Shown: positions 1-64,000 of the stretch, piece after piece
How positions within the stretch are numbered: position 1 is the stretch's first letter
Layout: each line of letters starts with the position of its first letter
DNA from: Wickerhamiella versatilis
Lineage: Eukaryota
Reading direction: 5' to 3'
Length of the DNA: 64,000 nucleotides
Assembly: GCA_030867685.1 (NCBI GenBank)
Contig: JAQOWU010000003.1
Location: 744,001-808,000, forward strand
Translations under genes and position numbers: made by a program
The notes under the pieces: generated by a model
The model's database searches: none
Told to the model about the DNA's origin: nothing
The model's input: the letters and a program-made list of their open reading frames with translations, nothing else

Positions 1-18
1 GAACTAGATATACATAAT

Positions 19-1965
19 TTATGCATCTACTACTTTACTGAGTGACATTGTCTTTCCTTTACCTCGTCCCTGTGGCCCTAAAGGTTTACGCGGTCTTTTC
101 GTTGCCAAATCCGTCTTTTTCTTCTTCTTGGACTGGACGGCATCTAACGCCGACTCCATGGGACGGCCTGCTACAACAGAGTTAGGTTGCGAAAGCATTG
201 CCTGTGCAACATTAACTGTACCACCAGTAAGATACTTCCGACCAAAAACTATCTTCGTCGTCAACAGCTGCTTGAGCTCAGCTCGTAACCTTTGCAGATT
301 GTCAGCTGGTCGATTGTACTCCTCCTCATCATCTGAGGACAGATCTACGCCCAAATCCTCAGCTGCTTTGGCCTCCCAAGCCTTCGATTTTCCAAATTTT
401 GTATTAGCTGCCGCAGCATCAGCAATCTTCTTTGCCAACGAAATGCGATCTCGCAGTCGATCAATTACAGCGTAATCGACATCGAATAATTTGGGCTTTG
501 CTCCTACTAACTTAGCCAAACGAGGCAAGGGGCCTGATGACTCTTGAGGCGAACACAACACAACCGAAACACCCTGGTTCCCGGCGCGTGCAGTTCGTCC
601 TGAGCGATGAATATACATGTCTGCCGTACGTGGCAGGTGATAGTGCACCACATGGTCTACAAATGGCACGTCAAGACCTCGAGCAGCAACATCTGTTCCT
701 ACCAATATTGCATGGGGCGAGGCTTTAAAGCGTTCAAGAGATCGTAACCGCTGTTTCTGCGCCATATCACTATGTACACCAAATGCTTCTAATCCCAATT
801 CTTTCAAGAGCGGTGTCACCCTTTTAACACTGTCAATACTATTAACAAATGCGATAGTTTTTCCCGGGTAGAGAAGGCAAAAGTAGTAAAGCAGTAAATC
901 TTTTTCATGAGCAGCACACTCAATTACGGCTTGATGAATCTGAGGCGCTACCTTTTCGTTGGGATCAGCATCAACAAACTGAGTGCGTTTTTTTAGGCCC
1001 AACTTTTCTGTCAATACTTCGTGGATGCTGGGTACTCGTTTCCGCTTTTTGGAATTGCTAAGATTCGTCCAGAGCTCCGGCTCAAAGGTTGCACTGAACA
1101 CTAAGTTTTGTGGCCTAGGGCGCCCCAAAATATTTAATACGGACTCAAGCTCCTGGAATGCATTGGCCTGAACAAGCCTATCAGCCTCATCCAGGACTAA
1201 TGTGGGAATCTGCTGCCAGTCACGTGTCGCTGCACTATCCAAGCTCTCCAATACCTCGAGCAAACGTCCAGGGGTGGCCACTATCACAGCAGGATGGTTT
1301 TTCTCAAGCTGGCGCAATTGCTTTTGGATTGCAAGCCCACCAGTCACTGCCACAATCTTGGACGGTTCCAACATGGAGGAATTCGTACAGACTGCAGACA
1401 GATGATCCTTAATTTGATGTGCAAGCTCTCTTGTGGGTGCGATCACCAGTCCTCGTGAGCCATTATTGAGGTAAGCATCTAACATTGGCAGGCCGTAAGC
1501 TAGTGTCTTACCAGATCCTGTAGCAGCCTTTCCAATTACATCAAGTCCTTGGCATGCTAGTGGTATTGTCTCTTTCTGGATAGCAGTGGGTTCTAAATAA
1601 TTCATTTTCTTCAAAGCGGTCAATAGAACTGGGCTAAGTTTCGGCCACTGCCCTAGTTCAGAAATTTCAGGTTCAGGTTCAAGGGACGACAGGGCTTCAA
1701 AGCCAGTCTCCAGGCGGTCATCCGTCTTACCCGGGGGCTTTCCCGCCTTTTTAGCCTTATTTTTCTTTTTCTGGCCACCTTCCTTCTTCGAACTCTTCGG
1801 AAGAAATCGAGTCTTTCCATTCTCTCGTTCGACGGCTACATCGTCCACTTCTTCCAGTCCATAAAAAATCTCGTTATCGTCGATGGCACCAATGTCATCA
1901 TCTATGCGCGTCCATCCGAGATTTTCAGGGTTCTGAGACCTGTCTTCATCATCAGAATGTGCCAT
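19..1965 (-). CDS. MAK5: DEAD-box RNA helicase, 60S biogenesis (DDX24 family)
   Basis: Motifs PTAIQ, AATGSGKTLAYGLP, PTRELA, TPGRL, DEAD, SAT, HRSGRTAR; N-terminal FYGLEEVDDV motif typical of Mak5. First ATG is at 1965 (ORF track starts at a GTG). Confidence 0.9.
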   Translation of the reverse strand: MAHSDDEDRSQNPENLGWTRIDDDIGAIDDNEIFYGLEEVDDVAVERENGKTRFLPKSSKKEGGQKKKNKAKKAGKPPGKTDDRLETGFEALSSLEPEPEISELGQWPKLSPVLLTALKKMNYLEPTAIQKETIPLACQGLDVIGKAATGSGKTLAYGLPMLDAYLNNGSRGLVIAPTRELAHQIKDHLSAVCTNSSMLEPSKIVAVTGGLAIQKQLRQLEKNHPAVIVATPGRLLEVLESLDSAATRDWQQIPTLVLDEADRLVQANAFQELESVLNILGRPRPQNLVFSATFEPELWTNLSNSKKRKRVPSIHEVLTEKLGLKKRTQFVDADPNEKVAPQIHQAVIECAAHEKDLLLYYFCLLYPGKTIAFVNSIDSVKRVTPLLKELGLEAFGVHSDMAQKQRLRSLERFKASPHAILVGTDVAARGLDVPFVDHVVHYHLPRTADMYIHRSGRTARAGNQGVSVVLCSPQESSGPLPRLAKLVGAKPKLFDVDYAVIDRLRDRISLAKKIADAAAANTKFGKSKAWEAKAAEDLGVDLSSDDEEEYNRPADNLQRLRAELKQLLTTKIVFGRKYLTGGTVNVAQAMLSQPNSVVAGRPMESALDAVQSKKKKKTDLATKRPRKPLGPQGRGKGKTMSLSKVVDA

Positions 1966-2010
1966 TACCACCTTCGCAGCGAAAAAAGATTATATAACCA
2001 AATTGTTCTC

Positions 2011-2406
2011 ATGAGCAAGGTAGTTAAATCGGCAGCCGAGTGGCGAACGCTCCTGACTCCCGCGCAATTTAAAGTACTTCGAGAGAAATCAACAGAGCGT
2101 GCATATACTGGCGAGTATGACAATTTCTTCAAGAAAGGGGTGTATAATTGCGCAGGATGTGGAAACCCATTGTATAGAAGTGACACAAAGTTCGACAGTG
2201 GCTGCGGATGGCCTGCATTCTTTAAAGCCATTCCGGGTGCCATAAACCTCCACCAGGATCGCGCATTTGGTATGTTGAGGACAGAAATGACCTGCGCTAA
2301 ATGTAGTGGACACCTTGGCCATGTATTCTACGATGAAGGGTTTAAAAACCCTACCAACGAGCGCCACTGTGTTAACTCCATAAGTCTAAAGTTTGAAGAC
2401 GAGTAA
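2011..2406 (+). CDS. MXR2: Peptide methionine-R-sulfoxide reductase MsrB
   Basis: Two Zn-binding CxxC pairs, KFDSGCGWPAF, HLGHVF and catalytic RHCVNS. Start placed at MSKVVK. Confidence 0.93.
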   Translation: MSKVVKSAAEWRTLLTPAQFKVLREKSTERAYTGEYDNFFKKGVYNCAGCGNPLYRSDTKFDSGCGWPAFFKAIPGAINLHQDRAFGMLRTEMTCAKCSGHLGHVFYDEGFKNPTNERHCVNSISLKFEDE

Positions 2407-2498
2407 TTCCAAAACTGCTCATTGTTCGTGAAAAAAAAACAATGCCCTTATCCCTACCACCATATGTTGCTCTGCTAACTTGACTCTCCAGAAAGCAA

Positions 2499-2597
2499 GG
2501 CAGTGTGGCCGAGTGGTTAAGGCGAGAGATTAGAATCTCCAGATAGCTTGCTATCTCTTGGGCTCTGCCCTCGCAGGTTCGAATCCTGCCGCTGTCG
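2499..2597 (+). tRNA. tRNA-Ser(AGA) with a 17-nt intron (2536-2552)
   Basis: Acceptor stem GGCAGTG/CGCTGTC plus G73; A-box TGGCCGAGTGG; anticodon stem AGAGA/TCTCT with AGA at 2532-2534; long variable arm GGGCTCTGCCC; B-box GGTTCGAATCC. Confidence 0.95.
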
Positions 2598-2605
2598 TCA
2601 TTATA

Positions 2606-2611
2606 TTTTTT
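2606..2611 (+). terminator. Pol III oligo-T terminator of the tRNA
   Basis: T6 run 8 nt after the discriminator base. Confidence 0.75.
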
Positions 2612-2767
2612 GCTCTCAGTATGAATTGACTTGTCATTGATGAGTTTTAACTTTTTTCTATGAGTTACATCCACATGACACTCATCCTGCTTTGCACATT
2701 TGATATATACGCAGCATAGCGTGGTGAGGTGGAAGTGGTGATGGTGGTTCCGTGACTAAGCGGATCC

Positions 2768-4318
2768 ATGGGTGCGGCGGAGTCACGCATTGACCTGAGG
2801 TCGCGCTTCACGAGGCTTTTGACAGAAAATGATATTAGCAGCGATGATCCAGGATGGAGCAGCATACTTAATCCTTCTCTGGAGCTTGCTGAGCTTTTCT
2901 CACTTGTAACGTCTCAAGATGTCCGGACCTTGCGTGACAAGCACCCAGAAAATTTTGAGACCCTTTTGGTGGTGGCTGCCGAGCGTCTTCGTCATCTGTC
3001 GAAAGCTCCGTCAGTTTCTGCGCCAATATCATCTTGCATTCGTGTTCTGACAAGGGCATTGCCTTGTGCATATGAGCTTCAAAGCGACCCGTGGCCTTCA
3101 CGCTTCATCTGGGAGAACTCAGAGATAGGAGAGTCGCTGGCAGATATTCTATTCCAGTTATTGGCGGCTCCTGGGTTTGCCGTCCCATTGGGCTCCCAGC
3201 ATAAGGTCTGGTGTTCAGGGCTTGGGGGTATCGACATTGGGGCAGCTAGCGCGTCAAATGCACAGCACCTGCAGTACCGTCGCGAGGCAATCATATGTCT
3301 GTTGGCGCTATTGTCAGGACCAATGTATTCGCTCTCTGAGGGCCCTGGTCTTTCGTACGTGACAAAGAAGCTGGATAAGTCGATTGCCATGACCGTGATG
3401 CTTTCTATATTAAACTTTGGACTTACAACGGAGTCTAAAATCTGGAATTTTTTTGATGAATCGTCTGTGAGACTTGCACATTTGAGCTTATCGCTTTTAT
3501 TACTGTTAGTGAGCCAACCATCATCCCAGTTTCGGCGATTCCTAGCACGAATTCATCGCGGAAGTGATGTGGCGCTCCTCACAAACTGTCTAACGTCTCG
3601 ATGCCATGAGGACGTAGTCTATGCTGCACTGCTCTGGGAGCTGGTGCAGGCGAACGAAATCTGCCGGCAGCAAATTGTTAGTTCTGAGCTTGCCCGTAAT
3701 TTGACGCAAGCAGTTGCATCGCACCGGAAAACGCCCGAGTGCGCAGAACATGTGCGGATTATAACTTATACTATGCTAACATTGACACAGCATAGTCCTC
3801 AATTCGCGGATTGGTTGTGGCCGTCCCTCATACCTCTTGTGGAGGCACCAGTTGATTTGCATACGGCTGCTTTGCTCGATGTACTCTATAATTGCTCCCC
3901 GAATGTTTCCCTGACGAACGAGGAAGTGGACAAATTCGCGGCTTTTTCACGATCACTGAAATCGGTCATGCTCCGAACTTCTGCGAAACAGGCTGCCTCG
4001 CATTTCCAGGCAGAGATTCCATCAGACTGTAGGGACACCTCGCCATCCGTTTGGGAGCCACTGGGGTTTGTCTGGTCCCGCCCCCAGCTCCTTTGGTACT
4101 CTGCAGCCTTATGGGGACATGTATACCAGCAGGTGCCACATATCTGGAGTGGGACCAGTATCGAGTTATTCAAACTAGAACACTTCAAGCAAAATCCTTC
4201 CTTGCGTAGACCGCAAGGCGCTGTAGATGCTGCGGCTGATGTTGCTGTTAGCGCTATTCGTGGCATCATGGAGCGTTATTGGCCTGGCGCTGCCGCCAAT
4301 CCTGGTGAATCGTCATGA
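2768..4318 (+). CDS. HID1/Ecm30-family (dymeclin-like) Golgi protein
   Basis: Myristoylation-type start MGAAES, DDPGW motif, and C-terminal LWGHVY...WSGTSIELFK resemble fungal HID1. Confidence 0.75.
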   Translation: MGAAESRIDLRSRFTRLLTENDISSDDPGWSSILNPSLELAELFSLVTSQDVRTLRDKHPENFETLLVVAAERLRHLSKAPSVSAPISSCIRVLTRALPCAYELQSDPWPSRFIWENSEIGESLADILFQLLAAPGFAVPLGSQHKVWCSGLGGIDIGAASASNAQHLQYRREAIICLLALLSGPMYSLSEGPGLSYVTKKLDKSIAMTVMLSILNFGLTTESKIWNFFDESSVRLAHLSLSLLLLLVSQPSSQFRRFLARIHRGSDVALLTNCLTSRCHEDVVYAALLWELVQANEICRQQIVSSELARNLTQAVASHRKTPECAEHVRIITYTMLTLTQHSPQFADWLWPSLIPLVEAPVDLHTAALLDVLYNCSPNVSLTNEEVDKFAAFSRSLKSVMLRTSAKQAASHFQAEIPSDCRDTSPSVWEPLGFVWSRPQLLWYSAALWGHVYQQVPHIWSGTSIELFKLEHFKQNPSLRRPQGAVDAAADVAVSAIRGIMERYWPGAAANPGESS

Positions 4319-4376
4319 TGCATACAAACATATCTATACATACACATATTATCTCTAATTCTTAGCCGCAAGAAGC

Positions 4377-4946
4377 TTATCTTCGTTTTTTTTGTACCAC
4401 AGTAAAGCCGTCGTCGTCCACTATAGGTTCATTACGCGGCTCTTGCACCATCTTCTGGTCTGCCTCTCCGGCCTGATCCATCTCTTCACCTTCATCGTCG
4501 GAACCTTCCTCGTCGGAAGAAACCTCTGCAGTTCCAATGTTCTTAGCAGCACCAGTTTCTGCTCGTTTCTGAAGGCGCTGATAAAGTGATTCAATTACTT
4601 CATAAGACTGTTTTTCACAACTGTCCCAACTTGCAAGCACTGCCTCGGCGACTAGCGCTGCAGTTCCCGTCTCGATATCTGCATCGAATTCATCTTGCAT
4701 GATTCCCAATAAGCGGTATTCAACATCCTCCAAGGCTACTTCTGCGCTTGTAAAAAGATCCAAAATACTCCCGACGGTCCACTCACGCTTTTCAGCTGAC
4801 TCGGGTCCTCCCCAACCATTGTCCACCGCAATCGCGAGTTCGTCCCATAAAAATATCGCACAAGCAACCCCAAGCTCAAACCTTGCCTGTTGCTTGGGAT
4901 CTGCAAATTGAAGCGAAGGCGTTTTTCGGACAATCGCTGGTCCCAT
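4377..4946 (-). CDS. TSR2: Pre-rRNA processing factor / Rps26 escortin
   Basis: WGG domain (VDNGWGGPESAEKREW) and C-terminal VDDDGFTVVQKK. Confidence 0.92.
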   Translation of the reverse strand: MGPAIVRKTPSLQFADPKQQARFELGVACAIFLWDELAIAVDNGWGGPESAEKREWTVGSILDLFTSAEVALEDVEYRLLGIMQDEFDADIETGTAALVAEAVLASWDSCEKQSYEVIESLYQRLQKRAETGAAKNIGTAEVSSDEEGSDDEGEEMDQAGEADQKMVQEPRNEPIVDDDGFTVVQKKRR

Positions 4947-4984
4947 AAAAAGTAGAAATAATTCTGATTATCTAATGCTGCAAT

Positions 4985-6595
4985 ATGCGGAATCGCACGA
5001 TATACGTCACCCCAGATGGGGAGCGCCTGAGTACCCGCAAGCGCCTTGTTGATAGCGTGCCTTATCCAGCACATCATATTCCAACAGATGAAGAGGTCTT
5101 TGAAGCATCTGGTAAGCCACGCCTGGAATTTCTGCGAGACCACTTCTTCCACGAGGGTCGTCTCTCCGAAAAGCAAGTCCTACGTATAGTCGAGGGTGGC
5201 ACACGTGTTCTTGCTCAAGAGCCAAATGTCCTTCATATTGACGCACCCATTACAGTTTGTGGCGATATCCATGGCCAGTATTATGATCTTCTCAAATTGT
5301 TTGAAGTTGGTGGCAGCGCTTCAAATACACGGTATCTTTTCATGGGGGACTATGTTGATCGGGGATATTTCAGCATAGAGTGTCTGCTGTATTTGTGGGC
5401 ACACAAAATATGCTTCCCGAACTCCCTATGGCTATTACGTGGTAACCACGAGTGTCGCCACCTGACAAGCTATTTCACGTTTCGTGCCGAATGTGACCAC
5501 AAGTATTCTGACACTGTATATGATGCATGTATGACGGCTTTTGATGCGTTACCTTTGGCAGCTGTTATGAACAAGCAGTTTTTCTGTGTCCATGGTGGAT
5601 TGTCACCTTATCTCCATACCTTGGAAGATATTGAACGACTTGATCGCTTCAGAGAACCGCCAACTAAGGGTCTTTTGTGCGATTTGCTGTGGGCTGATCC
5701 CCATGAGGATTTCGGAGAAGAACCTGATCCCGAGGTTGAGTATTCGCATAACAATGTCCGAGGTTGTTCATATTTTTTCACCTTCAAGGCCGCATGTACT
5801 TTTCTACGACGTAATGAGTTACTCTCTGTCATTAGGGCACACGAGGCCCAAGATGCTGGGTATCGTACTTACCGTAAGAATGAAGCCACCGGATTTCCAG
5901 CTGTAATGACCATCTTCAGCGCACCGAATTATCTTGATGCTTATAACAATAAGGCAGCTGTTCTGAAATATGAAAAAAACATTCTGAACATTCGTCAATT
6001 CAACAGCTCACCACATCCTTACTGGCTTCCGAACTTTATGGATGTGTTCACGTGGTCCCTTCCATTCGTCGGCGAGAAAGTGAGTGAAATGCTCATGGGC
6101 ATTCTAAACACTTGCAGCCAGGAGGAACTGCAGGAAAATCCCCCTTCGGCAAGACAAAGCGAAAAGGTCATGGTTTCTGTGGTAGGAAAGAAGGCAGAGG
6201 AGACCGATCGCTCGACTTCCAGTCGTGCAAGACCACCGGAGGATGTCAAGGCTGAGCTACGCAATAAAATCATGGCCATCGGCAGGATATCACGCATGTT
6301 CAGCGTGCTGCGCGAGGAGTCTGAGCTTATTACAGAATTTAAGGGGCGTACCGGGGCTCGTCTACCCAAAGGATCACTTCTTCTGGGTACCGCGGGGCTG
6401 CGTGATCAAATATCGTCATTTGAAGAGGCTAGAAAGGCGGACATATCCAACGAGAGTATGCCGCCCACAGATAGTCCTACTGATTCTGCCCATCAGGGAT
6501 TAAAGAGACAGACTAGCTTCAAGAAGCCAGCTCCTGTCTCTACCGGCTCGTTCCAAAAACGCCTGGATGGTCTTTCTCGACGTTTGAGCCGCTAA
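4985..6595 (+). CDS. CNA1: Calcineurin A catalytic subunit (PP2B)
   Basis: GDIHGQ, GDYVDRG, RGNHE, SAPNYLD; CnB-binding FTWSLPF; calmodulin-binding [16 protein letters not shown]; autoinhibitory SFEEARKAD. Confidence 0.96.
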
Positions 6596-6733
6596 ATTAT
6601 TTATAGCTCGGCATATAGTCATGCCCATTACCTAGATTAAGCTAGGGTGTTCTTATTGTCATTTAATGGGAAGCCAAGCCACCAATCTGCAATCCAGAAC
6701 AGGCTATAGATCCAATTAAATCCCTTTATTACC

Positions 6734-7243
6734 TTATTCTCTCCGTCTTTTCCCCAATATTTGGTTTTGTTCAAACTTCACGCTGGCCGAGGCACTGGGA
6801 CCATCCAAGGTCTCTTCCCCGAGATCATCCGCATCGCCCGACTCAAGAGGACCTAGCGATGCATCGGCATCAAAGCCCTCGGTATTGTCCCCTTCATGAT
6901 AAGAGGCCCTCTCTGAACAAGCTGTCAAAGCCTGGTACAGATCCGACGCTTTGTGCGATCTTAGATGCAGTAATTCACCATTATTTACCTGCATCAGTAC
7001 TTCATTATGGGCACTACCAACAAAAGATAGTTCATTATAAGCGATTAACGACCCACTATTTGTATTTCTGGACCAGATGTATACACCATTAGAGGCTACC
7101 CAGCAACTTGTCTCATCATCAACATCCTCGGCCAGCCACAGCACAGGAGCCTCTTCGAGGGCAAATGACCTAGGTGTCGACGATTGATATTCAGATAATG
7201 GTACAAAATCTGTATGTTGAGGCTCTGAGTGGAGCGCGTGCAT
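6734..7243 (-). CDS. LOT5: Lot5/pICln-like (Voldacs domain) protein
   Basis: FVPLSEYQSSTPRSF motif, PH-like core, LYQALTACS, acidic tail. First ATG is at 7243. Confidence 0.7.
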   Translation of the reverse strand: MHALHSEPQHTDFVPLSEYQSSTPRSFALEEAPVLWLAEDVDDETSCWVASNGVYIWSRNTNSGSLIAYNELSFVGSAHNEVLMQVNNGELLHLRSHKASDLYQALTACSERASYHEGDNTEGFDADASLGPLESGDADDLGEETLDGPSASASVKFEQNQILGKRRRE

Positions 7244-7556
7244 ATGTTGCGCGCCTCCAACCACTCACTTCTTGACTAATGCTATTATGGTAAAACAATT
7301 GTCCTACTCATAACTATGCAACTCTATCAGATACAATTTAAACTGAATCGCAACATGTAATTGATTGACTGGTTGTTGTTTTTTTAAAACGATAAAATTC
7401 AAGTAATCACAGGCTGAAATCTCTTTGTTATGAATGCAAATTGAGCAGCACAGGAAATGGAGATCCGTCTCAGTGATCTAGCACTAAAATTCCACGATAC
7501 TCACAAAGACTACATAAGAATTAGATGGATAATAGCATTTTCTAGATTCTAAATGA

Positions 7557-8831
7557 TCACGACTTAAAATATTGTGCTCCCAGGCTCAACTTTGCCATCG
7601 CCTCGGTCAAGACATTACGGACATTTTCCGCAGACGTATCGACCAGTTTTGTGGCAGTTTCGGCGAGACCTTCATCGCTCAGAGTCTCCACCAGGCGGTC
7701 AACGTCAGTAAGCATAAGTGGATCTTCCTTTCCAGTACCCAAAAATTCGGAGGCACCGAGCGAATTACGGATGGCGCGCTTGTTCTTCTTCTTGGCTGAT
7801 TTCGCAGCCTCCTTAGCCTTCTTAGCAGATTCCTTCGACTTCTTTGAATCTTCGGCTTCTTGCTTGGCTTTAGCTTCAGCCTCAGCCTTCTCTTTGGCTT
7901 CCCGTTCAGCCTGTTCACGGGAGCCCGATTCACGTTCCCATTTGCGCTGCGCCTTAGCCTTCTTTTCGGCCTCCTTAAACAGCTTTATCCGAGGGTCTTC
8001 ATTCAAAGCAGTGTCAACAAGCTTGTGGATGCGGCCATTATCGTCCTTCTTCCGCTTGTTTCGTGCAGCTTTGTTCTTCTTCTCGATATACCGCTTGTTG
8101 TCACGATTTGACGAGTCGTCTGGAACATCCTCATCCAGCCACTCAAAACTTCGCCAGGAATCGAAGTTGTACCAGAAGTTGTAGAATGCATCCACCTCTG
8201 GCTTGGGCGTATCAATTGTGCCCAACTCGGGTACTGGTTTTTTGGTCGAGAACCTTCCCTCGGCTTCAAATACAGGAGCCCAACGAGCGAAAAACTCCTT
8301 ATCCTTCTTAGAAACAGGAACTTCTGCTGCGCTGTCGATTGAGTCGAACTGTCGGCGTTTCGCAGGATCTGTCAAAGTCTCAAACGCCTTCTGGATCAAC
8401 TTGAAGAAACCATCCTCATCACCAGCGCCCTCAGCAGCCTTTTTATCAGGATGATGCCTCAGTACCTGTCGGCGATGAGCGCGACGAATGTTATCGTCGG
8501 TGGCACGCCAGCGCAGCTTGCCAAGGCCAAGCACGGCATATTGATCTGCGCTCTTCCAGTCTTTTGGATCATGCTTCAGCAAATAAGGATCCACATGGTC
8601 ATCAAAAAACGCATCATCGCCTGAACCATCCTCAGTTTGTTTGACATTTCGCTCAGCTTCAATTTTTTCATCTTCGCTGAACGTACGGCCTCGCAGGGTC
8701 CGTCTTGCGTGTGCGAGAAAGCCAGGTCCAATAGGCTCTATGCTGCGTTTAGCAGTTTCACTTAGCTCTCCGGCCGCAGCTGGTTGCCAATTCTCGGGCA
8801 ACGCAGGAAGCTTTATGGAGGTAGCAGTCAT
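7557..8831 (-). CDS. ZUO1: Zuotin, ribosome-associated J-protein
   Basis: IEPIGPGFLAHARR, J-domain HHPDK, FYNFWYNFDSWRSFE, charged RAC head. Confidence 0.96.
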   Translation of the reverse strand: MTATSIKLPALPENWQPAAAGELSETAKRSIEPIGPGFLAHARRTLRGRTFSEDEKIEAERNVKQTEDGSGDDAFFDDHVDPYLLKHDPKDWKSADQYAVLGLGKLRWRATDDNIRRAHRRQVLRHHPDKKAAEGAGDEDGFFKLIQKAFETLTDPAKRRQFDSIDSAAEVPVSKKDKEFFARWAPVFEAEGRFSTKKPVPELGTIDTPKPEVDAFYNFWYNFDSWRSFEWLDEDVPDDSSNRDNKRYIEKKNKAARNKRKKDDNGRIHKLVDTALNEDPRIKLFKEAEKKAKAQRKWERESGSREQAEREAKEKAEAEAKAKQEAEDSKKSKESAKKAKEAAKSAKKKNKRAIRNSLGASEFLGTGKEDPLMLTDVDRLVETLSDEGLAETATKLVDTSAENVRNVLTEAMAKLSLGAQYFKS

Positions 8832-8866
8832 GGAATATTTTTACAAAAGTCTAGATGATGTAATCT

Positions 8867-9457
8867 ATGGATGTAGCATTGAATACAGGAAGCCTTTGCG
8901 TGGTAACCTCTTATCCTGAGGTTAATGCGGAATGGTGTGTGTCTGAACTTTTAAATGATGGAGTAATTGTGGGGTTTTCAAGAAAGCCCTCAGTATCTCC
9001 ACCAAGAAAATGCTTAGATCTGTCGGACAAGATCTTCTCACCTAGATTTGCACTTCCTGATATTGTTACGGAGACAACAGATGCAAGTGCTGTCGGGTTG
9101 ATTTATCCAGATATTCTGGTGCAGTCTGACCGCTTTACAGCAGATGATCTTTTAGATGTTGTTAATACCCTTCTTGGCCGAGGGCAAACAGTAGTTATTG
9201 TTTGCAACATATCCACTGCACTTCTCAACGAGAATTACCCGATTGGTAGGGAACAAAACCGGCTTGTCACAGCTCTCTTGCATAAGTGCCATACAACTGT
9301 GAGTGTGCGTCCGTTTAAGACTGGCAGGGCTGATGACACCACTGGTGTTGTTATAATTGGGCCCGGTCCTCGTGCTAATAAGAGAGAAATACTTGATTAT
9401 GTTTATACCGTGAAAACTAACGGTAAGGTCGCAGTTGTCCCGCGGGCATCTACATAG
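8867..9457 (+). CDS. ELP6: Elongator subunit 6-like (divergent, short)
   Basis: C-terminal VRPFKTGRADDTTGVV matches the Elp6 L.TG.A.D..G motif. Confidence 0.65.
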   Translation: MDVALNTGSLCVVTSYPEVNAEWCVSELLNDGVIVGFSRKPSVSPPRKCLDLSDKIFSPRFALPDIVTETTDASAVGLIYPDILVQSDRFTADDLLDVVNTLLGRGQTVVIVCNISTALLNENYPIGREQNRLVTALLHKCHTTVSVRPFKTGRADDTTGVVIIGPGPRANKREILDYVYTVKTNGKVAVVPRAST

Positions 9458-9495
9458 AGGGAAACAGAATTAATTACGTAATTTTTATTTGCACC

Positions 9496-10869
9496 ATGAG
9501 TGCTATTGATGCATCAAGAATTTTGAGCTCATCTTCTAATTACGACGAAATAGTATATGGCCTAGAGTCCTTGGAGTCTTGTACAGATGAAGCCAAATTC
9601 CTGAACCTTGCCTCTCCTCTTGTTCAGGTTTTTGGCACTCTTGCGAAACGTGGAGAAATGTCCGATGATAATCCAACAGCACACTGGCTGAACGAACAGC
9701 TTACTGATTTTTGGGAGATTCTCCTACGGCAAAGGAAAAGTGTTGCACCAGCAGCATTCGCAGTCGCGTTCAAGGTTGTATTGATCGAAGGAAAGTATTT
9801 GAAAAAGAACATTGAACCCCTCATATCGGGACTAATCGGCTTTACGTTTAAAAACCCTGATATTTTTCAGTATTGGCCCGAATATTTGGAATGGGATGAT
9901 CTACGTTATTACTTTTGGAAAGATTTACCGAAGAAGTTGCCATCTATGAAGGATATTGATCCAGCACGCTTGGTAGCGACAATGGCCTCTGTTCAGCGCG
10001 TTTGCACAGCTGAAGACCCTCCCTCAAAATTTTATATTCCAGATCCTCCTAAGAAAGTGAGAACACTGGGGTCTCTTCAGCTTCAAGGACAGGGAGCTTG
10101 GTTAGCGGTGCTACGGCTTCCAATGAGCCGGAGTACGGTGAAACAAGTCTTGACAGTACTTCATGCTCGAATAATCCCTGCAATTAGCAGACCACAAGTA
10201 TTAATGGACTTTCTAGTGAGTGCCTACGATCATGCTGGGTCTGTTGCGCTACTCGCATTAGATGGCATTTTTGCATTAATGCAATACCATCACTTAGAAT
10301 ATCCTCATTTTTTTACCAAGCTATATTCTTTGCTTGAAGATGGCTCACTGCTTGCTTCTGCACATCGTGCAAGATTTTTGCGGCTGCTTGCTTTGTTCCT
10401 CACGAGTTCACATTTACCGGCTGCGATTGTGGCAAGTATTTTGAAGAGGCTATCACGATTGGCACTATTTGCCCCTCCCGGTGCTATAGTTGCGATAATT
10501 CCTTTTGTCTATAATCAACTGAAGCGAACTCCTACCTGCCTTCTCATGATTCACCGGGTAGCGGACGTGCGCGGACCTGAAGCAGATCCGTTTGACCCAT
10601 ATGAAAAAGACCCGTTACAAACACGTGCCATAGAAAGCTCTTTATGGGAAATTCACGCCCTAATAAATCACTACCATCCAAATGTGTCCGCCCTGGCCAA
10701 AATATTTGAGCAACCGATGACCAAGCCAGCATATCAGCTTGATCACTTCTTAGCCCACTCCTATGACACTTTATTCACAACAGCATGTAATCGTAAAAGT
10801 GAGGCTGCACCGCTCGAATTTGAGGGTGTCCCATTGTTTAGTGGTGTCTTGGAGACCTGGACTCTCTGA
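9496..10869 (+). CDS. NOC4: Nucleolar complex protein 4 (CBF/Mak21 domain)
   Basis: LEYPHFFTKLY, SSHLPAAIVASILKRLSRL, SSLWEI...HYHPNV. Confidence 0.93.
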   Translation: MSAIDASRILSSSSNYDEIVYGLESLESCTDEAKFLNLASPLVQVFGTLAKRGEMSDDNPTAHWLNEQLTDFWEILLRQRKSVAPAAFAVAFKVVLIEGKYLKKNIEPLISGLIGFTFKNPDIFQYWPEYLEWDDLRYYFWKDLPKKLPSMKDIDPARLVATMASVQRVCTAEDPPSKFYIPDPPKKVRTLGSLQLQGQGAWLAVLRLPMSRSTVKQVLTVLHARIIPAISRPQVLMDFLVSAYDHAGSVALLALDGIFALMQYHHLEYPHFFTKLYSLLEDGSLLASAHRARFLRLLALFLTSSHLPAAIVASILKRLSRLALFAPPGAIVAIIPFVYNQLKRTPTCLLMIHRVADVRGPEADPFDPYEKDPLQTRAIESSLWEIHALINHYHPNVSALAKIFEQPMTKPAYQLDHFLAHSYDTLFTTACNRKSEAAPLEFEGVPLFSGVLETWTL

Positions 10870-10892
10870 GAAATTATGTATGTCTATAAGCA

Positions 10893-11837
10893 TTAGAGTA
10901 ATAAATAAGATGATCGCAGAATGTTTAGCGACTGTTCAAAAAAGAAAATAGTCAATACAGAGCCGGGCCAAGCTTTGAGTAAACCCACCCCTAGACCTCG
11001 ATAAAGACCCCGTATGCCTTCCCCCTTTATGATCTGCCCTCCGCAAATTAAAAAGTTGTGCGAATAACGACGTCCGTAACCCGCGGCTTCTGAATGGGAG
11101 TATGATCGGTTTCCATGGACTTGAACCTTTTTACGAATAGTATCTAAAGGGAAGGAAGCGGCTTTGGAGACAAAGGAGGCGACACTCGAAGCAGTGAATA
11201 TGCCAGGAAGCCAGCTAGGTAATTTCAGTCGCGAATTATCATCACGCAAATATGAATAGGTAGCAAAAAATATACCCATATAGGGTACAATACTCATGAC
11301 ACTCGCTGAGGCGCCGTGGTAAAATCCCTTTATGCCGGTATTGTGCCAAGTCCTATGTACAAAATTTAGGAGGCTTTCTTGATTCCTACCCATATGCGCT
11401 GCTCTATGGGTACGTAAAAAATCCAGGGGATACGTGGTAATAATAGCAACTGATCCAGCAAGGCTTCCAGAAATGAGCTGACGGACCGGCTCAGAAAGAA
11501 CTGGTGTTTGCGATAAGATTCGATTGGAGGTTCGCAGTGTGACAAATTGAGAGGCACTATACGTGACATATAGAAATTCAGCGGGAACATTTCCTTTCCA
11601 AAAGGCCCTTATTCCCTCATTTTTCACGATCTGCCCTACCGTGCGTGCAATGGAATTGTCTTGTATTAGTTGTAGCCGAATCTTCACTAAATCAAGTGGA
11701 GCTACGCAAAATCTAGTCACGAGCCCTGCTGCCGCACCACAAGTAACTGCTTCTCCCCAGGAAACGTCAGATTTCGACTGGAGATGGTTTGAACCAGACA
11801 TTTGTACCTTTCCCTGCTTACTCAATGAGGATAACAT
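10893..11837 (-). CDS. TPC1: Mitochondrial thiamine pyrophosphate carrier
   Basis: Three carrier PxD repeats, APLDLVKIRLQL and FWKGNVPA. Alternative (perhaps real) start ATG at 11801. Confidence 0.85.
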   Translation of the reverse strand: MLSSLSKQGKVQMSGSNHLQSKSDVSWGEAVTCGAAAGLVTRFCVAPLDLVKIRLQLIQDNSIARTVGQIVKNEGIRAFWKGNVPAEFLYVTYSASQFVTLRTSNRILSQTPVLSEPVRQLISGSLAGSVAIITTYPLDFLRTHRAAHMGRNQESLLNFVHRTWHNTGIKGFYHGASASVMSIVPYMGIFFATYSYLRDDNSRLKLPSWLPGIFTASSVASFVSKAASFPLDTIRKKVQVHGNRSYSHSEAAGYGRRYSHNFLICGGQIIKGEGIRGLYRGLGVGLLKAWPGSVLTIFFFEQSLNILRSSYLLL

Positions 11838-12018
11838 GAATTTCCAGAACAGGGTTCAAAAGACAATCCATCAAAAAAACGTTACCTCGAACCAGATCAA
11901 TATAATAACTCTTTGTCGTCAATGAAAACATGTCGGTTCCTGAGATTTTAATGTATCATAAAATCACGGTAAGCCAGATGTGGTTCTAAAGTGGTTCCAT
12001 GACTCAGCGTACCACACA

Positions 12019-12993
12019 ATGCCTTATTGTTCTGAAGTCCTGACCTACCAAACCACCGGATCGAACATTAAGCTAAGAAAAAGATCGATAAAAACACCAC
12101 TTGACCCCTATTTTATAGTAGTGCGCGTAGCATGTGTGTCTCTCAGCGGCGACGATGCAGTACGTAAAGCACTAACATGGGTTCCATGGTTTGGAGGACA
12201 TGCTGTAGGCCAAGAATTTTCTGGGATTGTTGAAATTGCCGGAGCGTTTTCTAATTTTGCCACGGGTGATCGTGTTTGCGGCTACGTGGACTCATGGGAT
12301 GGCTCATTTGTAGGCACTTATGCGCTGATAAACGTAAAAAAGAATTTTGTATCGAAAATTCCGGACAGTCTGTCTGACGTGGAGGCAGCATCAATTCCTC
12401 GAGCATTCATGCGAGCAGCATCTATTCTCAGGAAACTTAAGCCGAATCGCTATAGCCGTGTACTGGTTATCGGAGCTATGTCACCATTAGGATTGATGGT
12501 CATACAATTGGCTAAGCTAGAATACGGGGTTGCATTTATCGCTGCCATTGGGGAGGAATGTGGGTGGCTTCGTCAGATAGGTGCCGATGTCGTTTGTTCG
12601 CAAGAGGATGTAGGGGTGTGCTGCCCGAGCGGATTCACGGCAGTGATAGACACATGCAGTAGTGGAATTAGATCAGAAATTCCCGTTGGCAACTACTACA
12701 CTGCAATGGCTACCGGAAGCTATACATCTCGTATCCAATTGCCATATAAATTAATCCGCTGGCTCTATTCAGAGGTTACCGAACACAGCACCGAGGGCAC
12801 TGAGGATCCCGAAGGTACTGAAGGGTCTATAAGCTCTGAAGGATCGGCATCCAGATTAAAATCGTTTTTTGATCATCATTCTGCGGCACAATGCCCCTTG
12901 GATCATGTTTACGGAGTCGAAGAGGTCAATCAGGCTTGGGGCCGAATGATTGATGGGGCCAAGAATAAGGTAGTCATTCGCCTCACTTCATGA
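12019..12993 (+). CDS. MDR-superfamily oxidoreductase-like protein (Yim1/Ast1-like)
   Basis: GroES-like GQEFSGIV...GDRVCG, degenerate Rossmann motif VLVIGAMSPLG, C-terminal KNKVVI. First ATG is at 12019. Confidence 0.65.
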   Translation: MPYCSEVLTYQTTGSNIKLRKRSIKTPLDPYFIVVRVACVSLSGDDAVRKALTWVPWFGGHAVGQEFSGIVEIAGAFSNFATGDRVCGYVDSWDGSFVGTYALINVKKNFVSKIPDSLSDVEAASIPRAFMRAASILRKLKPNRYSRVLVIGAMSPLGLMVIQLAKLEYGVAFIAAIGEECGWLRQIGADVVCSQEDVGVCCPSGFTAVIDTCSSGIRSEIPVGNYYTAMATGSYTSRIQLPYKLIRWLYSEVTEHSTEGTEDPEGTEGSISSEGSASRLKSFFDHHSAAQCPLDHVYGVEEVNQAWGRMIDGAKNKVVIRLTS

Positions 12994-13032
12994 AAACAAC
13001 CACTTTAGGAGCGGCTAAATTCATTCGTATAC

Positions 13033-13048
13033 ATATATATATATATAT
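13033..13048. repeat. (AT)8 microsatellite in a convergent terminator (TAYRTA efficiency-element-like)
   Basis: ATATATATATATATAT between the stops of the MDR gene and UBC6. Confidence 0.6.
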
Positions 13049-13187
13049 CATACGGCCTAATGCCTATAGGCTTTCTTAACTGAATGGTATAAAACTATTA
13101 TCACTGAAAGTTACCAGCAGATATCAACGTTCATGACATAAAGAATTTTCGCAGTACTGATCTATGCGCGTATAATGACTGTAATAT

Positions 13188-13829
13188 TCAAGATCTTGTT
13201 GCACTTGCGATTATGAATGCAGCTAGCAGTGCGCCGATAGCCACTTTCCAGAAATATCCACCCTGCTTATCATCTTTAGGTAGGACACGGGTAGGGCTCT
13301 TGTCCTCCTCTTCCTGAATAGTGGCCGCATTTTGAGCCGCCTGCTGTTTGAGTTGATCGACAAGATGGGGGAAATTCTCACGGAAACGAGGATTATCTAG
13401 GTTCCAACGTGCTGACCGTTCAGTATACCTGCGCTTCTGTGCATTAGTAGTATTCATTGCACCAGTGGCAATCTCATTCGAACACATGAAAGACATCAGG
13501 CCCACCAGGATTGTGTTCACGCTCCACGCAGGATTCCAAGACTCCGGATGATAGTCTGACATTGACAGACATAGGCGCGCTCCAGGCTCGAATCGACCAG
13601 ACGGCGTGAGCATACGGATAGCTGGTGGGCTAAACGGGTAATTTGCCGGAAAGGTCAGCGAACCCATATACAGCCCTCCAGCAAAAGGGGTATCCTCTGG
13701 ACCGTGCAGTACATAGTACCACTCTAGGATATTATCCCCATCAGGACGTGCCTCAATACCAGGAGGTGGTGACCTCTGTATGTCCCGATATTCTGCCGTG
13801 AGACGCTTAACCGCAGTCCTTGTGGCCAT
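13188..13829 (-). CDS. UBC6: ER tail-anchored ubiquitin-conjugating enzyme
   Basis: TPSGRF, RLCLSMSDYHPESWNPAW and a C-terminal transmembrane anchor. Confidence 0.95.
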   Translation of the reverse strand: MATRTAVKRLTAEYRDIQRSPPPGIEARPDGDNILEWYYVLHGPEDTPFAGGLYMGSLTFPANYPFSPPAIRMLTPSGRFEPGARLCLSMSDYHPESWNPAWSVNTILVGLMSFMCSNEIATGAMNTTNAQKRRYTERSARWNLDNPRFRENFPHLVDQLKQQAAQNAATIQEEEDKSPTRVLPKDDKQGGYFWKVAIGALLAAFIIASATRS

Positions 13830-13918
13830 ATTGAGCGCTGATGTGGTTCTGATTATGTTATCTCAACGTGTTCGTCCTTATATGTTGTTATTAGATTTGC
13901 ATTATCGCTTAAATAAAT

Positions 13919-14389
13919 TCAATTTTTCTTAACTCGACGCTTTTTTGATGAGCTTGAAGCTCCAGTTGATCGTTGTCGGGGAGCAGGCGCCTTAGCTACG
14001 CGACTGCTTCCTCGCTTCGACTGGGGGGTTTGCTTTTTTGTACTCTTCTTATTGAGAGCCTTATCATCAGGCCCGTCATCTTCCTTATGCCCATCCTTTA
14101 CAGCATCTGCAGGACTTTCGTCCTTTGGCGATTCACTCCCCGACGGCGATGCTGTGGTTGCCTCCTTGTCGCGAGCATTAACAACTGAAGTATTGTAAAA
14201 TTTTGACAGAATGGACTGTAGATCCTGCTGCGTGACTGTATCAGATGAATTCGCGGCCTTCTCATTTAAGGAAGCCACGATCTTCTTTATCTGTTCCCTG
14301 CGATACTTCCCAGCAGGCTTGAACTCGCAGAACAAACGGAATAGATGCGCCTGCTGTTCTAAAGATAGGTTTTGCCACTGGATAGCCAT
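13919..14389 (-). CDS. EAF7: Eaf7/MRGBP-like NuA4 subunit (divergent)
   Basis: W...LFRLFCEFKPAG and LSKFYN resemble the CT20 domain; basic low-complexity tail. Confidence 0.6.
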   Translation of the reverse strand: MAIQWQNLSLEQQAHLFRLFCEFKPAGKYRREQIKKIVASLNEKAANSSDTVTQQDLQSILSKFYNTSVVNARDKEATTASPSGSESPKDESPADAVKDGHKEDDGPDDKALNKKSTKKQTPQSKRGSSRVAKAPAPRQRSTGASSSSKKRRVKKN

Positions 14390-14973
14390 CTAAACCTCTC
14401 TATCTGATGCACACTTAGAGAACGAAATTTCTGAATTGGGTACAGCTGTCGTAAGCACGATGATACTATCGGTATCTTGGAGTTTGTAAGCCTCGGTAAT
14501 GTTCGGCAATAAAAATGTAGTCTAAATATTGATAATATATAGTAAAAGCAAAAAAACTTTTGTGGGGAATCTGTTTATGTGTCGCATATTACGACGAACC
14601 ATCTATTGTGACTCTTAATCACCGACTGTCATCATCCGATGAAGAAAGATTGGCCATAGCACGTCTATTTAGCCAGATGCTGCAATTTTTGGAAGGGAGG
14701 GTATGTATCCAATTGCTAGTACAGTACCCGACATAGTTTAGGTACCATTATTAAATCGCACGAGGATGAAAAAGGCTCCAACAGGGATTCATAATTTATT
14801 GGAACATCTTAGTACATATTTGGCTTTAATATAAGCTAGAGAGCGGGGAAAATTATAGCTAACGACAAAGTAAATCGTTTGAGAGCCCCTAGTTTGATAT
14901 GCAAATCATATCTTGTCAGTTGACCGTCTATTGATTACTACTGCTCTGCCTTGCCTGAGAATAGACTTCGAAA

Positions 14974-16323
14974 ATGACACGGCTCGTGCGGGCACCACTT
15001 TCGCTAGCTCGAAAGCGGATTCGGGCAACAATGAATAAGTGGAATATATTTAACGCCCTTACCTGGCGTAAGAACCGGTTCAGTCCAAACACGCAGTACC
15101 GTCAAGTATTTTTCGCGAAGCAAGAAGCCCGCTCCTATCACGGTGATCGTCTTACAGAAACCCAGTTTCGCAACCACTTCCGTGGAGATTTGCCAACGGT
15201 GTCTCCTTTGCGTAGCCAGAATAGAGGTGACGAGGCAGAGATCCCTCATGCCATGCAAACTTTTATTGGATTAGAACGTCGCCTTGACTTTGCAGTTTGG
15301 CGTTCTCTGTTCGCTTCGAGCTTACGCCAAGCCGCAGTTTTTATTTTACGTGGCGGGGTAAAGGTTAACGGTGTCAAGATCAGATCCCCAGGATACATTT
15401 TACATCCTGGTGACCTATTCTCCGTCGAGCCTTCAAGGGTTTTGTATGCGCTGGGTCGTCCTAAGCCTTCATTGCAAAATGCTGTCGAGCTAACGAATCG
15501 GAATATTCGTAAGTTCAATAAGTATTTGGCTAAATGCCGAGCAAACCCAGAAAAAATGTGGAATCTCAGAGAAAAGAGGCGCAGAAGACATCATATATAT
15601 CACGACAGACAAAGCAAAAAGTCAGAGAAACGTGCTGATGCATTAAGCAAACATTTAAAGAAGGAAATGGATTCTGAAATGACGCTTGTAAAGCCACTTG
15701 ACGTCCTTTCTTCTGTCTTGCAGGACTCTAATCCGTCTGGCGTTGCAAAAACGGTGCATAATCTTGTAAAAGGAGCATTCCCTGAAAATCAGGACTTGCA
15801 GAGTCTTGCTGAGAAGTACTATTCTCATAATGAACCTTTACCTCATAGGTCTGATGTCCGCAAATTGGTGGATCAACTCGTCAAAGAACGTCGAGATAAA
15901 ATCCGCGAGAGCTATCAGTTGAGAATAACGGAATCAAAAAGTGGAGTACCTTATGATCCTAAGTGGGTAGAGAGGCTACCTGAATCGATTCCAGAGGTAA
16001 AAAGTGATATTGCCTATGAAGAACTTGCCAATACCAAGGTCCCACTTCCGTATTCATCAACCGGCAAGATCTATGGGTTAAGCGAACCTAAAAAGCCTTG
16101 GTTTACTCCGTGGAGTCCACGGCAATTTTTGGCTCCGATGTCAATCCTACCTCACCATATAGAGGTGGACCACGAAACGTGCCATGCTGTTTATCTTCGT
16201 GACCCTGTAGGAAGACCAGGCCATTCAGAAGTGATATCTCCTTTCAGCAACGATATGCATGAGAGGGCATACCTTTGGTACGTGTTTAGACGGCGTAAGA
16301 ATCTGCCTCCAGTTCGCAGATGA
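14974..16323 (+). CDS. NAM9: Mitochondrial ribosomal protein uS4m
   Basis: S4 domain LERRLDFAVWRSLFASSLRQA; C-terminal YLRDPVGRPGHSEVISPF. Confidence 0.93.
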   Translation: MTRLVRAPLSLARKRIRATMNKWNIFNALTWRKNRFSPNTQYRQVFFAKQEARSYHGDRLTETQFRNHFRGDLPTVSPLRSQNRGDEAEIPHAMQTFIGLERRLDFAVWRSLFASSLRQAAVFILRGGVKVNGVKIRSPGYILHPGDLFSVEPSRVLYALGRPKPSLQNAVELTNRNIRKFNKYLAKCRANPEKMWNLREKRRRRHHIYHDRQSKKSEKRADALSKHLKKEMDSEMTLVKPLDVLSSVLQDSNPSGVAKTVHNLVKGAFPENQDLQSLAEKYYSHNEPLPHRSDVRKLVDQLVKERRDKIRESYQLRITESKSGVPYDPKWVERLPESIPEVKSDIAYEELANTKVPLPYSSTGKIYGLSEPKKPWFTPWSPRQFLAPMSILPHHIEVDHETCHAVYLRDPVGRPGHSEVISPFSNDMHERAYLWYVFRRRKNLPPVRR

Positions 16324-16537
16324 TATGTACATACTCCTCCTAGATAGATGGAATACTTGGATTTTATATTAGGTTAATGATCTTGTGGTCAAGCAATGTT
16401 CGTTGTTAGGATGTTAACATCAACGTGATTTCCTTTGGTGCATTTTTATACGTCGAAATGATAAAGCTACTAACTAACATCTACATCACTTAAACTAATG
16501 GTCAATTCCTCGAATAAGATGCGCCTACCTACTCCAT

Positions 16538-18010
16538 TCAATGTTCATGAGCGCCGACAGAACGAGAATCTACACCAAGTCCGTTTGGCTTCACTTTGTG
16601 AACTATCTGTTCCGGCAAAGGCACCTCCTTGTAATCACCCTCCTCATCTGTGGGCAAATTAATGTTGATAGTGGATGTCTGAGATGTATATATATCAACT
16701 TCAAGGGCCTTTTTGCTCAGGTAAATGTTACATGAGTGAGATTGGTCAACTGTCAATGACGGTAGCGTGCCTGTCACTTGGAGCCCAAAATCTTCACATT
16801 TCACCAGGGAAACGCTCGAGACCAAGTTCTCAACAAGCACACCACTCTTGCGGCATTTATTCACAGAAACGGAATTAGCCTTTCCCTTTATTTGAATAGT
16901 TGAATTGCTACAATTGTCAATGAGAACCGATTGATTCATTTCAGCATCAATGACAATATCATGAGTGTCAATGTAATTTTCAACAATCCAACGACTTTCA
17001 ACAAGGGTTTTAGATGGAGTCTTAACCGAGGTTGGTGCTTGCTTTTTAGTATCAGACGGTGTACTAGCCTTATTATTTTTCAGCGAAGCAGGCTTGGGAG
17101 GTGGGGCAGGCTTCGGAGCCTTCGACGACGTTTTCTTCAAACCCTGTGTAATTGAAGTTCCCTGCTTCAGATCGGAAAAAACAGCCGACATACCTGAGGG
17201 AGCTGCTTCCTTGGACGAAGAAGTATCTACAGCAGGGAGAGGAGGGGGCGGAGGAGGAGGCGGTGGACCACCTGTAGCTGGCTTTGTAGTCGATAGAACC
17301 TCCTTTAGTGGCTTTCCATGGCTATTCCAAGAAAGGCCTGTGGGGAATTCCGTGCCAACTACTTTCTTTAGTTCTCTTAAAGAAGCCAGAAAGCCTTTCG
17401 CCCACTCAGCGCTTGCTCCACCATCGCGCAGTGCACGATTTGCATAAAACTGTGAGCTATCTATGAATTCTTGAATAAAGTCTGCTGGCTTCTCGTCTAC
17501 AGAGAGCCATCCCAATGCTGGTGCTCCTTCACTGAGCGTGCTAAGCAGATTCACAAATTTCGAAGAACGGTTACTTTCCCTTAGTTCCACAACCTCACTC
17601 GCCGCTTTTGAAAGTGGCGCAAACAACTCTACGAATTCAGGTGAGTATAATTCTGGCTTCAGAGACTTTTCCGAGGTACGGACGATATCGAAGCTTGCCT
17701 TAACAGCTTCAACAAATGCCGACGTTTGCTTCTCTACTACGGGATCAATGCTTGCTGCTTTCGATTTGAGCTCTTCAAACAGCGGTAAGAGGGACTCCAA
17801 CGATGCCACTTTAGTAGAATCTCCCTCTATTTCAGCTGAAGAGGTTGGAGAAGGGTTGGCGTTCTCAGCTGGGGCAGAAGCTGTCCCTGCACTTGAAACA
17901 GTCGGGGCATCTACCTTCTCTTTAGAGGAGTACTCAACTAGATCTTCCAATCGTGATGTTGCAGCCTCTAGCCGCTTCATCAGCGTTGTTATATTGTAGT
18001 TTTGGCTCAT
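16538..18010 (-). CDS. SRV2: Adenylyl cyclase-associated protein (CAP)
   Basis: RLEAATSRLED N-terminus, polyproline tract, WH2-like ITQGLKK, C-terminal CARP beta-domain. Confidence 0.96.
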   Translation of the reverse strand: MSQNYNITTLMKRLEAATSRLEDLVEYSSKEKVDAPTVSSAGTASAPAENANPSPTSSAEIEGDSTKVASLESLLPLFEELKSKAASIDPVVEKQTSAFVEAVKASFDIVRTSEKSLKPELYSPEFVELFAPLSKAASEVVELRESNRSSKFVNLLSTLSEGAPALGWLSVDEKPADFIQEFIDSSQFYANRALRDGGASAEWAKGFLASLRELKKVVGTEFPTGLSWNSHGKPLKEVLSTTKPATGGPPPPPPPPPLPAVDTSSSKEAAPSGMSAVFSDLKQGTSITQGLKKTSSKAPKPAPPPKPASLKNNKASTPSDTKKQAPTSVKTPSKTLVESRWIVENYIDTHDIVIDAEMNQSVLIDNCSNSTIQIKGKANSVSVNKCRKSGVLVENLVSSVSLVKCEDFGLQVTGTLPSLTVDQSHSCNIYLSKKALEVDIYTSQTSTININLPTDEEGDYKEVPLPEQIVHKVKPNGLGVDSRSVGAHEH

Positions 18011-18376
18011 TCCAGAAAGACGTGGAGCACAGATCAGACTTACAGGCTAATGATTAGTGAGCAAGTTGCGCCGGGTATCTCGCTCGTGAGCTTACCGTAA
18101 ATTACTATACATAATCCACGCGTTCAACAATAGTTGTGCATTTATCTGTAAGTCTACAGATATGATTGCAAGAGTAATTGACTGTCTGCTTCAATATAAC
18201 TGAACCGTCTCAGCCTTAGGATCTAATCTGGTTCTAGTTTCGATGAATACTGGCTGGGTCTTTATTTACTATCTTAACTATGGCTGAGACTATTTTCCTA
18301 TAATTAATTTGTTTGCATAGTGTTGTATAGTTTCTTCTTAGTATTTCGATACTCGAGATGTGGTACCAGCTTTGTC

Positions 18377-20311
18377 ATGATATACCCACTCTCAGATGCG
18401 ACACTTGGGGAACCTCAGAAGCCCAGTAACACTTGGAAACGTGATCAACCTATTGTTATAGACTATGGGAGTTTCCAAGCAAGAGTGGGTATGGCATCTC
18501 AGGCAAACCCTAGACACCTATTCCAAACACGGGCGGCAAGAGTGAAACGTGGTGGAGAAACTCTTACGATTGTTGGAGACGAAAATCTAGTAGATTCCGG
18601 CGTATGGCAGCAGTCGAAGTCACCTTTTGAAGGTTCTGTTGTTACAAATTGGGATGTTGTTGAGGATACATTAGACTACGCATTCAGCCTACTTGGTGTC
18701 AACAGCGAAAACTGCGTTGATAACCCTTTGGCTTTTACTGAACCTTTTGCGGCTCCGATTATGCCACGGAGAACCTTGTCGGAGCTACTATTCGAAACTT
18801 ATGGCATCCAAAAATTATGCCTTGGGGTAGATGCTCTTTGCGCTTTTCATCGTCAAGGTCGGCCTAAGGGATTAATTGTGGACCTTGGACATGAAGCTGC
18901 TCATGTTTGTCCATATCCCGATGTTCGTCAAGTACAGCGTGTGAATTGGGGCGGGAGACAGGCGGCTGAGCTGATGCATCAATTGCTTGTTCTCAAGTAT
19001 CCGTTATTTCCTACGAGAGTTAGCTCTCTTCAGGCTGCAGATATGGTAAGAAAATTTGGGTATGTCGCTCAGGACTATGATCGCGAGATATTAAATAGCC
19101 TCAATAACGATGCCGTATTGATTGAGGCTCCTCCAATCCATGCTCCTAAGACGGCTGATGAGTTAGCGAAACAGGCACAAAGGAGAAAAGAAAGCTCTAA
19201 GCGACTACAGGAACAGGCCGCTAAGGCACGGGAAGCCCGTCAAAAAGCACAGGAGGAAGAAATACTTGAACTCACTCGTGCAGCAGATAATGAAGAAAGC
19301 GCTACTTATGCAGGGTTTGCCGACGTTGATGAAGCAAAAAGGGCACTAAGAAGAGCAACCAATGCATTAAAACGATCTAAGGGGGAGGAAATAGATGACC
19401 CGGAGCCGCCCACAGACCTGGTTGAAATACCTGATACAGAACTAACCCCTGAACAGTCCAAAGCTAAAAAGAGACAAAGGCTTTTGAAAGCAGGATGGGA
19501 TGCCAGACAACGTCAGAAGCGCGAGAAGGAGGAAACACGGGCCAAAGAGGCTGAAATAAAGCGTCGTGAAGAGGAATGGCGTGACAGAGACTTAAGTGGA
19601 TGGGCAGCTACGAAGCGCCAAGAGTTGGGCGAGATAATGGCTGTTTTAAAGCAACGTGCCCGGTTGCGTAATGAGGCAAAGGGTAGACAGGGACGTAAGC
19701 GTCTCTCACTAGTACTCGAAGAAGATGGAAACACCGACACAGAGGACGAAGGTGCTTTGGTTGATCTAGAAGAGCAAGCTCATGCGTTACGTATGCAACT
19801 CATAGAATTTGATCCATCTTTTGACCCGGATGAATTTGAAGAAAAGCCAGATTGGCGTACTTCAGTTCTTCACAGGTTTCTTTATGGTCCTAGGCCCCTT
19901 GATTTAGACCCTGAGTCTGCGATGCACCGTCAGATGGCTCTTAATGTTGAGAGATGTCGCGTGGTCGAACCTTTTTTCCAGCCGGCTGTTGCAAGTTTGG
20001 ATCAGGCTGGGATAGGCGAGGTTGCCTCTGCTGCTATAATGCGCGGAAACCTGGAACTGGCGCAAAACGTAATAGTCACGGGAGGTATGTCGAATATTCC
20101 TGGTGTCATTGAGCGTTTGCATGCTGAAATTCAATCAAACCTTCCAGCAGGAACCCCTATTTCGGTAACCAAGGCAGCAGACCCTACTCTTGATCCCTGG
20201 CGTGGACTCGCCAATCTAGCGGCCAATGACCAGGTTGAATGGCTGACACGCCGTGAATACGAAGAAACAGGTGATGTTTATCGCAGGTGGAATTTCGGTA
20301 ATTGGTTATGA
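18377..20311 (+). CDS. ARP5: Actin-related protein 5 (INO80 complex)
   Basis: Actin-fold motifs IVIDYGS, ELLFETYG, TGG and LDPWRG, with the Arp5 charged insertion (KRQRLLKAG). First ATG is at 18377. Confidence 0.92.
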   Translation: MIYPLSDATLGEPQKPSNTWKRDQPIVIDYGSFQARVGMASQANPRHLFQTRAARVKRGGETLTIVGDENLVDSGVWQQSKSPFEGSVVTNWDVVEDTLDYAFSLLGVNSENCVDNPLAFTEPFAAPIMPRRTLSELLFETYGIQKLCLGVDALCAFHRQGRPKGLIVDLGHEAAHVCPYPDVRQVQRVNWGGRQAAELMHQLLVLKYPLFPTRVSSLQAADMVRKFGYVAQDYDREILNSLNNDAVLIEAPPIHAPKTADELAKQAQRRKESSKRLQEQAAKAREARQKAQEEEILELTRAADNEESATYAGFADVDEAKRALRRATNALKRSKGEEIDDPEPPTDLVEIPDTELTPEQSKAKKRQRLLKAGWDARQRQKREKEETRAKEAEIKRREEEWRDRDLSGWAATKRQELGEIMAVLKQRARLRNEAKGRQGRKRLSLVLEEDGNTDTEDEGALVDLEEQAHALRMQLIEFDPSFDPDEFEEKPDWRTSVLHRFLYGPRPLDLDPESAMHRQMALNVERCRVVEPFFQPAVASLDQAGIGEVASAAIMRGNLELAQNVIVTGGMSNIPGVIERLHAEIQSNLPAGTPISVTKAADPTLDPWRGLANLAANDQVEWLTRREYEETGDVYRRWNFGNWL

Positions 20312-20629
20312 ATGGGTTTAAAATACTGAACGGAAAAGTAGGATATATCTGCAATGACTTACTTCTTGAATACCGATATTGCGTTCAGTTCTCCGTATAT
20401 AGCTATTTAATGTATATTTTTCGACTTCCTTAATGACCTAAGGTACCAAATAGAGCCTTTGGCTTTTCCAATGATGTCAAATCGATTTTTAAACTCGACT
20501 CTTTAAGCCTAAAATTAGAGGATACATATACAATGATCAATCACTGGAAATGAAAAAGTATTGATTGACTGTTGAATTTGAGGAAGCATTTATTCTACGA
20601 AAATATACTTAGGAGTTCGGGTTATTGGA

Positions 20630-22336
20630 TTATGAATGCTTATGAGCCCGAGGATCACGACCACGACGACGATCAGAACGTTTTAAGCTCTGTTCAATCA
20701 ATGCATCATCTTCAGCCGCATCGAAGACAGCAAATGGTTGCTCAATTTCTTCTTTATAGCTGTCATTCAATGACTTCGGTCCTGCCTTCGGCGATGGTCC
20801 TGTCTTACGGAATTTAGCGACAAAAAACCCATCCACGTTGTACGTATGTGGATAGTAACGCCGAGCATGTTTTAGTGAAGGATGAAATTGCTTTCCGCGG
20901 AAGCTAGTAAAAGCCTCCTTACCAATTTGCAGCCCAGCATCAACAAGTTCAACATTAGGCCGCTTTTTCAAGGCATAGTCAACCACAGCCTCATCTTCCT
21001 CTACCATGACCGAACAAGTTGAGTATACTATTGTTGCACCTGGTTTGGTATGGTCCACTGAGTCAATTGCACAGAGAAGAAGCTGCTTCTGCAATTGTGG
21101 AAGTTGAATGAAGTCTTTTTCTGTGCGATTCTGTTTCACTGCCGGGTCTTTCGAGATTACACCAGTTCCGGAGCATGGTGCATCTAGGAGGACCCTGTCA
21201 AATCCACCTATAACACGGGGAAATTCTCTAGCATCATAATTGCAAACCACTGTATTTGTACAACCCAGTCGATGGATGTTCGCAATCAAACTCTTGGCTC
21301 GCTGCTTAGACGGATCATTGGCAAAAAGAGACCCAGTGTCTTTCATGAGGGCAGATATATACGTAGACTTTCCACCAGGTGCTGCTGCCATGTCAAGAAT
21401 ACGCTCATCTTCCTGTGGGTCTAGAGCCATCACTGGGAGGAAACTAGATGCCGCCTGTAGAATGTAATGCCCAGCCAGGTATTCAGGCGTAGCACCTATG
21501 GGGACCTGAGATTCGAAGACTTGCAAACCGACTTTTGTCCAAGATCCTATAGGCTGAAGGTTTACTCCACGGTTTACAAGTGCTTGCACCAAGTCTCTCC
21601 TTCGTGTTCGTAAGGTATTAGTTCGTATCGTCACAGGTCTAGGGACTTCATTGGCCTCAAAAAAGTCAATTGCCTCAGCTGGACTGAAAAGCTCCAGCAA
21701 CTTAGCAGCAAGGTATTCAGAGTAGCCATAATACTCTGATATGTCCTCCAGAAGCCTTTGTGTATAGAAACTACGAGGCTTGCCTTTACCGAGGGACTTA
21801 TAATCATCCAAAATTTGAATTGTCTCCATTATGCGGACCCTCAAACCTGCAACAGTCGGTTTGCCCTCTGCGAGACTTGCATCAGCATCAGCACCATCTT
21901 CAGAAGATTCGACAGATGAGTCTTCGGTTCCTGACTGTTCAGGAACTTCATCACTATCCATTGGAGAAGAATCGACTTCGGAAAATTCATCCAGTTCCTC
22001 CTCTTCACTGGAGGAATCACTCTGAGAATCAGACTCTTCTAGGAAGTTAGCAGCAGTATTCTCATTTATTTCATCCAAATTGGCCTGAGAATCATCCTCG
22101 TCGTCACTGAATATCGGACGTGCACCTTGTTCTTCTTCTTCGATATCAGAATCATCAAATAGGTTAGCTTTTTCCTCCTCCAGGTCCTCTTGTGGTTCAG
22201 CACTCTGCTCAGCCTTTCTCGCCCGCTTTCTCCCTCTTCTACTAAGTTTTTGTGAGTCGCCAGCTGGACGTTTTTCACCCCTGAATTCTTCAAGAGTTGG
22301 GGGATCGGGCTGTTTATGCTTCGTACGTCGCCCCAT
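20630..22336 (-). CDS. NOP2: 25S rRNA m5C methyltransferase
   Basis: LDMAAAPGGK, DAPCSGTG, YSTCS, PHTYNVDGFF. First ATG is at 22336 (MGRR). Confidence 0.96.
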   Translation of the reverse strand: MGRRTKHKQPDPPTLEEFRGEKRPAGDSQKLSRRGRKRARKAEQSAEPQEDLEEEKANLFDDSDIEEEEQGARPIFSDDEDDSQANLDEINENTAANFLEESDSQSDSSSEEEELDEFSEVDSSPMDSDEVPEQSGTEDSSVESSEDGADADASLAEGKPTVAGLRVRIMETIQILDDYKSLGKGKPRSFYTQRLLEDISEYYGYSEYLAAKLLELFSPAEAIDFFEANEVPRPVTIRTNTLRTRRRDLVQALVNRGVNLQPIGSWTKVGLQVFESQVPIGATPEYLAGHYILQAASSFLPVMALDPQEDERILDMAAAPGGKSTYISALMKDTGSLFANDPSKQRAKSLIANIHRLGCTNTVVCNYDAREFPRVIGGFDRVLLDAPCSGTGVISKDPAVKQNRTEKDFIQLPQLQKQLLLCAIDSVDHTKPGATIVYSTCSVMVEEDEAVVDYALKKRPNVELVDAGLQIGKEAFTSFRGKQFHPSLKHARRYYPHTYNVDGFFVAKFRKTGPSPKAGPKSLNDSYKEEIEQPFAVFDAAEDDALIEQSLKRSDRRRGRDPRAHKHS

Positions 22337-22353
22337 TTTTTTGTTAAAAAATG

Positions 22354-22361
22354 TTACGTCA
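22354..22361. promoter_or_regulatory. CRE/bZIP-like site TTACGTCA centred in the 41-bp NOP2/GCD10 divergent spacer
   Basis: 17 bp from the NOP2 ATG and 16 bp from the GCD10 ATG; one instance of a recurrent motif (see findings). Confidence 0.55.
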
Positions 22362-22377
22362 GCAGACAACCTGATCT

Positions 22378-23652
22378 ATGAGAATTGAAGAGGGTTCATA
22401 CGTTCTCCTCCGACTTCCATCAGGAAATACTAAGGTTGTAAAGCTTGAAAAGGATCAAATTGTGAATCTTGGAAAGTTCGGTACATTTAGTGCAGAGCAT
22501 ATTATAGGTGACCCTTTTGGATTCACTTACGAGGTTTTACCAGACAAAAGCGTAACTAAAGTAGAGCAGCCGGAATACGTCGAACATGATGATCTTCTTG
22601 GAACTGAACAGTCCATGGAGGGTGATAGGATTGATTCAACGGGACTCCAGGCCCTGACAACAGAAGAAATAGAGAGTTTGAAGAAACAGGGCCTTTCAGG
22701 TGAAGAGATCATTGCGAAAGTGCAGAAGGGTCATGCTGCATTTGAGCACAAAACTGAATATTCCAAAGAAAAATATATGAAGCGTAAGAAGAGAAAGTTC
22801 CTTCAACAGTTTACTCCCGAAGCTTTTGGTCCTCATGAACTTGTGGAATATTATATAGAAAAAGATCACTCAAAAGTTTTGAATATGAGCCCCGAAACGC
22901 TTTCCTTGCTATTAAATTCTGCGAATATTTTCGCGGGTGGGAATTACCTAGTTCTGGATGAGACGCCAGGTGTGATTGTCGGTGCCATTCTCAGTCGAAT
23001 AGGTGAAGAGGGATCCGTGACTGTGCTTCATGAAAACGAACATCCCAACCTTGATGCTCTGCGATTTTTGGGGCTTGATAAGAGCCCATTAGTGAGGACA
23101 CTCTCGTTACTAGACTTTTTGCATCCAGATGAGGCACCAAAATTCGAAGAGAAATCAAGCGAGGAACTCTCACCACTCAAGCCCGTTCAAAGAGGCCAGT
23201 ATTTCCGAAATATGAAACGCGAGAATGATAGAAAGTGGATCATCGAGAAAGCACGCAGCGAGGAAGGATTTGATGCCTTGGTCGTGGCTTCCACACTAGA
23301 CCTTCAAACCTTGATACCAAGCCTGTTACCTGCACTTGGAGGCTCGTGCCCGCTGGCTATTTACAGCGAATATAAAGAGCCGTTAGTATCTCTGACTCTC
23401 ATGCTAAAAAAGGATCTTCGAGTGCTTGGTCCCACAACTACAGAGACGAGAGTGCGAAAGTATCAAACATTGCCTGGCAGAATACATCCTGAGATGTCTA
23501 TGCGGGGGTATGGTGGTTACATTTTGAGTGCACTGCGCGTATTTCCCGATTCAGCAGTTTCTGCTAAGGGTGCTGTACACTCCAGACCCCGTAAGAGAAT
23601 TGCTACAGGATTGGAGACTCGAAGAGATGAGAGCATGAATGAGATTGAGTAA
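22378..23652 (+). CDS. GCD10: tRNA m1A58 methyltransferase non-catalytic subunit (Trm6)
   Basis: LGKFGTF, KTEYSKEKY, YQTLPGRIHPEMSMRGYGGY. Confidence 0.93.
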   Translation: MRIEEGSYVLLRLPSGNTKVVKLEKDQIVNLGKFGTFSAEHIIGDPFGFTYEVLPDKSVTKVEQPEYVEHDDLLGTEQSMEGDRIDSTGLQALTTEEIESLKKQGLSGEEIIAKVQKGHAAFEHKTEYSKEKYMKRKKRKFLQQFTPEAFGPHELVEYYIEKDHSKVLNMSPETLSLLLNSANIFAGGNYLVLDETPGVIVGAILSRIGEEGSVTVLHENEHPNLDALRFLGLDKSPLVRTLSLLDFLHPDEAPKFEEKSSEELSPLKPVQRGQYFRNMKRENDRKWIIEKARSEEGFDALVVASTLDLQTLIPSLLPALGGSCPLAIYSEYKEPLVSLTLMLKKDLRVLGPTTTETRVRKYQTLPGRIHPEMSMRGYGGYILSALRVFPDSAVSAKGAVHSRPRKRIATGLETRRDESMNEIE

Positions 23653-24152
23653 TCTTTCAAATATTAAATTCGAGTTAATTGATTCTTCCTTATTGTTTTC
23701 TCATTGTAATTATAATATTGTGAATCAACTCAAGGTGGTGTAATCTTTGCGTGCGACTAGATAGCCCACTTCACTCCCAGAGATTGGAGGGGGTCGCCCA
23801 ATTCGTTTTAAATATTTACGCTATAACTTATGAGACTATAATTCCAACTTTCCAGCGCTATTGGAGCAATAAGACTGCTGCATCAGCTTGGTTCAAATGT
23901 TGAAAGATATGCAAGAGAACGATATTGGGAGCGAAAAAAAAGTATTATTACTTGAATCTGCACCAAATTTTGAGACCGTGACTATGGAGCGTGGAGCATA
24001 CAGTAAGATTGCAGTTGTATCTAGTGTTAGTGATAGTAGGTCAACAATCCAACTTGGGTCTTAAACCCGTTTCATAACTTGAGGCTATCTTGCATTGTCC
24101 AGCTATTAGCCATATATACATAGCGAGCATAATAGGATATATTGGCATTTTC

Positions 24153-24950
24153 TCAAGTAGTATCACGCCGAGCCCAGACCGTTCGAGGAAGCCCTGCTAA
24201 GTCAACTTCACCGTGAGCTGCCCAGCCACGGGTTTTGAAGAGTGCTACACAAAAGTCGATTTGCTCCTGATTTCCAACCTCAATAACTGCCATCTGTGCA
24301 CCACTTTCGAATATGCGACTGATAACAGCAGCAAGTGTAGCGCTACCCCCCAGCAATGCGCGTCTGGGCTCCCAAATAGTTACGCTGGGTTGTGTTTCTG
24401 TCCAAAACTCAGCTTGAGGAATGTATGGTGGATTTGAGACCACCAAATCAACCTTGACATCATCTGGAAGAGGCTCAAATAGACTATGTTTTAGGAACTG
24501 CGCATTCAGACCTGTTTTCAAACAATTTTGATTGAACACGGTTTCTGAAACTGGACTTATATCCATACCCACACCACTCATACCTAGTTCACACACTAAA
24601 AGAAGGAGAATGCAGCCAGATCCGGTACCAATATCTAAAACTTTCTTAGGCTTCCAATCACCGTGTTTGATATTTGAAGCCAACTTGCAAGCCCAGTCTT
24701 CCGTTTCGCTTCTAGGAATTAGGACTCCTCTAGGTGTATCCAGGGTCAGAGGGCCGAAAGGTGTTGTTCCAAGTACATATGCGAGTGGCATTCCCATACT
24801 TCTCTTCTTAACGGCAGAGAAAACTTTTGTCACAGGAAGCTCTTGTCGTATCCAGCGCAATTCTTGTCTTGCCTGTGCTAACGAACCACATACATGATAG
24901 AGAGAGCGAAGCACTGAATTTTTAATTCGTTCAGGATGAAGGCGAGGCAT
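24153..24950 (-). CDS. MTQ1: HemK/PrmC-family mitochondrial release-factor Gln methyltransferase
   Basis: PLAYVLG, VLIPRSETE, LDIGTGSGCI, SNPPYI. Confidence 0.85.
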   Translation of the reverse strand: MPRLHPERIKNSVLRSLYHVCGSLAQARQELRWIRQELPVTKVFSAVKKRSMGMPLAYVLGTTPFGPLTLDTPRGVLIPRSETEDWACKLASNIKHGDWKPKKVLDIGTGSGCILLLLVCELGMSGVGMDISPVSETVFNQNCLKTGLNAQFLKHSLFEPLPDDVKVDLVVSNPPYIPQAEFWTETQPSVTIWEPRRALLGGSATLAAVISRIFESGAQMAVIEVGNQEQIDFCVALFKTRGWAAHGEVDLAGLPRTVWARRDTT

Positions 24951-25327
24951 AATTTATTATCATCGTAGGGGTCAAATGCTTAGAGCCTTCACTGAAAAGC
25001 GCGAGTGACTAATCCCGCAGAGGCCTGCACTCCAACAACTTTGAAAGTCGGAAAAATCATGTTACAAGGAAATTTCGATAAGCCAATTTTAGATTTGAAA
25101 AAAAAATTTTATTCGGTCTAAAGTATAACAAAAATCATATCTAGCATCATTTACCGGGCAAATGAAAAATATTTCTTAAGTTTCATAGATGCCAACAGAC
25201 TTGGGCTGGCTAACGTTTTTTTCCTGTGGAAACTTTTGTAGTCTCCCCACATATGCATTTTCTGCTTAGTAACAAGAAGGCTCAGTCAACCAATATCAAA
25301 CGTGGCTTTGATTTGCAGTGAGCTTTC

Positions 25328-26959
25328 ATGGTCCGAAAAGCTCCGGTATTGAAAATTGATGATGAATCCGGTGGTGAGCAGACTCCCATAACCTCCAGGC
25401 CACCAGGCATACGTACGCCTTCGCCGCCCAACTCTGCGGGGTCAAAAGATGCACTAGAGAGAGGTCAAGGGACTCAAGTGCGCCCATCGAGCCGCAGTCC
25501 TAGGACCAGCATAAGACCAGTGCGACCAGTACTCCAGCGGTTCTATTCATTACCCGAGAATCCAGCGCGCAGCCCTATGCGTCACCATTTTCGGCTGTCC
25601 AACGCAGAGCCTCACATGGTAATAGAGACCCCCAAAATAGATTATCTTGAGGATGCCAACGGGCGATTCGTGAACCAGTACAAATTGACCAGGTCTATTG
25701 GACGAGGGAAATATGGCCGCCTGTGGGAGGCCACTGATCCTGAAGGACAAATTTTTGCTATCAAGGAATGCTCAAAGCTGAGGCTCGCGAAGCTGAACCA
25801 TCGTATTCTTATGCTCAAAAGACGTCAAGGGGATCGACATTTTGATTTAGCAGACCTCATTCGTCGAGAAATTGCTGTAATGAAGAAAATCGACCACCCC
25901 AATCTTGTTAGTCTTTATGAAGTTTTGGATGATCCCGATTCTGATGCATTGTATCTTGTCATTGAATGGTGCTCAAGTGGGTGTGTTGTGAACGGTGGAC
26001 CGTTGGACGAGGAGCAATGCCGGCTTTATTTTCGCGATATGTTGTTAGGTGTGGAATATCTACATTCGCGCGGCATCGCTCACCGGGATATTAAGGCCGA
26101 TAATGTGCTACTCAACGAAAATGACGTTCTAAAGCTGGCAGATTTCGGTGTAGCCGAAATCTTCAATGCCTCTACTGATGCTGGTGATACGGTTAAGGAA
26201 CGCGCTGGAAGCCCTGCCTACATGGCACCTGAGTTGGTGTCCTTATTTGGAGCTATTGGTCCTAAAGGACCTACTCCGAAAGTACATGTCTCTGGCCGTA
26301 GGGCAGATATCTGGGCTATGGGTGTTACTTTGTATCTTATGATATTCCAATGTCTCCCGTTTCAAGGAAACAATTTATTGGAGCTCGATATGGCCATTTT
26401 AGAGAAGGAACCATCGTTCCCACCTAATACCTCCCCCGATCTTGTCGATTTTCTCAAACGTTTACTCAAGAAGGACCCGCAGGAGCGCATCAGTTTGGCT
26501 CAAATGCGTGAACATCCCTGGGTTACCCATGGAGGTGACGATCCTTTACTTTCATACGAAGAGAACGTCGACGTGGAGAATGAAGATCCTGTCACAGAAG
26601 AAGATCTAGTTTCTGCTGTGGAGCAATTACATCTAAGTGGTAGCCAGGAGGACCTTGAGAATTATGAGCGGTTTCTCAGGAAAAACTATGGATGGCGTCC
26701 GTCCTCGAGAAGTGTTTCACATTCCAGAGCCCGCTCACATTCCAGAGCAGCATCGCATTCCAGAACAGAATCGCATTCGATTGATGATTGTACATCTACA
26801 GAATCGTTGTCGCCTATGTCGGCGTCTAGCCTCGCCCCAGTACAGACTGAAGATGGACAGCGAGATACTCACTACTCGTCGAAGTTAAATAAGTTAACCC
26901 GTGCGCTCGATGAAATCACTCGTATGAATGGGTGGGCCGGGACTAATACAGGAGAATGA
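25328..26959 (+). CDS. CaMKK-family Ser/Thr kinase (Sak1/Tos3/Ssp1-like)
   Basis: GRGKYG, AIK followed by an RP-type insert, REIAVMKKIDHPNLV, EVLDDP, HRDIK, DFG, GSPAYMAPE. Confidence 0.85.
   Translation: MVRKAPVLKIDDESGGEQTPITSRPPGIRTPSPPNSAGSKDALERGQGTQVRPSSRSPRTSIRPVRPVLQRFYSLPENPARSPMRHHFRLSNAEPHMVIETPKIDYLEDANGRFVNQYKLTRSIGRGKYGRLWEATDPEGQIFAIKECSKLRLAKLNHRILMLKRRQGDRHFDLADLIRREIAVMKKIDHPNLVSLYEVLDDPDSDALYLVIEWCSSGCVVNGGPLDEEQCRLYFRDMLLGVEYLHSRGIAHRDIKADNVLLNENDVLKLADFGVAEIFNASTDAGDTVKERAGSPAYMAPELVSLFGAIGPKGPTPKVHVSGRRADIWAMGVTLYLMIFQCLPFQGNNLLELDMAILEKEPSFPPNTSPDLVDFLKRLLKKDPQERISLAQMREHPWVTHGGDDPLLSYEENVDVENEDPVTEEDLVSAVEQLHLSGSQEDLENYERFLRKNYGWRPSSRSVSHSRARSHSRAASHSRTESHSIDDCTSTESLSPMSASSLAPVQTEDGQRDTHYSSKLNKLTRALDEITRMNGWAGTNTGE
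26717..26778 (+). repeat. 18-bp coding minisatellite (about 3.5 units) encoding SHSR repeats
   Basis: TCACATTCCAGAGCCCGC / TCACATTCCAGAGCAGCA / TCGCATTCCAGAACAGAA / TCGCATTC. Confidence 0.85.
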
Positions 26960-27186
26960 TTTATTGCATTTGTTTTATGACTTAACGACCAGCTGCTGAG
27001 AAATAAAGTAACAGAATTTATTGGAACAGGCAAGTTTCCATATGTCAAAAAAAAGTATTATGATGCTTTCTATACCATACCGTATATAACTTTGCAATTA
27101 CCTCTGTCACGCGAGGGAGGAGGTAATGCAGTGACTTAATACATAATATAGGAGTACCTACCTGTTAGTAATAGAGATTTAACCCA

Positions 27187-27783
27187 ATGTCTAAACGACT
27201 GTTGCGTGACATTCAGGCTGTGAAAGAAGACACTGAGTGGGGGTTTGGAATAGAGGTTGATGAATCTGATGTTCGTCATCTTAAGGCTTCCTTCCCTGGT
27301 CCATCTGGATCGCCTTACGAGGGTGGGGAGTTCGTGGTGAAGTTTGAATTTGATCGGGAATACCCCCTGAAAGCTCCACGAGTTTCATTTGAGACAAAAG
27401 TATTCCATCCTAATATCAGCTCGCAGACAGGTGCTACGTGCTTGGATATACTCAAGGAGAGTTGGACTCCTATATACAACATAAGGTCGATTCTTATCAG
27501 TCTTCAGCAGCTTCTTGAGTCCCCTAACGCCAACGACCCGCAGGATGCTGAGGTTGCTGGGCTTTTTAACTATAACAAGGCGGAGTTCGAGCGAGTGGCG
27601 AGCGAGTGGACCCGCAAGTATGCCAAGCCTGAGCAACCCAAGGTGGATGAGAAATCCATTGCTGAGTTCCAGCAGATGGGCTTCTCTCGCGAGCAGATCC
27701 TAAAGGTTTTTGAGAAACTTGGTATCGATAAAGTAAGTTCGGATGAGGAGAAAAACAAGGTTGCGGAGGCCTTACTCACTTAA
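27187..27783 (+). CDS. UBC1: Ubiquitin-conjugating enzyme with C-terminal UBA domain
   Basis: HPNISSQTGATCLDILK, PQDAEVA, UBA-like MGF motif. Confidence 0.93.
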   Translation: MSKRLLRDIQAVKEDTEWGFGIEVDESDVRHLKASFPGPSGSPYEGGEFVVKFEFDREYPLKAPRVSFETKVFHPNISSQTGATCLDILKESWTPIYNIRSILISLQQLLESPNANDPQDAEVAGLFNYNKAEFERVASEWTRKYAKPEQPKVDEKSIAEFQQMGFSREQILKVFEKLGIDKVSSDEEKNKVAEALLT

Positions 27784-27975
27784 TCCATTGATGACATGTA
27801 TGCCTCAGCTATCCACACTGGGTGCGGACTCTACATATTCGATTTGCATAGTAGTTTAGCTATGCTGACTCTCTAACTATGAACTAGTCAGGATAGTATT
27901 AGTCTCTAGACTTAGGTGGAAGAGGGTTCACTAGAACTAGTAGAAACTATCTGCTGAGTAAACGTAGTACGCCAC

Positions 27976-29295
27976 ATGGGACAGGGACCATCTGGTGCTG
28001 GCGATCGCCGTAATGCTAAACGGAAGGGGGACAAGAAGGATAAGCCCAAATATGAGCCCCCAGTGCAGACGAGGTCTTTTCGTAAGAAGCGGAAGGGCCC
28101 AGATAGTGCAGCAAAGCTCCCCGCTGTTCATCCCACAACAAGGTGTAGGCTCAAGTTGCTCAAAATGGAGCGCGTAAAGGACCATCTCCTCATCGAGGAA
28201 GAGTTTGTGCAAAACCAGGAACGTCTGCGCCCGCTGGACGACAAAATCGCAGACGACCGTCAGAAAGTCGATGAGATGCGTGGTTCTCCTATGGGTCTTG
28301 GAACACTCGAGGAGCTTGTCGATGACGATCATGCCATTGTAAGTAGTACCTCTGGCCCAGAGTATTATGTATCCATTCGTTCATTTGTGGATAAAGACTT
28401 GCTGGAACCTGGTTGCTCTGTTCTACTCCATCAGAAGAGTGTCAGCGTGGTGGGTATTTTGCAAGATGATGCTGATCCTATGGTCTCTGTAATGAAAATG
28501 GATAAAGCTCCCAATGAAAATTATAGCGATATAGGAGGCCTCGAAAGTCAGATCCAGGAGATCAAAGAGGCGGTTGAGTTGCCCCTTACACACCCCGAAT
28601 TATACGAGGAAATGGGTATTCGCCCTCCAAAGGGTGTGATCCTTTATGGTGCTCCAGGTACGGGTAAAACTCTGCTTGCAAAAGCTGTGGCCAACCAGAC
28701 ATCGGCAAGCTTTTTGAGAATCGTTGGCTCAGAACTGATCCAGAAATACTTAGGTGATGGCCCACGATTAACTCGGCAGATTTTCCAGATTGCATCGGAA
28801 AACTCCCCCTCTATAGTGTTCATCGATGAGATCGATGCCATTGGTTCGAAACGATATGAATCAACCAGTGGGGGTGAGCGTGAAATCCAGCGAACTATGC
28901 TTGAATTGCTAAATCAGCTTGATGGCTTCGATGACAGGGGAGATGTCAAGGTGATCATGGCCACAAACAAGATTGAATCACTGGATCCTGCACTTATCCG
29001 TCCGGGTCGTATTGATCGTAAGATTCTCTTTGAAAATCCAGACTACGCTACAAAGCGAAAGATTCTGTCAATTCATACCAGTAAAATGAGTTTGGCCGAT
29101 GATGTCAAGCTGGATGATATTGTATCATCAAAGGATGAACTTTCTGGTGCGGATATCAAGGCCATATGCACTGAGGCAGGGTTGTTGGCATTGCGTGAGC
29201 GTAGAATGAGGGTTACGGCAGCTGATTTCCAGTCTGCTAAGGAGCGCGTGATGAAGAATAAGGTCGAAGAGAACTTAGAAGGACTATACCTTTAG
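27976..29295 (+). CDS. RPT2: 26S proteasome AAA-ATPase subunit 4
   Basis: MGQG myristoylation start, [17 protein letters not shown], and HbYX tail LEGLYL. Confidence 0.97.
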
Positions 29296-29634
29296 TTATA
29301 TATATGTATCTATAGTCCTAGATCATCCACCTTATCTTTGATTGTTTTTTATGTCTGATTATGGCTTGAAGTACTTTTATTAGTCCATTGACGCACTAAA
29401 TTTAACGTTAAGTGAGGTTGAGATGGGAAGAGTGCACAGGCGTACGTGATTCTTAAAAGACACTAGCCATTAGGGTACAAAGTCTACCATGAGCCTCTAC
29501 GCGTAGTATTAAGCTAATAATGTCAATTCGCATCGAAAAAATGCTTCAAAATAATGTATTAAAAACTTGCGGTAGCTTCAAGTATGCGGTCATTGCGCCT
29601 TTTGATCTGACTAAAACTCCCTTTTGATTGTGGG

Positions 29635-30546
29635 ATGGACAACGTGAAGCTGGGTCCAGATGACGATGGAGCAGCCGCTCTAGCAGCTTTAGGTGGCACT
29701 ACTGGTCAAATATCGTCAAATTTGCCCTCTTTAACTGATGAAGAGGCCCGTGAAGCTGCTATTCACGCGATAGGTGAGGTTCGTCAATCCGCATCCCATG
29801 GCACTGTTCCAGAAATTGAGACCAATGGCAGGACATATGATTGCGACGAATGCGGTTGGAAATTTAGTCTAAGAGGAAACTTATTTGCGCACATGCGGCG
29901 TCACACAGGCGAAAAGCCATACGAATGCTCTGTATGCCGTCGTCGCTTCACTCAGAGCTCCTTACTGACAGTTCATATGCGTACTCATACCGGAGAAAAG
30001 CCATTTGTGTGCGAGGTGTGTGGACGGCAGTTTAGCAGGAGTGGGAATCTTAACACGCATCTTCGTATGCACCGTCAGGAGAAGCCTTATACTTGCGAGC
30101 ACTGTGGTCGTGGATTCACTCAGAGAATCAATATGGAACTTCACACAAGGGTACATACTGGTGTGAAGCCATATGAATGTGGGGTCTGCCAGCGCCGGTT
30201 CACGTCTTGCTCCAATATGCGACGGCATTGGCGGCAGCTTCATCCGGCGCACCCAGAGCCTCCATTGGGTACGGTACATTTGCATAATGGCACACCTGAG
30301 AAGCAGCTAAATCCTGACGAGGTTGAGAATAGTGACCAGGCAAAAGACCTTATGATTCGTGGGGATTCTACACAGCTCAATCAACAACCCTCTGACGTAG
30401 ATGGTGATGCCTCTGAAGATGGACTTAGAGATCCCGAGCCCAGGGAGGCGAGTAAATCTTCTGCCAGTGCAAGTGAGGGTGAACGAGAAAAAGATCCTGA
30501 CGCCAATCTGAAACGCGAAGTGCGCAGTGCTCTATCTGGATTGTAG
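29635..30546 (+). CDS. C2H2 zinc-finger transcription factor with five tandem fingers
   Basis: Five CxxC-x12-Hx3-4H repeats joined by TGEKP-type linkers. Confidence 0.9.
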   Translation: MDNVKLGPDDDGAAALAALGGTTGQISSNLPSLTDEEAREAAIHAIGEVRQSASHGTVPEIETNGRTYDCDECGWKFSLRGNLFAHMRRHTGEKPYECSVCRRRFTQSSLLTVHMRTHTGEKPFVCEVCGRQFSRSGNLNTHLRMHRQEKPYTCEHCGRGFTQRINMELHTRVHTGVKPYECGVCQRRFTSCSNMRRHWRQLHPAHPEPPLGTVHLHNGTPEKQLNPDEVENSDQAKDLMIRGDSTQLNQQPSDVDGDASEDGLRDPEPREASKSSASASEGEREKDPDANLKREVRSALSGL

Positions 30547-30859
30547 GCAGTACTCCTGATATCCTAGTTGGAGAAAGATAATATCTCTTTATCAAGAGAT
30601 ACTAATATTTCAGAAGCAGAGAATTTCAGAGAAAAAAGTAATAGAGCTGTTTCTTCTTAAAGTAACGAGGTGATGTCGAGGCTAACTTAGTCTATTGTGA
30701 ACTCTTTCAATTGATTAGTTTTTGGAAAAGATAAATGCATGTAATATATATGGGCTTCAGAGGGCCTTGAAAGCTCAGTGTGCCATGCGGAGTTTATTTC
30801 GGGCAATAATTATAGAACAAAAAAAGGTAAGACAGACTTGTAATCTTTGACCACGATAT

Positions 30860-31717
30860 TTAAATTCCAAGCGTAATACGGCACCCATAACAATATATAT
30901 TACCAGGATCGCTACGACAAAGAGAGCATGGCTCGGGCTCTTGCGAGACCTTTTGTGCCACCTTCGAAACTGTCGAGACAACAGCAGGAAATTCCTGTTG
31001 GGTTTTTGTGAAGTACGCATGGACAATCTCATCAATGCTTTGAAGTTTTGTAACCTGAGGCACCTTGGGCAATTCTTCTGTAGAGCTCAGTCCTCGTATA
31101 TTGGCATACATTAACAATTCGGGCTGCGTGATTTCACGAAGCGGAAATTTAACCAAGTTCTCAGCACTTATTAGCGAAGGGATCTGCTGACCTCGTCCTT
31201 TTATAGTCTCTGAGAGAACAAACTGGCTCATACTCGTTGTGGAAAGGCTATAAAGAAGTGCCGATGCATGACGGGTGGTAGCAAACTTAATCAATGATTG
31301 TCTCAAAAGCTGCATATCAAGATCTTGCTCAGATGACCTAGTATGATTCTTAGGCCTTTCAATCTTAGGGCATAAGGTATCAATCGCTTCGGATTTCGGG
31401 ATCCACTCTATATCAAGATTGAATGGCCACTCTCGGGGTTCGCCAATGTGCACGCATAGAACACGAATTGACCGATGACTGTTGAGTTTTTCCCTTTGAA
31501 ATTGTAAAAGACGCTGAACAAGATCTACAAGTACCATGCTCGAGATACCAAATGAAATAGGCACTACTATAAGAGGAGGAGGATGTCCACGTAGGGGTTC
31601 CATCGCACGATAAAACTTTTGCCCTATGAAATCAACAAAACATGAATCACAAAATTTTTCACCACGTGCTTTTAGCGAGCTTTCACGCTGGCGACATCTC
31701 GAACACAAACTTTCCAT
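30860..31717 (-). CDS. NCS2: Cytoplasmic tRNA 2-thiolation protein 2 (Ctu2)
   Basis: N-terminal CxxC pairs, degenerate PP-loop ISFGISS, ETIKGRG, FPAVVSTV, C-terminal CYGC. Confidence 0.85.
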   Translation of the reverse strand: MESLCSRCRQRESSLKARGEKFCDSCFVDFIGQKFYRAMEPLRGHPPPLIVVPISFGISSMVLVDLVQRLLQFQREKLNSHRSIRVLCVHIGEPREWPFNLDIEWIPKSEAIDTLCPKIERPKNHTRSSEQDLDMQLLRQSLIKFATTRHASALLYSLSTTSMSQFVLSETIKGRGQQIPSLISAENLVKFPLREITQPELLMYANIRGLSSTEELPKVPQVTKLQSIDEIVHAYFTKTQQEFPAVVSTVSKVAQKVSQEPEPCSLCRSDPGNIYCYGCRITLGI

Positions 31718-31781
31718 GAAACTTTCGCAGCTGAGCTAAGCAGTAAGTCTCGCGGGGACACTGCACTCACCAGACAGACGT

Positions 31782-32039
31782 ATGGCTATCGAAAGAGATC
31801 CTTCCAAGGTCGACTTTACAAAGGATGGGAATATCAAACTGTACCCAGATGACCCTACATCTGAGGATAGTTTGCGAACTTTGCGAACGAAAGACGCCTC
31901 ACAATTTTTCGATCCATGTGCCGAAGCTGCAAAAATGAGTATGAACTGCCTCGAGCGCAACAATTACGAGAAAAAGCAATGCAAGCCTTATTTCGAGGCC
32001 TATCGTGACTGTACACGCGCATGGAAACAAAAACGTTGA
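31782..32039 (+). CDS. COX23: Twin Cx9C cytochrome oxidase assembly factor
   Basis: YPDDP...SQFFDPC-x9-C...C-x9-C. Confidence 0.9.
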   Translation: MAIERDPSKVDFTKDGNIKLYPDDPTSEDSLRTLRTKDASQFFDPCAEAAKMSMNCLERNNYEKKQCKPYFEAYRDCTRAWKQKR

Positions 32040-32332
32040 GGAGTTGCTTGAGACAATAGCAGTCCAGGCCCTAGACCAAGGCCTCGGCTCGAAGGAGGTA
32101 TAGGGAAGTCATTGTCATTCATAGTGATTTGAATAGATGACTCTCGATCAGCAGAAGCATTGAAAAGGTGGCGCACAAAGTCTGCATCATGACGAGCGCG
32201 CAATGATTGTTCATTAAAACGGCGTATTGCCGGCAGCGCTCGTTCTGTCTGTATTCTTGTTATTTCTGCAAGGTCTCGGTTAATATCTCGTAGAACCTGG
32301 ATGATTTCATTATCCAGCTGCCATTCCTCCAT
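32000..32332 (-). CDS. ASK1: DASH/Dam1 complex subunit Ask1 (minimal)
   Basis: LDNEIIQVLRDIN...LPAIRRF...FVRHLFNASA resembles the Ask1 domain (LDQEITL.LQ.ID...FW..FFE.SA). Confidence 0.7.
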   Translation of the reverse strand: MEEWQLDNEIIQVLRDINRDLAEITRIQTERALPAIRRFNEQSLRARHDADFVRHLFNASADRESSIQITMNDNDFPIPPSSRGLGLGPGLLLSQATPQRFCFHARVQSR

Positions 32333-32477
32333 GGTTGATACCTCGACAAAACCTAGCCCACCGCCAAGTATATATATATGGGTAAGAAACGCGCATGTGT
32401 TAAAGATAAATGCCTAAATCGACGAAGAGACTTTTAAAATACGTATTCCCTAATATCACTAGAATTGCCATTGATAC

Positions 32478-34274
32478 TCACAGCTTGGGTGTTACCTCGG
32501 TAGCGAGAAGTTTCGCCAGAAGCTCAGCACTTTCTTCCAGGTAAACACGAAGATGTCCTGAGCCACGCTTCTTAGAGCAGATGTTTACTTGGAATGAGTT
32601 TGTATCTATCATGTAACCCAAACCAAATCCATCGTCATTGACTTCAGAAAAACCCCATCCATTAAAGTATGGGGAGGACAGTTGAGAAGTGGAAAGATAC
32701 CAGCTACCAGAATAGGAGAAGGTAGGGTCAGAGAATATAGCCGGTAGGGGCTCACTTTCCTGAAGCATCTTCTTTAATCCGAATAGGTGCCGGTCCACAC
32801 CCAACCCATCTGCAGCAGCCGCAATGTATGAACCTTGAGACTTAACTGCAGCGCGGAACTTTGCAATTTTATCCTTTGAAGAGATATTAGGGTCCCAGAA
32901 TGATTTAACGAAATCCAGGGATTCCACTGAGAGGCATCGACCTGTTTCAGTTCTTCCTTGCGCAAACTTACGGGTGGAGGCACTTTCGTAGACTGGCCGG
33001 AGTTTCCCATTCATACGATAATACGCTAGTTGGAAGAGCATTTGCAAGTATGCATCCGGTGAGGTTTTAAAGCTCTTGATTGCATCTTTACCATAGGCGG
33101 TATGAACCCAGACCACCACCTCATGCTTCTCGATTTCTGCATTAAATGCAGCTTGTGCATTCTCAATATTTGAAAAGATCTTCTGGTTAAAAGTGAAAGG
33201 AAGCTCTTCCACAGGAGGTACATATTCCTTGGCAGTCTCCATGTCAATCTTTCTTTCGGAAGTCTGTTGGCAAACATACTCACCGAGCCTGAGAGTCAAC
33301 GTTCCATCCATCTGGCTATGCTCATTGATTTGACCAGCTGCTCCATTGTCACATACAACAAACTGAACCGGTTTATCAAACCACCGGTTCTGGCCGAACC
33401 CATGCCAATATTGGGCAGTGCGCTCCTCCGGGGATTGCGGCGCGGCACCAAAATCGAGACTGATAACAAATGCTGCAGACTCTATATCTGTTATGATCCT
33501 TTGATTTCCAGCTGCCAAAAGCTCCGCAAAGTACTCCACGAATAAATCACGGTTAGATGTCGTTTGCACTCCGACATTGGGTGCAGTACCCTTGAGGTCG
33601 GCATCCTCTATAATGGCGTCTAGGTGAGACTCAATTTCAGGTGCATTGAGAGTGCGACCAGATGGGGAGATATATGGCACCTTGTAAAAGCGGTTACGTC
33701 TAATCACAAGAAAGTGCTCGTTGCCCTCTGGGGGATACTGTGCACAGCCATCAACCCCAGGTAGTGGCTTGCGGCATGTATGGAAAAGATACTTGAAAAG
33801 TTCCATGTCTATAGGCTGTTTGCGCATGACGTCAGGCGTCAGAGTCTCGCTATATAAAGCATCCTTGAACTGTAGTGCGGCAACAGCGATTGCAGCACCG
33901 CGCTTAGAAGCAGTACGGAGCTCCGAGTCATTTTTGAATGAATAGAAATATGAAACATATGGCACAATGGGATCGCGATACCCCAGATAGGATGCCTCAT
34001 TCCAAAATTCGTACAGCCAGTTTTTCTTGGTTTTATCATATGAGACAAGTCTTCGTTGGAGCTCTTCTCCAACTGCCCCCGGCTTCACAAATTCATTAAC
34101 AGCCGCTTCAGTTTTTGCATAAGTTTCGGGCCGGACGAGTGGTTTCACCGACAGGAGATACTTCTCAGCTGTGGCCTTGAGAGAAGGTACGGGAAGCTTA
34201 GGGAGCTGCGATTGAAACTTGTAGGTCACCTTATCAGCCTGGTTTGACATTTGTCGATATCCAATCCGACGCAT
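32478..34274 (-). CDS. CAT2: Carnitine O-acetyltransferase, mitochondrial/peroxisomal
   Basis: LPKLPVPSL, NRWFDK, catalytic EHS.MDG, YESASTR, GVDRHL; C-terminal PKL; in-frame ATGs at 34274 and 34250. Confidence 0.93.
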   Translation of the reverse strand: MRRIGYRQMSNQADKVTYKFQSQLPKLPVPSLKATAEKYLLSVKPLVRPETYAKTEAAVNEFVKPGAVGEELQRRLVSYDKTKKNWLYEFWNEASYLGYRDPIVPYVSYFYSFKNDSELRTASKRGAAIAVAALQFKDALYSETLTPDVMRKQPIDMELFKYLFHTCRKPLPGVDGCAQYPPEGNEHFLVIRRNRFYKVPYISPSGRTLNAPEIESHLDAIIEDADLKGTAPNVGVQTTSNRDLFVEYFAELLAAGNQRIITDIESAAFVISLDFGAAPQSPEERTAQYWHGFGQNRWFDKPVQFVVCDNGAAGQINEHSQMDGTLTLRLGEYVCQQTSERKIDMETAKEYVPPVEELPFTFNQKIFSNIENAQAAFNAEIEKHEVVVWVHTAYGKDAIKSFKTSPDAYLQMLFQLAYYRMNGKLRPVYESASTRKFAQGRTETGRCLSVESLDFVKSFWDPNISSKDKIAKFRAAVKSQGSYIAAAADGLGVDRHLFGLKKMLQESEPLPAIFSDPTFSYSGSWYLSTSQLSSPYFNGWGFSEVNDDGFGLGYMIDTNSFQVNICSKKRGSGHLRVYLEESAELLAKLLATEVTPKL

Positions 34275-35054
34275 ACAAGTAGCAAATAACAGTGGTGTTG
34301 GTTGGCTTACAGGCGAGATTAACTTGACTCGACCCCGCTTTCTCACATAATCCGGCCGAAGGGCAGATGCATTTAAGTTGCATACCCACGGACTGAAGCA
34401 GAGGGTTTGCTAAGTTAACCCACTATTTGAGCTCGGATTAACTCGGAATAAATATTTAATTCACTTACTTGGCTTTTCCTCAAATTGGAGCTATAATCAA
34501 AGATGCATTGGGAAGGGAACACATTGCAGAAAGGACCTGTTCGCCACGATTTCAATACTTGCAAAAAACCCCTAGTACTTAGCATAGTAGCTCATCAATG
34601 ATACGGCGGAGATAATTGCTTCTGCCTGCTAGAATCTAGAAATTATCCTTCCAATCAAATAAATATGGCCGTATCCAAATCTCGGTGGTTGACATCATAG
34701 GCTTACTCACCTATCACTTAAGAGGCCAGCTTTGGCTCTATTCTGATTCAGCGGTTCTACAGAGGACATTCGGGGCGTAGCCCGTCTAGAAATTCTATTT
34801 CATCCCGCATTCGGCAGGCGTACAGGCACCTCTGATGTTATGAGATGGCACAAATACACTGACAAAGACACATTAACAGACAGATGTCATAATTCACGTT
34901 AAAGCATTGCTACAATACAAAGAAGGTTAGAGACATATCATACAATTCTATTTCATACCCTTGTTCCTGTATCTTGCAGGATCGAACCCCATGCCACAAA
35001 CTACATATTCCCTTAGATTCACCTCTGACTAATAAACACTGAAAAATAGGTCAA

Positions 35055-36842
35055 ATGTCGGTACAAACCTGGCTTGAGCGGAACCGCTTTGCGGTTGCTG
35101 CTACGGTTGCTCTAGGTATAGCTGCAGGCTCGGCATACTACTTTTTGAGTGTGCCACCAACCCCACCAGGATCTGGCAAGGCTGGCACGCCTGACGCTAG
35201 TAAGAAGCGGAAATCCAAGAAGAAGAAGGGTTCGAAGAAGACCCCAAGCCATACATCTCACGGCTTTGCTATGAAGCAGGATGCAACTGATAGCCCATTC
35301 TATCCTGTTATCAATGACTGGGCCAAGGTGCGACGACTTAAAGAAGCCGATCGAAAAGAACTTGGCGAGCAATTCAAAGCTGCAGGAAACTGGGCGTTCA
35401 ACAACAAGAAGCTGGAAAAGGCTTTGAACTTATACTCCGATGCTATTAACTGTTGTGACACAGAGGCTGTATATTATTCTAACAGGGCTGCGGTGTCCGG
35501 CTCGTTGCAGAACTGGGACGGCGTGGTGGAAGATGCCACCAAGGCTTTGAAGTTGCGTCCGGACTATGTGAAATGCTATAGTAGACGTGGAGTTGCTTAT
35601 GAAAAGCTAGAGGACTATAATGAGGCTGTTATGGATTTCACTGCGGCTTGCATTTTGTCGAATTTCGAAGATGAGGCATTGGGTAAGAGCGTGGACCGCG
35701 TTCTTCGTCTGCAGGCTGAAAAAATTGTAAGCGAAAACAAGCCTGATTCAAGTGAGTCGGAGCAGTTCCCCAGTCCTAGCTTTATCAGCGCTTATCTCCA
35801 GTCATTCCACAAGCGTGAGCTTCCTAAAGAGATAGTTGAAGCGACAGCTGGTGGATCGGGTGGTGAGTACGACATGAAGCTTGCCTTCGATGCTTTGTCC
35901 AAGGAAAATCTGGAGAGCTATCGCCAAGCGTTTGAGGGCTTCCGTACCGCCATCGCAAATGGCCTCTCAACTAAAGAGATTGAAGCCTTGGCTTATGAGT
36001 GGACTGCCACATTCAGATTCCTCATAAATGATATGGCAGGTGCCCTGGAGGACATCAACCGCAGTATCGAGCTCCATCCCACTCCCCAGGCTCTCATCAA
36101 GCGTTCGTCACTCAACGTTGAAATGGATAAGCTGGTGGAAGCCCAGGCGGATTTCAAGCGGGCCGAGGAGATAGACCCACAGTGTCCGGATTTCCATTAC
36201 CAAAGTGCCCAACTTGCATTCCTCCAGCAGAACTGGGAGGAGGCTTTGAAGCACTACGAGCAGAGTATTAAACTTGATGAAGACTTTATTCTTGCTCAGA
36301 TCCAGCTTGCAGTAACCCTATATCGCATGGGATCCACTGAAATCGCCAAGCGGAAATTCTCCAAGTTGATTGAGAAGCACCCAGAAAACTCAAGCGCGCA
36401 TAACTATTATGGTGAGATCCTTCTAGATCTTAAGGATGTGGATGGCGCGTTCAAGATGTTCGACAAGGCCATCGAACTTGAGAAAGCGAGAGCCCCAGCG
36501 GCAATGAATGTTCTGCCTCTTATAAACAAGGCTCTTTCGCTGGTATCGGCTGGAACTGGCCCAGAAGATGTTTCTAAGGCTGTTGACTTATGCCGTAAGG
36601 CCGTGGCAATTGATCCGGCGTCAGATGTAGCAGTTGGTACACTTGCACAGTTTTGCTTGCAGCAGGGCGTTCCCGAAGAGGCCATTAAACTTTTCGAACG
36701 CAATGCGGAGCTTGCCAGAACACCAACTGAAAAAATACAGGCTATCACATTCGCTCTGGCTGCGAAGACTCAGCTGCGTATCGCGAAGGAGCGTCCCATC
36801 CTGCGTGAACGTCTTGAGCTTCTTTCGCGGATCCGGAATTAG
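35055..36842 (+). CDS. TOM70: Mitochondrial import receptor Tom70
   Basis: N-terminal signal anchor, Lys cluster, TPR clamp (K..GN..F, YYSNRAA) and further TPRs. Confidence 0.93.
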   Translation: MSVQTWLERNRFAVAATVALGIAAGSAYYFLSVPPTPPGSGKAGTPDASKKRKSKKKKGSKKTPSHTSHGFAMKQDATDSPFYPVINDWAKVRRLKEADRKELGEQFKAAGNWAFNNKKLEKALNLYSDAINCCDTEAVYYSNRAAVSGSLQNWDGVVEDATKALKLRPDYVKCYSRRGVAYEKLEDYNEAVMDFTAACILSNFEDEALGKSVDRVLRLQAEKIVSENKPDSSESEQFPSPSFISAYLQSFHKRELPKEIVEATAGGSGGEYDMKLAFDALSKENLESYRQAFEGFRTAIANGLSTKEIEALAYEWTATFRFLINDMAGALEDINRSIELHPTPQALIKRSSLNVEMDKLVEAQADFKRAEEIDPQCPDFHYQSAQLAFLQQNWEEALKHYEQSIKLDEDFILAQIQLAVTLYRMGSTEIAKRKFSKLIEKHPENSSAHNYYGEILLDLKDVDGAFKMFDKAIELEKARAPAAMNVLPLINKALSLVSAGTGPEDVSKAVDLCRKAVAIDPASDVAVGTLAQFCLQQGVPEEAIKLFERNAELARTPTEKIQAITFALAAKTQLRIAKERPILRERLELLSRIRN

Positions 36843-37022
36843 TGTTCATGCCGCATTAAAAGTACATAGTATTTACAATTATATTTTTGATGCTTTACAA
36901 TTATCACACATTAGAAGAAGGCAAAAACGAATGATATATACTAATTTTTTGTTTTGTCAAACAGCAGCTATCTTGTATTGTCCACCACTTCCCAATTAGA
37001 CGTGAAAAGGTTCGCCAATTTG

Positions 37023-37028
37023 ACGCGT
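37023..37028. promoter_or_regulatory. Possible MCB (MluI) cell-cycle element
   Basis: ACGCGT 37 bp upstream of the IRC5-like ATG; single copy only. Confidence 0.3.
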
Positions 37029-37065
37029 TCTACCCTTACCCATAACATTTAGCTCGGGTTCGACA

Positions 37066-38970
37066 ATGGATGGCACACTGCGAGAAAGCACTCCACCGAC
37101 GTCCCCGCCGCTGGAAAATCATGCATCAGATGCCGAGGATATCGAGTCAGAGAAAAGGCTTCAAAGGATTAAATATTTGGTAGACCAAAGCAAATTGTAC
37201 GCTGATTTCCTAAAATCCAATTTGCAGCCGAGCGAGAAGCCCAAAAAAGAGAAAGGTCTAGGGAGTCTGGTGGGAGATAATAATTTGGATTTTCCCAAGC
37301 CAAAGGCTATTAATGCGGATTTGTTGCCATATCAACTACAAGGTGTGCAATGGATTGCCAACCTATACAAGAATGGCCTTAACGGCATTCTTGCTGATGA
37401 AATGGGTCTTGGAAAAACGCTTCAGGTAATATCTTTTTTGGCTTACCTACTTGAGAATGGCATAAATGGACCTTTTCTGATCGTTGGACCATTATCTACG
37501 TTAGGAGGTTGGCGCGACCAATTTGCTCGCTTCGCTCCCTCGATTAAGGTACTCGTCTATTACGGCTCACGAGACGCCAGGAAAAAACTACAGGATCAGC
37601 TGCCGCCCAAGAATACTGTGGTGGTTACCAGCTTTGAAATGATATTAAGAAGCTTTTCGACCCTGGGAAAAATTCCATGGCAATATTTGATTGTTGACGA
37701 AGGACATCGCTTGAAAAATGTGAATTCAAAGCTTCTGCGTCAGCTCAAGAAATATCATTCATCAAATCGCTTGCTGCTCACAGGTACACCCTTACAAAAT
37801 AATCTCGCTGAGTTATGGGCTTTACTTAACTTTTTGCTTCCTGATGTGTTTACCGACTTGGAGATCTTTCAGCAGTGGTTTGAGAATGGTAACAACGTTG
37901 ACCCTGAGAATGAAGAATCCCTCGTCACCTCGCTGCATGATATTTTGCGCCCCTTCCTTTTGCGCCGCGTTAAATCAGAGGTCGGCCTGCATCTTCCGTC
38001 AAAGCGGGAATATGTTATTTTTTCGGCTTTGAGTTCTTGCCAAAGGGATCTCTACAGATCAATCCTTGATGGACGCGCTAGGGAATTTGTTATTGAACAG
38101 ATTTTGCATCTACGTCCTGCAAAACGCCGCAAATCCTCGGAGTCTGAGGCACAGACTGAGCTTCAGGTTAAACAAGCAAAACAGGAGCTTCGGCTTAAAA
38201 GTTTTGCCAATCTGGTAATGCAATTACGCCTGGCCTGTGATTCACCATTCATATTTTGGGATCCATATATACACAAACCTCTGGATTCGGACATAGAGAG
38301 TACAAGCGGTAAGCTGCAGATTTTGGGGACCTTGACCAAGAAGCTGAAGGGGCATAAAATTCTAATATTTACCCAATTCACCAAAATGCTTGATGTGCTG
38401 GAGGATTGGGCAGGGTGGCACGGTTATAATTACAGACGATTGGATGGTACGACATCTCATGAGGATCGGGAAGAATTGCTTGATTCTTTTACTGAAGACT
38501 CAGATATCGATCTATTTCTCCTATCGACACGCTCCGGCGGGCAAGGCGTAAACCTGATGGCAGCTGATACTGTTGTGATTTTCGATTCTGACTGGAATCC
38601 GCAGCAAGATCTACAAGCAATGGATCGAGTGCATCGAATTGGGCAAAACAAGCCAGTCTTGGTGTTCCGGCTTATAACGGGTGATACCATAGAACAGGAC
38701 CTTTTGGAACGTGCTGATTCTAAACTAGAACTCAACAATTTGGTTATCGAAAAAGGACATTTCAACCATCAACAAACACAGGAGGAGCAGTTGAAGAATA
38801 TGGGAAAGCAACTTACGCGTCATGAGCATAAGTTCACTATGAGGGAAGGTGTACAAATAAATGAGGACACCTGGCGACGCCTACTCGACCGCAGCCCAGA
38901 CTCTTACAAACATGCAATGGAACAACCTAGACTGAGTGATTTGGTATTCTGCCGATCTGCTGAAATATAA
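37066..38970 (+). CDS. IRC5: Lsh/HELLS-type SNF2 chromatin remodeller
   Basis: GILADEMGLGKT, DEGH, TGTPLQNN, DSDWNPQQDLQAMDRVHRIGQ; N-terminal YLVDQSKLY; no SANT or chromo domains. Confidence 0.85.
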   Translation: MDGTLRESTPPTSPPLENHASDAEDIESEKRLQRIKYLVDQSKLYADFLKSNLQPSEKPKKEKGLGSLVGDNNLDFPKPKAINADLLPYQLQGVQWIANLYKNGLNGILADEMGLGKTLQVISFLAYLLENGINGPFLIVGPLSTLGGWRDQFARFAPSIKVLVYYGSRDARKKLQDQLPPKNTVVVTSFEMILRSFSTLGKIPWQYLIVDEGHRLKNVNSKLLRQLKKYHSSNRLLLTGTPLQNNLAELWALLNFLLPDVFTDLEIFQQWFENGNNVDPENEESLVTSLHDILRPFLLRRVKSEVGLHLPSKREYVIFSALSSCQRDLYRSILDGRAREFVIEQILHLRPAKRRKSSESEAQTELQVKQAKQELRLKSFANLVMQLRLACDSPFIFWDPYIHKPLDSDIESTSGKLQILGTLTKKLKGHKILIFTQFTKMLDVLEDWAGWHGYNYRRLDGTTSHEDREELLDSFTEDSDIDLFLLSTRSGGQGVNLMAADTVVIFDSDWNPQQDLQAMDRVHRIGQNKPVLVFRLITGDTIEQDLLERADSKLELNNLVIEKGHFNHQQTQEEQLKNMGKQLTRHEHKFTMREGVQINEDTWRRLLDRSPDSYKHAMEQPRLSDLVFCRSAEI

Positions 38971-39171
38971 TTTCAAATGGAATCTCCTGCTTCATTAGCA
39001 TTAGAAGCCTTCTGGTTTTTGAGACATTGAACGGACATGGTATAAATATGTATATATTTGAGAGCAACTTGACCTATATATTACTTTTTTATTAAATCAC
39101 TGAGCGTATGCTCCATGTAGCGCTCCAAGTTAGAGGTGAAATGCAATCTTAACATCAATGCTTGTGTAAGC

Positions 39172-41940
39172 ATGGCATATGTGGATCCGCTGTCACCGTT
39201 AGTGCAAGTGGCAGGACTTGGAGGAGACGATGAGTTACCTGCAACAAACATTCCACTGAAAAGATTAGAGTTTGACGTGGCTATTGATGATAAGCTTGCA
39301 ACAAGCATACGAAAAGATATCGAAAAGCGAAATCATCGACCAGGTCCATGGGAACCATCGAAGGCCATTCCTGGGTTACACTGGTTTGTATCCCGAAACC
39401 TTTCAGTATATCAAAAGGAGAAACCATCCCCGATCGCTCCTTCTGGCTCAGAGATCATAGGTAAAGAATGGATCCCAAAATACGTTTGGTACTGTCCCAG
39501 TGCAGTAGTAGTGTTCGCAAATATATCTGAAAATGCAGCTGAGCTGTTCGAAAAGTATCGTGATACTGTTGAAAGTATTGGCGCAGCATTCGCCATGGTA
39601 TTCGTGGTAGATGCCGGACAAGAAAGCATCGTTAGTGAATTAAAGCAGCGAAAGGGTATAGCAAGAACATCTCTCTTTACTATAGCAAAAAGCTCCAGCC
39701 CAACAGCTATTTCGAGTTTTGTTCAGTCGTTAGAGAAAGCCGTTTTGGGCTTAACACGTGATTGCTATGTAGCCAAAGCACGCCAAGTAAGAGCCAAGAG
39801 GAATGATGGTACCCCTAACGTTATAGCGGAAGCTGCTTCAACGTTCAAGTTAGCGTGCTTTGCTGAGCTTGCGTCTGACCCAGGTGTGCTGAAACTTCTA
39901 GACTCAGCCTATGATAGTATCCAACTGCTGTTTGATAATGACCTGGTGGTCCCGACAGATTTACAGGGATGGGAATCAGCCAGGACAATGTTGGATATAT
40001 GCGCCTTGAAGATACTTCAGCATACATTAGTTGTGAATGAGAAAGAAACAAGATACAAATTCGATGCTCATCTGATCGCTGTACACCGTATTCAGCAGAA
40101 ACATCACCTTTCTATGAACTTGGCATGGCAGGCAGCTCAATTCTGGTCTTATGCGGAGCTTTGTCGTGCTGCAGCAATTCCTTCCGGGCTGCTTTACCTG
40201 GAGTCAGCATCTCTATGGATGTCATCCCAGTCAAAACAAGTGACTACTACTGATAGTCCTAAAATGGATCCTTTTTCTTCACAAGCTGATTATACCGAAC
40301 AGGCATTCTTCAGTGCTATATCTCAACTTTCTGGACATGCGAACTCGAAGGCCAGGGCCCTCGCACTTTATGGCGACTGGCTGGCTCCCAACGACTCGAA
40401 GTCAGCTTGTGAGGCGTATAAGGGTGCACTGCACTCACTTGAACCACCTTGGCCCCTGTTGGAGAGACACTTTGCTAGAAAACTTAGTGAACTTGCGGAA
40501 GATACGGACCAGCTTGCTGCAAAGCTAATGCTCTTTCGACTAGGGGAAGGAGATCTACCCCAAGATGGCAAAGCTCCTGAAGTAAATATGTATCACGCTT
40601 TGGGGACATGGGAACAGGCCACCACATACTTGGGGAGAGTTACTAAATTCCAACTTCAATTGCGCGGTCCTCAATTGATGTTAGATAGTGTTTCGTTGCG
40701 GACAACGGCTGGATATTATACAGTGGAGAAATTTAATGCTCCTGGCATCGTTGAATTTTCAGTACCTATGCGAGAAGTAGGCCCACTGGCTGTTGTCGAA
40801 GCCATTATCGAGCATCAACGCTTTTCCCAAAAACTCGTTCCAATTCCAACAGGAATATGGGCATCGAACCCTCCGCGCCATCCGAGAATAGCAAACCCGC
40901 TGGTAACTGAAGTAGGAACTAGACCCCCTGCTCTACAGATATCACCTCAACTTCCTGATGTTATAGCACCCCACGAAAAGTTTCGAGCTAAAATGTCACT
41001 GGAAAACGGTGAAGACTGCACTATTCGTGTAAAAATGAAGTTACTACAGGATGACAGTTTGGTTAATGAACAGGTCGTGGAGATTGAAGCACATAATTCA
41101 TTACTTGTAGCAGCGGACATTGATGCTTTGGCAAAACCTTTTGTCCTTAAAGCTTTGGCTGAATACGAAGTGGATGCGCTCCCGGTAGAGGCACAGTGTT
41201 CTTGCAAAGTGGAGCTTTCGAAACCATTCCGGGTAACATTTGATTTGCTCCCGGAGTTGGATAAAACTAGATGGCCTTCACCATTTATCGCATCAGATGT
41301 CAACGTCGGAATTCCTCGCCGCTGGCGGCTAGGAGCTTCAATATTATCTTTGTCGAACACCCATTTACAAAGGGCAAGAGTCGTACTTGATTCTAAAAGC
41401 AAAATTGACAAAGAAACAGAGTGGGAGACTATACATCAAGACCTAAAACACAACGAAATGGTAAATTCTTATCACATATTTAACACATACAGTACATCAC
41501 GAACCGTCGATGCTACTGCAGTCCTTGAGATAGAATGGTGCCGTTCCGGGACAACCGACCTGGTAAATAAAATGGAGGTGCCAAGTGTCCAGATCTCACT
41601 ACCTACCCAAGAACCGAGAGTCCTAGCAATCCTGACGGAAGATGGGATTGACTACTGGATCGAAAATGGTACAACTCATACTCTGAACTTTGCAATATCA
41701 ATGGCCTCAAGCTCAGCTTTCGCTTTCCAAGGCTACAAGGCTGCCACAATTCGACTTTTGCCTGTCTCAAGGCAATGCTTCAGCTACAAACTCGTCCGAT
41801 TGACCGAAAATCAGGCACATGTAAGGGGAAAGCGTCCATTACCTGAATTTCGTGCTTTCGACACCCAGTATAAACGAGCTTTAGCTGTTTTACCGGGGGA
41901 AAGAGATATAATATTAGACCAGGGAACCTTGTTGGTATAA
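39172..41940 (+). CDS. TRAPPC11 (foie gras/gryzun)-like trafficking subunit
   Basis: PLVQVAGL start, IIGKEWIPKY...PSAVV, Y...ARQVRAKR, FKLACFAE, C-terminal Ig-like region with FAFQG. Start codon uncertain. Confidence 0.65.
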   Translation: MAYVDPLSPLVQVAGLGGDDELPATNIPLKRLEFDVAIDDKLATSIRKDIEKRNHRPGPWEPSKAIPGLHWFVSRNLSVYQKEKPSPIAPSGSEIIGKEWIPKYVWYCPSAVVVFANISENAAELFEKYRDTVESIGAAFAMVFVVDAGQESIVSELKQRKGIARTSLFTIAKSSSPTAISSFVQSLEKAVLGLTRDCYVAKARQVRAKRNDGTPNVIAEAASTFKLACFAELASDPGVLKLLDSAYDSIQLLFDNDLVVPTDLQGWESARTMLDICALKILQHTLVVNEKETRYKFDAHLIAVHRIQQKHHLSMNLAWQAAQFWSYAELCRAAAIPSGLLYLESASLWMSSQSKQVTTTDSPKMDPFSSQADYTEQAFFSAISQLSGHANSKARALALYGDWLAPNDSKSACEAYKGALHSLEPPWPLLERHFARKLSELAEDTDQLAAKLMLFRLGEGDLPQDGKAPEVNMYHALGTWEQATTYLGRVTKFQLQLRGPQLMLDSVSLRTTAGYYTVEKFNAPGIVEFSVPMREVGPLAVVEAIIEHQRFSQKLVPIPTGIWASNPPRHPRIANPLVTEVGTRPPALQISPQLPDVIAPHEKFRAKMSLENGEDCTIRVKMKLLQDDSLVNEQVVEIEAHNSLLVAADIDALAKPFVLKALAEYEVDALPVEAQCSCKVELSKPFRVTFDLLPELDKTRWPSPFIASDVNVGIPRRWRLGASILSLSNTHLQRARVVLDSKSKIDKETEWETIHQDLKHNEMVNSYHIFNTYSTSRTVDATAVLEIEWCRSGTTDLVNKMEVPSVQISLPTQEPRVLAILTEDGIDYWIENGTTHTLNFAISMASSSAFAFQGYKAATIRLLPVSRQCFSYKLVRLTENQAHVRGKRPLPEFRAFDTQYKRALAVLPGERDIILDQGTLLV

Positions 41941-42085
41941 ATTATGGAAATAGCCTAAATTACGCAGTATCCCGCGTATCCACGTAAAATACTTGTATTG
42001 CTAAAATATTTGTCATTTACATGGTAGGTTGTGATTATATAACTCAGACTTGGGTTTACCCACACCGCTCAGCAACAAGCTAAGA

Positions 42086-42412
42086 ATGGGTGTTGACGTA
42101 CAACAAATTAAGCCAGGTGACGGAAAGACGTACCCAAAGCCGGGTGATACCGTCACCATGCATTACAATGGTAAATTGGAAAGCGGAAAGAAGTTTGATT
42201 CAAGCTATGATCGTGGCCGCCCCTTCTCCACTGTCATAGGTAAGGGCCGGGTTATCAGAGGCTGGGACGAGGGTGTACCGCAGCTCAGCCTTGGTGAGAA
42301 AGCAATTCTTACCATTTCTGGTGACTATGCTTACGGCCCACGCGGCTTTCCAGGTTTAATCCCTCCCAATGCAACTTTGATTTTCGAAGTCGAATTGCTG
42401 GGTATTAATTAA
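42086..42412 (+). CDS. FPR1: FKBP12 peptidyl-prolyl isomerase
   Basis: MGVDV...[38 protein letters not shown]. Confidence 0.97.
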
Positions 42413-42539
42413 TATTTTAGCCAGTAGCTCATTGTATAGCTCAAAGTCCCATGGAAATGGAGCTACAAATCTCGCAAAAAGGAATTATAACCCTGAAGCG
42501 AACTTGATATTTCATCCTTTGCTATATTATAGTATCCTT

Positions 42540-43181
42540 TTAGCGTAGCTTCTCCGACTGACCCTGTGGTGTAAACTCGGCCTTTTGTATCCACTGGCAT
42601 ATTCGCCATGTGGTTTGCAAGTCCGGGCCCTTAATCCAGATTCGACCATTGACCCCAATTGCCACCTCGTACGGATATTTTTTTCCAATGGCATCAAGGA
42701 CCGGGTGGCCCTCAGAAATAAGATGACGTGCGAAGCCCAGTCCTACCTCGATGAGCATACCGTCCTGAAGTTGTCCGAACCCAGCAGCTTTTCCAGTGGT
42801 TGCATCAAAACACTCGAGCTCTGGGTCGAGCGCTGGATCTGCAGATGCCACACGAGCATACACTACGTCGCCCTGTACCAATTTAGGCTTGTTCTTGCGG
42901 GTTGCATTTTCGAATGCAAGCTCACCTAGGCGAACAGATCGGCTAAATGGTTGTAATGACACTCTATGATCCGTCATTATTCTCCCCTGAATCACACCAA
43001 TGACTAGATCACCGCGGGATGGTATATATCGTTTTGTGTTCGAATCCACAAAACCTACGCCGCGTGAGGTAGAAATATAGCCTGCATTTTGCGCCCTGGG
43101 CCGATCATGCCAAACGTCTATCCCAGGACCTGCCTTTAGACTCGAAAGGTCCACCAAATCGCCCGGTACGACGACTGGCAT
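42540..43181 (-). CDS. RRP40: Exosome cap subunit Rrp40
   Basis: KRYIP, FENATRKNKPKL, AIGVNGRIW. Confidence 0.93.
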   Translation of the reverse strand: MPVVVPGDLVDLSSLKAGPGIDVWHDRPRAQNAGYISTSRGVGFVDSNTKRYIPSRGDLVIGVIQGRIMTDHRVSLQPFSRSVRLGELAFENATRKNKPKLVQGDVVYARVASADPALDPELECFDATTGKAAGFGQLQDGMLIEVGLGFARHLISEGHPVLDAIGKKYPYEVAIGVNGRIWIKGPDLQTTWRICQWIQKAEFTPQGQSEKLR

Positions 43182-43225
43182 ACAGTTCTAATATTGAAGA
43201 ATATTACGTAACCAGAAATCCTGGT

Positions 43226-43618
43226 ATGGGTGCATGCCTGTCGTGCCTGTATCCAAGGAGAGACAAGTCTTTGACGACAGAGACGCAGCCATTGTTGGAT
43301 GATAGTTCAGTAGCGCAAGATCAGGACAGTGCTGATGCCAATACCAGAAATCAAAAGGATCTGAGTAGAATTGTTCAGTGCACACATGATCATTTCATAG
43401 ATATTACGACTTTGGGACAGCCAGAATTCGAGCACCAAGATGGCGGCGTGTCAGAGACACTGCTCCAGAGTATCAGAAATGTTGATCCCTCGAAAGTATG
43501 GAGCTGGCCCAAGTTGCGACCATTGACGGAGGAGGAGTCTGAAGTCCTAAATCACTACATACCTGAGACCGTTGAAAGAACTTCAGTTAAGCTTTCGTAC
43601 GTTGGCAAGTGGTATTAG
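43226..43618 (+). CDS. MEH1: Ego1/Meh1/LAMTOR1-like vacuolar anchor of the EGO complex
   Basis: MGACLSC (myristoyl plus palmitoyl sites), dileucine ETQPLL, LSRIV..T....IDI. Confidence 0.65.
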   Translation: MGACLSCLYPRRDKSLTTETQPLLDDSSVAQDQDSADANTRNQKDLSRIVQCTHDHFIDITTLGQPEFEHQDGGVSETLLQSIRNVDPSKVWSWPKLRPLTEEESEVLNHYIPETVERTSVKLSYVGKWY

Positions 43619-43965
43619 GCTATAATTAACGTTAGTGTTAGAAAGTAATGTGACATTGGGTTGAGTCTTAATAGGAAGGTTTTTTTCTTGACCAACAAAA
43701 GTTTTAGATATAATATCAATGGCTATCGAATTGCCTTTGTTTTGAGCTAGAAGAAGGTGGCTAGCTTCCAGAGAAAAGTCTAAAAGTCTTCTTAAGGAGC
43801 CGACCAGCAACGTCTATAAAACAGGCTCTTTACCATGTTATGGCATAGGTTCAGATAGTACGAAAAATAAACCTAAAAGAGGCTGTAACTGTTTTTTTTT
43901 GATTTTACCTATTTCTCTGTCACGAAAAACCTCGGAAGATTCAGACAAAAATTTGAGTCAGCACA

Positions 43966-44934
43966 ATGCTGGGCACCAATGCAATCAAACTCCTCGCTGG
44001 AAGCTCGCATATTGAGCTAGCAGAACTTGTGGCATCACGTTTGGGAAATGAAATAGCAGGTGTCGAAGGTCTAAAGATGCCGAACAATGAGCTCTGCGTC
44101 ATTTTCAGTGAGAGCGTCCGCGATGAAGACGTTTATGTTTTGCAAACTGGGCATGGTGCTATCAATGATCTTATAATGGAAATGCTCCTCATGATTGATG
44201 CCTGTAAGAGGGCTTCTGCTCGTCGAGTTACGGCGGTGATTCCGCTATTTCCTTACGCACGTCAGGATCGTCAAGATCAAGGAAGAGCCCCGATCAGTGC
44301 CAAACTTATCGCAACTATGCTACAGACTGCCGGGTGCGATCATGTGGTTGTCCTTGATTTGCATGCACCTCAGATCCAGGGGTTTTTCGATGTCTCTGTT
44401 GATAATTTGGTAGCTCAACCTTCCGTCGAGCATTACATGCGCACAAACGTCCTTGAAAACGCTGAGAGGGTAGCCATTGTCTCACCCGATGCTGGTGGGG
44501 CCAAGAGAGCTGCGTCACTTGCCGATAAGTTGGATCTGGAGCTTGCGTGCATTCATAAAGAACGCGCCGCAGCAAATGATGTTTCCAGCATGGTACTGGT
44601 TGGGGTGGTTCATAACCGCACTTGTGTCCTTATAGACGATATTGCCGACACATGCGCTACACTTTCCAGGGCAGCTGATTGCTTGTTACTACACGGTGCA
44701 AAGAATGTCATTGCGGTGGTAACCCATGGTGTTTTCAGTGGTGGTGCATTGGAGACACTCATGAACTCACGCTTGGAAAAGATTGTTTGCACGAATAGTA
44801 CTCCATTGAGTCCCTCAATTGTTAACTGCCCTAAGATCGAGCAGTTTGATATTTCTCCACTCATTGCAGAGGCCATTCGTCGACTCCACAACGGAGAATC
44901 CGTTTCATATTTATTGAATCATGAGCCATTGTGA
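43966..44934 (+). CDS. Ribose-phosphate pyrophosphokinase (Prs2/3/4 type)
   Basis: ESVRDEDV, PYARQD, DLHAPQIQGFF, VSPDAGG, DDIADTCAT, EAIRRLHNGESVS. Confidence 0.93.
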   Translation: MLGTNAIKLLAGSSHIELAELVASRLGNEIAGVEGLKMPNNELCVIFSESVRDEDVYVLQTGHGAINDLIMEMLLMIDACKRASARRVTAVIPLFPYARQDRQDQGRAPISAKLIATMLQTAGCDHVVVLDLHAPQIQGFFDVSVDNLVAQPSVEHYMRTNVLENAERVAIVSPDAGGAKRAASLADKLDLELACIHKERAAANDVSSMVLVGVVHNRTCVLIDDIADTCATLSRAADCLLLHGAKNVIAVVTHGVFSGGALETLMNSRLEKIVCTNSTPLSPSIVNCPKIEQFDISPLIAEAIRRLHNGESVSYLLNHEPL

Positions 44935-45171
44935 TTCTCGACTGAACTCCAAGTGAGGTATTAGTCTATAGGTGGGTATACATGGTGGGACAAGATGAGA
45001 TTATTCAAGCTTTCTTTCTTTTTGGTATCTTGCTTCGTACTTCTCCTTACAACAAGTGTAGTAATAGTTATAAAGCTAGTGTGACGCTAATACCTTTGTT
45101 ACTACATGTATAAGGGGTTAGACTAGATTGAATTCTATCTTGCTTGGACCACCAAAAAATGTCATAAGTGA

Positions 45172-45292
45172 GATAAAAATGCAAACCCACAATCTCATAG
45201 AATAGTTGCGTAAAAACTTAAAATTATACTCTGTATGTATTTTGCGAAGATTTTTTTTATCAAAGCCAGTTGGATAAAAGTACGATAGATAA
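45172..45292. promoter_or_regulatory. Cluster of four GATAA sites upstream of PUT1
   Basis: GATAA at 45172, 45257 (minus strand), 45273 and 45288. Confidence 0.4.
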
Positions 45293-45547
45293 CTCAAGGT
45301 GATTCAGATCCAAGGTAAGGGTTGTAATTACCATGATATCGTATTGATACAATAACCGATAGGTTCTCGGCAAGACTTTTAGATTTTACACAGGAATTGT
45401 ATCGCTCTTGTTGACCCTATGCGTACGAAATGGTACCGTCGAATGGACCCGAGTAAATTTACCATGAGCCCGTTGACTCAGGTAAGCTGATTCCGTCGGG
45501 AACAATAAATAATGCACTGATAGTCTCAGTTCAATCCCTAGTTCTAG

Positions 45548-46918
45548 ATGCTTGTTCGAGCTAGTCGCAATCCTGGAATACTGTTGAGACCATTTGTACG
45601 TCTTGAATCGACAAGGCAGCGAATGCAGGCCTTTACTCCTGCTGCAGGGACAGCAGTCGGGAGTGGCGCTATGGAGCAACAACCTCTTAAGGCCAAGCCT
45701 AATTGGATGAGCACTTTCAGTACATGGGATCTAACTTGTTTCACAATGATCTCTTTCATTACCTCGTCAAAGCCTTTGCTGAAATTGGCCATAAAGACCC
45801 TCCCGTGGACACCTACTTTTTTGATTAAAGCATTCGTCTGCCCTGTGTACAGTGGGGGTGAAACTACTGAAGAAGTGCGTGACACTGGCCGTAAACTCCT
45901 GGACCGTGGTATCGGGAATATGATGCTCTCCTACTGTGTAGAGGATGCTGATGGAACGAAAGGTGATGCATTGGAGAAAGCAGTCAGCGAGATTAAGCGT
46001 TCAGTAAGTGACGTTTTTGTTGCTCATAATAGAACGGCGGCAGAGCTGTATGAGAAAGGAATTATTGCTAACCCACCTATGAGCGGATATATCGCATTGA
46101 AACCCACTGGAATCAAAGCGGGTGCCGCTCAAGCGTTGGCAAACTACAACAAGCCTGAGTACCGAGAGATTTGGAATTCCTATCTTGATTCGTGTAGGGA
46201 TATTTGCCGCGAGGCATCAGAGAAAGGTGAAGGAAAGGTTGTTATAGTTTTTGATGCGGAAAAGACCTGGCTTCAGGATGGTGTATATGCCGCCCAGCGT
46301 GAAATGATGCGAGAGTTCAACCGTGATGGAAAGATCGTAGTGTGTGGGACACTTCAAATGTATCTGCAGAATTCTTTGAAGATTTTGCAGGATGATATGG
46401 CCCTTGCTCGTAAAGAAGGCTGGCAAATTGCCATGAAGCTTGTGCGCGGTGCATATATTCACTCAGAGCCTGACAGGTGGAATGTTATTCATCGATCCAA
46501 AGAAGATACCGATAAGAACTACGATGCTGGTGTTCAACTTATGTCCAACGAAATATTTAAGCATTTCCGCGATCCCTCTTATAAGTCTCCAGTCGGTCGT
46601 CTTATTGTCGCATCGCACAACTATCAATCATGCGACAAGGTTGACGAGCTGCTGTCAACGGTGCCTGCTCCCTCGGGTAATATAACTGGAGACGAGTCAA
46701 TTGTATTTGGCCAGCTTCTCGGAATGAACGAAGATCAGTCGACTGAACTTGGACTCAAGGGGCGTCGCGTAGTTAAGTATGTTCCTTGGGGCCCTGCTAA
46801 TGAGACTAAAGACTATCTTGTTCGTCGTCTCGAAGAAAATGGTGATGCCGCTCGTGGCGGATGGGACGATTTCAAGAAAGGCTGCAAAGAATTGACACGC
46901 CGTTTCACTAGCGCTTAA
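45548..46918 (+). CDS. PUT1: Mitochondrial proline dehydrogenase
   Basis: Presequence, DAEKT, KLVRGAY, VASHN, FGQLLGM, KYVPWG, YLVRRLEEN. Confidence 0.93.
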   Translation: MLVRASRNPGILLRPFVRLESTRQRMQAFTPAAGTAVGSGAMEQQPLKAKPNWMSTFSTWDLTCFTMISFITSSKPLLKLAIKTLPWTPTFLIKAFVCPVYSGGETTEEVRDTGRKLLDRGIGNMMLSYCVEDADGTKGDALEKAVSEIKRSVSDVFVAHNRTAAELYEKGIIANPPMSGYIALKPTGIKAGAAQALANYNKPEYREIWNSYLDSCRDICREASEKGEGKVVIVFDAEKTWLQDGVYAAQREMMREFNRDGKIVVCGTLQMYLQNSLKILQDDMALARKEGWQIAMKLVRGAYIHSEPDRWNVIHRSKEDTDKNYDAGVQLMSNEIFKHFRDPSYKSPVGRLIVASHNYQSCDKVDELLSTVPAPSGNITGDESIVFGQLLGMNEDQSTELGLKGRRVVKYVPWGPANETKDYLVRRLEENGDAARGGWDDFKKGCKELTRRFTSA

Positions 46919-47028
46919 GAACCATAATCTATTTATTTATATATCAGATATTAAGTCATAATAATCACTTGAAAATGAGTTTGGTGTCCAGTGGTTGCAG
47001 ATAGTATTACAAAGACATATATGCTGAT

Positions 47029-47937
47029 ATGTTCTTGGATCAAGTCCGATCACGCGGCGACCTGTCTCCAGACCTTATGGGACAGAATGATTGCGATATC
47101 GCTTCTCTAAAGAGGAGTTCTATAGCTATTATTTTTCGATCTCCGCAAGAAAGTTCTTCTGTGGATGATTTTCTGAGTAAAGCAGATCCGGAAAAACTCG
47201 AAGTTCTATTTATCAAACGAGCAATTGATGTACGGGATCGATGGTCTGGACATGTCGCACTCCCAGGCGGTCGTCAGAACCCCGGAGAAACTGATCTAGA
47301 AACAGCTAAACGGGAGACTCTTGAAGAAGTGGGTGTAGACTTGGATACTTGTGGATCTCTAGTTGGTCCTTTAGATCAGCGCCTTCTCAGAATTAAATGG
47401 GGCACACGTGTTGCTATGGTGCTATGCCCTTTTGTTTTCGTTGTGCATAATCCTGATGTTACGTTGAAAATTCAAGAAAGTGAAATAGCTGCAGCATTCT
47501 GGTACCCGTGGAAAATGATAGAAAAGCAGCCAGTGAAACTTGAGGTTCCAATAGGTGATAGGTTTCCTCTGCCTTTCCATCTAGACCCCAAAATGTACTT
47601 TCCTGCAATTCCTTTGCATCCTAAGCTTAGGGAACCCCCGCCCCCTTACTACTTATGGGGAGTGACGCTAGGAGTTCTCTCAGACCTTTTATTCATAGAT
47701 TGCCCGTCTCTGAGTTTTCAGCTCCCAACACTGAAGCCCTGGGATATGCGGGCAATATTGTATATTTTGCTTCTTTTCAAGAAATCACCATCTCGTAAAC
47801 CACCCCGTCTTGATATCATTAATCGATTAATGGTGGGGCATTTCAAACGCTTCCCCTGGGCTATCAGTCTCGGATATCTTTTACGTGCTGTGCTCCTATC
47901 TTGCATAATTGATAGACTTGCGAAATTATTCCTGTAA
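47029..47937 (+). CDS. Nudix hydrolase (CoA pyrophosphatase-like)
   Basis: WSGHVALPGG-x5-E-x7-RETLEEVG Nudix box, LWGVT, hydrophobic C-terminus. Confidence 0.8.
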   Translation: MFLDQVRSRGDLSPDLMGQNDCDIASLKRSSIAIIFRSPQESSSVDDFLSKADPEKLEVLFIKRAIDVRDRWSGHVALPGGRQNPGETDLETAKRETLEEVGVDLDTCGSLVGPLDQRLLRIKWGTRVAMVLCPFVFVVHNPDVTLKIQESEIAAAFWYPWKMIEKQPVKLEVPIGDRFPLPFHLDPKMYFPAIPLHPKLREPPPPYYLWGVTLGVLSDLLFIDCPSLSFQLPTLKPWDMRAILYILLLFKKSPSRKPPRLDIINRLMVGHFKRFPWAISLGYLLRAVLLSCIIDRLAKLFL

Positions 47938-48250
47938 CTAAGCCCTTAATTGGTTGTAAACTTAAATTAACGGAAATGACATACGAAGGACCACCCATTC
48001 GTCTCATATGTAGCCTAGTGAATTCTGTTTTAGTTTTTTTATTTCTCTAATACAACTTTACCCATATTCAAGGTCGTCTCACCAGATATCATATCGAGCA
48101 ATGCAAAGTTAATCAACTCTTTCAGGAAAGAACAATCTTAGCCGATTGCAAAATTATTCACTTTTCAAAGTTTTATATACGTTATTTACGGGATATCCTC
48201 AATGCTAGAGTTCCTGTCCAGGAAAAAAAATTAATACATATGAGGCATAT

Positions 48251-49786
48251 CTACGGGTCCAATGGCTTCCAGGACGGTTTGAGAATGTTTGTTCGAAGCC
48301 ATTCATCTCCTAAGAGTCTCAAACGATGCGCAGCTGGAAACGGTGCGTTCTCTGTCCAAGCACCTGATGCCGCTCTTAGTAGCTTCTCTCCCTGTCTACC
48401 ATAGGCCTGTACAAATCGCATGGCACTGACATCCCACCATGCAGCTACAGTACAATATGATGCGTTAGGAACTTGCTCTTTTGGACGATTCAAATTGCGA
48501 GCAAGGAACTTCCAGCCATGGGACATCGGATATGGATGTTTCAAATTTCCACTGAGTTTCGACTGTGTCATTGCCGCCCATACAGAGCATATACCAGCCA
48601 TACGTTCACCATATTGCTCATCAGTTTCCCAAAATCCATCGTGTTTCCGGTACCGCATTCTCCCACGACCCTCGTCAGTTTCCGTGGGGCAGCAATAGCC
48701 AATCAATTGAGGGCACTTTTTCACAAATCGTGCAATAACAAGTCTTCCAAGCTCTGGAAACTCGGTCCACAAAAGAACTGTGAGCATCGCAAGAGGTAGT
48801 GCTGCTTGTACCTTTACATTGGCTTCTGATTCTGCTTGCTGAACAACGCACTTCGCGTACTGGTTGAGAGTCCACTGATAAACCAAGGGGTCTGACTGGG
48901 AAGCTTGTATGAGCTCTTTCACTTCGTTACGGATCTTTATGAGCTGTCTTTTAGAATTCGTGAGTTGGCCAAATTTAGGCTTCAATTTCATCCTTATGGA
49001 GAAACAATGTTTCTTTAGCTCCTTATTCGCGGAAACTCGTGCGTTGATATCATTTTTTATGTGCTGAATGATATCCATGACATCAGAGTATTCTCGGTCG
49101 ACTTCAGCAAAATTTGTTGCAGAACTCTGAGCCTGTTGTTTCTCGTTTTCACGTTGGAGCTCTGCCTTAGCACGCTCTTCTTCGGATTTTTGCTTTGCCT
49201 CCTGCCTTTCTTTTTCTTTCTCCTGCTCCAATTTTCGTGCCCGTTCCCGTTCTCGTTCCCGTTCCCTTTCGCGTTCTTCAACCGCCTCACGTTCTTTACG
49301 TTCCGCCTCAAGACGCCTCGAACGTTGCGCTTCCTGCTCTGCTTTTTCTCGAGCTTTTCTTTCCTCATCCGCTTTGATTTCTGCTTCTTTACGAGCTTTT
49401 CGCTCTTTCTCTTCTTGAGCAATCTTTTCCAACTCCTCGGAACGCTTTTTCTCTGCCGCAGCTCTGATATTGTCCATACGCTCTTTCCTGCTAAGACGTA
49501 AGTTGCTGAGCTGCGCATCAATTCGCCTACAAGCCTCATTATATTCATGCTCTTGGCTCTGTTGATAGGATTTTATTGCCTCATAATCTTTTTCGAGCTC
49601 CTGTTCACGCTGTAGGCGTAGGGTGTCCGACCCGCTCAAGGCTTGTGGGGAACTTATGGGCCTAATTACGACTTTTCCGAGGTTTTCAACTTGTGCCGAT
49701 GCAAGGGCTTTACGCCAAGCTACTAGAGTTTCAGAAAGCGTTTCCTGTTCATCGTAGGAGTCACTGTCGTCCAGTGATACCCTCAT
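48251..49786 (-). CDS. GLE1: mRNA export factor Gle1
   Basis: E/R/K-rich coiled coil, then KPKFGQLTNS, QAESE, KKCP, YGRQGEKLL. Confidence 0.9.
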   Translation of the reverse strand: MRVSLDDSDSYDEQETLSETLVAWRKALASAQVENLGKVVIRPISSPQALSGSDTLRLQREQELEKDYEAIKSYQQSQEHEYNEACRRIDAQLSNLRLSRKERMDNIRAAAEKKRSEELEKIAQEEKERKARKEAEIKADEERKAREKAEQEAQRSRRLEAERKEREAVEERERERERERERARKLEQEKEKERQEAKQKSEEERAKAELQRENEKQQAQSSATNFAEVDREYSDVMDIIQHIKNDINARVSANKELKKHCFSIRMKLKPKFGQLTNSKRQLIKIRNEVKELIQASQSDPLVYQWTLNQYAKCVVQQAESEANVKVQAALPLAMLTVLLWTEFPELGRLVIARFVKKCPQLIGYCCPTETDEGRGRMRYRKHDGFWETDEQYGERMAGICSVWAAMTQSKLSGNLKHPYPMSHGWKFLARNLNRPKEQVPNASYCTVAAWWDVSAMRFVQAYGRQGEKLLRAASGAWTENAPFPAAHRLRLLGDEWLRTNILKPSWKPLDP

Positions 49787-50122
49787 CCCCCTGCTTACGC
49801 AACGATGCGCTTCGCGTCAAGAATAAAATGAAAGTGCGGCCTAAGACATGCCTAAATACTAAGTTAAAAATGATTGTTTTAATTCTTGTAAATAACCATC
49901 TGCAACCAGTCGAAGTCTAAGGATAATCCTTTTCTTACACAGGAGTTTCTTTCACTTTCGCACCAACAAAGCGCGAAGTGAGTTCATATTTTTTGAAAAA
50001 AAATCAAATTAAAAAAGAAAAATAATAAATTAGTGCAACTCATATCACTTGGCACGAATTCCAGTCATGCCATACTCTCACGAGAGTAGTCTGTATTACT
50101 CAGCGACAGCGAATTTTCAAGG

Positions 50123-52459
50123 ATGTCCAAATTCTTCGCTGCAGCTGGTTCGGATAATGAGCTTAGTTCTAGTGATGAAGAAGAGCTATACAGCTCCTCT
50201 GAGAAACTCTCTTCTAGTGAGCAGGAGAGCGAGGAAGAGTCAGAGGAGATGTCAGACGAATCAGAAGAAGAGTCTGGTGATGAGGAGGGTGCGCCTTCTC
50301 AAAGACCTGGCGCTCAGTACTTGAGGAATCAATTTCTCAAGGGTGCTGGCTCCAGTTCAGAATCTGAGGATTCTGAGGATGAGCGTGTGGTTGTAAAGTC
50401 CGCTAAAGAGAAGACATTTGATGAAGTCGATGCCGAGGCCCGAACTATAGACCAGGCAGGAGGGTCGCGTGACTGGTTGGCTATTCAGTCAGCATTCGAC
50501 AAGCTGGTTAAATCAACAGAAAGATCTTACAAGAATTACCGCACTGTGCCTGTCTCGTTTTGTTCTTCGATTACCTTACTAGGGGACCTTATCGCAAAGG
50601 AAGCATCTGAGAAGCGCAAGCTCAATTCATCGACCTCTAAGGCTTTGAACATCACCAAGCAGAGACTCAAGAAAGCTGAGCGCGAGTTCTCGAGGAAACT
50701 TGGTGAATACCGCGCCAATCCTGATAGCTACAACCCTGCAGAACCTCTCTTGAGCGAGGTCTCTCGTGAGCAAACTCCTCAACAGCAAGAGGAAACGCCA
50801 GAACTTGATTCAGTGTTCCAAACACTGCTGAGTGTAATCGAGCAGCGTGGTAAGAAGCATGCCGATCGACAGGAGCAGATTTCGACTTTAGATCGTGCCT
50901 TGGCTAAAGCCACTACAACCTATGAAAAGATTTCTGTGCTTTTGATTCTTATTCCCATCCGCTTTGATTTGAATACCGGTATAATGCCATTGCAGACGTG
51001 GAAAGCTATCGAGTCAGATATCCGCAGGTTGTTCGCCGTCTTAGAGTCTCAAGATGAGTACGTTGTGATTGAAACTGCTGCAGAGGTGGAGGATTTCGAA
51101 AAGGGACCCGCTCCAGGTGTTGGTGGAGTTAAACAGATCCCTGGGTCTGTGAGTGCTCTGATTGAACGGCTGGACGACGAGCATGCTAAGGCGTTGCAGG
51201 TGATCGATCCTCACACCCAGGAGTATATTGACCGACTTCGAGATGAGTCTGTATTACAGGACTTGTTCCTACAAGCCCAATGTTATATCGAGAAGAATTT
51301 GGCTCGGTTAGGTTTGAAGCCTGAGGAAAATGAGCCACTTTGCCGGGTTCTTGCGCGTAGACTTGAACATGCCTATTATAAGCCACTTTCAGCCCTTCCC
51401 TCGGCCTGGCCTCGTGTACCCGCTGCCCTGGACTCTAAGATAACACCACGCAGCCTTAACGACCCAACAGAGGTCATAGGTGCTTTGTGCTCAATGCTGT
51501 TCCGCCAGCCCAATCCGGTCCTTAGAGCAAAAGCAATGCTCAGTCTGATCTTTCATTATGCGCTCACAGACCGATATTACGATGCTCGTGATCTCATGCT
51601 TATGTCTCATCTCCAATCCTCAGTGCATACAATGGAGCCATCAGTTCAGGTTCTCTTTAACAGGACCTTGGTTCAATTAGGCCTTTGCGCTTTCCGTGCT
51701 GGTCTTATATCAGAATCACTTCAGTGCTTGCAAGAGCTTTGCTCTTCTTCACGGTTGAAGGACCTTCTTGGACAAGGCCAGGGAACTGTCGTGCTTCCTT
51801 TCCACACTCATATAAATCTGGAAATGATCGAGTGCGTCTACTTGACGGCTTCTATGCTTATAGAGATTCCCTACTTGGCTCAAACCTGCGGGGATACACG
51901 CAAGCGTGCGATATCTCGCCCATTCCGCCGACTTCTGGATTATCATGACCGCCAGGTATTCTCTGGTCCATCCGAGAACACCAGGGATTCTGTGATTCAA
52001 GCGGCGAAGTGTTTGCAAGAAGGAGACTGGCATTCAGCCTCAAACCTTCTGTCTTCAATTAAGATATGGAATCTCCTGGCTAGCGAGACGAGTGTCCTTG
52101 ATATGTTGTCGAGGAAGTTGAAGATTGAGGGACTGAAGACTTACCTATTGACTTATGGGCCTCAATACTCATCTTTGAGCTTGCAGTCGTTACGGAATCA
52201 ATTCGAATTAGAAGAAAGTGAAATCCGATCTCTAGTTACAAAGATGATTGTATCCGACGAGATACCAGCAGTATTTGATGAGAGTTCAGCGTTCATAATA
52301 TTCAGGGCAGAGACTGGTACCACGAAGCTGCAGGCATTGACACTTGCGTTGGCAGAAAAGTTACAGCAACTTGGTGAGCGCAATGAGAGACTTGCAGCTG
52401 ATGGTTATGGTCCCGAGCCCGTGGCTCGTCGGACACAGAGACCTGTGAAGACGCGATAA
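50123..52459 (+). CDS. NIP1: Translation initiation factor eIF3 subunit c
   Basis: MSKFF plus acidic N-terminus, VVKSAKEK, LPFHTHINLE, C-terminal PCI domain. Confidence 0.95.
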   Translation: MSKFFAAAGSDNELSSSDEEELYSSSEKLSSSEQESEEESEEMSDESEEESGDEEGAPSQRPGAQYLRNQFLKGAGSSSESEDSEDERVVVKSAKEKTFDEVDAEARTIDQAGGSRDWLAIQSAFDKLVKSTERSYKNYRTVPVSFCSSITLLGDLIAKEASEKRKLNSSTSKALNITKQRLKKAEREFSRKLGEYRANPDSYNPAEPLLSEVSREQTPQQQEETPELDSVFQTLLSVIEQRGKKHADRQEQISTLDRALAKATTTYEKISVLLILIPIRFDLNTGIMPLQTWKAIESDIRRLFAVLESQDEYVVIETAAEVEDFEKGPAPGVGGVKQIPGSVSALIERLDDEHAKALQVIDPHTQEYIDRLRDESVLQDLFLQAQCYIEKNLARLGLKPEENEPLCRVLARRLEHAYYKPLSALPSAWPRVPAALDSKITPRSLNDPTEVIGALCSMLFRQPNPVLRAKAMLSLIFHYALTDRYYDARDLMLMSHLQSSVHTMEPSVQVLFNRTLVQLGLCAFRAGLISESLQCLQELCSSSRLKDLLGQGQGTVVLPFHTHINLEMIECVYLTASMLIEIPYLAQTCGDTRKRAISRPFRRLLDYHDRQVFSGPSENTRDSVIQAAKCLQEGDWHSASNLLSSIKIWNLLASETSVLDMLSRKLKIEGLKTYLLTYGPQYSSLSLQSLRNQFELEESEIRSLVTKMIVSDEIPAVFDESSAFIIFRAETGTTKLQALTLALAEKLQQLGERNERLAADGYGPEPVARRTQRPVKTR

Positions 52460-52641
52460 TTTGATGGGTCTTTTTTTGTCGATTTACGTATCTAAAATAT
52501 AGTAGCTATGCCTGCTAGAAATCATATGGTCAGCGAGTTTTAAAAACTAGGTGGATCACATAAAAACCTAACGGGAAGTTCAACTCACCGAGTCGTATGA
52601 TAATTGCTTATGTACATAAATCTATTAAGGTAGTAGGTAAT

Positions 52642-53502
52642 TTACCACTTAGTGAATTTTTCTGTACCTTGGAAAGGTAAACCAAATGCAGAAAGCAAGG
52701 TGCGGGCTTCTCGGTCAGTTTGAGCAGAAGTGCGGAAAAAAACATCTACACCAAAAGACTGGGGCCATAATTCAAGATTACCCTCAATTTCGGGGAACAA
52801 CCGCAAATCGTCAGGAGTCAGGCTGAAAACGACATTGCCATTCGAGTCCCCGGCTGTGTTTGAAATCCCGCGAAAAGTCTTCGAGCGTGGCAGTACCAGT
52901 TCAGTTAATGTACTCAAAAATTGGTTCATCGCCTGTCCAGTCAGCGTTACTTTGGATCCCATTGGCATCCCTGGCCGGAGGGTCCAAGCAGGTACGTTAG
53001 TCCGAGCGAAAACGTTTTTTGGCTTCTGTCCCGTAATCTGCTGGAGTTGCAATTTAGCTGCAATAGCCAGATCATGGTTCAGCGAGGCGGGCTTGACGAA
53101 GCAATTCAAGACTATACTGTTGAGTTGTGGAATGTTGCGCCAATCACGAACCTTTATATCTTTTGTTGCTTGGGTTCTACCGATAGGCGGGCGGTTAGGC
53201 TGGTAAAGTTGATACGGCGTTTCACCTTTTCGGACCATAGGCTTGTTCCCTGAAACACGTTTGGACCCATGGTCATAATTTATAAGAAGCATGTCCTCCT
53301 GAACTGTATCTAAATAATGCTGATGTACCCTGTCATGGCTGGTTTTCTGTGGCTGGAATCCAGCGCTCTGAACATGTGATTTGGGCTGCAAAACCCCAGG
53401 AAAACGTGTCATGAGCTGCGATTTCCGAAACCTGACAGTATGATGCACTGGTGGCACAATATTCACAGCCGTACGTCCCAGGTTGACCGCTGTTGGTCTC
53501 AT
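52642..53502 (-). CDS. MRPL7: Mitochondrial ribosomal protein uL5m
   Basis: QLQQITGQKP, LRPGMPMGSKVTL, FPEIE, ARTLLSAFGLPF. Start placed at ATG 53502. Confidence 0.9.
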   Translation of the reverse strand: MRPTAVNLGRTAVNIVPPVHHTVRFRKSQLMTRFPGVLQPKSHVQSAGFQPQKTSHDRVHQHYLDTVQEDMLLINYDHGSKRVSGNKPMVRKGETPYQLYQPNRPPIGRTQATKDIKVRDWRNIPQLNSIVLNCFVKPASLNHDLAIAAKLQLQQITGQKPKNVFARTNVPAWTLRPGMPMGSKVTLTGQAMNQFLSTLTELVLPRSKTFRGISNTAGDSNGNVVFSLTPDDLRLFPEIEGNLELWPQSFGVDVFFRTSAQTDREARTLLSAFGLPFQGTEKFTKW

Positions 53503-53671
53503 GTCGAAAGGTAGTTTTCCCTGAACTCTTACTAATATCCTTCCATATCTTAAGTCGATCAAAGGACAACACATTTTAAGTCAATATAAATTCCAATATA
53601 GATAATAAGAAAGCATATATCTCACTTAAAGTAGGAAACTATAGCTTTTCAGATCTCTATATGCCTATGTT

Positions 53672-56338
53672 TTATGACGCTTCACGTTCCATGTCTGTAA
53701 CCCTGTCACCAATACTTAGTGCGGGCCCCTGTGTCTTTGCACGGATACGAATATGGCCCACTACATGACCTCCGCTCAGCTCTACACTGAGGTTAGCGAG
53801 TGCATCCTCGCCAAAGCATGAACGCGCATAGAGATTGACCGACATAAACTGCGCCTCTGGTTCAGGCGCAGCATTCAAGCATGCCATGTTCGTCGCCTTT
53901 TTAACAGATTCTAAGTGTTCGCCAAGCGATGTCTCAGAAGAGCTTATTGCGACCTTATTTTCCCACTCAAACTCGCTCCACATGCGCAAGAACTCTGAGG
54001 AGGAACATTTTGCCGGCCGAATATAATCAAGAATATTAAGTCTTATTTCATTCAGTATCACAACTGTTCCTTCTCCAGCGGTTTTTCCCTCATATGCTAT
54101 GTTTCCAAATATGACACCAGAGTCGGCCGAGGACACTCGAATAGTAGTTCGCGCAGTGTGGAAGGACATCGGAGGGATATTTGCCGAAGGAGAACTTTCC
54201 AAAACCTTCAGATCTCCGCAAGTGAAAAACTCTACTGCCAGATTTTGAAGAGTATCAGTAGTTTGATTGAACAACATAACATCCAAGACAATGTCAGTTT
54301 GGTTCACCGTTAGAAGGGCCTCTGCATACACTGGATCACTGTAGCCAGTTAATTGATTTACCTGCTTCAACTGTGACTGAACCTTTTGAGGAACGACATC
54401 AATGTCGCTCTCCTCCTCAGTAGTCTCTTGGGGAAGAAGACGGAAGCGGACAGGCTCGTCTACAGCAACTTGCGATTGCTCGCTCTTCTCTCTACTCAGG
54501 GTAGCGACTCTCTCATTTTCAACCAGCGAGGCAAAAGCTTCATGTGGTTTTGTAAGGAAAATCTGCTTCTCCTCACTCGAACCGTTAAGAATGAGTGATA
54601 TACATCCATATATCCGCTCATAAGCATCTTCATTTAGACTTTCAAGACGCAATAGAGACGTCATAATTAATATGGCTTCCGCAGAACGAGCATTGGACTG
54701 AGCGCGTAGAGCAAGTTTTGTTATACATGCGGCAAGAGCATCCGCCAAAAAGTAATCGCGATCAGTTACAATCAGACGCCGAAGATGAAGCCCATCATCA
54801 ACCTTCGTTGGGACATCAAAAGCTGTTTCCGTTGCGTATGTTCCATCTGCCAGTACCTTCGGTTTTGTTGAGGTGGCCTGCTGTTCTGCAGAGCCAGATG
54901 AGCCCGAAATTTCTGAAACCGGCTCAGTCAAGGGGAGAGGTCCTAGCAGTTCACATAGAGTACTCCATGCACTTTCAGTATCGTCACAATATTCACCAAG
55001 GACCCATAGTGTGCCAAGGTACGCGCGAGACGTCCGCACACTTCCTAGATTTGCCAAAAGATGCGAAACAACTGTCGATCGCAAATTTGGGAAGAGTTCA
55101 ACAATTTCTTTGATGAAAGTAACGACACTTAGAGCACTCTCAGCATTGAAATCACCTAGGAATTCTAGTAGCAGATCCACAACAGAGGCAGTGACTTCCT
55201 CAAAGTCAATAGCAATCCTGTGAATTGCAGAAATAATCGCTTGACGATACTCGTCAGAGTTATCGTAATTACCTACAGTCTGCAACTCACGTTTCAGCAA
55301 TCTAATCACCTCATCAACGCTACGCCCAGTCACTAGTTCAAGCGCCAAATCCAGAGCCTGCTTACGCACACTGATATCTGGAGTGCTCAATACAAGAAGG
55401 ACATCCATCACAAGTCCAGAGAGTGCACCTGGTGCGCGTTTGTTCAGAGCTTCGACACGATTTAGCGAGATGACCTTTATATTGTTATCTGGCTCTGCAA
55501 CAGCAATGTCCACATACTTCTTTGCAACAGCAGCCAAAAGTGGAGGAGAGGACGACATAGAACTCAATGCGTTCGCTGCCGCATACGTCACTGCAGGGTC
55601 TGTTGAATCCAGACATGACTCAAGGATCGCAACGTACGCTGGCTGAGAATCTTGGCGCATCCAAGCAATAAAAGCTAACTGAACTTGTTCATCCAGTGAG
55701 GTGAACTGCGTGTAATTCTCATGGAAGTAGGCATAAGCTGCATCACGGTCGAGCCGTGAGATAGCCACAAAGGCATTACGAGCACACGTAGAATCATTCT
55801 CATTCGCCAAAAACTCCACTAAAAGCTCTGTCGCATCAGGTAAAAGATGGGAACTCGTCGGGTTTTGAGCAATCGCCAGAATAGTGAGTACCGCATTCTT
55901 GCGAACATAGGCATGTCGATGGTCAAGGCAAGCTCTGATAGTAGGCATAAGGGGTTCCAATAGTTCAGGTTCCTTGATTTTAGCCAGAAAACGAAGTGTC
56001 CCACCCCTCACATATTCGTTTGGGTGCTGCAAATCATTTCTGACTGCGTTGCACACCAAAATCATCTCGTGTCTGAGCTTGCCATCAGGACCAAGCTTTG
56101 GCACCATCTCCCAGTAGCGATAGAGTAGCTTCTTCAGCTGCTTGTCTTTTGAAGGAAGTACAAAGCGGATAACATCCATCAGAAGGTTTGGCAAGGCATC
56201 ACCGTTTAGCATCATGACAAGAACCTGCCGCATTGCGACAATCTTGTCGATATCAGCGCCCTTTTCCAGGCGCGATCTCAGTTCAGTTGTGGAAAGATGC
56301 GAGCCCCGAGGGGGTTCACTGATCACAGTGTAAACCAT
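53672..56338 (-). CDS. SEC26: Coatomer beta subunit (beta-COP)
   Basis: RNDLQHPNEYVRG, VLADGTYATE, QLTGYSDPVYAEA, MWSEFEWENK. Confidence 0.96.
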   Translation of the reverse strand: MVYTVISEPPRGSHLSTTELRSRLEKGADIDKIVAMRQVLVMMLNGDALPNLLMDVIRFVLPSKDKQLKKLLYRYWEMVPKLGPDGKLRHEMILVCNAVRNDLQHPNEYVRGGTLRFLAKIKEPELLEPLMPTIRACLDHRHAYVRKNAVLTILAIAQNPTSSHLLPDATELLVEFLANENDSTCARNAFVAISRLDRDAAYAYFHENYTQFTSLDEQVQLAFIAWMRQDSQPAYVAILESCLDSTDPAVTYAAANALSSMSSSPPLLAAVAKKYVDIAVAEPDNNIKVISLNRVEALNKRAPGALSGLVMDVLLVLSTPDISVRKQALDLALELVTGRSVDEVIRLLKRELQTVGNYDNSDEYRQAIISAIHRIAIDFEEVTASVVDLLLEFLGDFNAESALSVVTFIKEIVELFPNLRSTVVSHLLANLGSVRTSRAYLGTLWVLGEYCDDTESAWSTLCELLGPLPLTEPVSEISGSSGSAEQQATSTKPKVLADGTYATETAFDVPTKVDDGLHLRRLIVTDRDYFLADALAACITKLALRAQSNARSAEAILIMTSLLRLESLNEDAYERIYGCISLILNGSSEEKQIFLTKPHEAFASLVENERVATLSREKSEQSQVAVDEPVRFRLLPQETTEEESDIDVVPQKVQSQLKQVNQLTGYSDPVYAEALLTVNQTDIVLDVMLFNQTTDTLQNLAVEFFTCGDLKVLESSPSANIPPMSFHTARTTIRVSSADSGVIFGNIAYEGKTAGEGTVVILNEIRLNILDYIRPAKCSSSEFLRMWSEFEWENKVAISSSETSLGEHLESVKKATNMACLNAAPEPEAQFMSVNLYARSCFGEDALANLSVELSGGHVVGHIRIRAKTQGPALSIGDRVTDMEREAS

Positions 56339-56524
56339 GACGCGTGGCTGACTGAGTAAGTCCTGACTAACTTAGATTTCGGGTTGTCGCCTATAATCTC
56401 TATTATAGAAAAAAGAGAATTTTAAGACCAGCAGAACACAAAACCTCTGTAGTATCTATATTTTAGATTTTTCTTATCGATTGATATATTGGCATGCTTG
56501 ATGTTCTGCTCGAAAACATCCTTC

Positions 56525-57385
56525 TTAAATGTTTGCAGCACTCCAGTCCTCGTTCTTCCAAAACGCACGATAGTGAAACGACTTGCCAGTATTGGTTATT
56601 TTTGCATGGTCCTCCTTCTCTAACTCAAAGGTAAATATTTCCAAGGCTTCAGTGATATGATTGGACTTAGCGGAGGTAGTAATTGGCAGCACATCAGTTT
56701 CATAAACCCAACGTAACAAAATTTGACCTGGATTTTTTTTATACTTATCCGCAAGGTTAGCCAAGACTTCATCTAAAGGACCTTCACCTTTAGCACGAAC
56801 AATTGGCGTCAAAGGAGCATATGCAGTAACAAGAATTCCATTTTCATGACAAAACTTTACTATCTCTGGCGATTGATTTTGCAAATATGCGTGGTATTCG
56901 ATCTGGTTAACCATAGGCTTGACTTTCGCTACCTTGAGGATAGCCTGAAGATCTCCAACACGAAAGTTAGAAACTCCAATGGCTTTAGCACGGCCACTGT
57001 CGTATATCTTCTCCACCTCTAACCATTGCTTCACAATGTCAGCTTTGAACGGGGCGTGCAGCAAGTAAAGGTCGACATAGTCAACCCCTATTTTACTGAG
57101 CGATTCTTCGAAATGTGCTTGAACATCTGTCCCAGAAAATGGCTTCAATTTGGTGGTGATAAAAAGCTTCTCGCGATTTTTGCCCTTAATAGCTTCACCT
57201 AACTCTCTTTCAGTGTTGTACGTTTCAGCACCATCGAAGTGCGTAAAACCGAGCTCATAGGCATTATTGAGAGACTTAATCACTTCCGGATCCATATTTT
57301 CACCATTATTATACCATTTAGTACCAATTCCATATGCTACTGCAGGAATATTGTTGCCATTGGCTAAAGTGAATGTTGGAGTCAT
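56525..57385 (-). CDS. Aldo-keto reductase (conjugated polyketone reductase-like)
   Basis: Catalytic tetrad D/Y/K/H (DGAETY, ITTK, LLHAP), IGVSNF, NQIEYH. Confidence 0.88.
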   Translation of the reverse strand: MTPTFTLANGNNIPAVAYGIGTKWYNNGENMDPEVIKSLNNAYELGFTHFDGAETYNTERELGEAIKGKNREKLFITTKLKPFSGTDVQAHFEESLSKIGVDYVDLYLLHAPFKADIVKQWLEVEKIYDSGRAKAIGVSNFRVGDLQAILKVAKVKPMVNQIEYHAYLQNQSPEIVKFCHENGILVTAYAPLTPIVRAKGEGPLDEVLANLADKYKKNPGQILLRWVYETDVLPITTSAKSNHITEALEIFTFELEKEDHAKITNTGKSFHYRAFWKNEDWSAANI

Positions 57386-57599
57386 GATAACTATTCAGGA
57401 GAGAGCAATATTACAAATAAGCTATCTACACTAGAAATCAGAGTTACCATAGTTAGCTTCGCAGTGAGATTGGAAGTCGGCTAAAGAAAAATAACTAGAC
57501 CTTTGCTGGCTGATTTACACTTATCATATTTAAGTGGACGAGAATATGAAGTACCATGGTGAATATGCAGAACGAGTTATAGTTAAGACTTCTGTAAGC

Positions 57600-58151
57600 A
57601 TGATCACGTTTGTGACGGGAAACGCAAACAAACTTAAAGAAGTTCAAGCACTTCTGGGCACAGATGTGACAAATAAAAATGTTGATTTGGAGGAAGTTCA
57701 GGGCTCATATGAGCATATAATATGTCATAAAGCCCTTGCAGCAGCAGAAGACATCAAAGGTCCCGTGATGGTTGAGGACACTGCCCTCGAATTCGGTGCT
57801 TTCGGAGAGGAACTTCCAGGACCCTACATAAAATGGTTCTTGAAACAGCTGCACCCTGAAGGCTTGGTGAAATTGTTAGCAGGATTTGAAAACAAGTCTG
57901 CAACGGCCGTCTGCACTGTGGGCTATTGCGAGGGGCCTGGTGCACCTGTGAGAATATTCCAGGGCCGAACACAAGGATCAGCCGTAACACCACGGGGTCC
58001 CCAAACGTTCGGCTGGGATTGTATATTTGAGCCAGAGGGCTATAACCAGACGTATGCGGAGATGCCCAAGGATGAGAAAAATAAAATAAGTCATAGGGGA
58101 AAGGCCATGAAAGAATTTAGGGAATTTCTCCATGGAAACTCTGATAGTTAG
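57600..58151 (+). CDS. HAM1: Inosine triphosphate pyrophosphatase
   Basis: [34 protein letters not shown]. An upstream in-frame ATG exists at 57546. Confidence 0.93.
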
Positions 58152-58246
58152 AGTATATTAAAATGTTAAGAGAATTACAGATTGCTTCTTGAAAACCGGA
58201 CATAATAAATAAGTTATGTATGGATAATAAAGTTGAGCTTCCTGTA

Positions 58247-58936
58247 CTATGTCAAAATGGGTAGTTCAGGAAGCTTTTTATAGCCGCAACGAGCAATCCA
58301 GGCTCTTCTTACTGTTGCATACGCTTGGTGAGTACGACCTTTGAAATGTTGAGCCAGGTGCTCATCAGTATCAGCGGCACCTAGTAATGCACCGCAAATC
58401 AAACAAGACTGTAATTTTTGCGGAGACGAGAAGTCAAGTTTATCGTGAAGATGCTTGATTTTACGTATTAAGTGATGCTTTTTTGTTGTCAGTTCGCTAA
58501 GAAGACTGAGATCGCGTAAAGCTTCGCTCATCAAGCCTGACGTTCCAAATAAATATATTTCGTGTTCCACGAGTAAAATTTGATCCTCAAGCTTCTTCTT
58601 CTTCTGATATGCTTCAATCAATTCCCGTTCCGAATTAGGTTCTATGGTAGCCGCTAACTTTTCCTCGTTATTAGCCAAGTTCTCCTTAAGACGCCCAATG
58701 ACTATTTCAAGTTGATGTAGAAAATAGTTTTCGTACTCTGGTAGTGGTCCTCTTTCTTCATATAGCATCCGGGCCCGTTCAATATGTTTTCGTGAGCAAT
58801 GGCCCAATTGTGGAAGAAGGGAGTAAACACAAAACTCCACGCAATACGCGGGACATATTTCTTTGCTTTGAAGATCTAACTCCTCATTATTAGAGCCCAT
58901 AAGCTGTTCCAGCTGCTGACGCTGTACTGAACTCAT
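58247..58936 (-). CDS. LUC7: U1 snRNP subunit Luc7 (divergent)
   Basis: QR..LEQLMG start, C3H zinc finger, coiled coil, QKLQSCLICGA...HFKGRTH zinc finger. Confidence 0.8.
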   Translation of the reverse strand: MSSVQRQQLEQLMGSNNEELDLQSKEICPAYCVEFCVYSLLPQLGHCSRKHIERARMLYEERGPLPEYENYFLHQLEIVIGRLKENLANNEEKLAATIEPNSERELIEAYQKKKKLEDQILLVEHEIYLFGTSGLMSEALRDLSLLSELTTKKHHLIRKIKHLHDKLDFSSPQKLQSCLICGALLGAADTDEHLAQHFKGRTHQAYATVRRAWIARCGYKKLPELPILT

Positions 58937-58978
58937 AGTGCAAGTCGCTGTGATGATTAGATAAACGGACAGTTTGGC

Positions 58979-59830
58979 ATGAAGTACCTGTGTTACCTTG
59001 GTATGGCTGCGGCCTGGACCATCTCCAAGGGTGGTGCTGCTATAGCTGGCGGTGATATTGGCGACCGAGTTTCTTTCTCTAGTATTCGTGAAGCTGGTGC
59101 ATTAGAACTTGGCCCGAAACGTAGTCTGGATGTTGGATTTCAAGTAGTTGAAGCACCACCTGCTCCTCAACAGGCTATGGTGAAAGTTGGCGACCAGCTA
59201 TTCAATGCTAAATTTCGCGGCAAGAATGCTAAAGTGGTAGTCCCTCATTCTTCGCTTTCTGGTGGTGATGGAACATTTCCTGTGGAGGTGATCGTTGGAT
59301 CGTCAGACGGCAAGCCTTTACGTGAATTTGCGTTTGAGGTGAAAGTTGTTGGTAGTAGTAAATCAGTTAGTGCGAGCCGACCTCTACAAATACTACCAGA
59401 GATATACCACCAGTTCAAAACTAAACCTCGTACCGTGAATCCCTTAGTCGCATTACTATTCTGTGGTATTATTGATCTCGGATTTGCTGCTTTGTTTTAT
59501 TCCTGGAATTCTGAGGTTGGTTTTAAGGTGCCACCAGCATCTGTGATTCCCTTTTTGGTATGCGTCACGCTCGTGGAATCTGTGTTTGTTGGTTATTTTA
59601 TAAACTGGAGCGTATTCAGAACATTGGGCGTTCTTGGATTTATATTGCCCTTTTTGCTTGTGACTGGACATGCAGCCTTACTATCTTTGAAGCCTACAGA
59701 GGTAGAAGCACCACCTATCAAAAGCTTGGCTGAAAAGTCTCATGAGATTCCAAAGAAAAATCAAGAAAGTTCTAAGTCACACAGTGATACTCCCACTTCT
59801 ACGCCAAAGCATAAAAGTTCTAAACGCTAG
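58979..59830 (+). CDS. SWP1: Oligosaccharyltransferase delta subunit (ribophorin II)
   Basis: Signal peptide, PQQAM, LPEIYHQFK..P, three C-terminal transmembrane helices. Confidence 0.8.
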   Translation: MKYLCYLGMAAAWTISKGGAAIAGGDIGDRVSFSSIREAGALELGPKRSLDVGFQVVEAPPAPQQAMVKVGDQLFNAKFRGKNAKVVVPHSSLSGGDGTFPVEVIVGSSDGKPLREFAFEVKVVGSSKSVSASRPLQILPEIYHQFKTKPRTVNPLVALLFCGIIDLGFAALFYSWNSEVGFKVPPASVIPFLVCVTLVESVFVGYFINWSVFRTLGVLGFILPFLLVTGHAALLSLKPTEVEAPPIKSLAEKSHEIPKKNQESSKSHSDTPTSTPKHKSSKR

Positions 59831-59982
59831 GTATTTCGTTTCTCTTAAAAAATAAGTTTACATTTTTTTCTCCAGTAAATCTTTAACACGTTTGAACGCT
59901 GAATCTACAAACTTGGAAGAATATTACAGTTCGCATGCACCATGTGATGTATAAAATGAAGGAGCTTGACCTGGCAAATACA

Positions 59983-60456
59983 TTACGCCTCATCTTCAAA
60001 TCCTCTTTCCAACCATCGCAGATTAAATCCTGAGCTAACCGCGAATACTCGGCCACGTATAAGCCCCATAGGCAGAGGTCCGTAGGATCTAGAATCAATA
60101 CTCTGAGACATATTATCCCCTGTGACCCAAACATGGCCCTCTGGTACTCTTACAATAGAGTTCGCATCCTTTAGTGGGTCAATGCAAAGGTAGTCACCTG
60201 GCATACCACATATTCGCTTGCAGACACGTTGGACAGGGTTGGTGGGCTTTGACGCAATTATAATGTCCCCAACATCACAACCACGACCAAATTTAGCCAG
60301 CTTTGATGTGTGAACATAATCGCCAGAATAGTTCAATGTAGGGAGCATGCTTTCACCATATGTCTCACAAAGTTCATATACATCATTTCTCATTACATGT
60401 ACTGCACACCCTATGCGAAGAGCACATGAGAATGTACGCCCTACAGCAGAGAGCAT
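59983..60456 (-). CDS. IMP1: Mitochondrial inner membrane peptidase subunit 1
   Basis: Catalytic GESMLPT and KRI, VPEGHVWVTGDN, DSRSYG.LPMGLI. Confidence 0.9.
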   Translation of the reverse strand: MLSAVGRTFSCALRIGCAVHVMRNDVYELCETYGESMLPTLNYSGDYVHTSKLAKFGRGCDVGDIIIASKPTNPVQRVCKRICGMPGDYLCIDPLKDANSIVRVPEGHVWVTGDNMSQSIDSRSYGPLPMGLIRGRVFAVSSGFNLRWLERGFEDEA

Positions 60457-60516
60457 GGCATCAATACCCTACCAACGTCGTCAACGTACCTTAGTAATCA
60501 CAGGAAAAGTTCGGCA

Positions 60517-60957
60517 ATGGCCAAGGAGGAAGGAGCTGATCACTATGACGAACGCTTGCCAGCGGTTCTACCTTTCTCACATCCCCTTGCCTCTAAAAAA
60601 CTCAATAAGAAGGTTTTGAAGACGGTCAAACGAGCCTCGAAGTCTAAGCAAGCTAAGCGAGGCGTGAAAGAGGTAGTAAAAGCTTTGCGTAAAGGGGACA
60701 AGGGACTTGTTATTGTTGCTGGTGATATCTGGCCGATGGATGTAATCTGTCATCTTCCTGTTCTCTGTGAAGATCATAAAGTACCATATGTCTTCGTGCC
60801 ATCTAAGGAAGACCTTGGACATGCTGGTTCCACAAAACGACCAACCTCTTGTGTGATGGTGGCTCCTGGTAGCTCGCAGATCAAGGATAAGAGCAAAGCT
60901 GAGGAGTTTGAGAAGGGTTATGATGAGGTTGTGAAGGAGGTAGAAAGCTTATCTTGA
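60517..60957 (+). CDS. NHP2: H/ACA snoRNP protein Nhp2
   Basis: L7Ae-family motifs KRGVKEVVKALRKG, DVICHLPVLCED, TKRPTS. Confidence 0.95.
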   Translation: MAKEEGADHYDERLPAVLPFSHPLASKKLNKKVLKTVKRASKSKQAKRGVKEVVKALRKGDKGLVIVAGDIWPMDVICHLPVLCEDHKVPYVFVPSKEDLGHAGSTKRPTSCVMVAPGSSQIKDKSKAEEFEKGYDEVVKEVESLS

Positions 60958-61063
60958 AACATATTGTATAACTAGAGTTAATTATGCAAAGAGACCTTAA
61001 GTCGCATATATCCAAATTTACAAATATTTTAATATTCTAGCTTTTTTCTTTTAATTTAGAGCC

Positions 61064-63052
61064 CTAACTCTGAATTTTTTTAGAAACCCATTTCTCCAGT
61101 CCTTCTGCAACAATGATTTCTTGCATACTTTCGCCGAGTTCTCCAACCTTTTGCTTCAAGATAACGTTAGAGCCATCGCTAACTGTGAAAAGAGCATTTC
61201 TAACGTCCCAACGCGCCATCAGATTAGTGGGAACGGTCGGTGACTTATCGGTAATGGTTTCGCGAAGCAACTGAACTAGAGCTGGAATCTCTAAGGTCAG
61301 AAGGGCATTGTTAATAGCATTACGTCCAAAAATATTACCGAAAGAGCCAGAAACAACCATTGAGATGCCTTTAGCCAAGATTGCAGTTGCTGCCTGCTCC
61401 CGGCTAGAACCCGTTCCGAAGTTAAAGCCGCTTACGATGATATCCCCAGGCTTCGTTAATTCCCTAAAGTTGGGGTCATAGTTTTCCATGCAAACTTCGG
61501 CCATTTTGGCTTTCGGAATATCGTCTTGATAAGTGTATTTTCCAGGATAGATCGCATCAGTGTTGACATTGTCTGCATCGCAAAACACTATGCGTCCCTC
61601 AATTACCTCAGGGAAACCTGGAAGGATATCTGTTTCCTCTGTGGAACCTGACTGCGTAGGTGGAGGATTTACTTTCACTGATTTTACAACTTCGTGTGTT
61701 TTTGGACATTCCTTACCCACGAGCTCCTCTGGGGAGCCTATATACCCCAATATCGCACTAGCAGCCACGAGTTCTGGTGATGCAAGGTACGCTAACGCCT
61801 CTCGAGATCCCATTCTACCTTTGAAGTTCCGATTTGTGGCACTGATTCCGACCTCACCGGGTTCCAATAACCCTGCACCTAGCCCGATACAAGGGCCACA
61901 TCCAGCGGGTAGAGGTATAGCACCAGCATCTAGTAGTGTTTGCCAGGCTCCTGCATGCTCAGCGTTCTCTTGAACTTGGGATGATGCAGCAGCAACGTAG
62001 AACTGGACACCAGGAGCTACATGGCGGTCTTTTACTACAGCCGCAGCAGCCTCGATATCAGAAAGCCTTGAGTTAGTACAGGATACCAGGTAAGCTTTAT
62101 TAACCTTGATTTTTTGTTCAGAAAGTGTGGAGAGGGGCGTTGATACCTTGACAGAATTCGGTCCGCTGACGCAGGGACTCAAACTTCCTAAATCTAGGGT
62201 AAGCTCCTTTGCATAGTATGCATCTGGATCTGACTGGATAATTTGAAGATTATCAACTCGAGAAGCATTGATCCTAGCATGTGGCTGGGGAAGATCATGC
62301 ACGCGCTGGTGGTACCATTCAAGAGTAGTGCTATCAATTGGAAATAGTCCTGTCAGAGCCCCCCATTCAGTGGTCATGTTGGCTATAGTAAGTCTTTCAT
62401 CTATCGAAAGACTGGATACGCCATCACCAACGAATTCAAGTGCGTGATTTAATACCTCATCGTGATTGAATAAACCACATAGTGCTACGATAACATCTTT
62501 ACCTGAAACCCCAGCAGGTAGAGATCCTTGAAGATGTATTCTGGCCACGGGAGGGATCTGCCACCAAGTCACCCCTGTCGCCCATATCGCAGCAGCATCA
62601 GTTCTCACAACAGGAGTACCCAAACAGCCTATTCCTCCATATGTGTTACTGTGAGAGTCTGAGGCCACTGTGAGATTATAAGGAAATGCATATCCCTCCT
62701 CAATCATAATCTGATGACCTATACCTCGACCGGCAGGATAAAAATCGACACCTTGGTCCTTCGCAAACTGTTGAATATTCCGATACTTAGCAAGGTTTTT
62801 TTCACTATGGTTTTGAACATCATGATCTAGGGTCATCACAACTTGCCGATTATCTGAAATCTTTGAAGCACCAAGACTTTTAAACTTCAGAGCAACCGGC
62901 CAAGAGTTATCATGCGTCATACAATGAGACGGCCTTATTGAGACATAATCACCCGAGTGAACGTCTTTTTTAGCTCCGACAGCATATCTCTGAATGATCT
63001 TTTCTGTCAGATTCTGCGCGAGCCTAGTTCTACCCGTCGAGAAACGTCGCAT
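61064..63052 (-). CDS. LYS4: Homoaconitase, mitochondrial
   Basis: [40 protein letters not shown]. Confidence 0.96.
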
Positions 63053-63379
63053 TTAAGTGACTAATTTGGAGACAGCCGAAAGGATTTTTTTGGCTTGACT
63101 TAACAGTACAGAATTTAGATAAAGCTGGAGTTGATAGTTGATAGATTTTGCATTACCAATGAGAAAAGATACTTATGCTTTTTCTCTCAGGTCAGCGATC
63201 TTGAATCGGGGTCTTCTGATTCGTCGGTCCCACTTCATCCACAATACACACATTACGGTGGATTTCCAGGATCATACCTCGGATTTTAAGTGAGCTACGA
63301 CGAAAATAATACCTTTACCGCCATTAATAAATGTCTAATCCTTCCTCCAGAGTAAAAAATGGCTAAATCACTACACAAT

Positions 63380-64000
63380 TTAAGGGGCGTTTTTAGATAC
63401 AAACTTATTGACCTTGTCCTGGTCAATAGGAATGTTACCGGCCAGAGAGGGCACACTGTCAAACTTCGAGAAAACATCCTCAGGCACCTGTGCAGTATGT
63501 GTAGTAGTAGTGGTCTTGGTCTCAACTGGAATGGAACCAGCAGCCTTAGATGGAGAGACGGTCTCGCCAGTAGTAGTAGACTTAGGGGCAGCGCTGGGAC
63601 TCTTGCTGGTTACTGGAGCTGAGGGAGCTGCGTGAGTTGCGGAAGCCGCGGAAGCCGCAGGACTTGTCGAAGCACCAGAAGTGAAGGCTGTAGGTTTTGC
63701 ACTAGCACCATCGAAATCCTTGACAGGGCTTACATTAGCCTTAGCTGGAAACCCGCCACGGTTTCCGACGAGCTTCTTAACGAAGTCGATCTGAGGACCA
63801 GCCTTAGCATATGCAGCATCACCAACCTTTTTGGCATGGTCAGATGCCTGGGAGCGCAACTCCGTGATGGCATCATCGACTTGGGTCTTGAACTGCAGAT
63901 ACAAAGGTGGGAGACCAAATACAAGTACAATGGAAAATAGTACGAGGAACTTCACGCTGAAAATTCCAAGCAATGAGTAAACTAGTCTGCATACAGCGGC
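63380..64000 (-). CDS. RTN1: Reticulon (3' part; gene runs off the window end)
   Basis: Frame is open to 64000; hydrophobic hairpin ending FGLPPLY....QVD, then an amphipathic helix and an S/T/P/A-rich tail. Confidence 0.8.
   Translation of the reverse strand, partial: AAVCRLVYSLLGIFSVKFLVLFSIVLVFGLPPLYLQFKTQVDDAITELRSQASDHAKKVGDAAYAKAGPQIDFVKKLVGNRGGFPAKANVSPVKDFDGASAKPTAFTSGASTSPAASAASATHAAPSAPVTSKSPSAAPKSTTTGETVSPSKAAGSIPVETKTTTTTHTAQVPEDVFSKFDSVPSLAGNIPIDQDKVNKFVSKNAP

Follow-up and report, generated by a model that had tools for sequence, protein, structure and literature searches.

TKASTMA and its 8-bp form TKACGTMA constitute a genuine promoter cis-element with dyad symmetry in this yeast. 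All our counts refer to one window, a 64-kb stretch of compact budding-yeast DNA, for which a TOM70 comparison gave Sugiyamaella and Trichomonascus as the nearest named relatives. In this window, 23 of the 46 genes bear the 7-mer or the ACGT-core 8-mer, and the other 23 bear neither. The genes concerned belong to unrelated Pfam families (proteasome, coatomer, eIF3, mitochondrial import, rRNA processing and ubiquitin-conjugation functions are all represented), which agrees with the preliminary description of the element as not regulon-specific. We see it as a core promoter element that lies close to the start sites of TATA-less, functionally unrelated genes and is putatively bound by a dimeric factor, probably a bZIP protein of the Yap/Pap1/Gcn4 type, a reading to which we give an even chance.

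Results

Placement of the element

The 18 positions first listed for the 7-mer all exist (Table 1). They had been described as lying at most 70 bp before an ATG, and this holds for 16 distinct sites, which precede the first ATG of the longest ORF by 6–68 nt. The remaining two, 11818 and 53529, fall slightly within the longest ORF, 16–26 nt before the next in-frame ATG. At 53529 the RNA 5′ ends make the later ATG the real start; at 11818 the in-frame M13 ATG (11801), 16 nt away, is likely the true start of the mitochondrial carrier. The CRE-like 8-mers reported at 9474, 22354 and 43204 are present and occupy promoter spacers of 38–44 bp, but a fourth copy, in coding DNA, had been missed. As for the gene names proposed earlier, 'LOT5' and 'MDR' lack Pfam support at E≤1e-5, and the others fit their Pfam families.

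Table 1. Copies of the element and of related words, with the nearest start codons (window coordinates)
Word	Position	Strand	Gene sense	Context
TGACTAA	2753..2759	.		9 nt before HID1 ATG (2768); preceded by GTGGTTCC
TGACTAA	7273..7279	.	TTAGTCA	30 nt before ATG 7243 of a − gene, no Pfam family
TTACGTAA (8-mer)	9474..9481	.		38-bp spacer, 15 nt before NOC4-like ATG (9496)
TTACTCA	11818..11824	.	TGAGTAA	inside longest ORF of mitochondrial carrier
TGACTCA	12000..12006	.		13 nt before ATG 12019; preceded by GTGGTTCC
TTACGTCA (8-mer)	22354..22361	.		centre of 41-bp divergent spacer, NOP2-like (ATG 22336, −)/GCD10-like (ATG 22378, +)
TGACTAA	25006..25012	.		56 nt before methyltransferase ATG (24950, −)
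TTAGTAA	25266..25272	.		56 nt before kinase ATG (25328)
TTAGTAA	27165..27171	.		16 nt before UBC1-like ATG (27187)
TGAGTAA	27955..27961	.		15 nt before RPT2-like ATG (27976)
TGACTAA	29608..29614	.		21 nt before C2H2 zinc-finger gene ATG (29635)
TGACGTCA (8-mer)	33827			within coding region
TGACTAA	35026..35032	.		23 nt before TOM70 ATG (35055); spacer 780 bp
TTACGTAA (8-mer)	43204..43211	.		44-bp divergent spacer, RRP40-like/130-aa ORF
TGAGTCA	43954..43960	.		6 nt before PRS ATG (43966)
TGACTCA	45474..45480	.		68 nt before PUT1-like ATG (45548)
TTACTCA	50096..50102	.		21 nt before NIP1 ATG (50123)
TTACTAA	53529..53535	.	TTAGTAA	before MRPL7-like gene, − strand; real ATG 53502
TGAGTAA	56353..56359	.		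first of two copies, 15 nt before SEC26 ATG (56338, −)
TGACTAA	56364..56370	.		second copy, 26 nt before the same ATG
TTAGTAA	60491..60497	.		60-bp divergent spacer, IMP1/NHP2
TGACTAA	63058..63064	.	TTAGTCA	6 nt before LYS4-like ATG (63052, −)
TTAGATAA (related 8-mer, GATA-like centre)	58957..58964	.		42-bp divergent spacer
TTAGATAA (second copy)	4968			38-bp divergent spacer

TKASTMA shows no window-wide excess, with 28 copies found for 35.8 expected from shuffles. Its enrichment is positional. Between −1 and −40 (1744 bp) there are 13 matches, before 12 of 44 genes, where 1.25–1.31 are expected (P about 1e-9). Between −1 and −70 there are 16 for 2.07–2.17 expected, a count in which 60491 is entered for both of its divergent genes and 45474, which straddles the limit, is left out. 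The 17 copies in intergenic DNA are all confined to spacers that contain a promoter (7279 bp; 6–7.4 expected), seven copies in the 13 divergent and ten in the 18 tandem spacers. The comparison with convergent spacers suggested earlier came out clearly within the window: the 14 such spacers (2733 bp) hold no TKASTMA at all, for 1.4–2.7 expected. Only four of the 17 intergenic copies fall outside the last 40 bp before an ATG, although this remainder represents 85% of the intergenic DNA.

The motif having been defined post hoc, we set it among 192 palindromic degenerate 7-mer families built like it. There TKASTMA scores 13 proximal matches, the runner-up four, and 109 families none. An unbiased scan of 7-mers over −1 to −45 likewise placed TGACTAA/TTAGTCA on top (six copies for 0.30 expected; P 8e-7 with 8192 words considered), and the positional excess originally proposed thus survives both controls. 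Small spacers do not explain the position, since TKASTMA remains 6–30 nt from the ATG in spacers of 313–780 bp. Both gene orientations of the word occur. In 10 of 19 cases a G follows it directly on the side of the gene (P 8e-4), a strand-specific feature.

Half-site coupling, coding avoidance and lack of TATA boxes

The two halves of the word are coupled near start codons. Of 71 TKAS half-sites close to ATGs, TMA completes 26 (37%); elsewhere in intergenic DNA the figure is 8 of 292 (3%), and in coding DNA 20 of 1485 (1%). The coupled dyad half-sites and the coexistence of a 7-bp overlapping form with an 8-bp ACGT-core form are formal hallmarks of a bZIP site, and to this extent the earlier bZIP proposal is supported. 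Coding DNA carries ten copies of TKASTMA for 21.9 ± 4.4 expected under synonymous-codon shuffling (2 of 1000 shuffles gave ten or fewer), the strongest depletion among the 192 palindromic families (z −2.95). We count this depletion as support for the element, stray copies in coding DNA being selected against. Consensus TATA boxes are almost absent from the element-bearing promoters: of 23 oriented promoters, one has a TATAWA in the 70 bp preceding the element.

Mapped mRNA 5′ ends

mRNA 5′ ends were mapped from RNA reads carrying the template-switch adaptor. The best six listed adaptor-tagged ends between 43100 and 63099 are 43210, 53522, 57596, 58963, 60487 and 60493. Four of these six, belonging to three sites, are inside the 7- or 8-mer or follow it by 4–7 nt, one falls in the related word TTAGATAA, and one (57596) has no site nearby. 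At 43204 the mRNA of the + gene begins at base 7 of the 8-mer (43210; 72 adaptor-tagged reads in X11 and 36 in X12) and has a 16-nt leader; the end at 58963 is also base 7 of its TTAGATAA word, the matching relative position. At 53529 the − strand mRNA starts 7 nt downstream of the element, at 53522 (49 and 32 adaptor-tagged reads), so that the first ATG of the long ORF of the MRPL7-like gene (53574) is not transcribed from there. The 60491 site serves two transcripts: a + mRNA from 60493, inside the element (24-nt leader; 198 and 94 reads), and a − mRNA from 60487, 4 nt past it (31-nt leader; 47 and 31 reads). Their starts are back to back, with a 7-bp overlap.

The mapped leaders measure 4–31 nt and the mapped starts are always an A after a pyrimidine, at an offset that varies from 5 nt inside the gene-side end of the element to 7 nt beyond it. 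RNA fragment ends also pile up at 50111 for NIP1, 9 nt downstream of the element, and at 56341 for SEC26. In the unstranded runs X8 and X9, pile-ups of fragment ends occur 9–30 nt downstream of the adaptor-defined ends; we read them as library truncation, though they may be alternative starts. The HAM1-like gene has no element and its start, 57596, is equally close to its ATG, which indicates that the element is not required for short leaders. The coincidence of starts and elements at three sites is not in itself statistically compelling, because both lie within about 40 bp of the ATGs.

Discussion

A proposed start-proximal dimer site

In the mechanism that we propose, a bound dimer would mark a point-like promoter and recruit or position the initiation machinery, and RNA polymerase II would then initiate at a pyrimidine-A step, either within the site or a few nucleotides past it. 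Initiation might take place on either side of the site, which would account both for the very short leaders and for the back-to-back divergent transcripts. The adaptor-tagged ends at 43204, 53529 and 60491 fit the suggestion, made in the preliminary description, of a factor positioning the transcription start in a miniaturised promoter. One difficulty is that a protein sitting exactly at the start would have to clear the site for the open complex. No bZIP family was found by Pfam among the 46 ORFs of the window.

Comparison with known systems

The Yap1/Pap1 elements (TTACTAA, TTACGTAA, TGACTAA) and the Gcn4/AP-1 site TGACTCA are fungal bZIP sites of the same word family. Like them, the element is a dyad of coupled half-sites in which 7-bp overlapping and 8-bp ACGT-core forms coexist. 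One report describes all four TKASTMA classes as recruiting S. cerevisiae Yap1 (PMC8088429). The S. cerevisiae Yap/Gcn4 sites are regulon-specific UASs well upstream of the start; those of TRX2, for example, stand at about −180 to −210 (PMC8088429). Here, by contrast, the site overlaps the mRNA start, precedes half of the genes whatever their function, and replaces the TATA box instead of accompanying it.

Drosophila DRE, vertebrate NRF1 and CRE/ATF sites are palindromes found a few tens of bp from the TATA-less starts of housekeeping genes, often bidirectional. They share with our element a start-proximal palindromic site in TATA-less promoters, but they are mostly upstream of the start, within long nucleosome-free promoters, whereas the element is on it. 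Reb1, Abf1 and Rap1 sites of S. cerevisiae are similarly found in many promoters of functionally unrelated genes. However, their sequences are different and they lie in the nucleosome-free region, tens of bp before the start. The analogy with Reb1/Abf1 drawn in the preliminary description is not supported as stated, as the element overlaps the start site.

The HomolD box CAGTCACA of Schizosaccharomyces pombe is described as a core promoter element of ribosomal-protein genes (PMC10253590), placed upstream of the start, for example at −64 to −57 in the account of nc-tgp1 (PMC5769750). Its AGTCA core is common to TTAGTCA, but HomolD is not a dyad and serves mainly one gene class; the exact HomolD word has two copies in the window, both coding and none in promoters. 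HomolD promoters are not known to carry a TATA box. Initiators offer a further parallel, and an initiator-binding protein, IBP39, is known in Trichomonas. The initiator of S. pombe nmt1 is reported as a sequence spanning the start and directing TATA-less initiation (PMC8871863). Our mapped starts resemble initiators in falling on an A after a pyrimidine; they differ in that an initiator is strand-specific with a fixed +1, whereas here a dyad is used in either orientation, with a start offset that ranges over about 12 nt.

Alternative explanations

The element could be a plain upstream activating sequence belonging to a broad regulon of the Yap or Gcn4 type. It would then tune expression level and have no part in start choice; its start-proximal look would come from the squeezing together of the genome, and its overlap with starts would be incidental. 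The LYS4-, PRS- and PUT1-like genes, which we take to be plausible amino-acid-control targets, speak for this, as do the variable offset of the start and spacers as tiny as 35–44 bp between divergent ATGs. The words are also equal to Yap1 and Gcn4 sites reported in S. cerevisiae (PMC8088429). Yet half of the genes bear the site, proteasome, coatomer, eIF3 and ubiquitin-conjugation genes included, and in the 313–780 bp spacers it keeps its place near the ATG and does not spread upstream; beyond the last 40 bp there are only four of the 17 intergenic copies. We hold this explanation to be doubtful, though by no means negligible. It is improbable that the word is an initiator-type core element read by the basal machinery (TFIID/RNA polymerase II) with no sequence-specific dimer involved. 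The promoters are TATA-less, the mapped starts are in or adjoining the word at an A after a pyrimidine, and the strand-specific G on its gene side is reminiscent of CA+1G-type initiators. Such elements are nevertheless strand-specific with one fixed start, which agrees poorly with a dyad used in both orientations, with coupled half-sites, with an ACGT-core 8-mer beside the 7-mer, and with starts at base 3, at base 7 or 4–7 nt past the word.

A roadblock or insulator protein that stops read-through from the upstream gene and shields the start, with no promoter activation, would suit genes so extremely close together and a site bordering transcription units on their upstream side and missing from convergent spacers; Reb1 is known for roadblock termination in S. 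cerevisiae. We think it quite unlikely, since the site is equally frequent in divergent spacers (7/13 against 10/18 tandem), where there is no upstream read-through, and the 60487 and 60493 transcripts both begin at the site and cross it on their way outward. It is highly improbable, and largely refuted by the controls, that composition or ORF delimitation produced the pattern, words rich in stop codons (TGA, TAA, TAG) being kept out of coding DNA and so gathering before first ATGs. Indeed no variant is free of stop codons, the window as a whole shows no excess, and at 2753 the ORF is bounded by the in-frame TGA within the word. But other stop-rich palindromic families reach at most 3–4 proximal matches, the equally non-coding and more AT-rich convergent spacers hold none, just 4/17 copies occupy the bulk of the intergenic DNA, and the coding depletion goes beyond the constraints of amino-acid sequence and codon usage; the start codons themselves are backed by Pfam alignments from residues 1–17 and by RNA 5′ ends. 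A signal in the mRNA leader for translation or stability is barely credible: the word does stand between the expected promoter and the ATG, 6–30 nt from the start codon, but at the three mapped sites the mRNA begins inside or downstream of it and so lacks the full word, and an RNA signal would not tolerate both orientations.

We found no account of such an element in print, and the papers we found describe nothing comparable for a budding yeast. A site placed at the mRNA starts of about half of a set of unrelated genes suggests an unusual promoter architecture.

Results

The word is concentrated near start codons

We delimited 46 non-overlapping ORFs of 100 codons or more in the window; 42 of them match a Pfam family at E≤1e-5, typically those of yeast housekeeping genes, and none belongs to a bZIP family. 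Intergenic DNA amounts to 10,030 bp, divided into 46 segments. Six promoter-containing spacers measure just 35–44 bp: five are divergent ATG-to-ATG spacers (35, 38, 41, 42 and 44 bp) and one, of 38 bp, separates genes in tandem. The longest ORFs of a DEAD-box helicase (19–1965, minus strand) and of MsrB (1957–2406, plus strand) share 9 bp where they begin (1957–1965): either the real starts are later ATGs, or each promoter lies inside the coding DNA of the other gene. The nearest named relatives of the TOM70 protein come from Sugiyamaella lignohabitans (52% identity) and Trichomonascus vanleenenianus (49%). One further TOM70, available as a protein sequence only, is 89% identical and shows that a sister species is present, as protein, in public data. 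When metagenomes were scanned with the RPT2-like protein, 80 loci came back, the best of them 72% identical, so that no close relative was among them.

All 18 positions at which the preliminary description had placed the palindromic, bZIP-like 7-mer TKASTMA do carry it. The positional excess claimed there is indeed extreme near start codons, but it does not extend to the window as a whole, where the 28 copies are no more than expected (35.8 ± 6.4 in shuffles). Ten copies lie in the 46 ORFs, one (63974) in a partial ORF at the right end, and 17 are intergenic. All 17 fall in the 31 promoter-containing spacers (7279 bp), for which Markov models of order 0 to 3 predict 6.0–7.4, and none was found in the 14 convergent spacers (2733 bp; 1.4–2.7 expected). 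Taking the 40 bp that precede each of 44 ATGs (1744 bp), we counted 13 matches in 12 genes against 1.25–1.31 expected (P about 1e-9); with 70 bp the count was 16 against 2.07–2.17. TOM70 has a 780-bp spacer, yet its site is 23 nt from the ATG; likewise, in five spacers of 313–361 bp the site is still 6–30 nt away. Two of the 18 sites, 11818 and 53529, lie just within the longest ORF, with the next in-frame ATG 16–26 nt downstream. Several start codons are backed by Pfam alignments that begin at residues 1–17, or by RNA 5′ ends. The sole intergenic copy far from ATGs, at 34703–34709 in the CAT2/TOM70 spacer (346 and 429 nt away), is surrounded only by ORFs of 32–56 codons and could mark an unannotated transcript.

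As a control for a motif defined by eye, we constructed every palindromic degenerate 7-mer family of equal design, 192 in all. Once the proximal 40-bp windows were merged (1538 bp), TKASTMA had 13 matches, the runner-up family 4, and 109 of the 192 families none. An unbiased scan of all 7-mers in the region from −1 to −45 placed TGACTAA/TTAGTCA at the top, with 6 occurrences against 0.30 expected (P 8e-7 over 8192 words).

The word behaves as a dyad and is avoided in coding DNA

Near ATGs, 26 of 71 TKAS half-sites (37%) continue into TMA, against 8 of 292 elsewhere in intergenic DNA (3%) and 20 of 1485 in coding DNA (1%); as in bZIP sites, inverted half-sites consisting of TGA or TTA and a central C/G co-occur as a dyad, which is found in both orientations relative to the gene. 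Of the four TKACGTMA 8-mers in the window, three are in promoter spacers of 38–44 bp, at 15–23 nt from ATGs, and one of these spacers has a mapped mRNA start. The form with overlapping half-sites (7 bp) and that with adjacent half-sites (8 bp, ACGT core), the pair typical of bZIP sites, are thus used in the same context. On the side facing the gene, the word is directly followed by G in 10 of 19 instances (P 8e-4), a strand-specific flank.

Coding copies of TKASTMA number 10, against 21.9 ± 4.4 after shuffling of synonymous codons within genes, and only 2 of 1000 shuffles gave 10 or fewer; this depletion is the strongest among the 192 families (z −2.95). Two of the ten represent over-extended 5′ ends (11818 and 53529), and one overlaps a stop codon.

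When the 7-mer and the ACGT-core 8-mer are taken together, 23 of the 46 genes carry a site no more than 74 nt from the corrected ATG. They encode unrelated functions: proteasome, coatomer, eIF3, mitochondrial import, ubiquitin conjugation, rRNA processing, and proline and lysine metabolism. Such a large promoter share irrespective of function, within this one window, is what is seen with general regulatory factors, and the sites form neither the coherent gene set nor the well-upstream arrangement of regulon-specific activating sequences.

Most mapped mRNA 5′ ends lie on or beside the word

Four of six raw-read RNA runs deposited under the same species label were mapped on 43100–63099: X11 and X12 are polyA single-read runs, X8 and X9 unstranded paired runs. 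X11 and X12 reads carry loose ends with a common consensus, which we take to be the 3′ portion of a SMART-type template-switch adaptor, in which case the mRNA 5′ end is where the adaptor joins the genome. At none of the junctions do the adaptor's terminal letters precede the junction in the genome, which argues against strand-invasion artefacts.

Best-supported mRNA 5′ ends among the junctions listed for 43100–63099, with read support in X11 and X12
5′ end	Strand	Reads (X11/X12)	Context	Relation to word	Leader
43210	+	72/36	RRP40-like/130-aa ORF spacer	base 7 of TTACGTAA (site 43204)	16 nt
53522	-	49/32	MRPL7-like	7 nt past TTAGTAA	20 nt
57596	+	73/51	HAM1-like	without nearby site	4 nt, to ATG 57600
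58963	+	80/51		base 7 of TTAGATAA	16 nt
60487	-	47/31	IMP1/NHP2 spacer	4 nt past TTACTAA	31 nt
60493	+	198/94	IMP1/NHP2 spacer	base 3 of TTAGTAA	24 nt

The start base was an A after T or C in all six, and in the IMP1/NHP2 spacer the two divergent transcripts begin back to back with a 7-bp overlap. For the MRPL7-like gene the 5′ end is downstream of the first ATG of the ORF (53574), the real ATG being 53502. The longest-ORF start of the HAM1-like gene (57546–57600) is also wrong, and its real ATG agrees with the beginning of the Ham1 family match. Fragment ends of X8 and X9 pile up 9–30 nt downstream of the adaptor-defined 5′ ends, and also at two more element promoters, at 50111 (9 nt past the element) and 56341 (12 nt past). 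5′ truncation is usual in unstranded paired libraries, and we read the X8/X9 pile-ups in this way, alternative starts being the other option. The ends listed bear on these element promoters of the stretch, which also carries elements at 43954, 45474 and 63058.

The offset from element to start is variable: starts range from 5 nt within the gene-side end of the element to 7 nt past it. The HAM1-like gene, devoid of the element, has an equally short leader. Since starts and elements both fall within the last ~40 bp before ATGs, the coincidence at three sites is weak as statistics alone. A consensus TATA box (TATAWA) was present in the 70 bp preceding the element at only one of 23 oriented promoters.

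Read ends of the polyA runs also pile up at 43643, 53657 and 58163, 12–25 nt past the stops of the 130-aa ORF, SEC26 and HAM1, which hints that 3′ untranslated regions are extremely short as well. In 43100–63099, X11 and X12 show 43 single-base differences from the window and X8 and X9 none, so that at least two strains, about 0.2% divergent, are represented in the public RNA data. Among the 40 differences listed none falls in an element, which is uninformative since the elements total ~80 bp.

Other words near start codons

Another promoter-proximal word is GTGGTTC/GAACCAC, with 4 occurrences in the region from −1 to −45 (0.09 expected); promoters hold 4 of the 9 copies of GTGGTTC in the window. 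ACCAC/GTGGT is found 10 times in that region (1.56 expected). Upstream of HID1 and of a 324-aa ORF (2744–2762 and 11980–12009) the word is part of a common composite, GTGGTTCC-N-TGACTMAGCG, and GATGTGGTTCT is found again before 12019 and 13829 (13843–13849). TTAGATAA, with a GATA-like centre, is present at 4968–4975 and 58957–58964, in divergent spacers of 38 and 42 bp, and in the latter the mRNA starts at the same relative position as in TTACGTAA. The corresponding family TKAGATMA has three proximal, two other intergenic and three coding copies, and CAGATAG recurs near three ATGs. TTACCCA, which we take to resemble a Reb1 site, lies at 32379–32385, 37036–37042 and 42056–42062, ahead of ASK1-, SNF2-family- and FKBP-like genes at 30–53 nt from the ATG (3 of its 8 copies in the window); thus, the sites of other factors also seem to be squeezed against start codons.

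Several known identities of the word were tried and rejected. An intron branch point (TACTAAC-like) does not fit a word occurring in both orientations, and neither this nor a 5′ splice site (TGACTCAGGTAAG at 45474) agrees with the four RNA runs, in which no splice joints or introns were seen in 43100–63099. A tRNA or Pol III box was discarded since the window has no tRNA genes. The HomolD word (CAGTCACA) is present only as its complement, twice (54372 and 59659), both times in coding DNA and never in the spacers of the window.

Discussion

Our results confirm and strengthen the observation of a palindromic word set against start codons, within one window and, for its relation to transcription, at three mapped sites. 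The preliminary description had proposed a bZIP factor acting as a general regulator in the manner of Reb1 and Abf1, or positioning transcription starts; this interpretation is supported in part. The general, non-regulon character holds within this window, where the 23 genes belong to unrelated Pfam families, and so does the link to start sites at the three mapped sites. The Reb1/Abf1 analogy, however, appears to be a misfit in position: sites of general regulatory factors (Reb1, Abf1, Rap1) are alike in breadth, but they lie upstream of the start in nucleosome-depleted DNA that they help to create, whereas the element is seen at the start itself. AP-1, Yap and CRE sites are alike in sequence, and it is in placement and gene coverage that the element departs from their use in S. 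cerevisiae.

Two other systems offer partial likenesses. The HomolD box of S. pombe is likewise a factor-type word serving as a core promoter element (PMC10253590, PMC5769750), but it lacks dyad symmetry and is placed upstream of the start. Initiators have the overlap with the start in common (PMC8871863). Transcription-factor sites serving as core promoter elements are a known kind. We found no literature on an AP-1-like element coincident with start sites in yeasts, in a search covering mostly open-access papers. According to Lu and Lin, who cover 12 species, Yarrowia retains the classic mode with TATA at −30 and scanning arose later; neither 'Blastobotrys' nor 'Arxula' nor the term 'bZIP' appears in their text (PMC7849388).

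What could the word be doing? Three properties, namely its dyad symmetry, its coupled half-sites and the existence of both a 7-bp and an 8-bp form, suggest that a dimeric protein binds it. A Yap-type bZIP is reported to prefer TTACTAA and also to bind TTAGTCA, TGACTAA and TGACTCA (PMC8088429); the word family is this repertoire, which favours a factor of bZIP type. Factor binding, bZIP identity and a causal role in start choice are what we infer from these properties. A predicted bZIP-type dimer would bind the dyad at a point-like, TATA-less core promoter and, once bound, would position initiation at pyrimidine-A steps close by, on one or both sides; we give this reading an even chance of being correct. 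It competes with that of an ordinary activating sequence of a broad regulon, brought near the ATG by genome compaction. The overlap or abutment of the sites with mapped mRNA 5′ ends indicates that the element is not a distal activating sequence, and the 23 genes are unrelated, so that we regard this explanation as rather unlikely.

A strand-specific initiator read by the basal machinery should show one fixed internal start. Both expectations failed: the five mapped starts lie at base 3 of the 7-mer, at base 7 of the 8-mer, or 4 and 7 nt beyond the word, and the word occurs in both orientations; this explanation appears less probable still than the compressed activating sequence. We consider a roadblock or insulator site improbable. 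A composition artefact, as might be feared for a palindrome rich in stop codons, is very improbable: other stop-rich palindromes among the 192 families are not enriched near ATGs and the non-coding convergent spacers are empty, so that stop-codon content is not the explanation. A signal acting in the RNA is hardly credible, since the complete word is absent from the mRNA at the mapped sites.

The bZIP reading has a bolder version, which we put forward only tentatively, judging it possible but doubtful. An AP-1/Yap-type bZIP dimer may have been co-opted as a general initiator-binding factor, the palindrome replacing both TATA and initiator in about half of the genes and firing outward both ways from a point source. 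If true, this would permit the ~40-bp ATG-to-ATG spacers, the leaders of 4–31 nt and the overlapping back-to-back divergent transcripts, and it would constitute a promoter architecture undescribed for any fungus.

In budding yeasts, the textbook promoter has upstream activating sequences far from a start chosen by scanning. Here, a relative of the Yarrowia-containing branch appears to build half its promoters differently, without TATA and with the site of a predicted dimeric regulator on the start. If confirmed, this would be a third way to specify starts in fungi, and would help to explain how eukaryotic divergent promoters can shrink to about 40 bp. It would also provide a tractable system in which to study RNA polymerase II positioning by a sequence-specific factor, and those who engineer these industrial yeasts would gain bidirectional promoters that are defined and very short.
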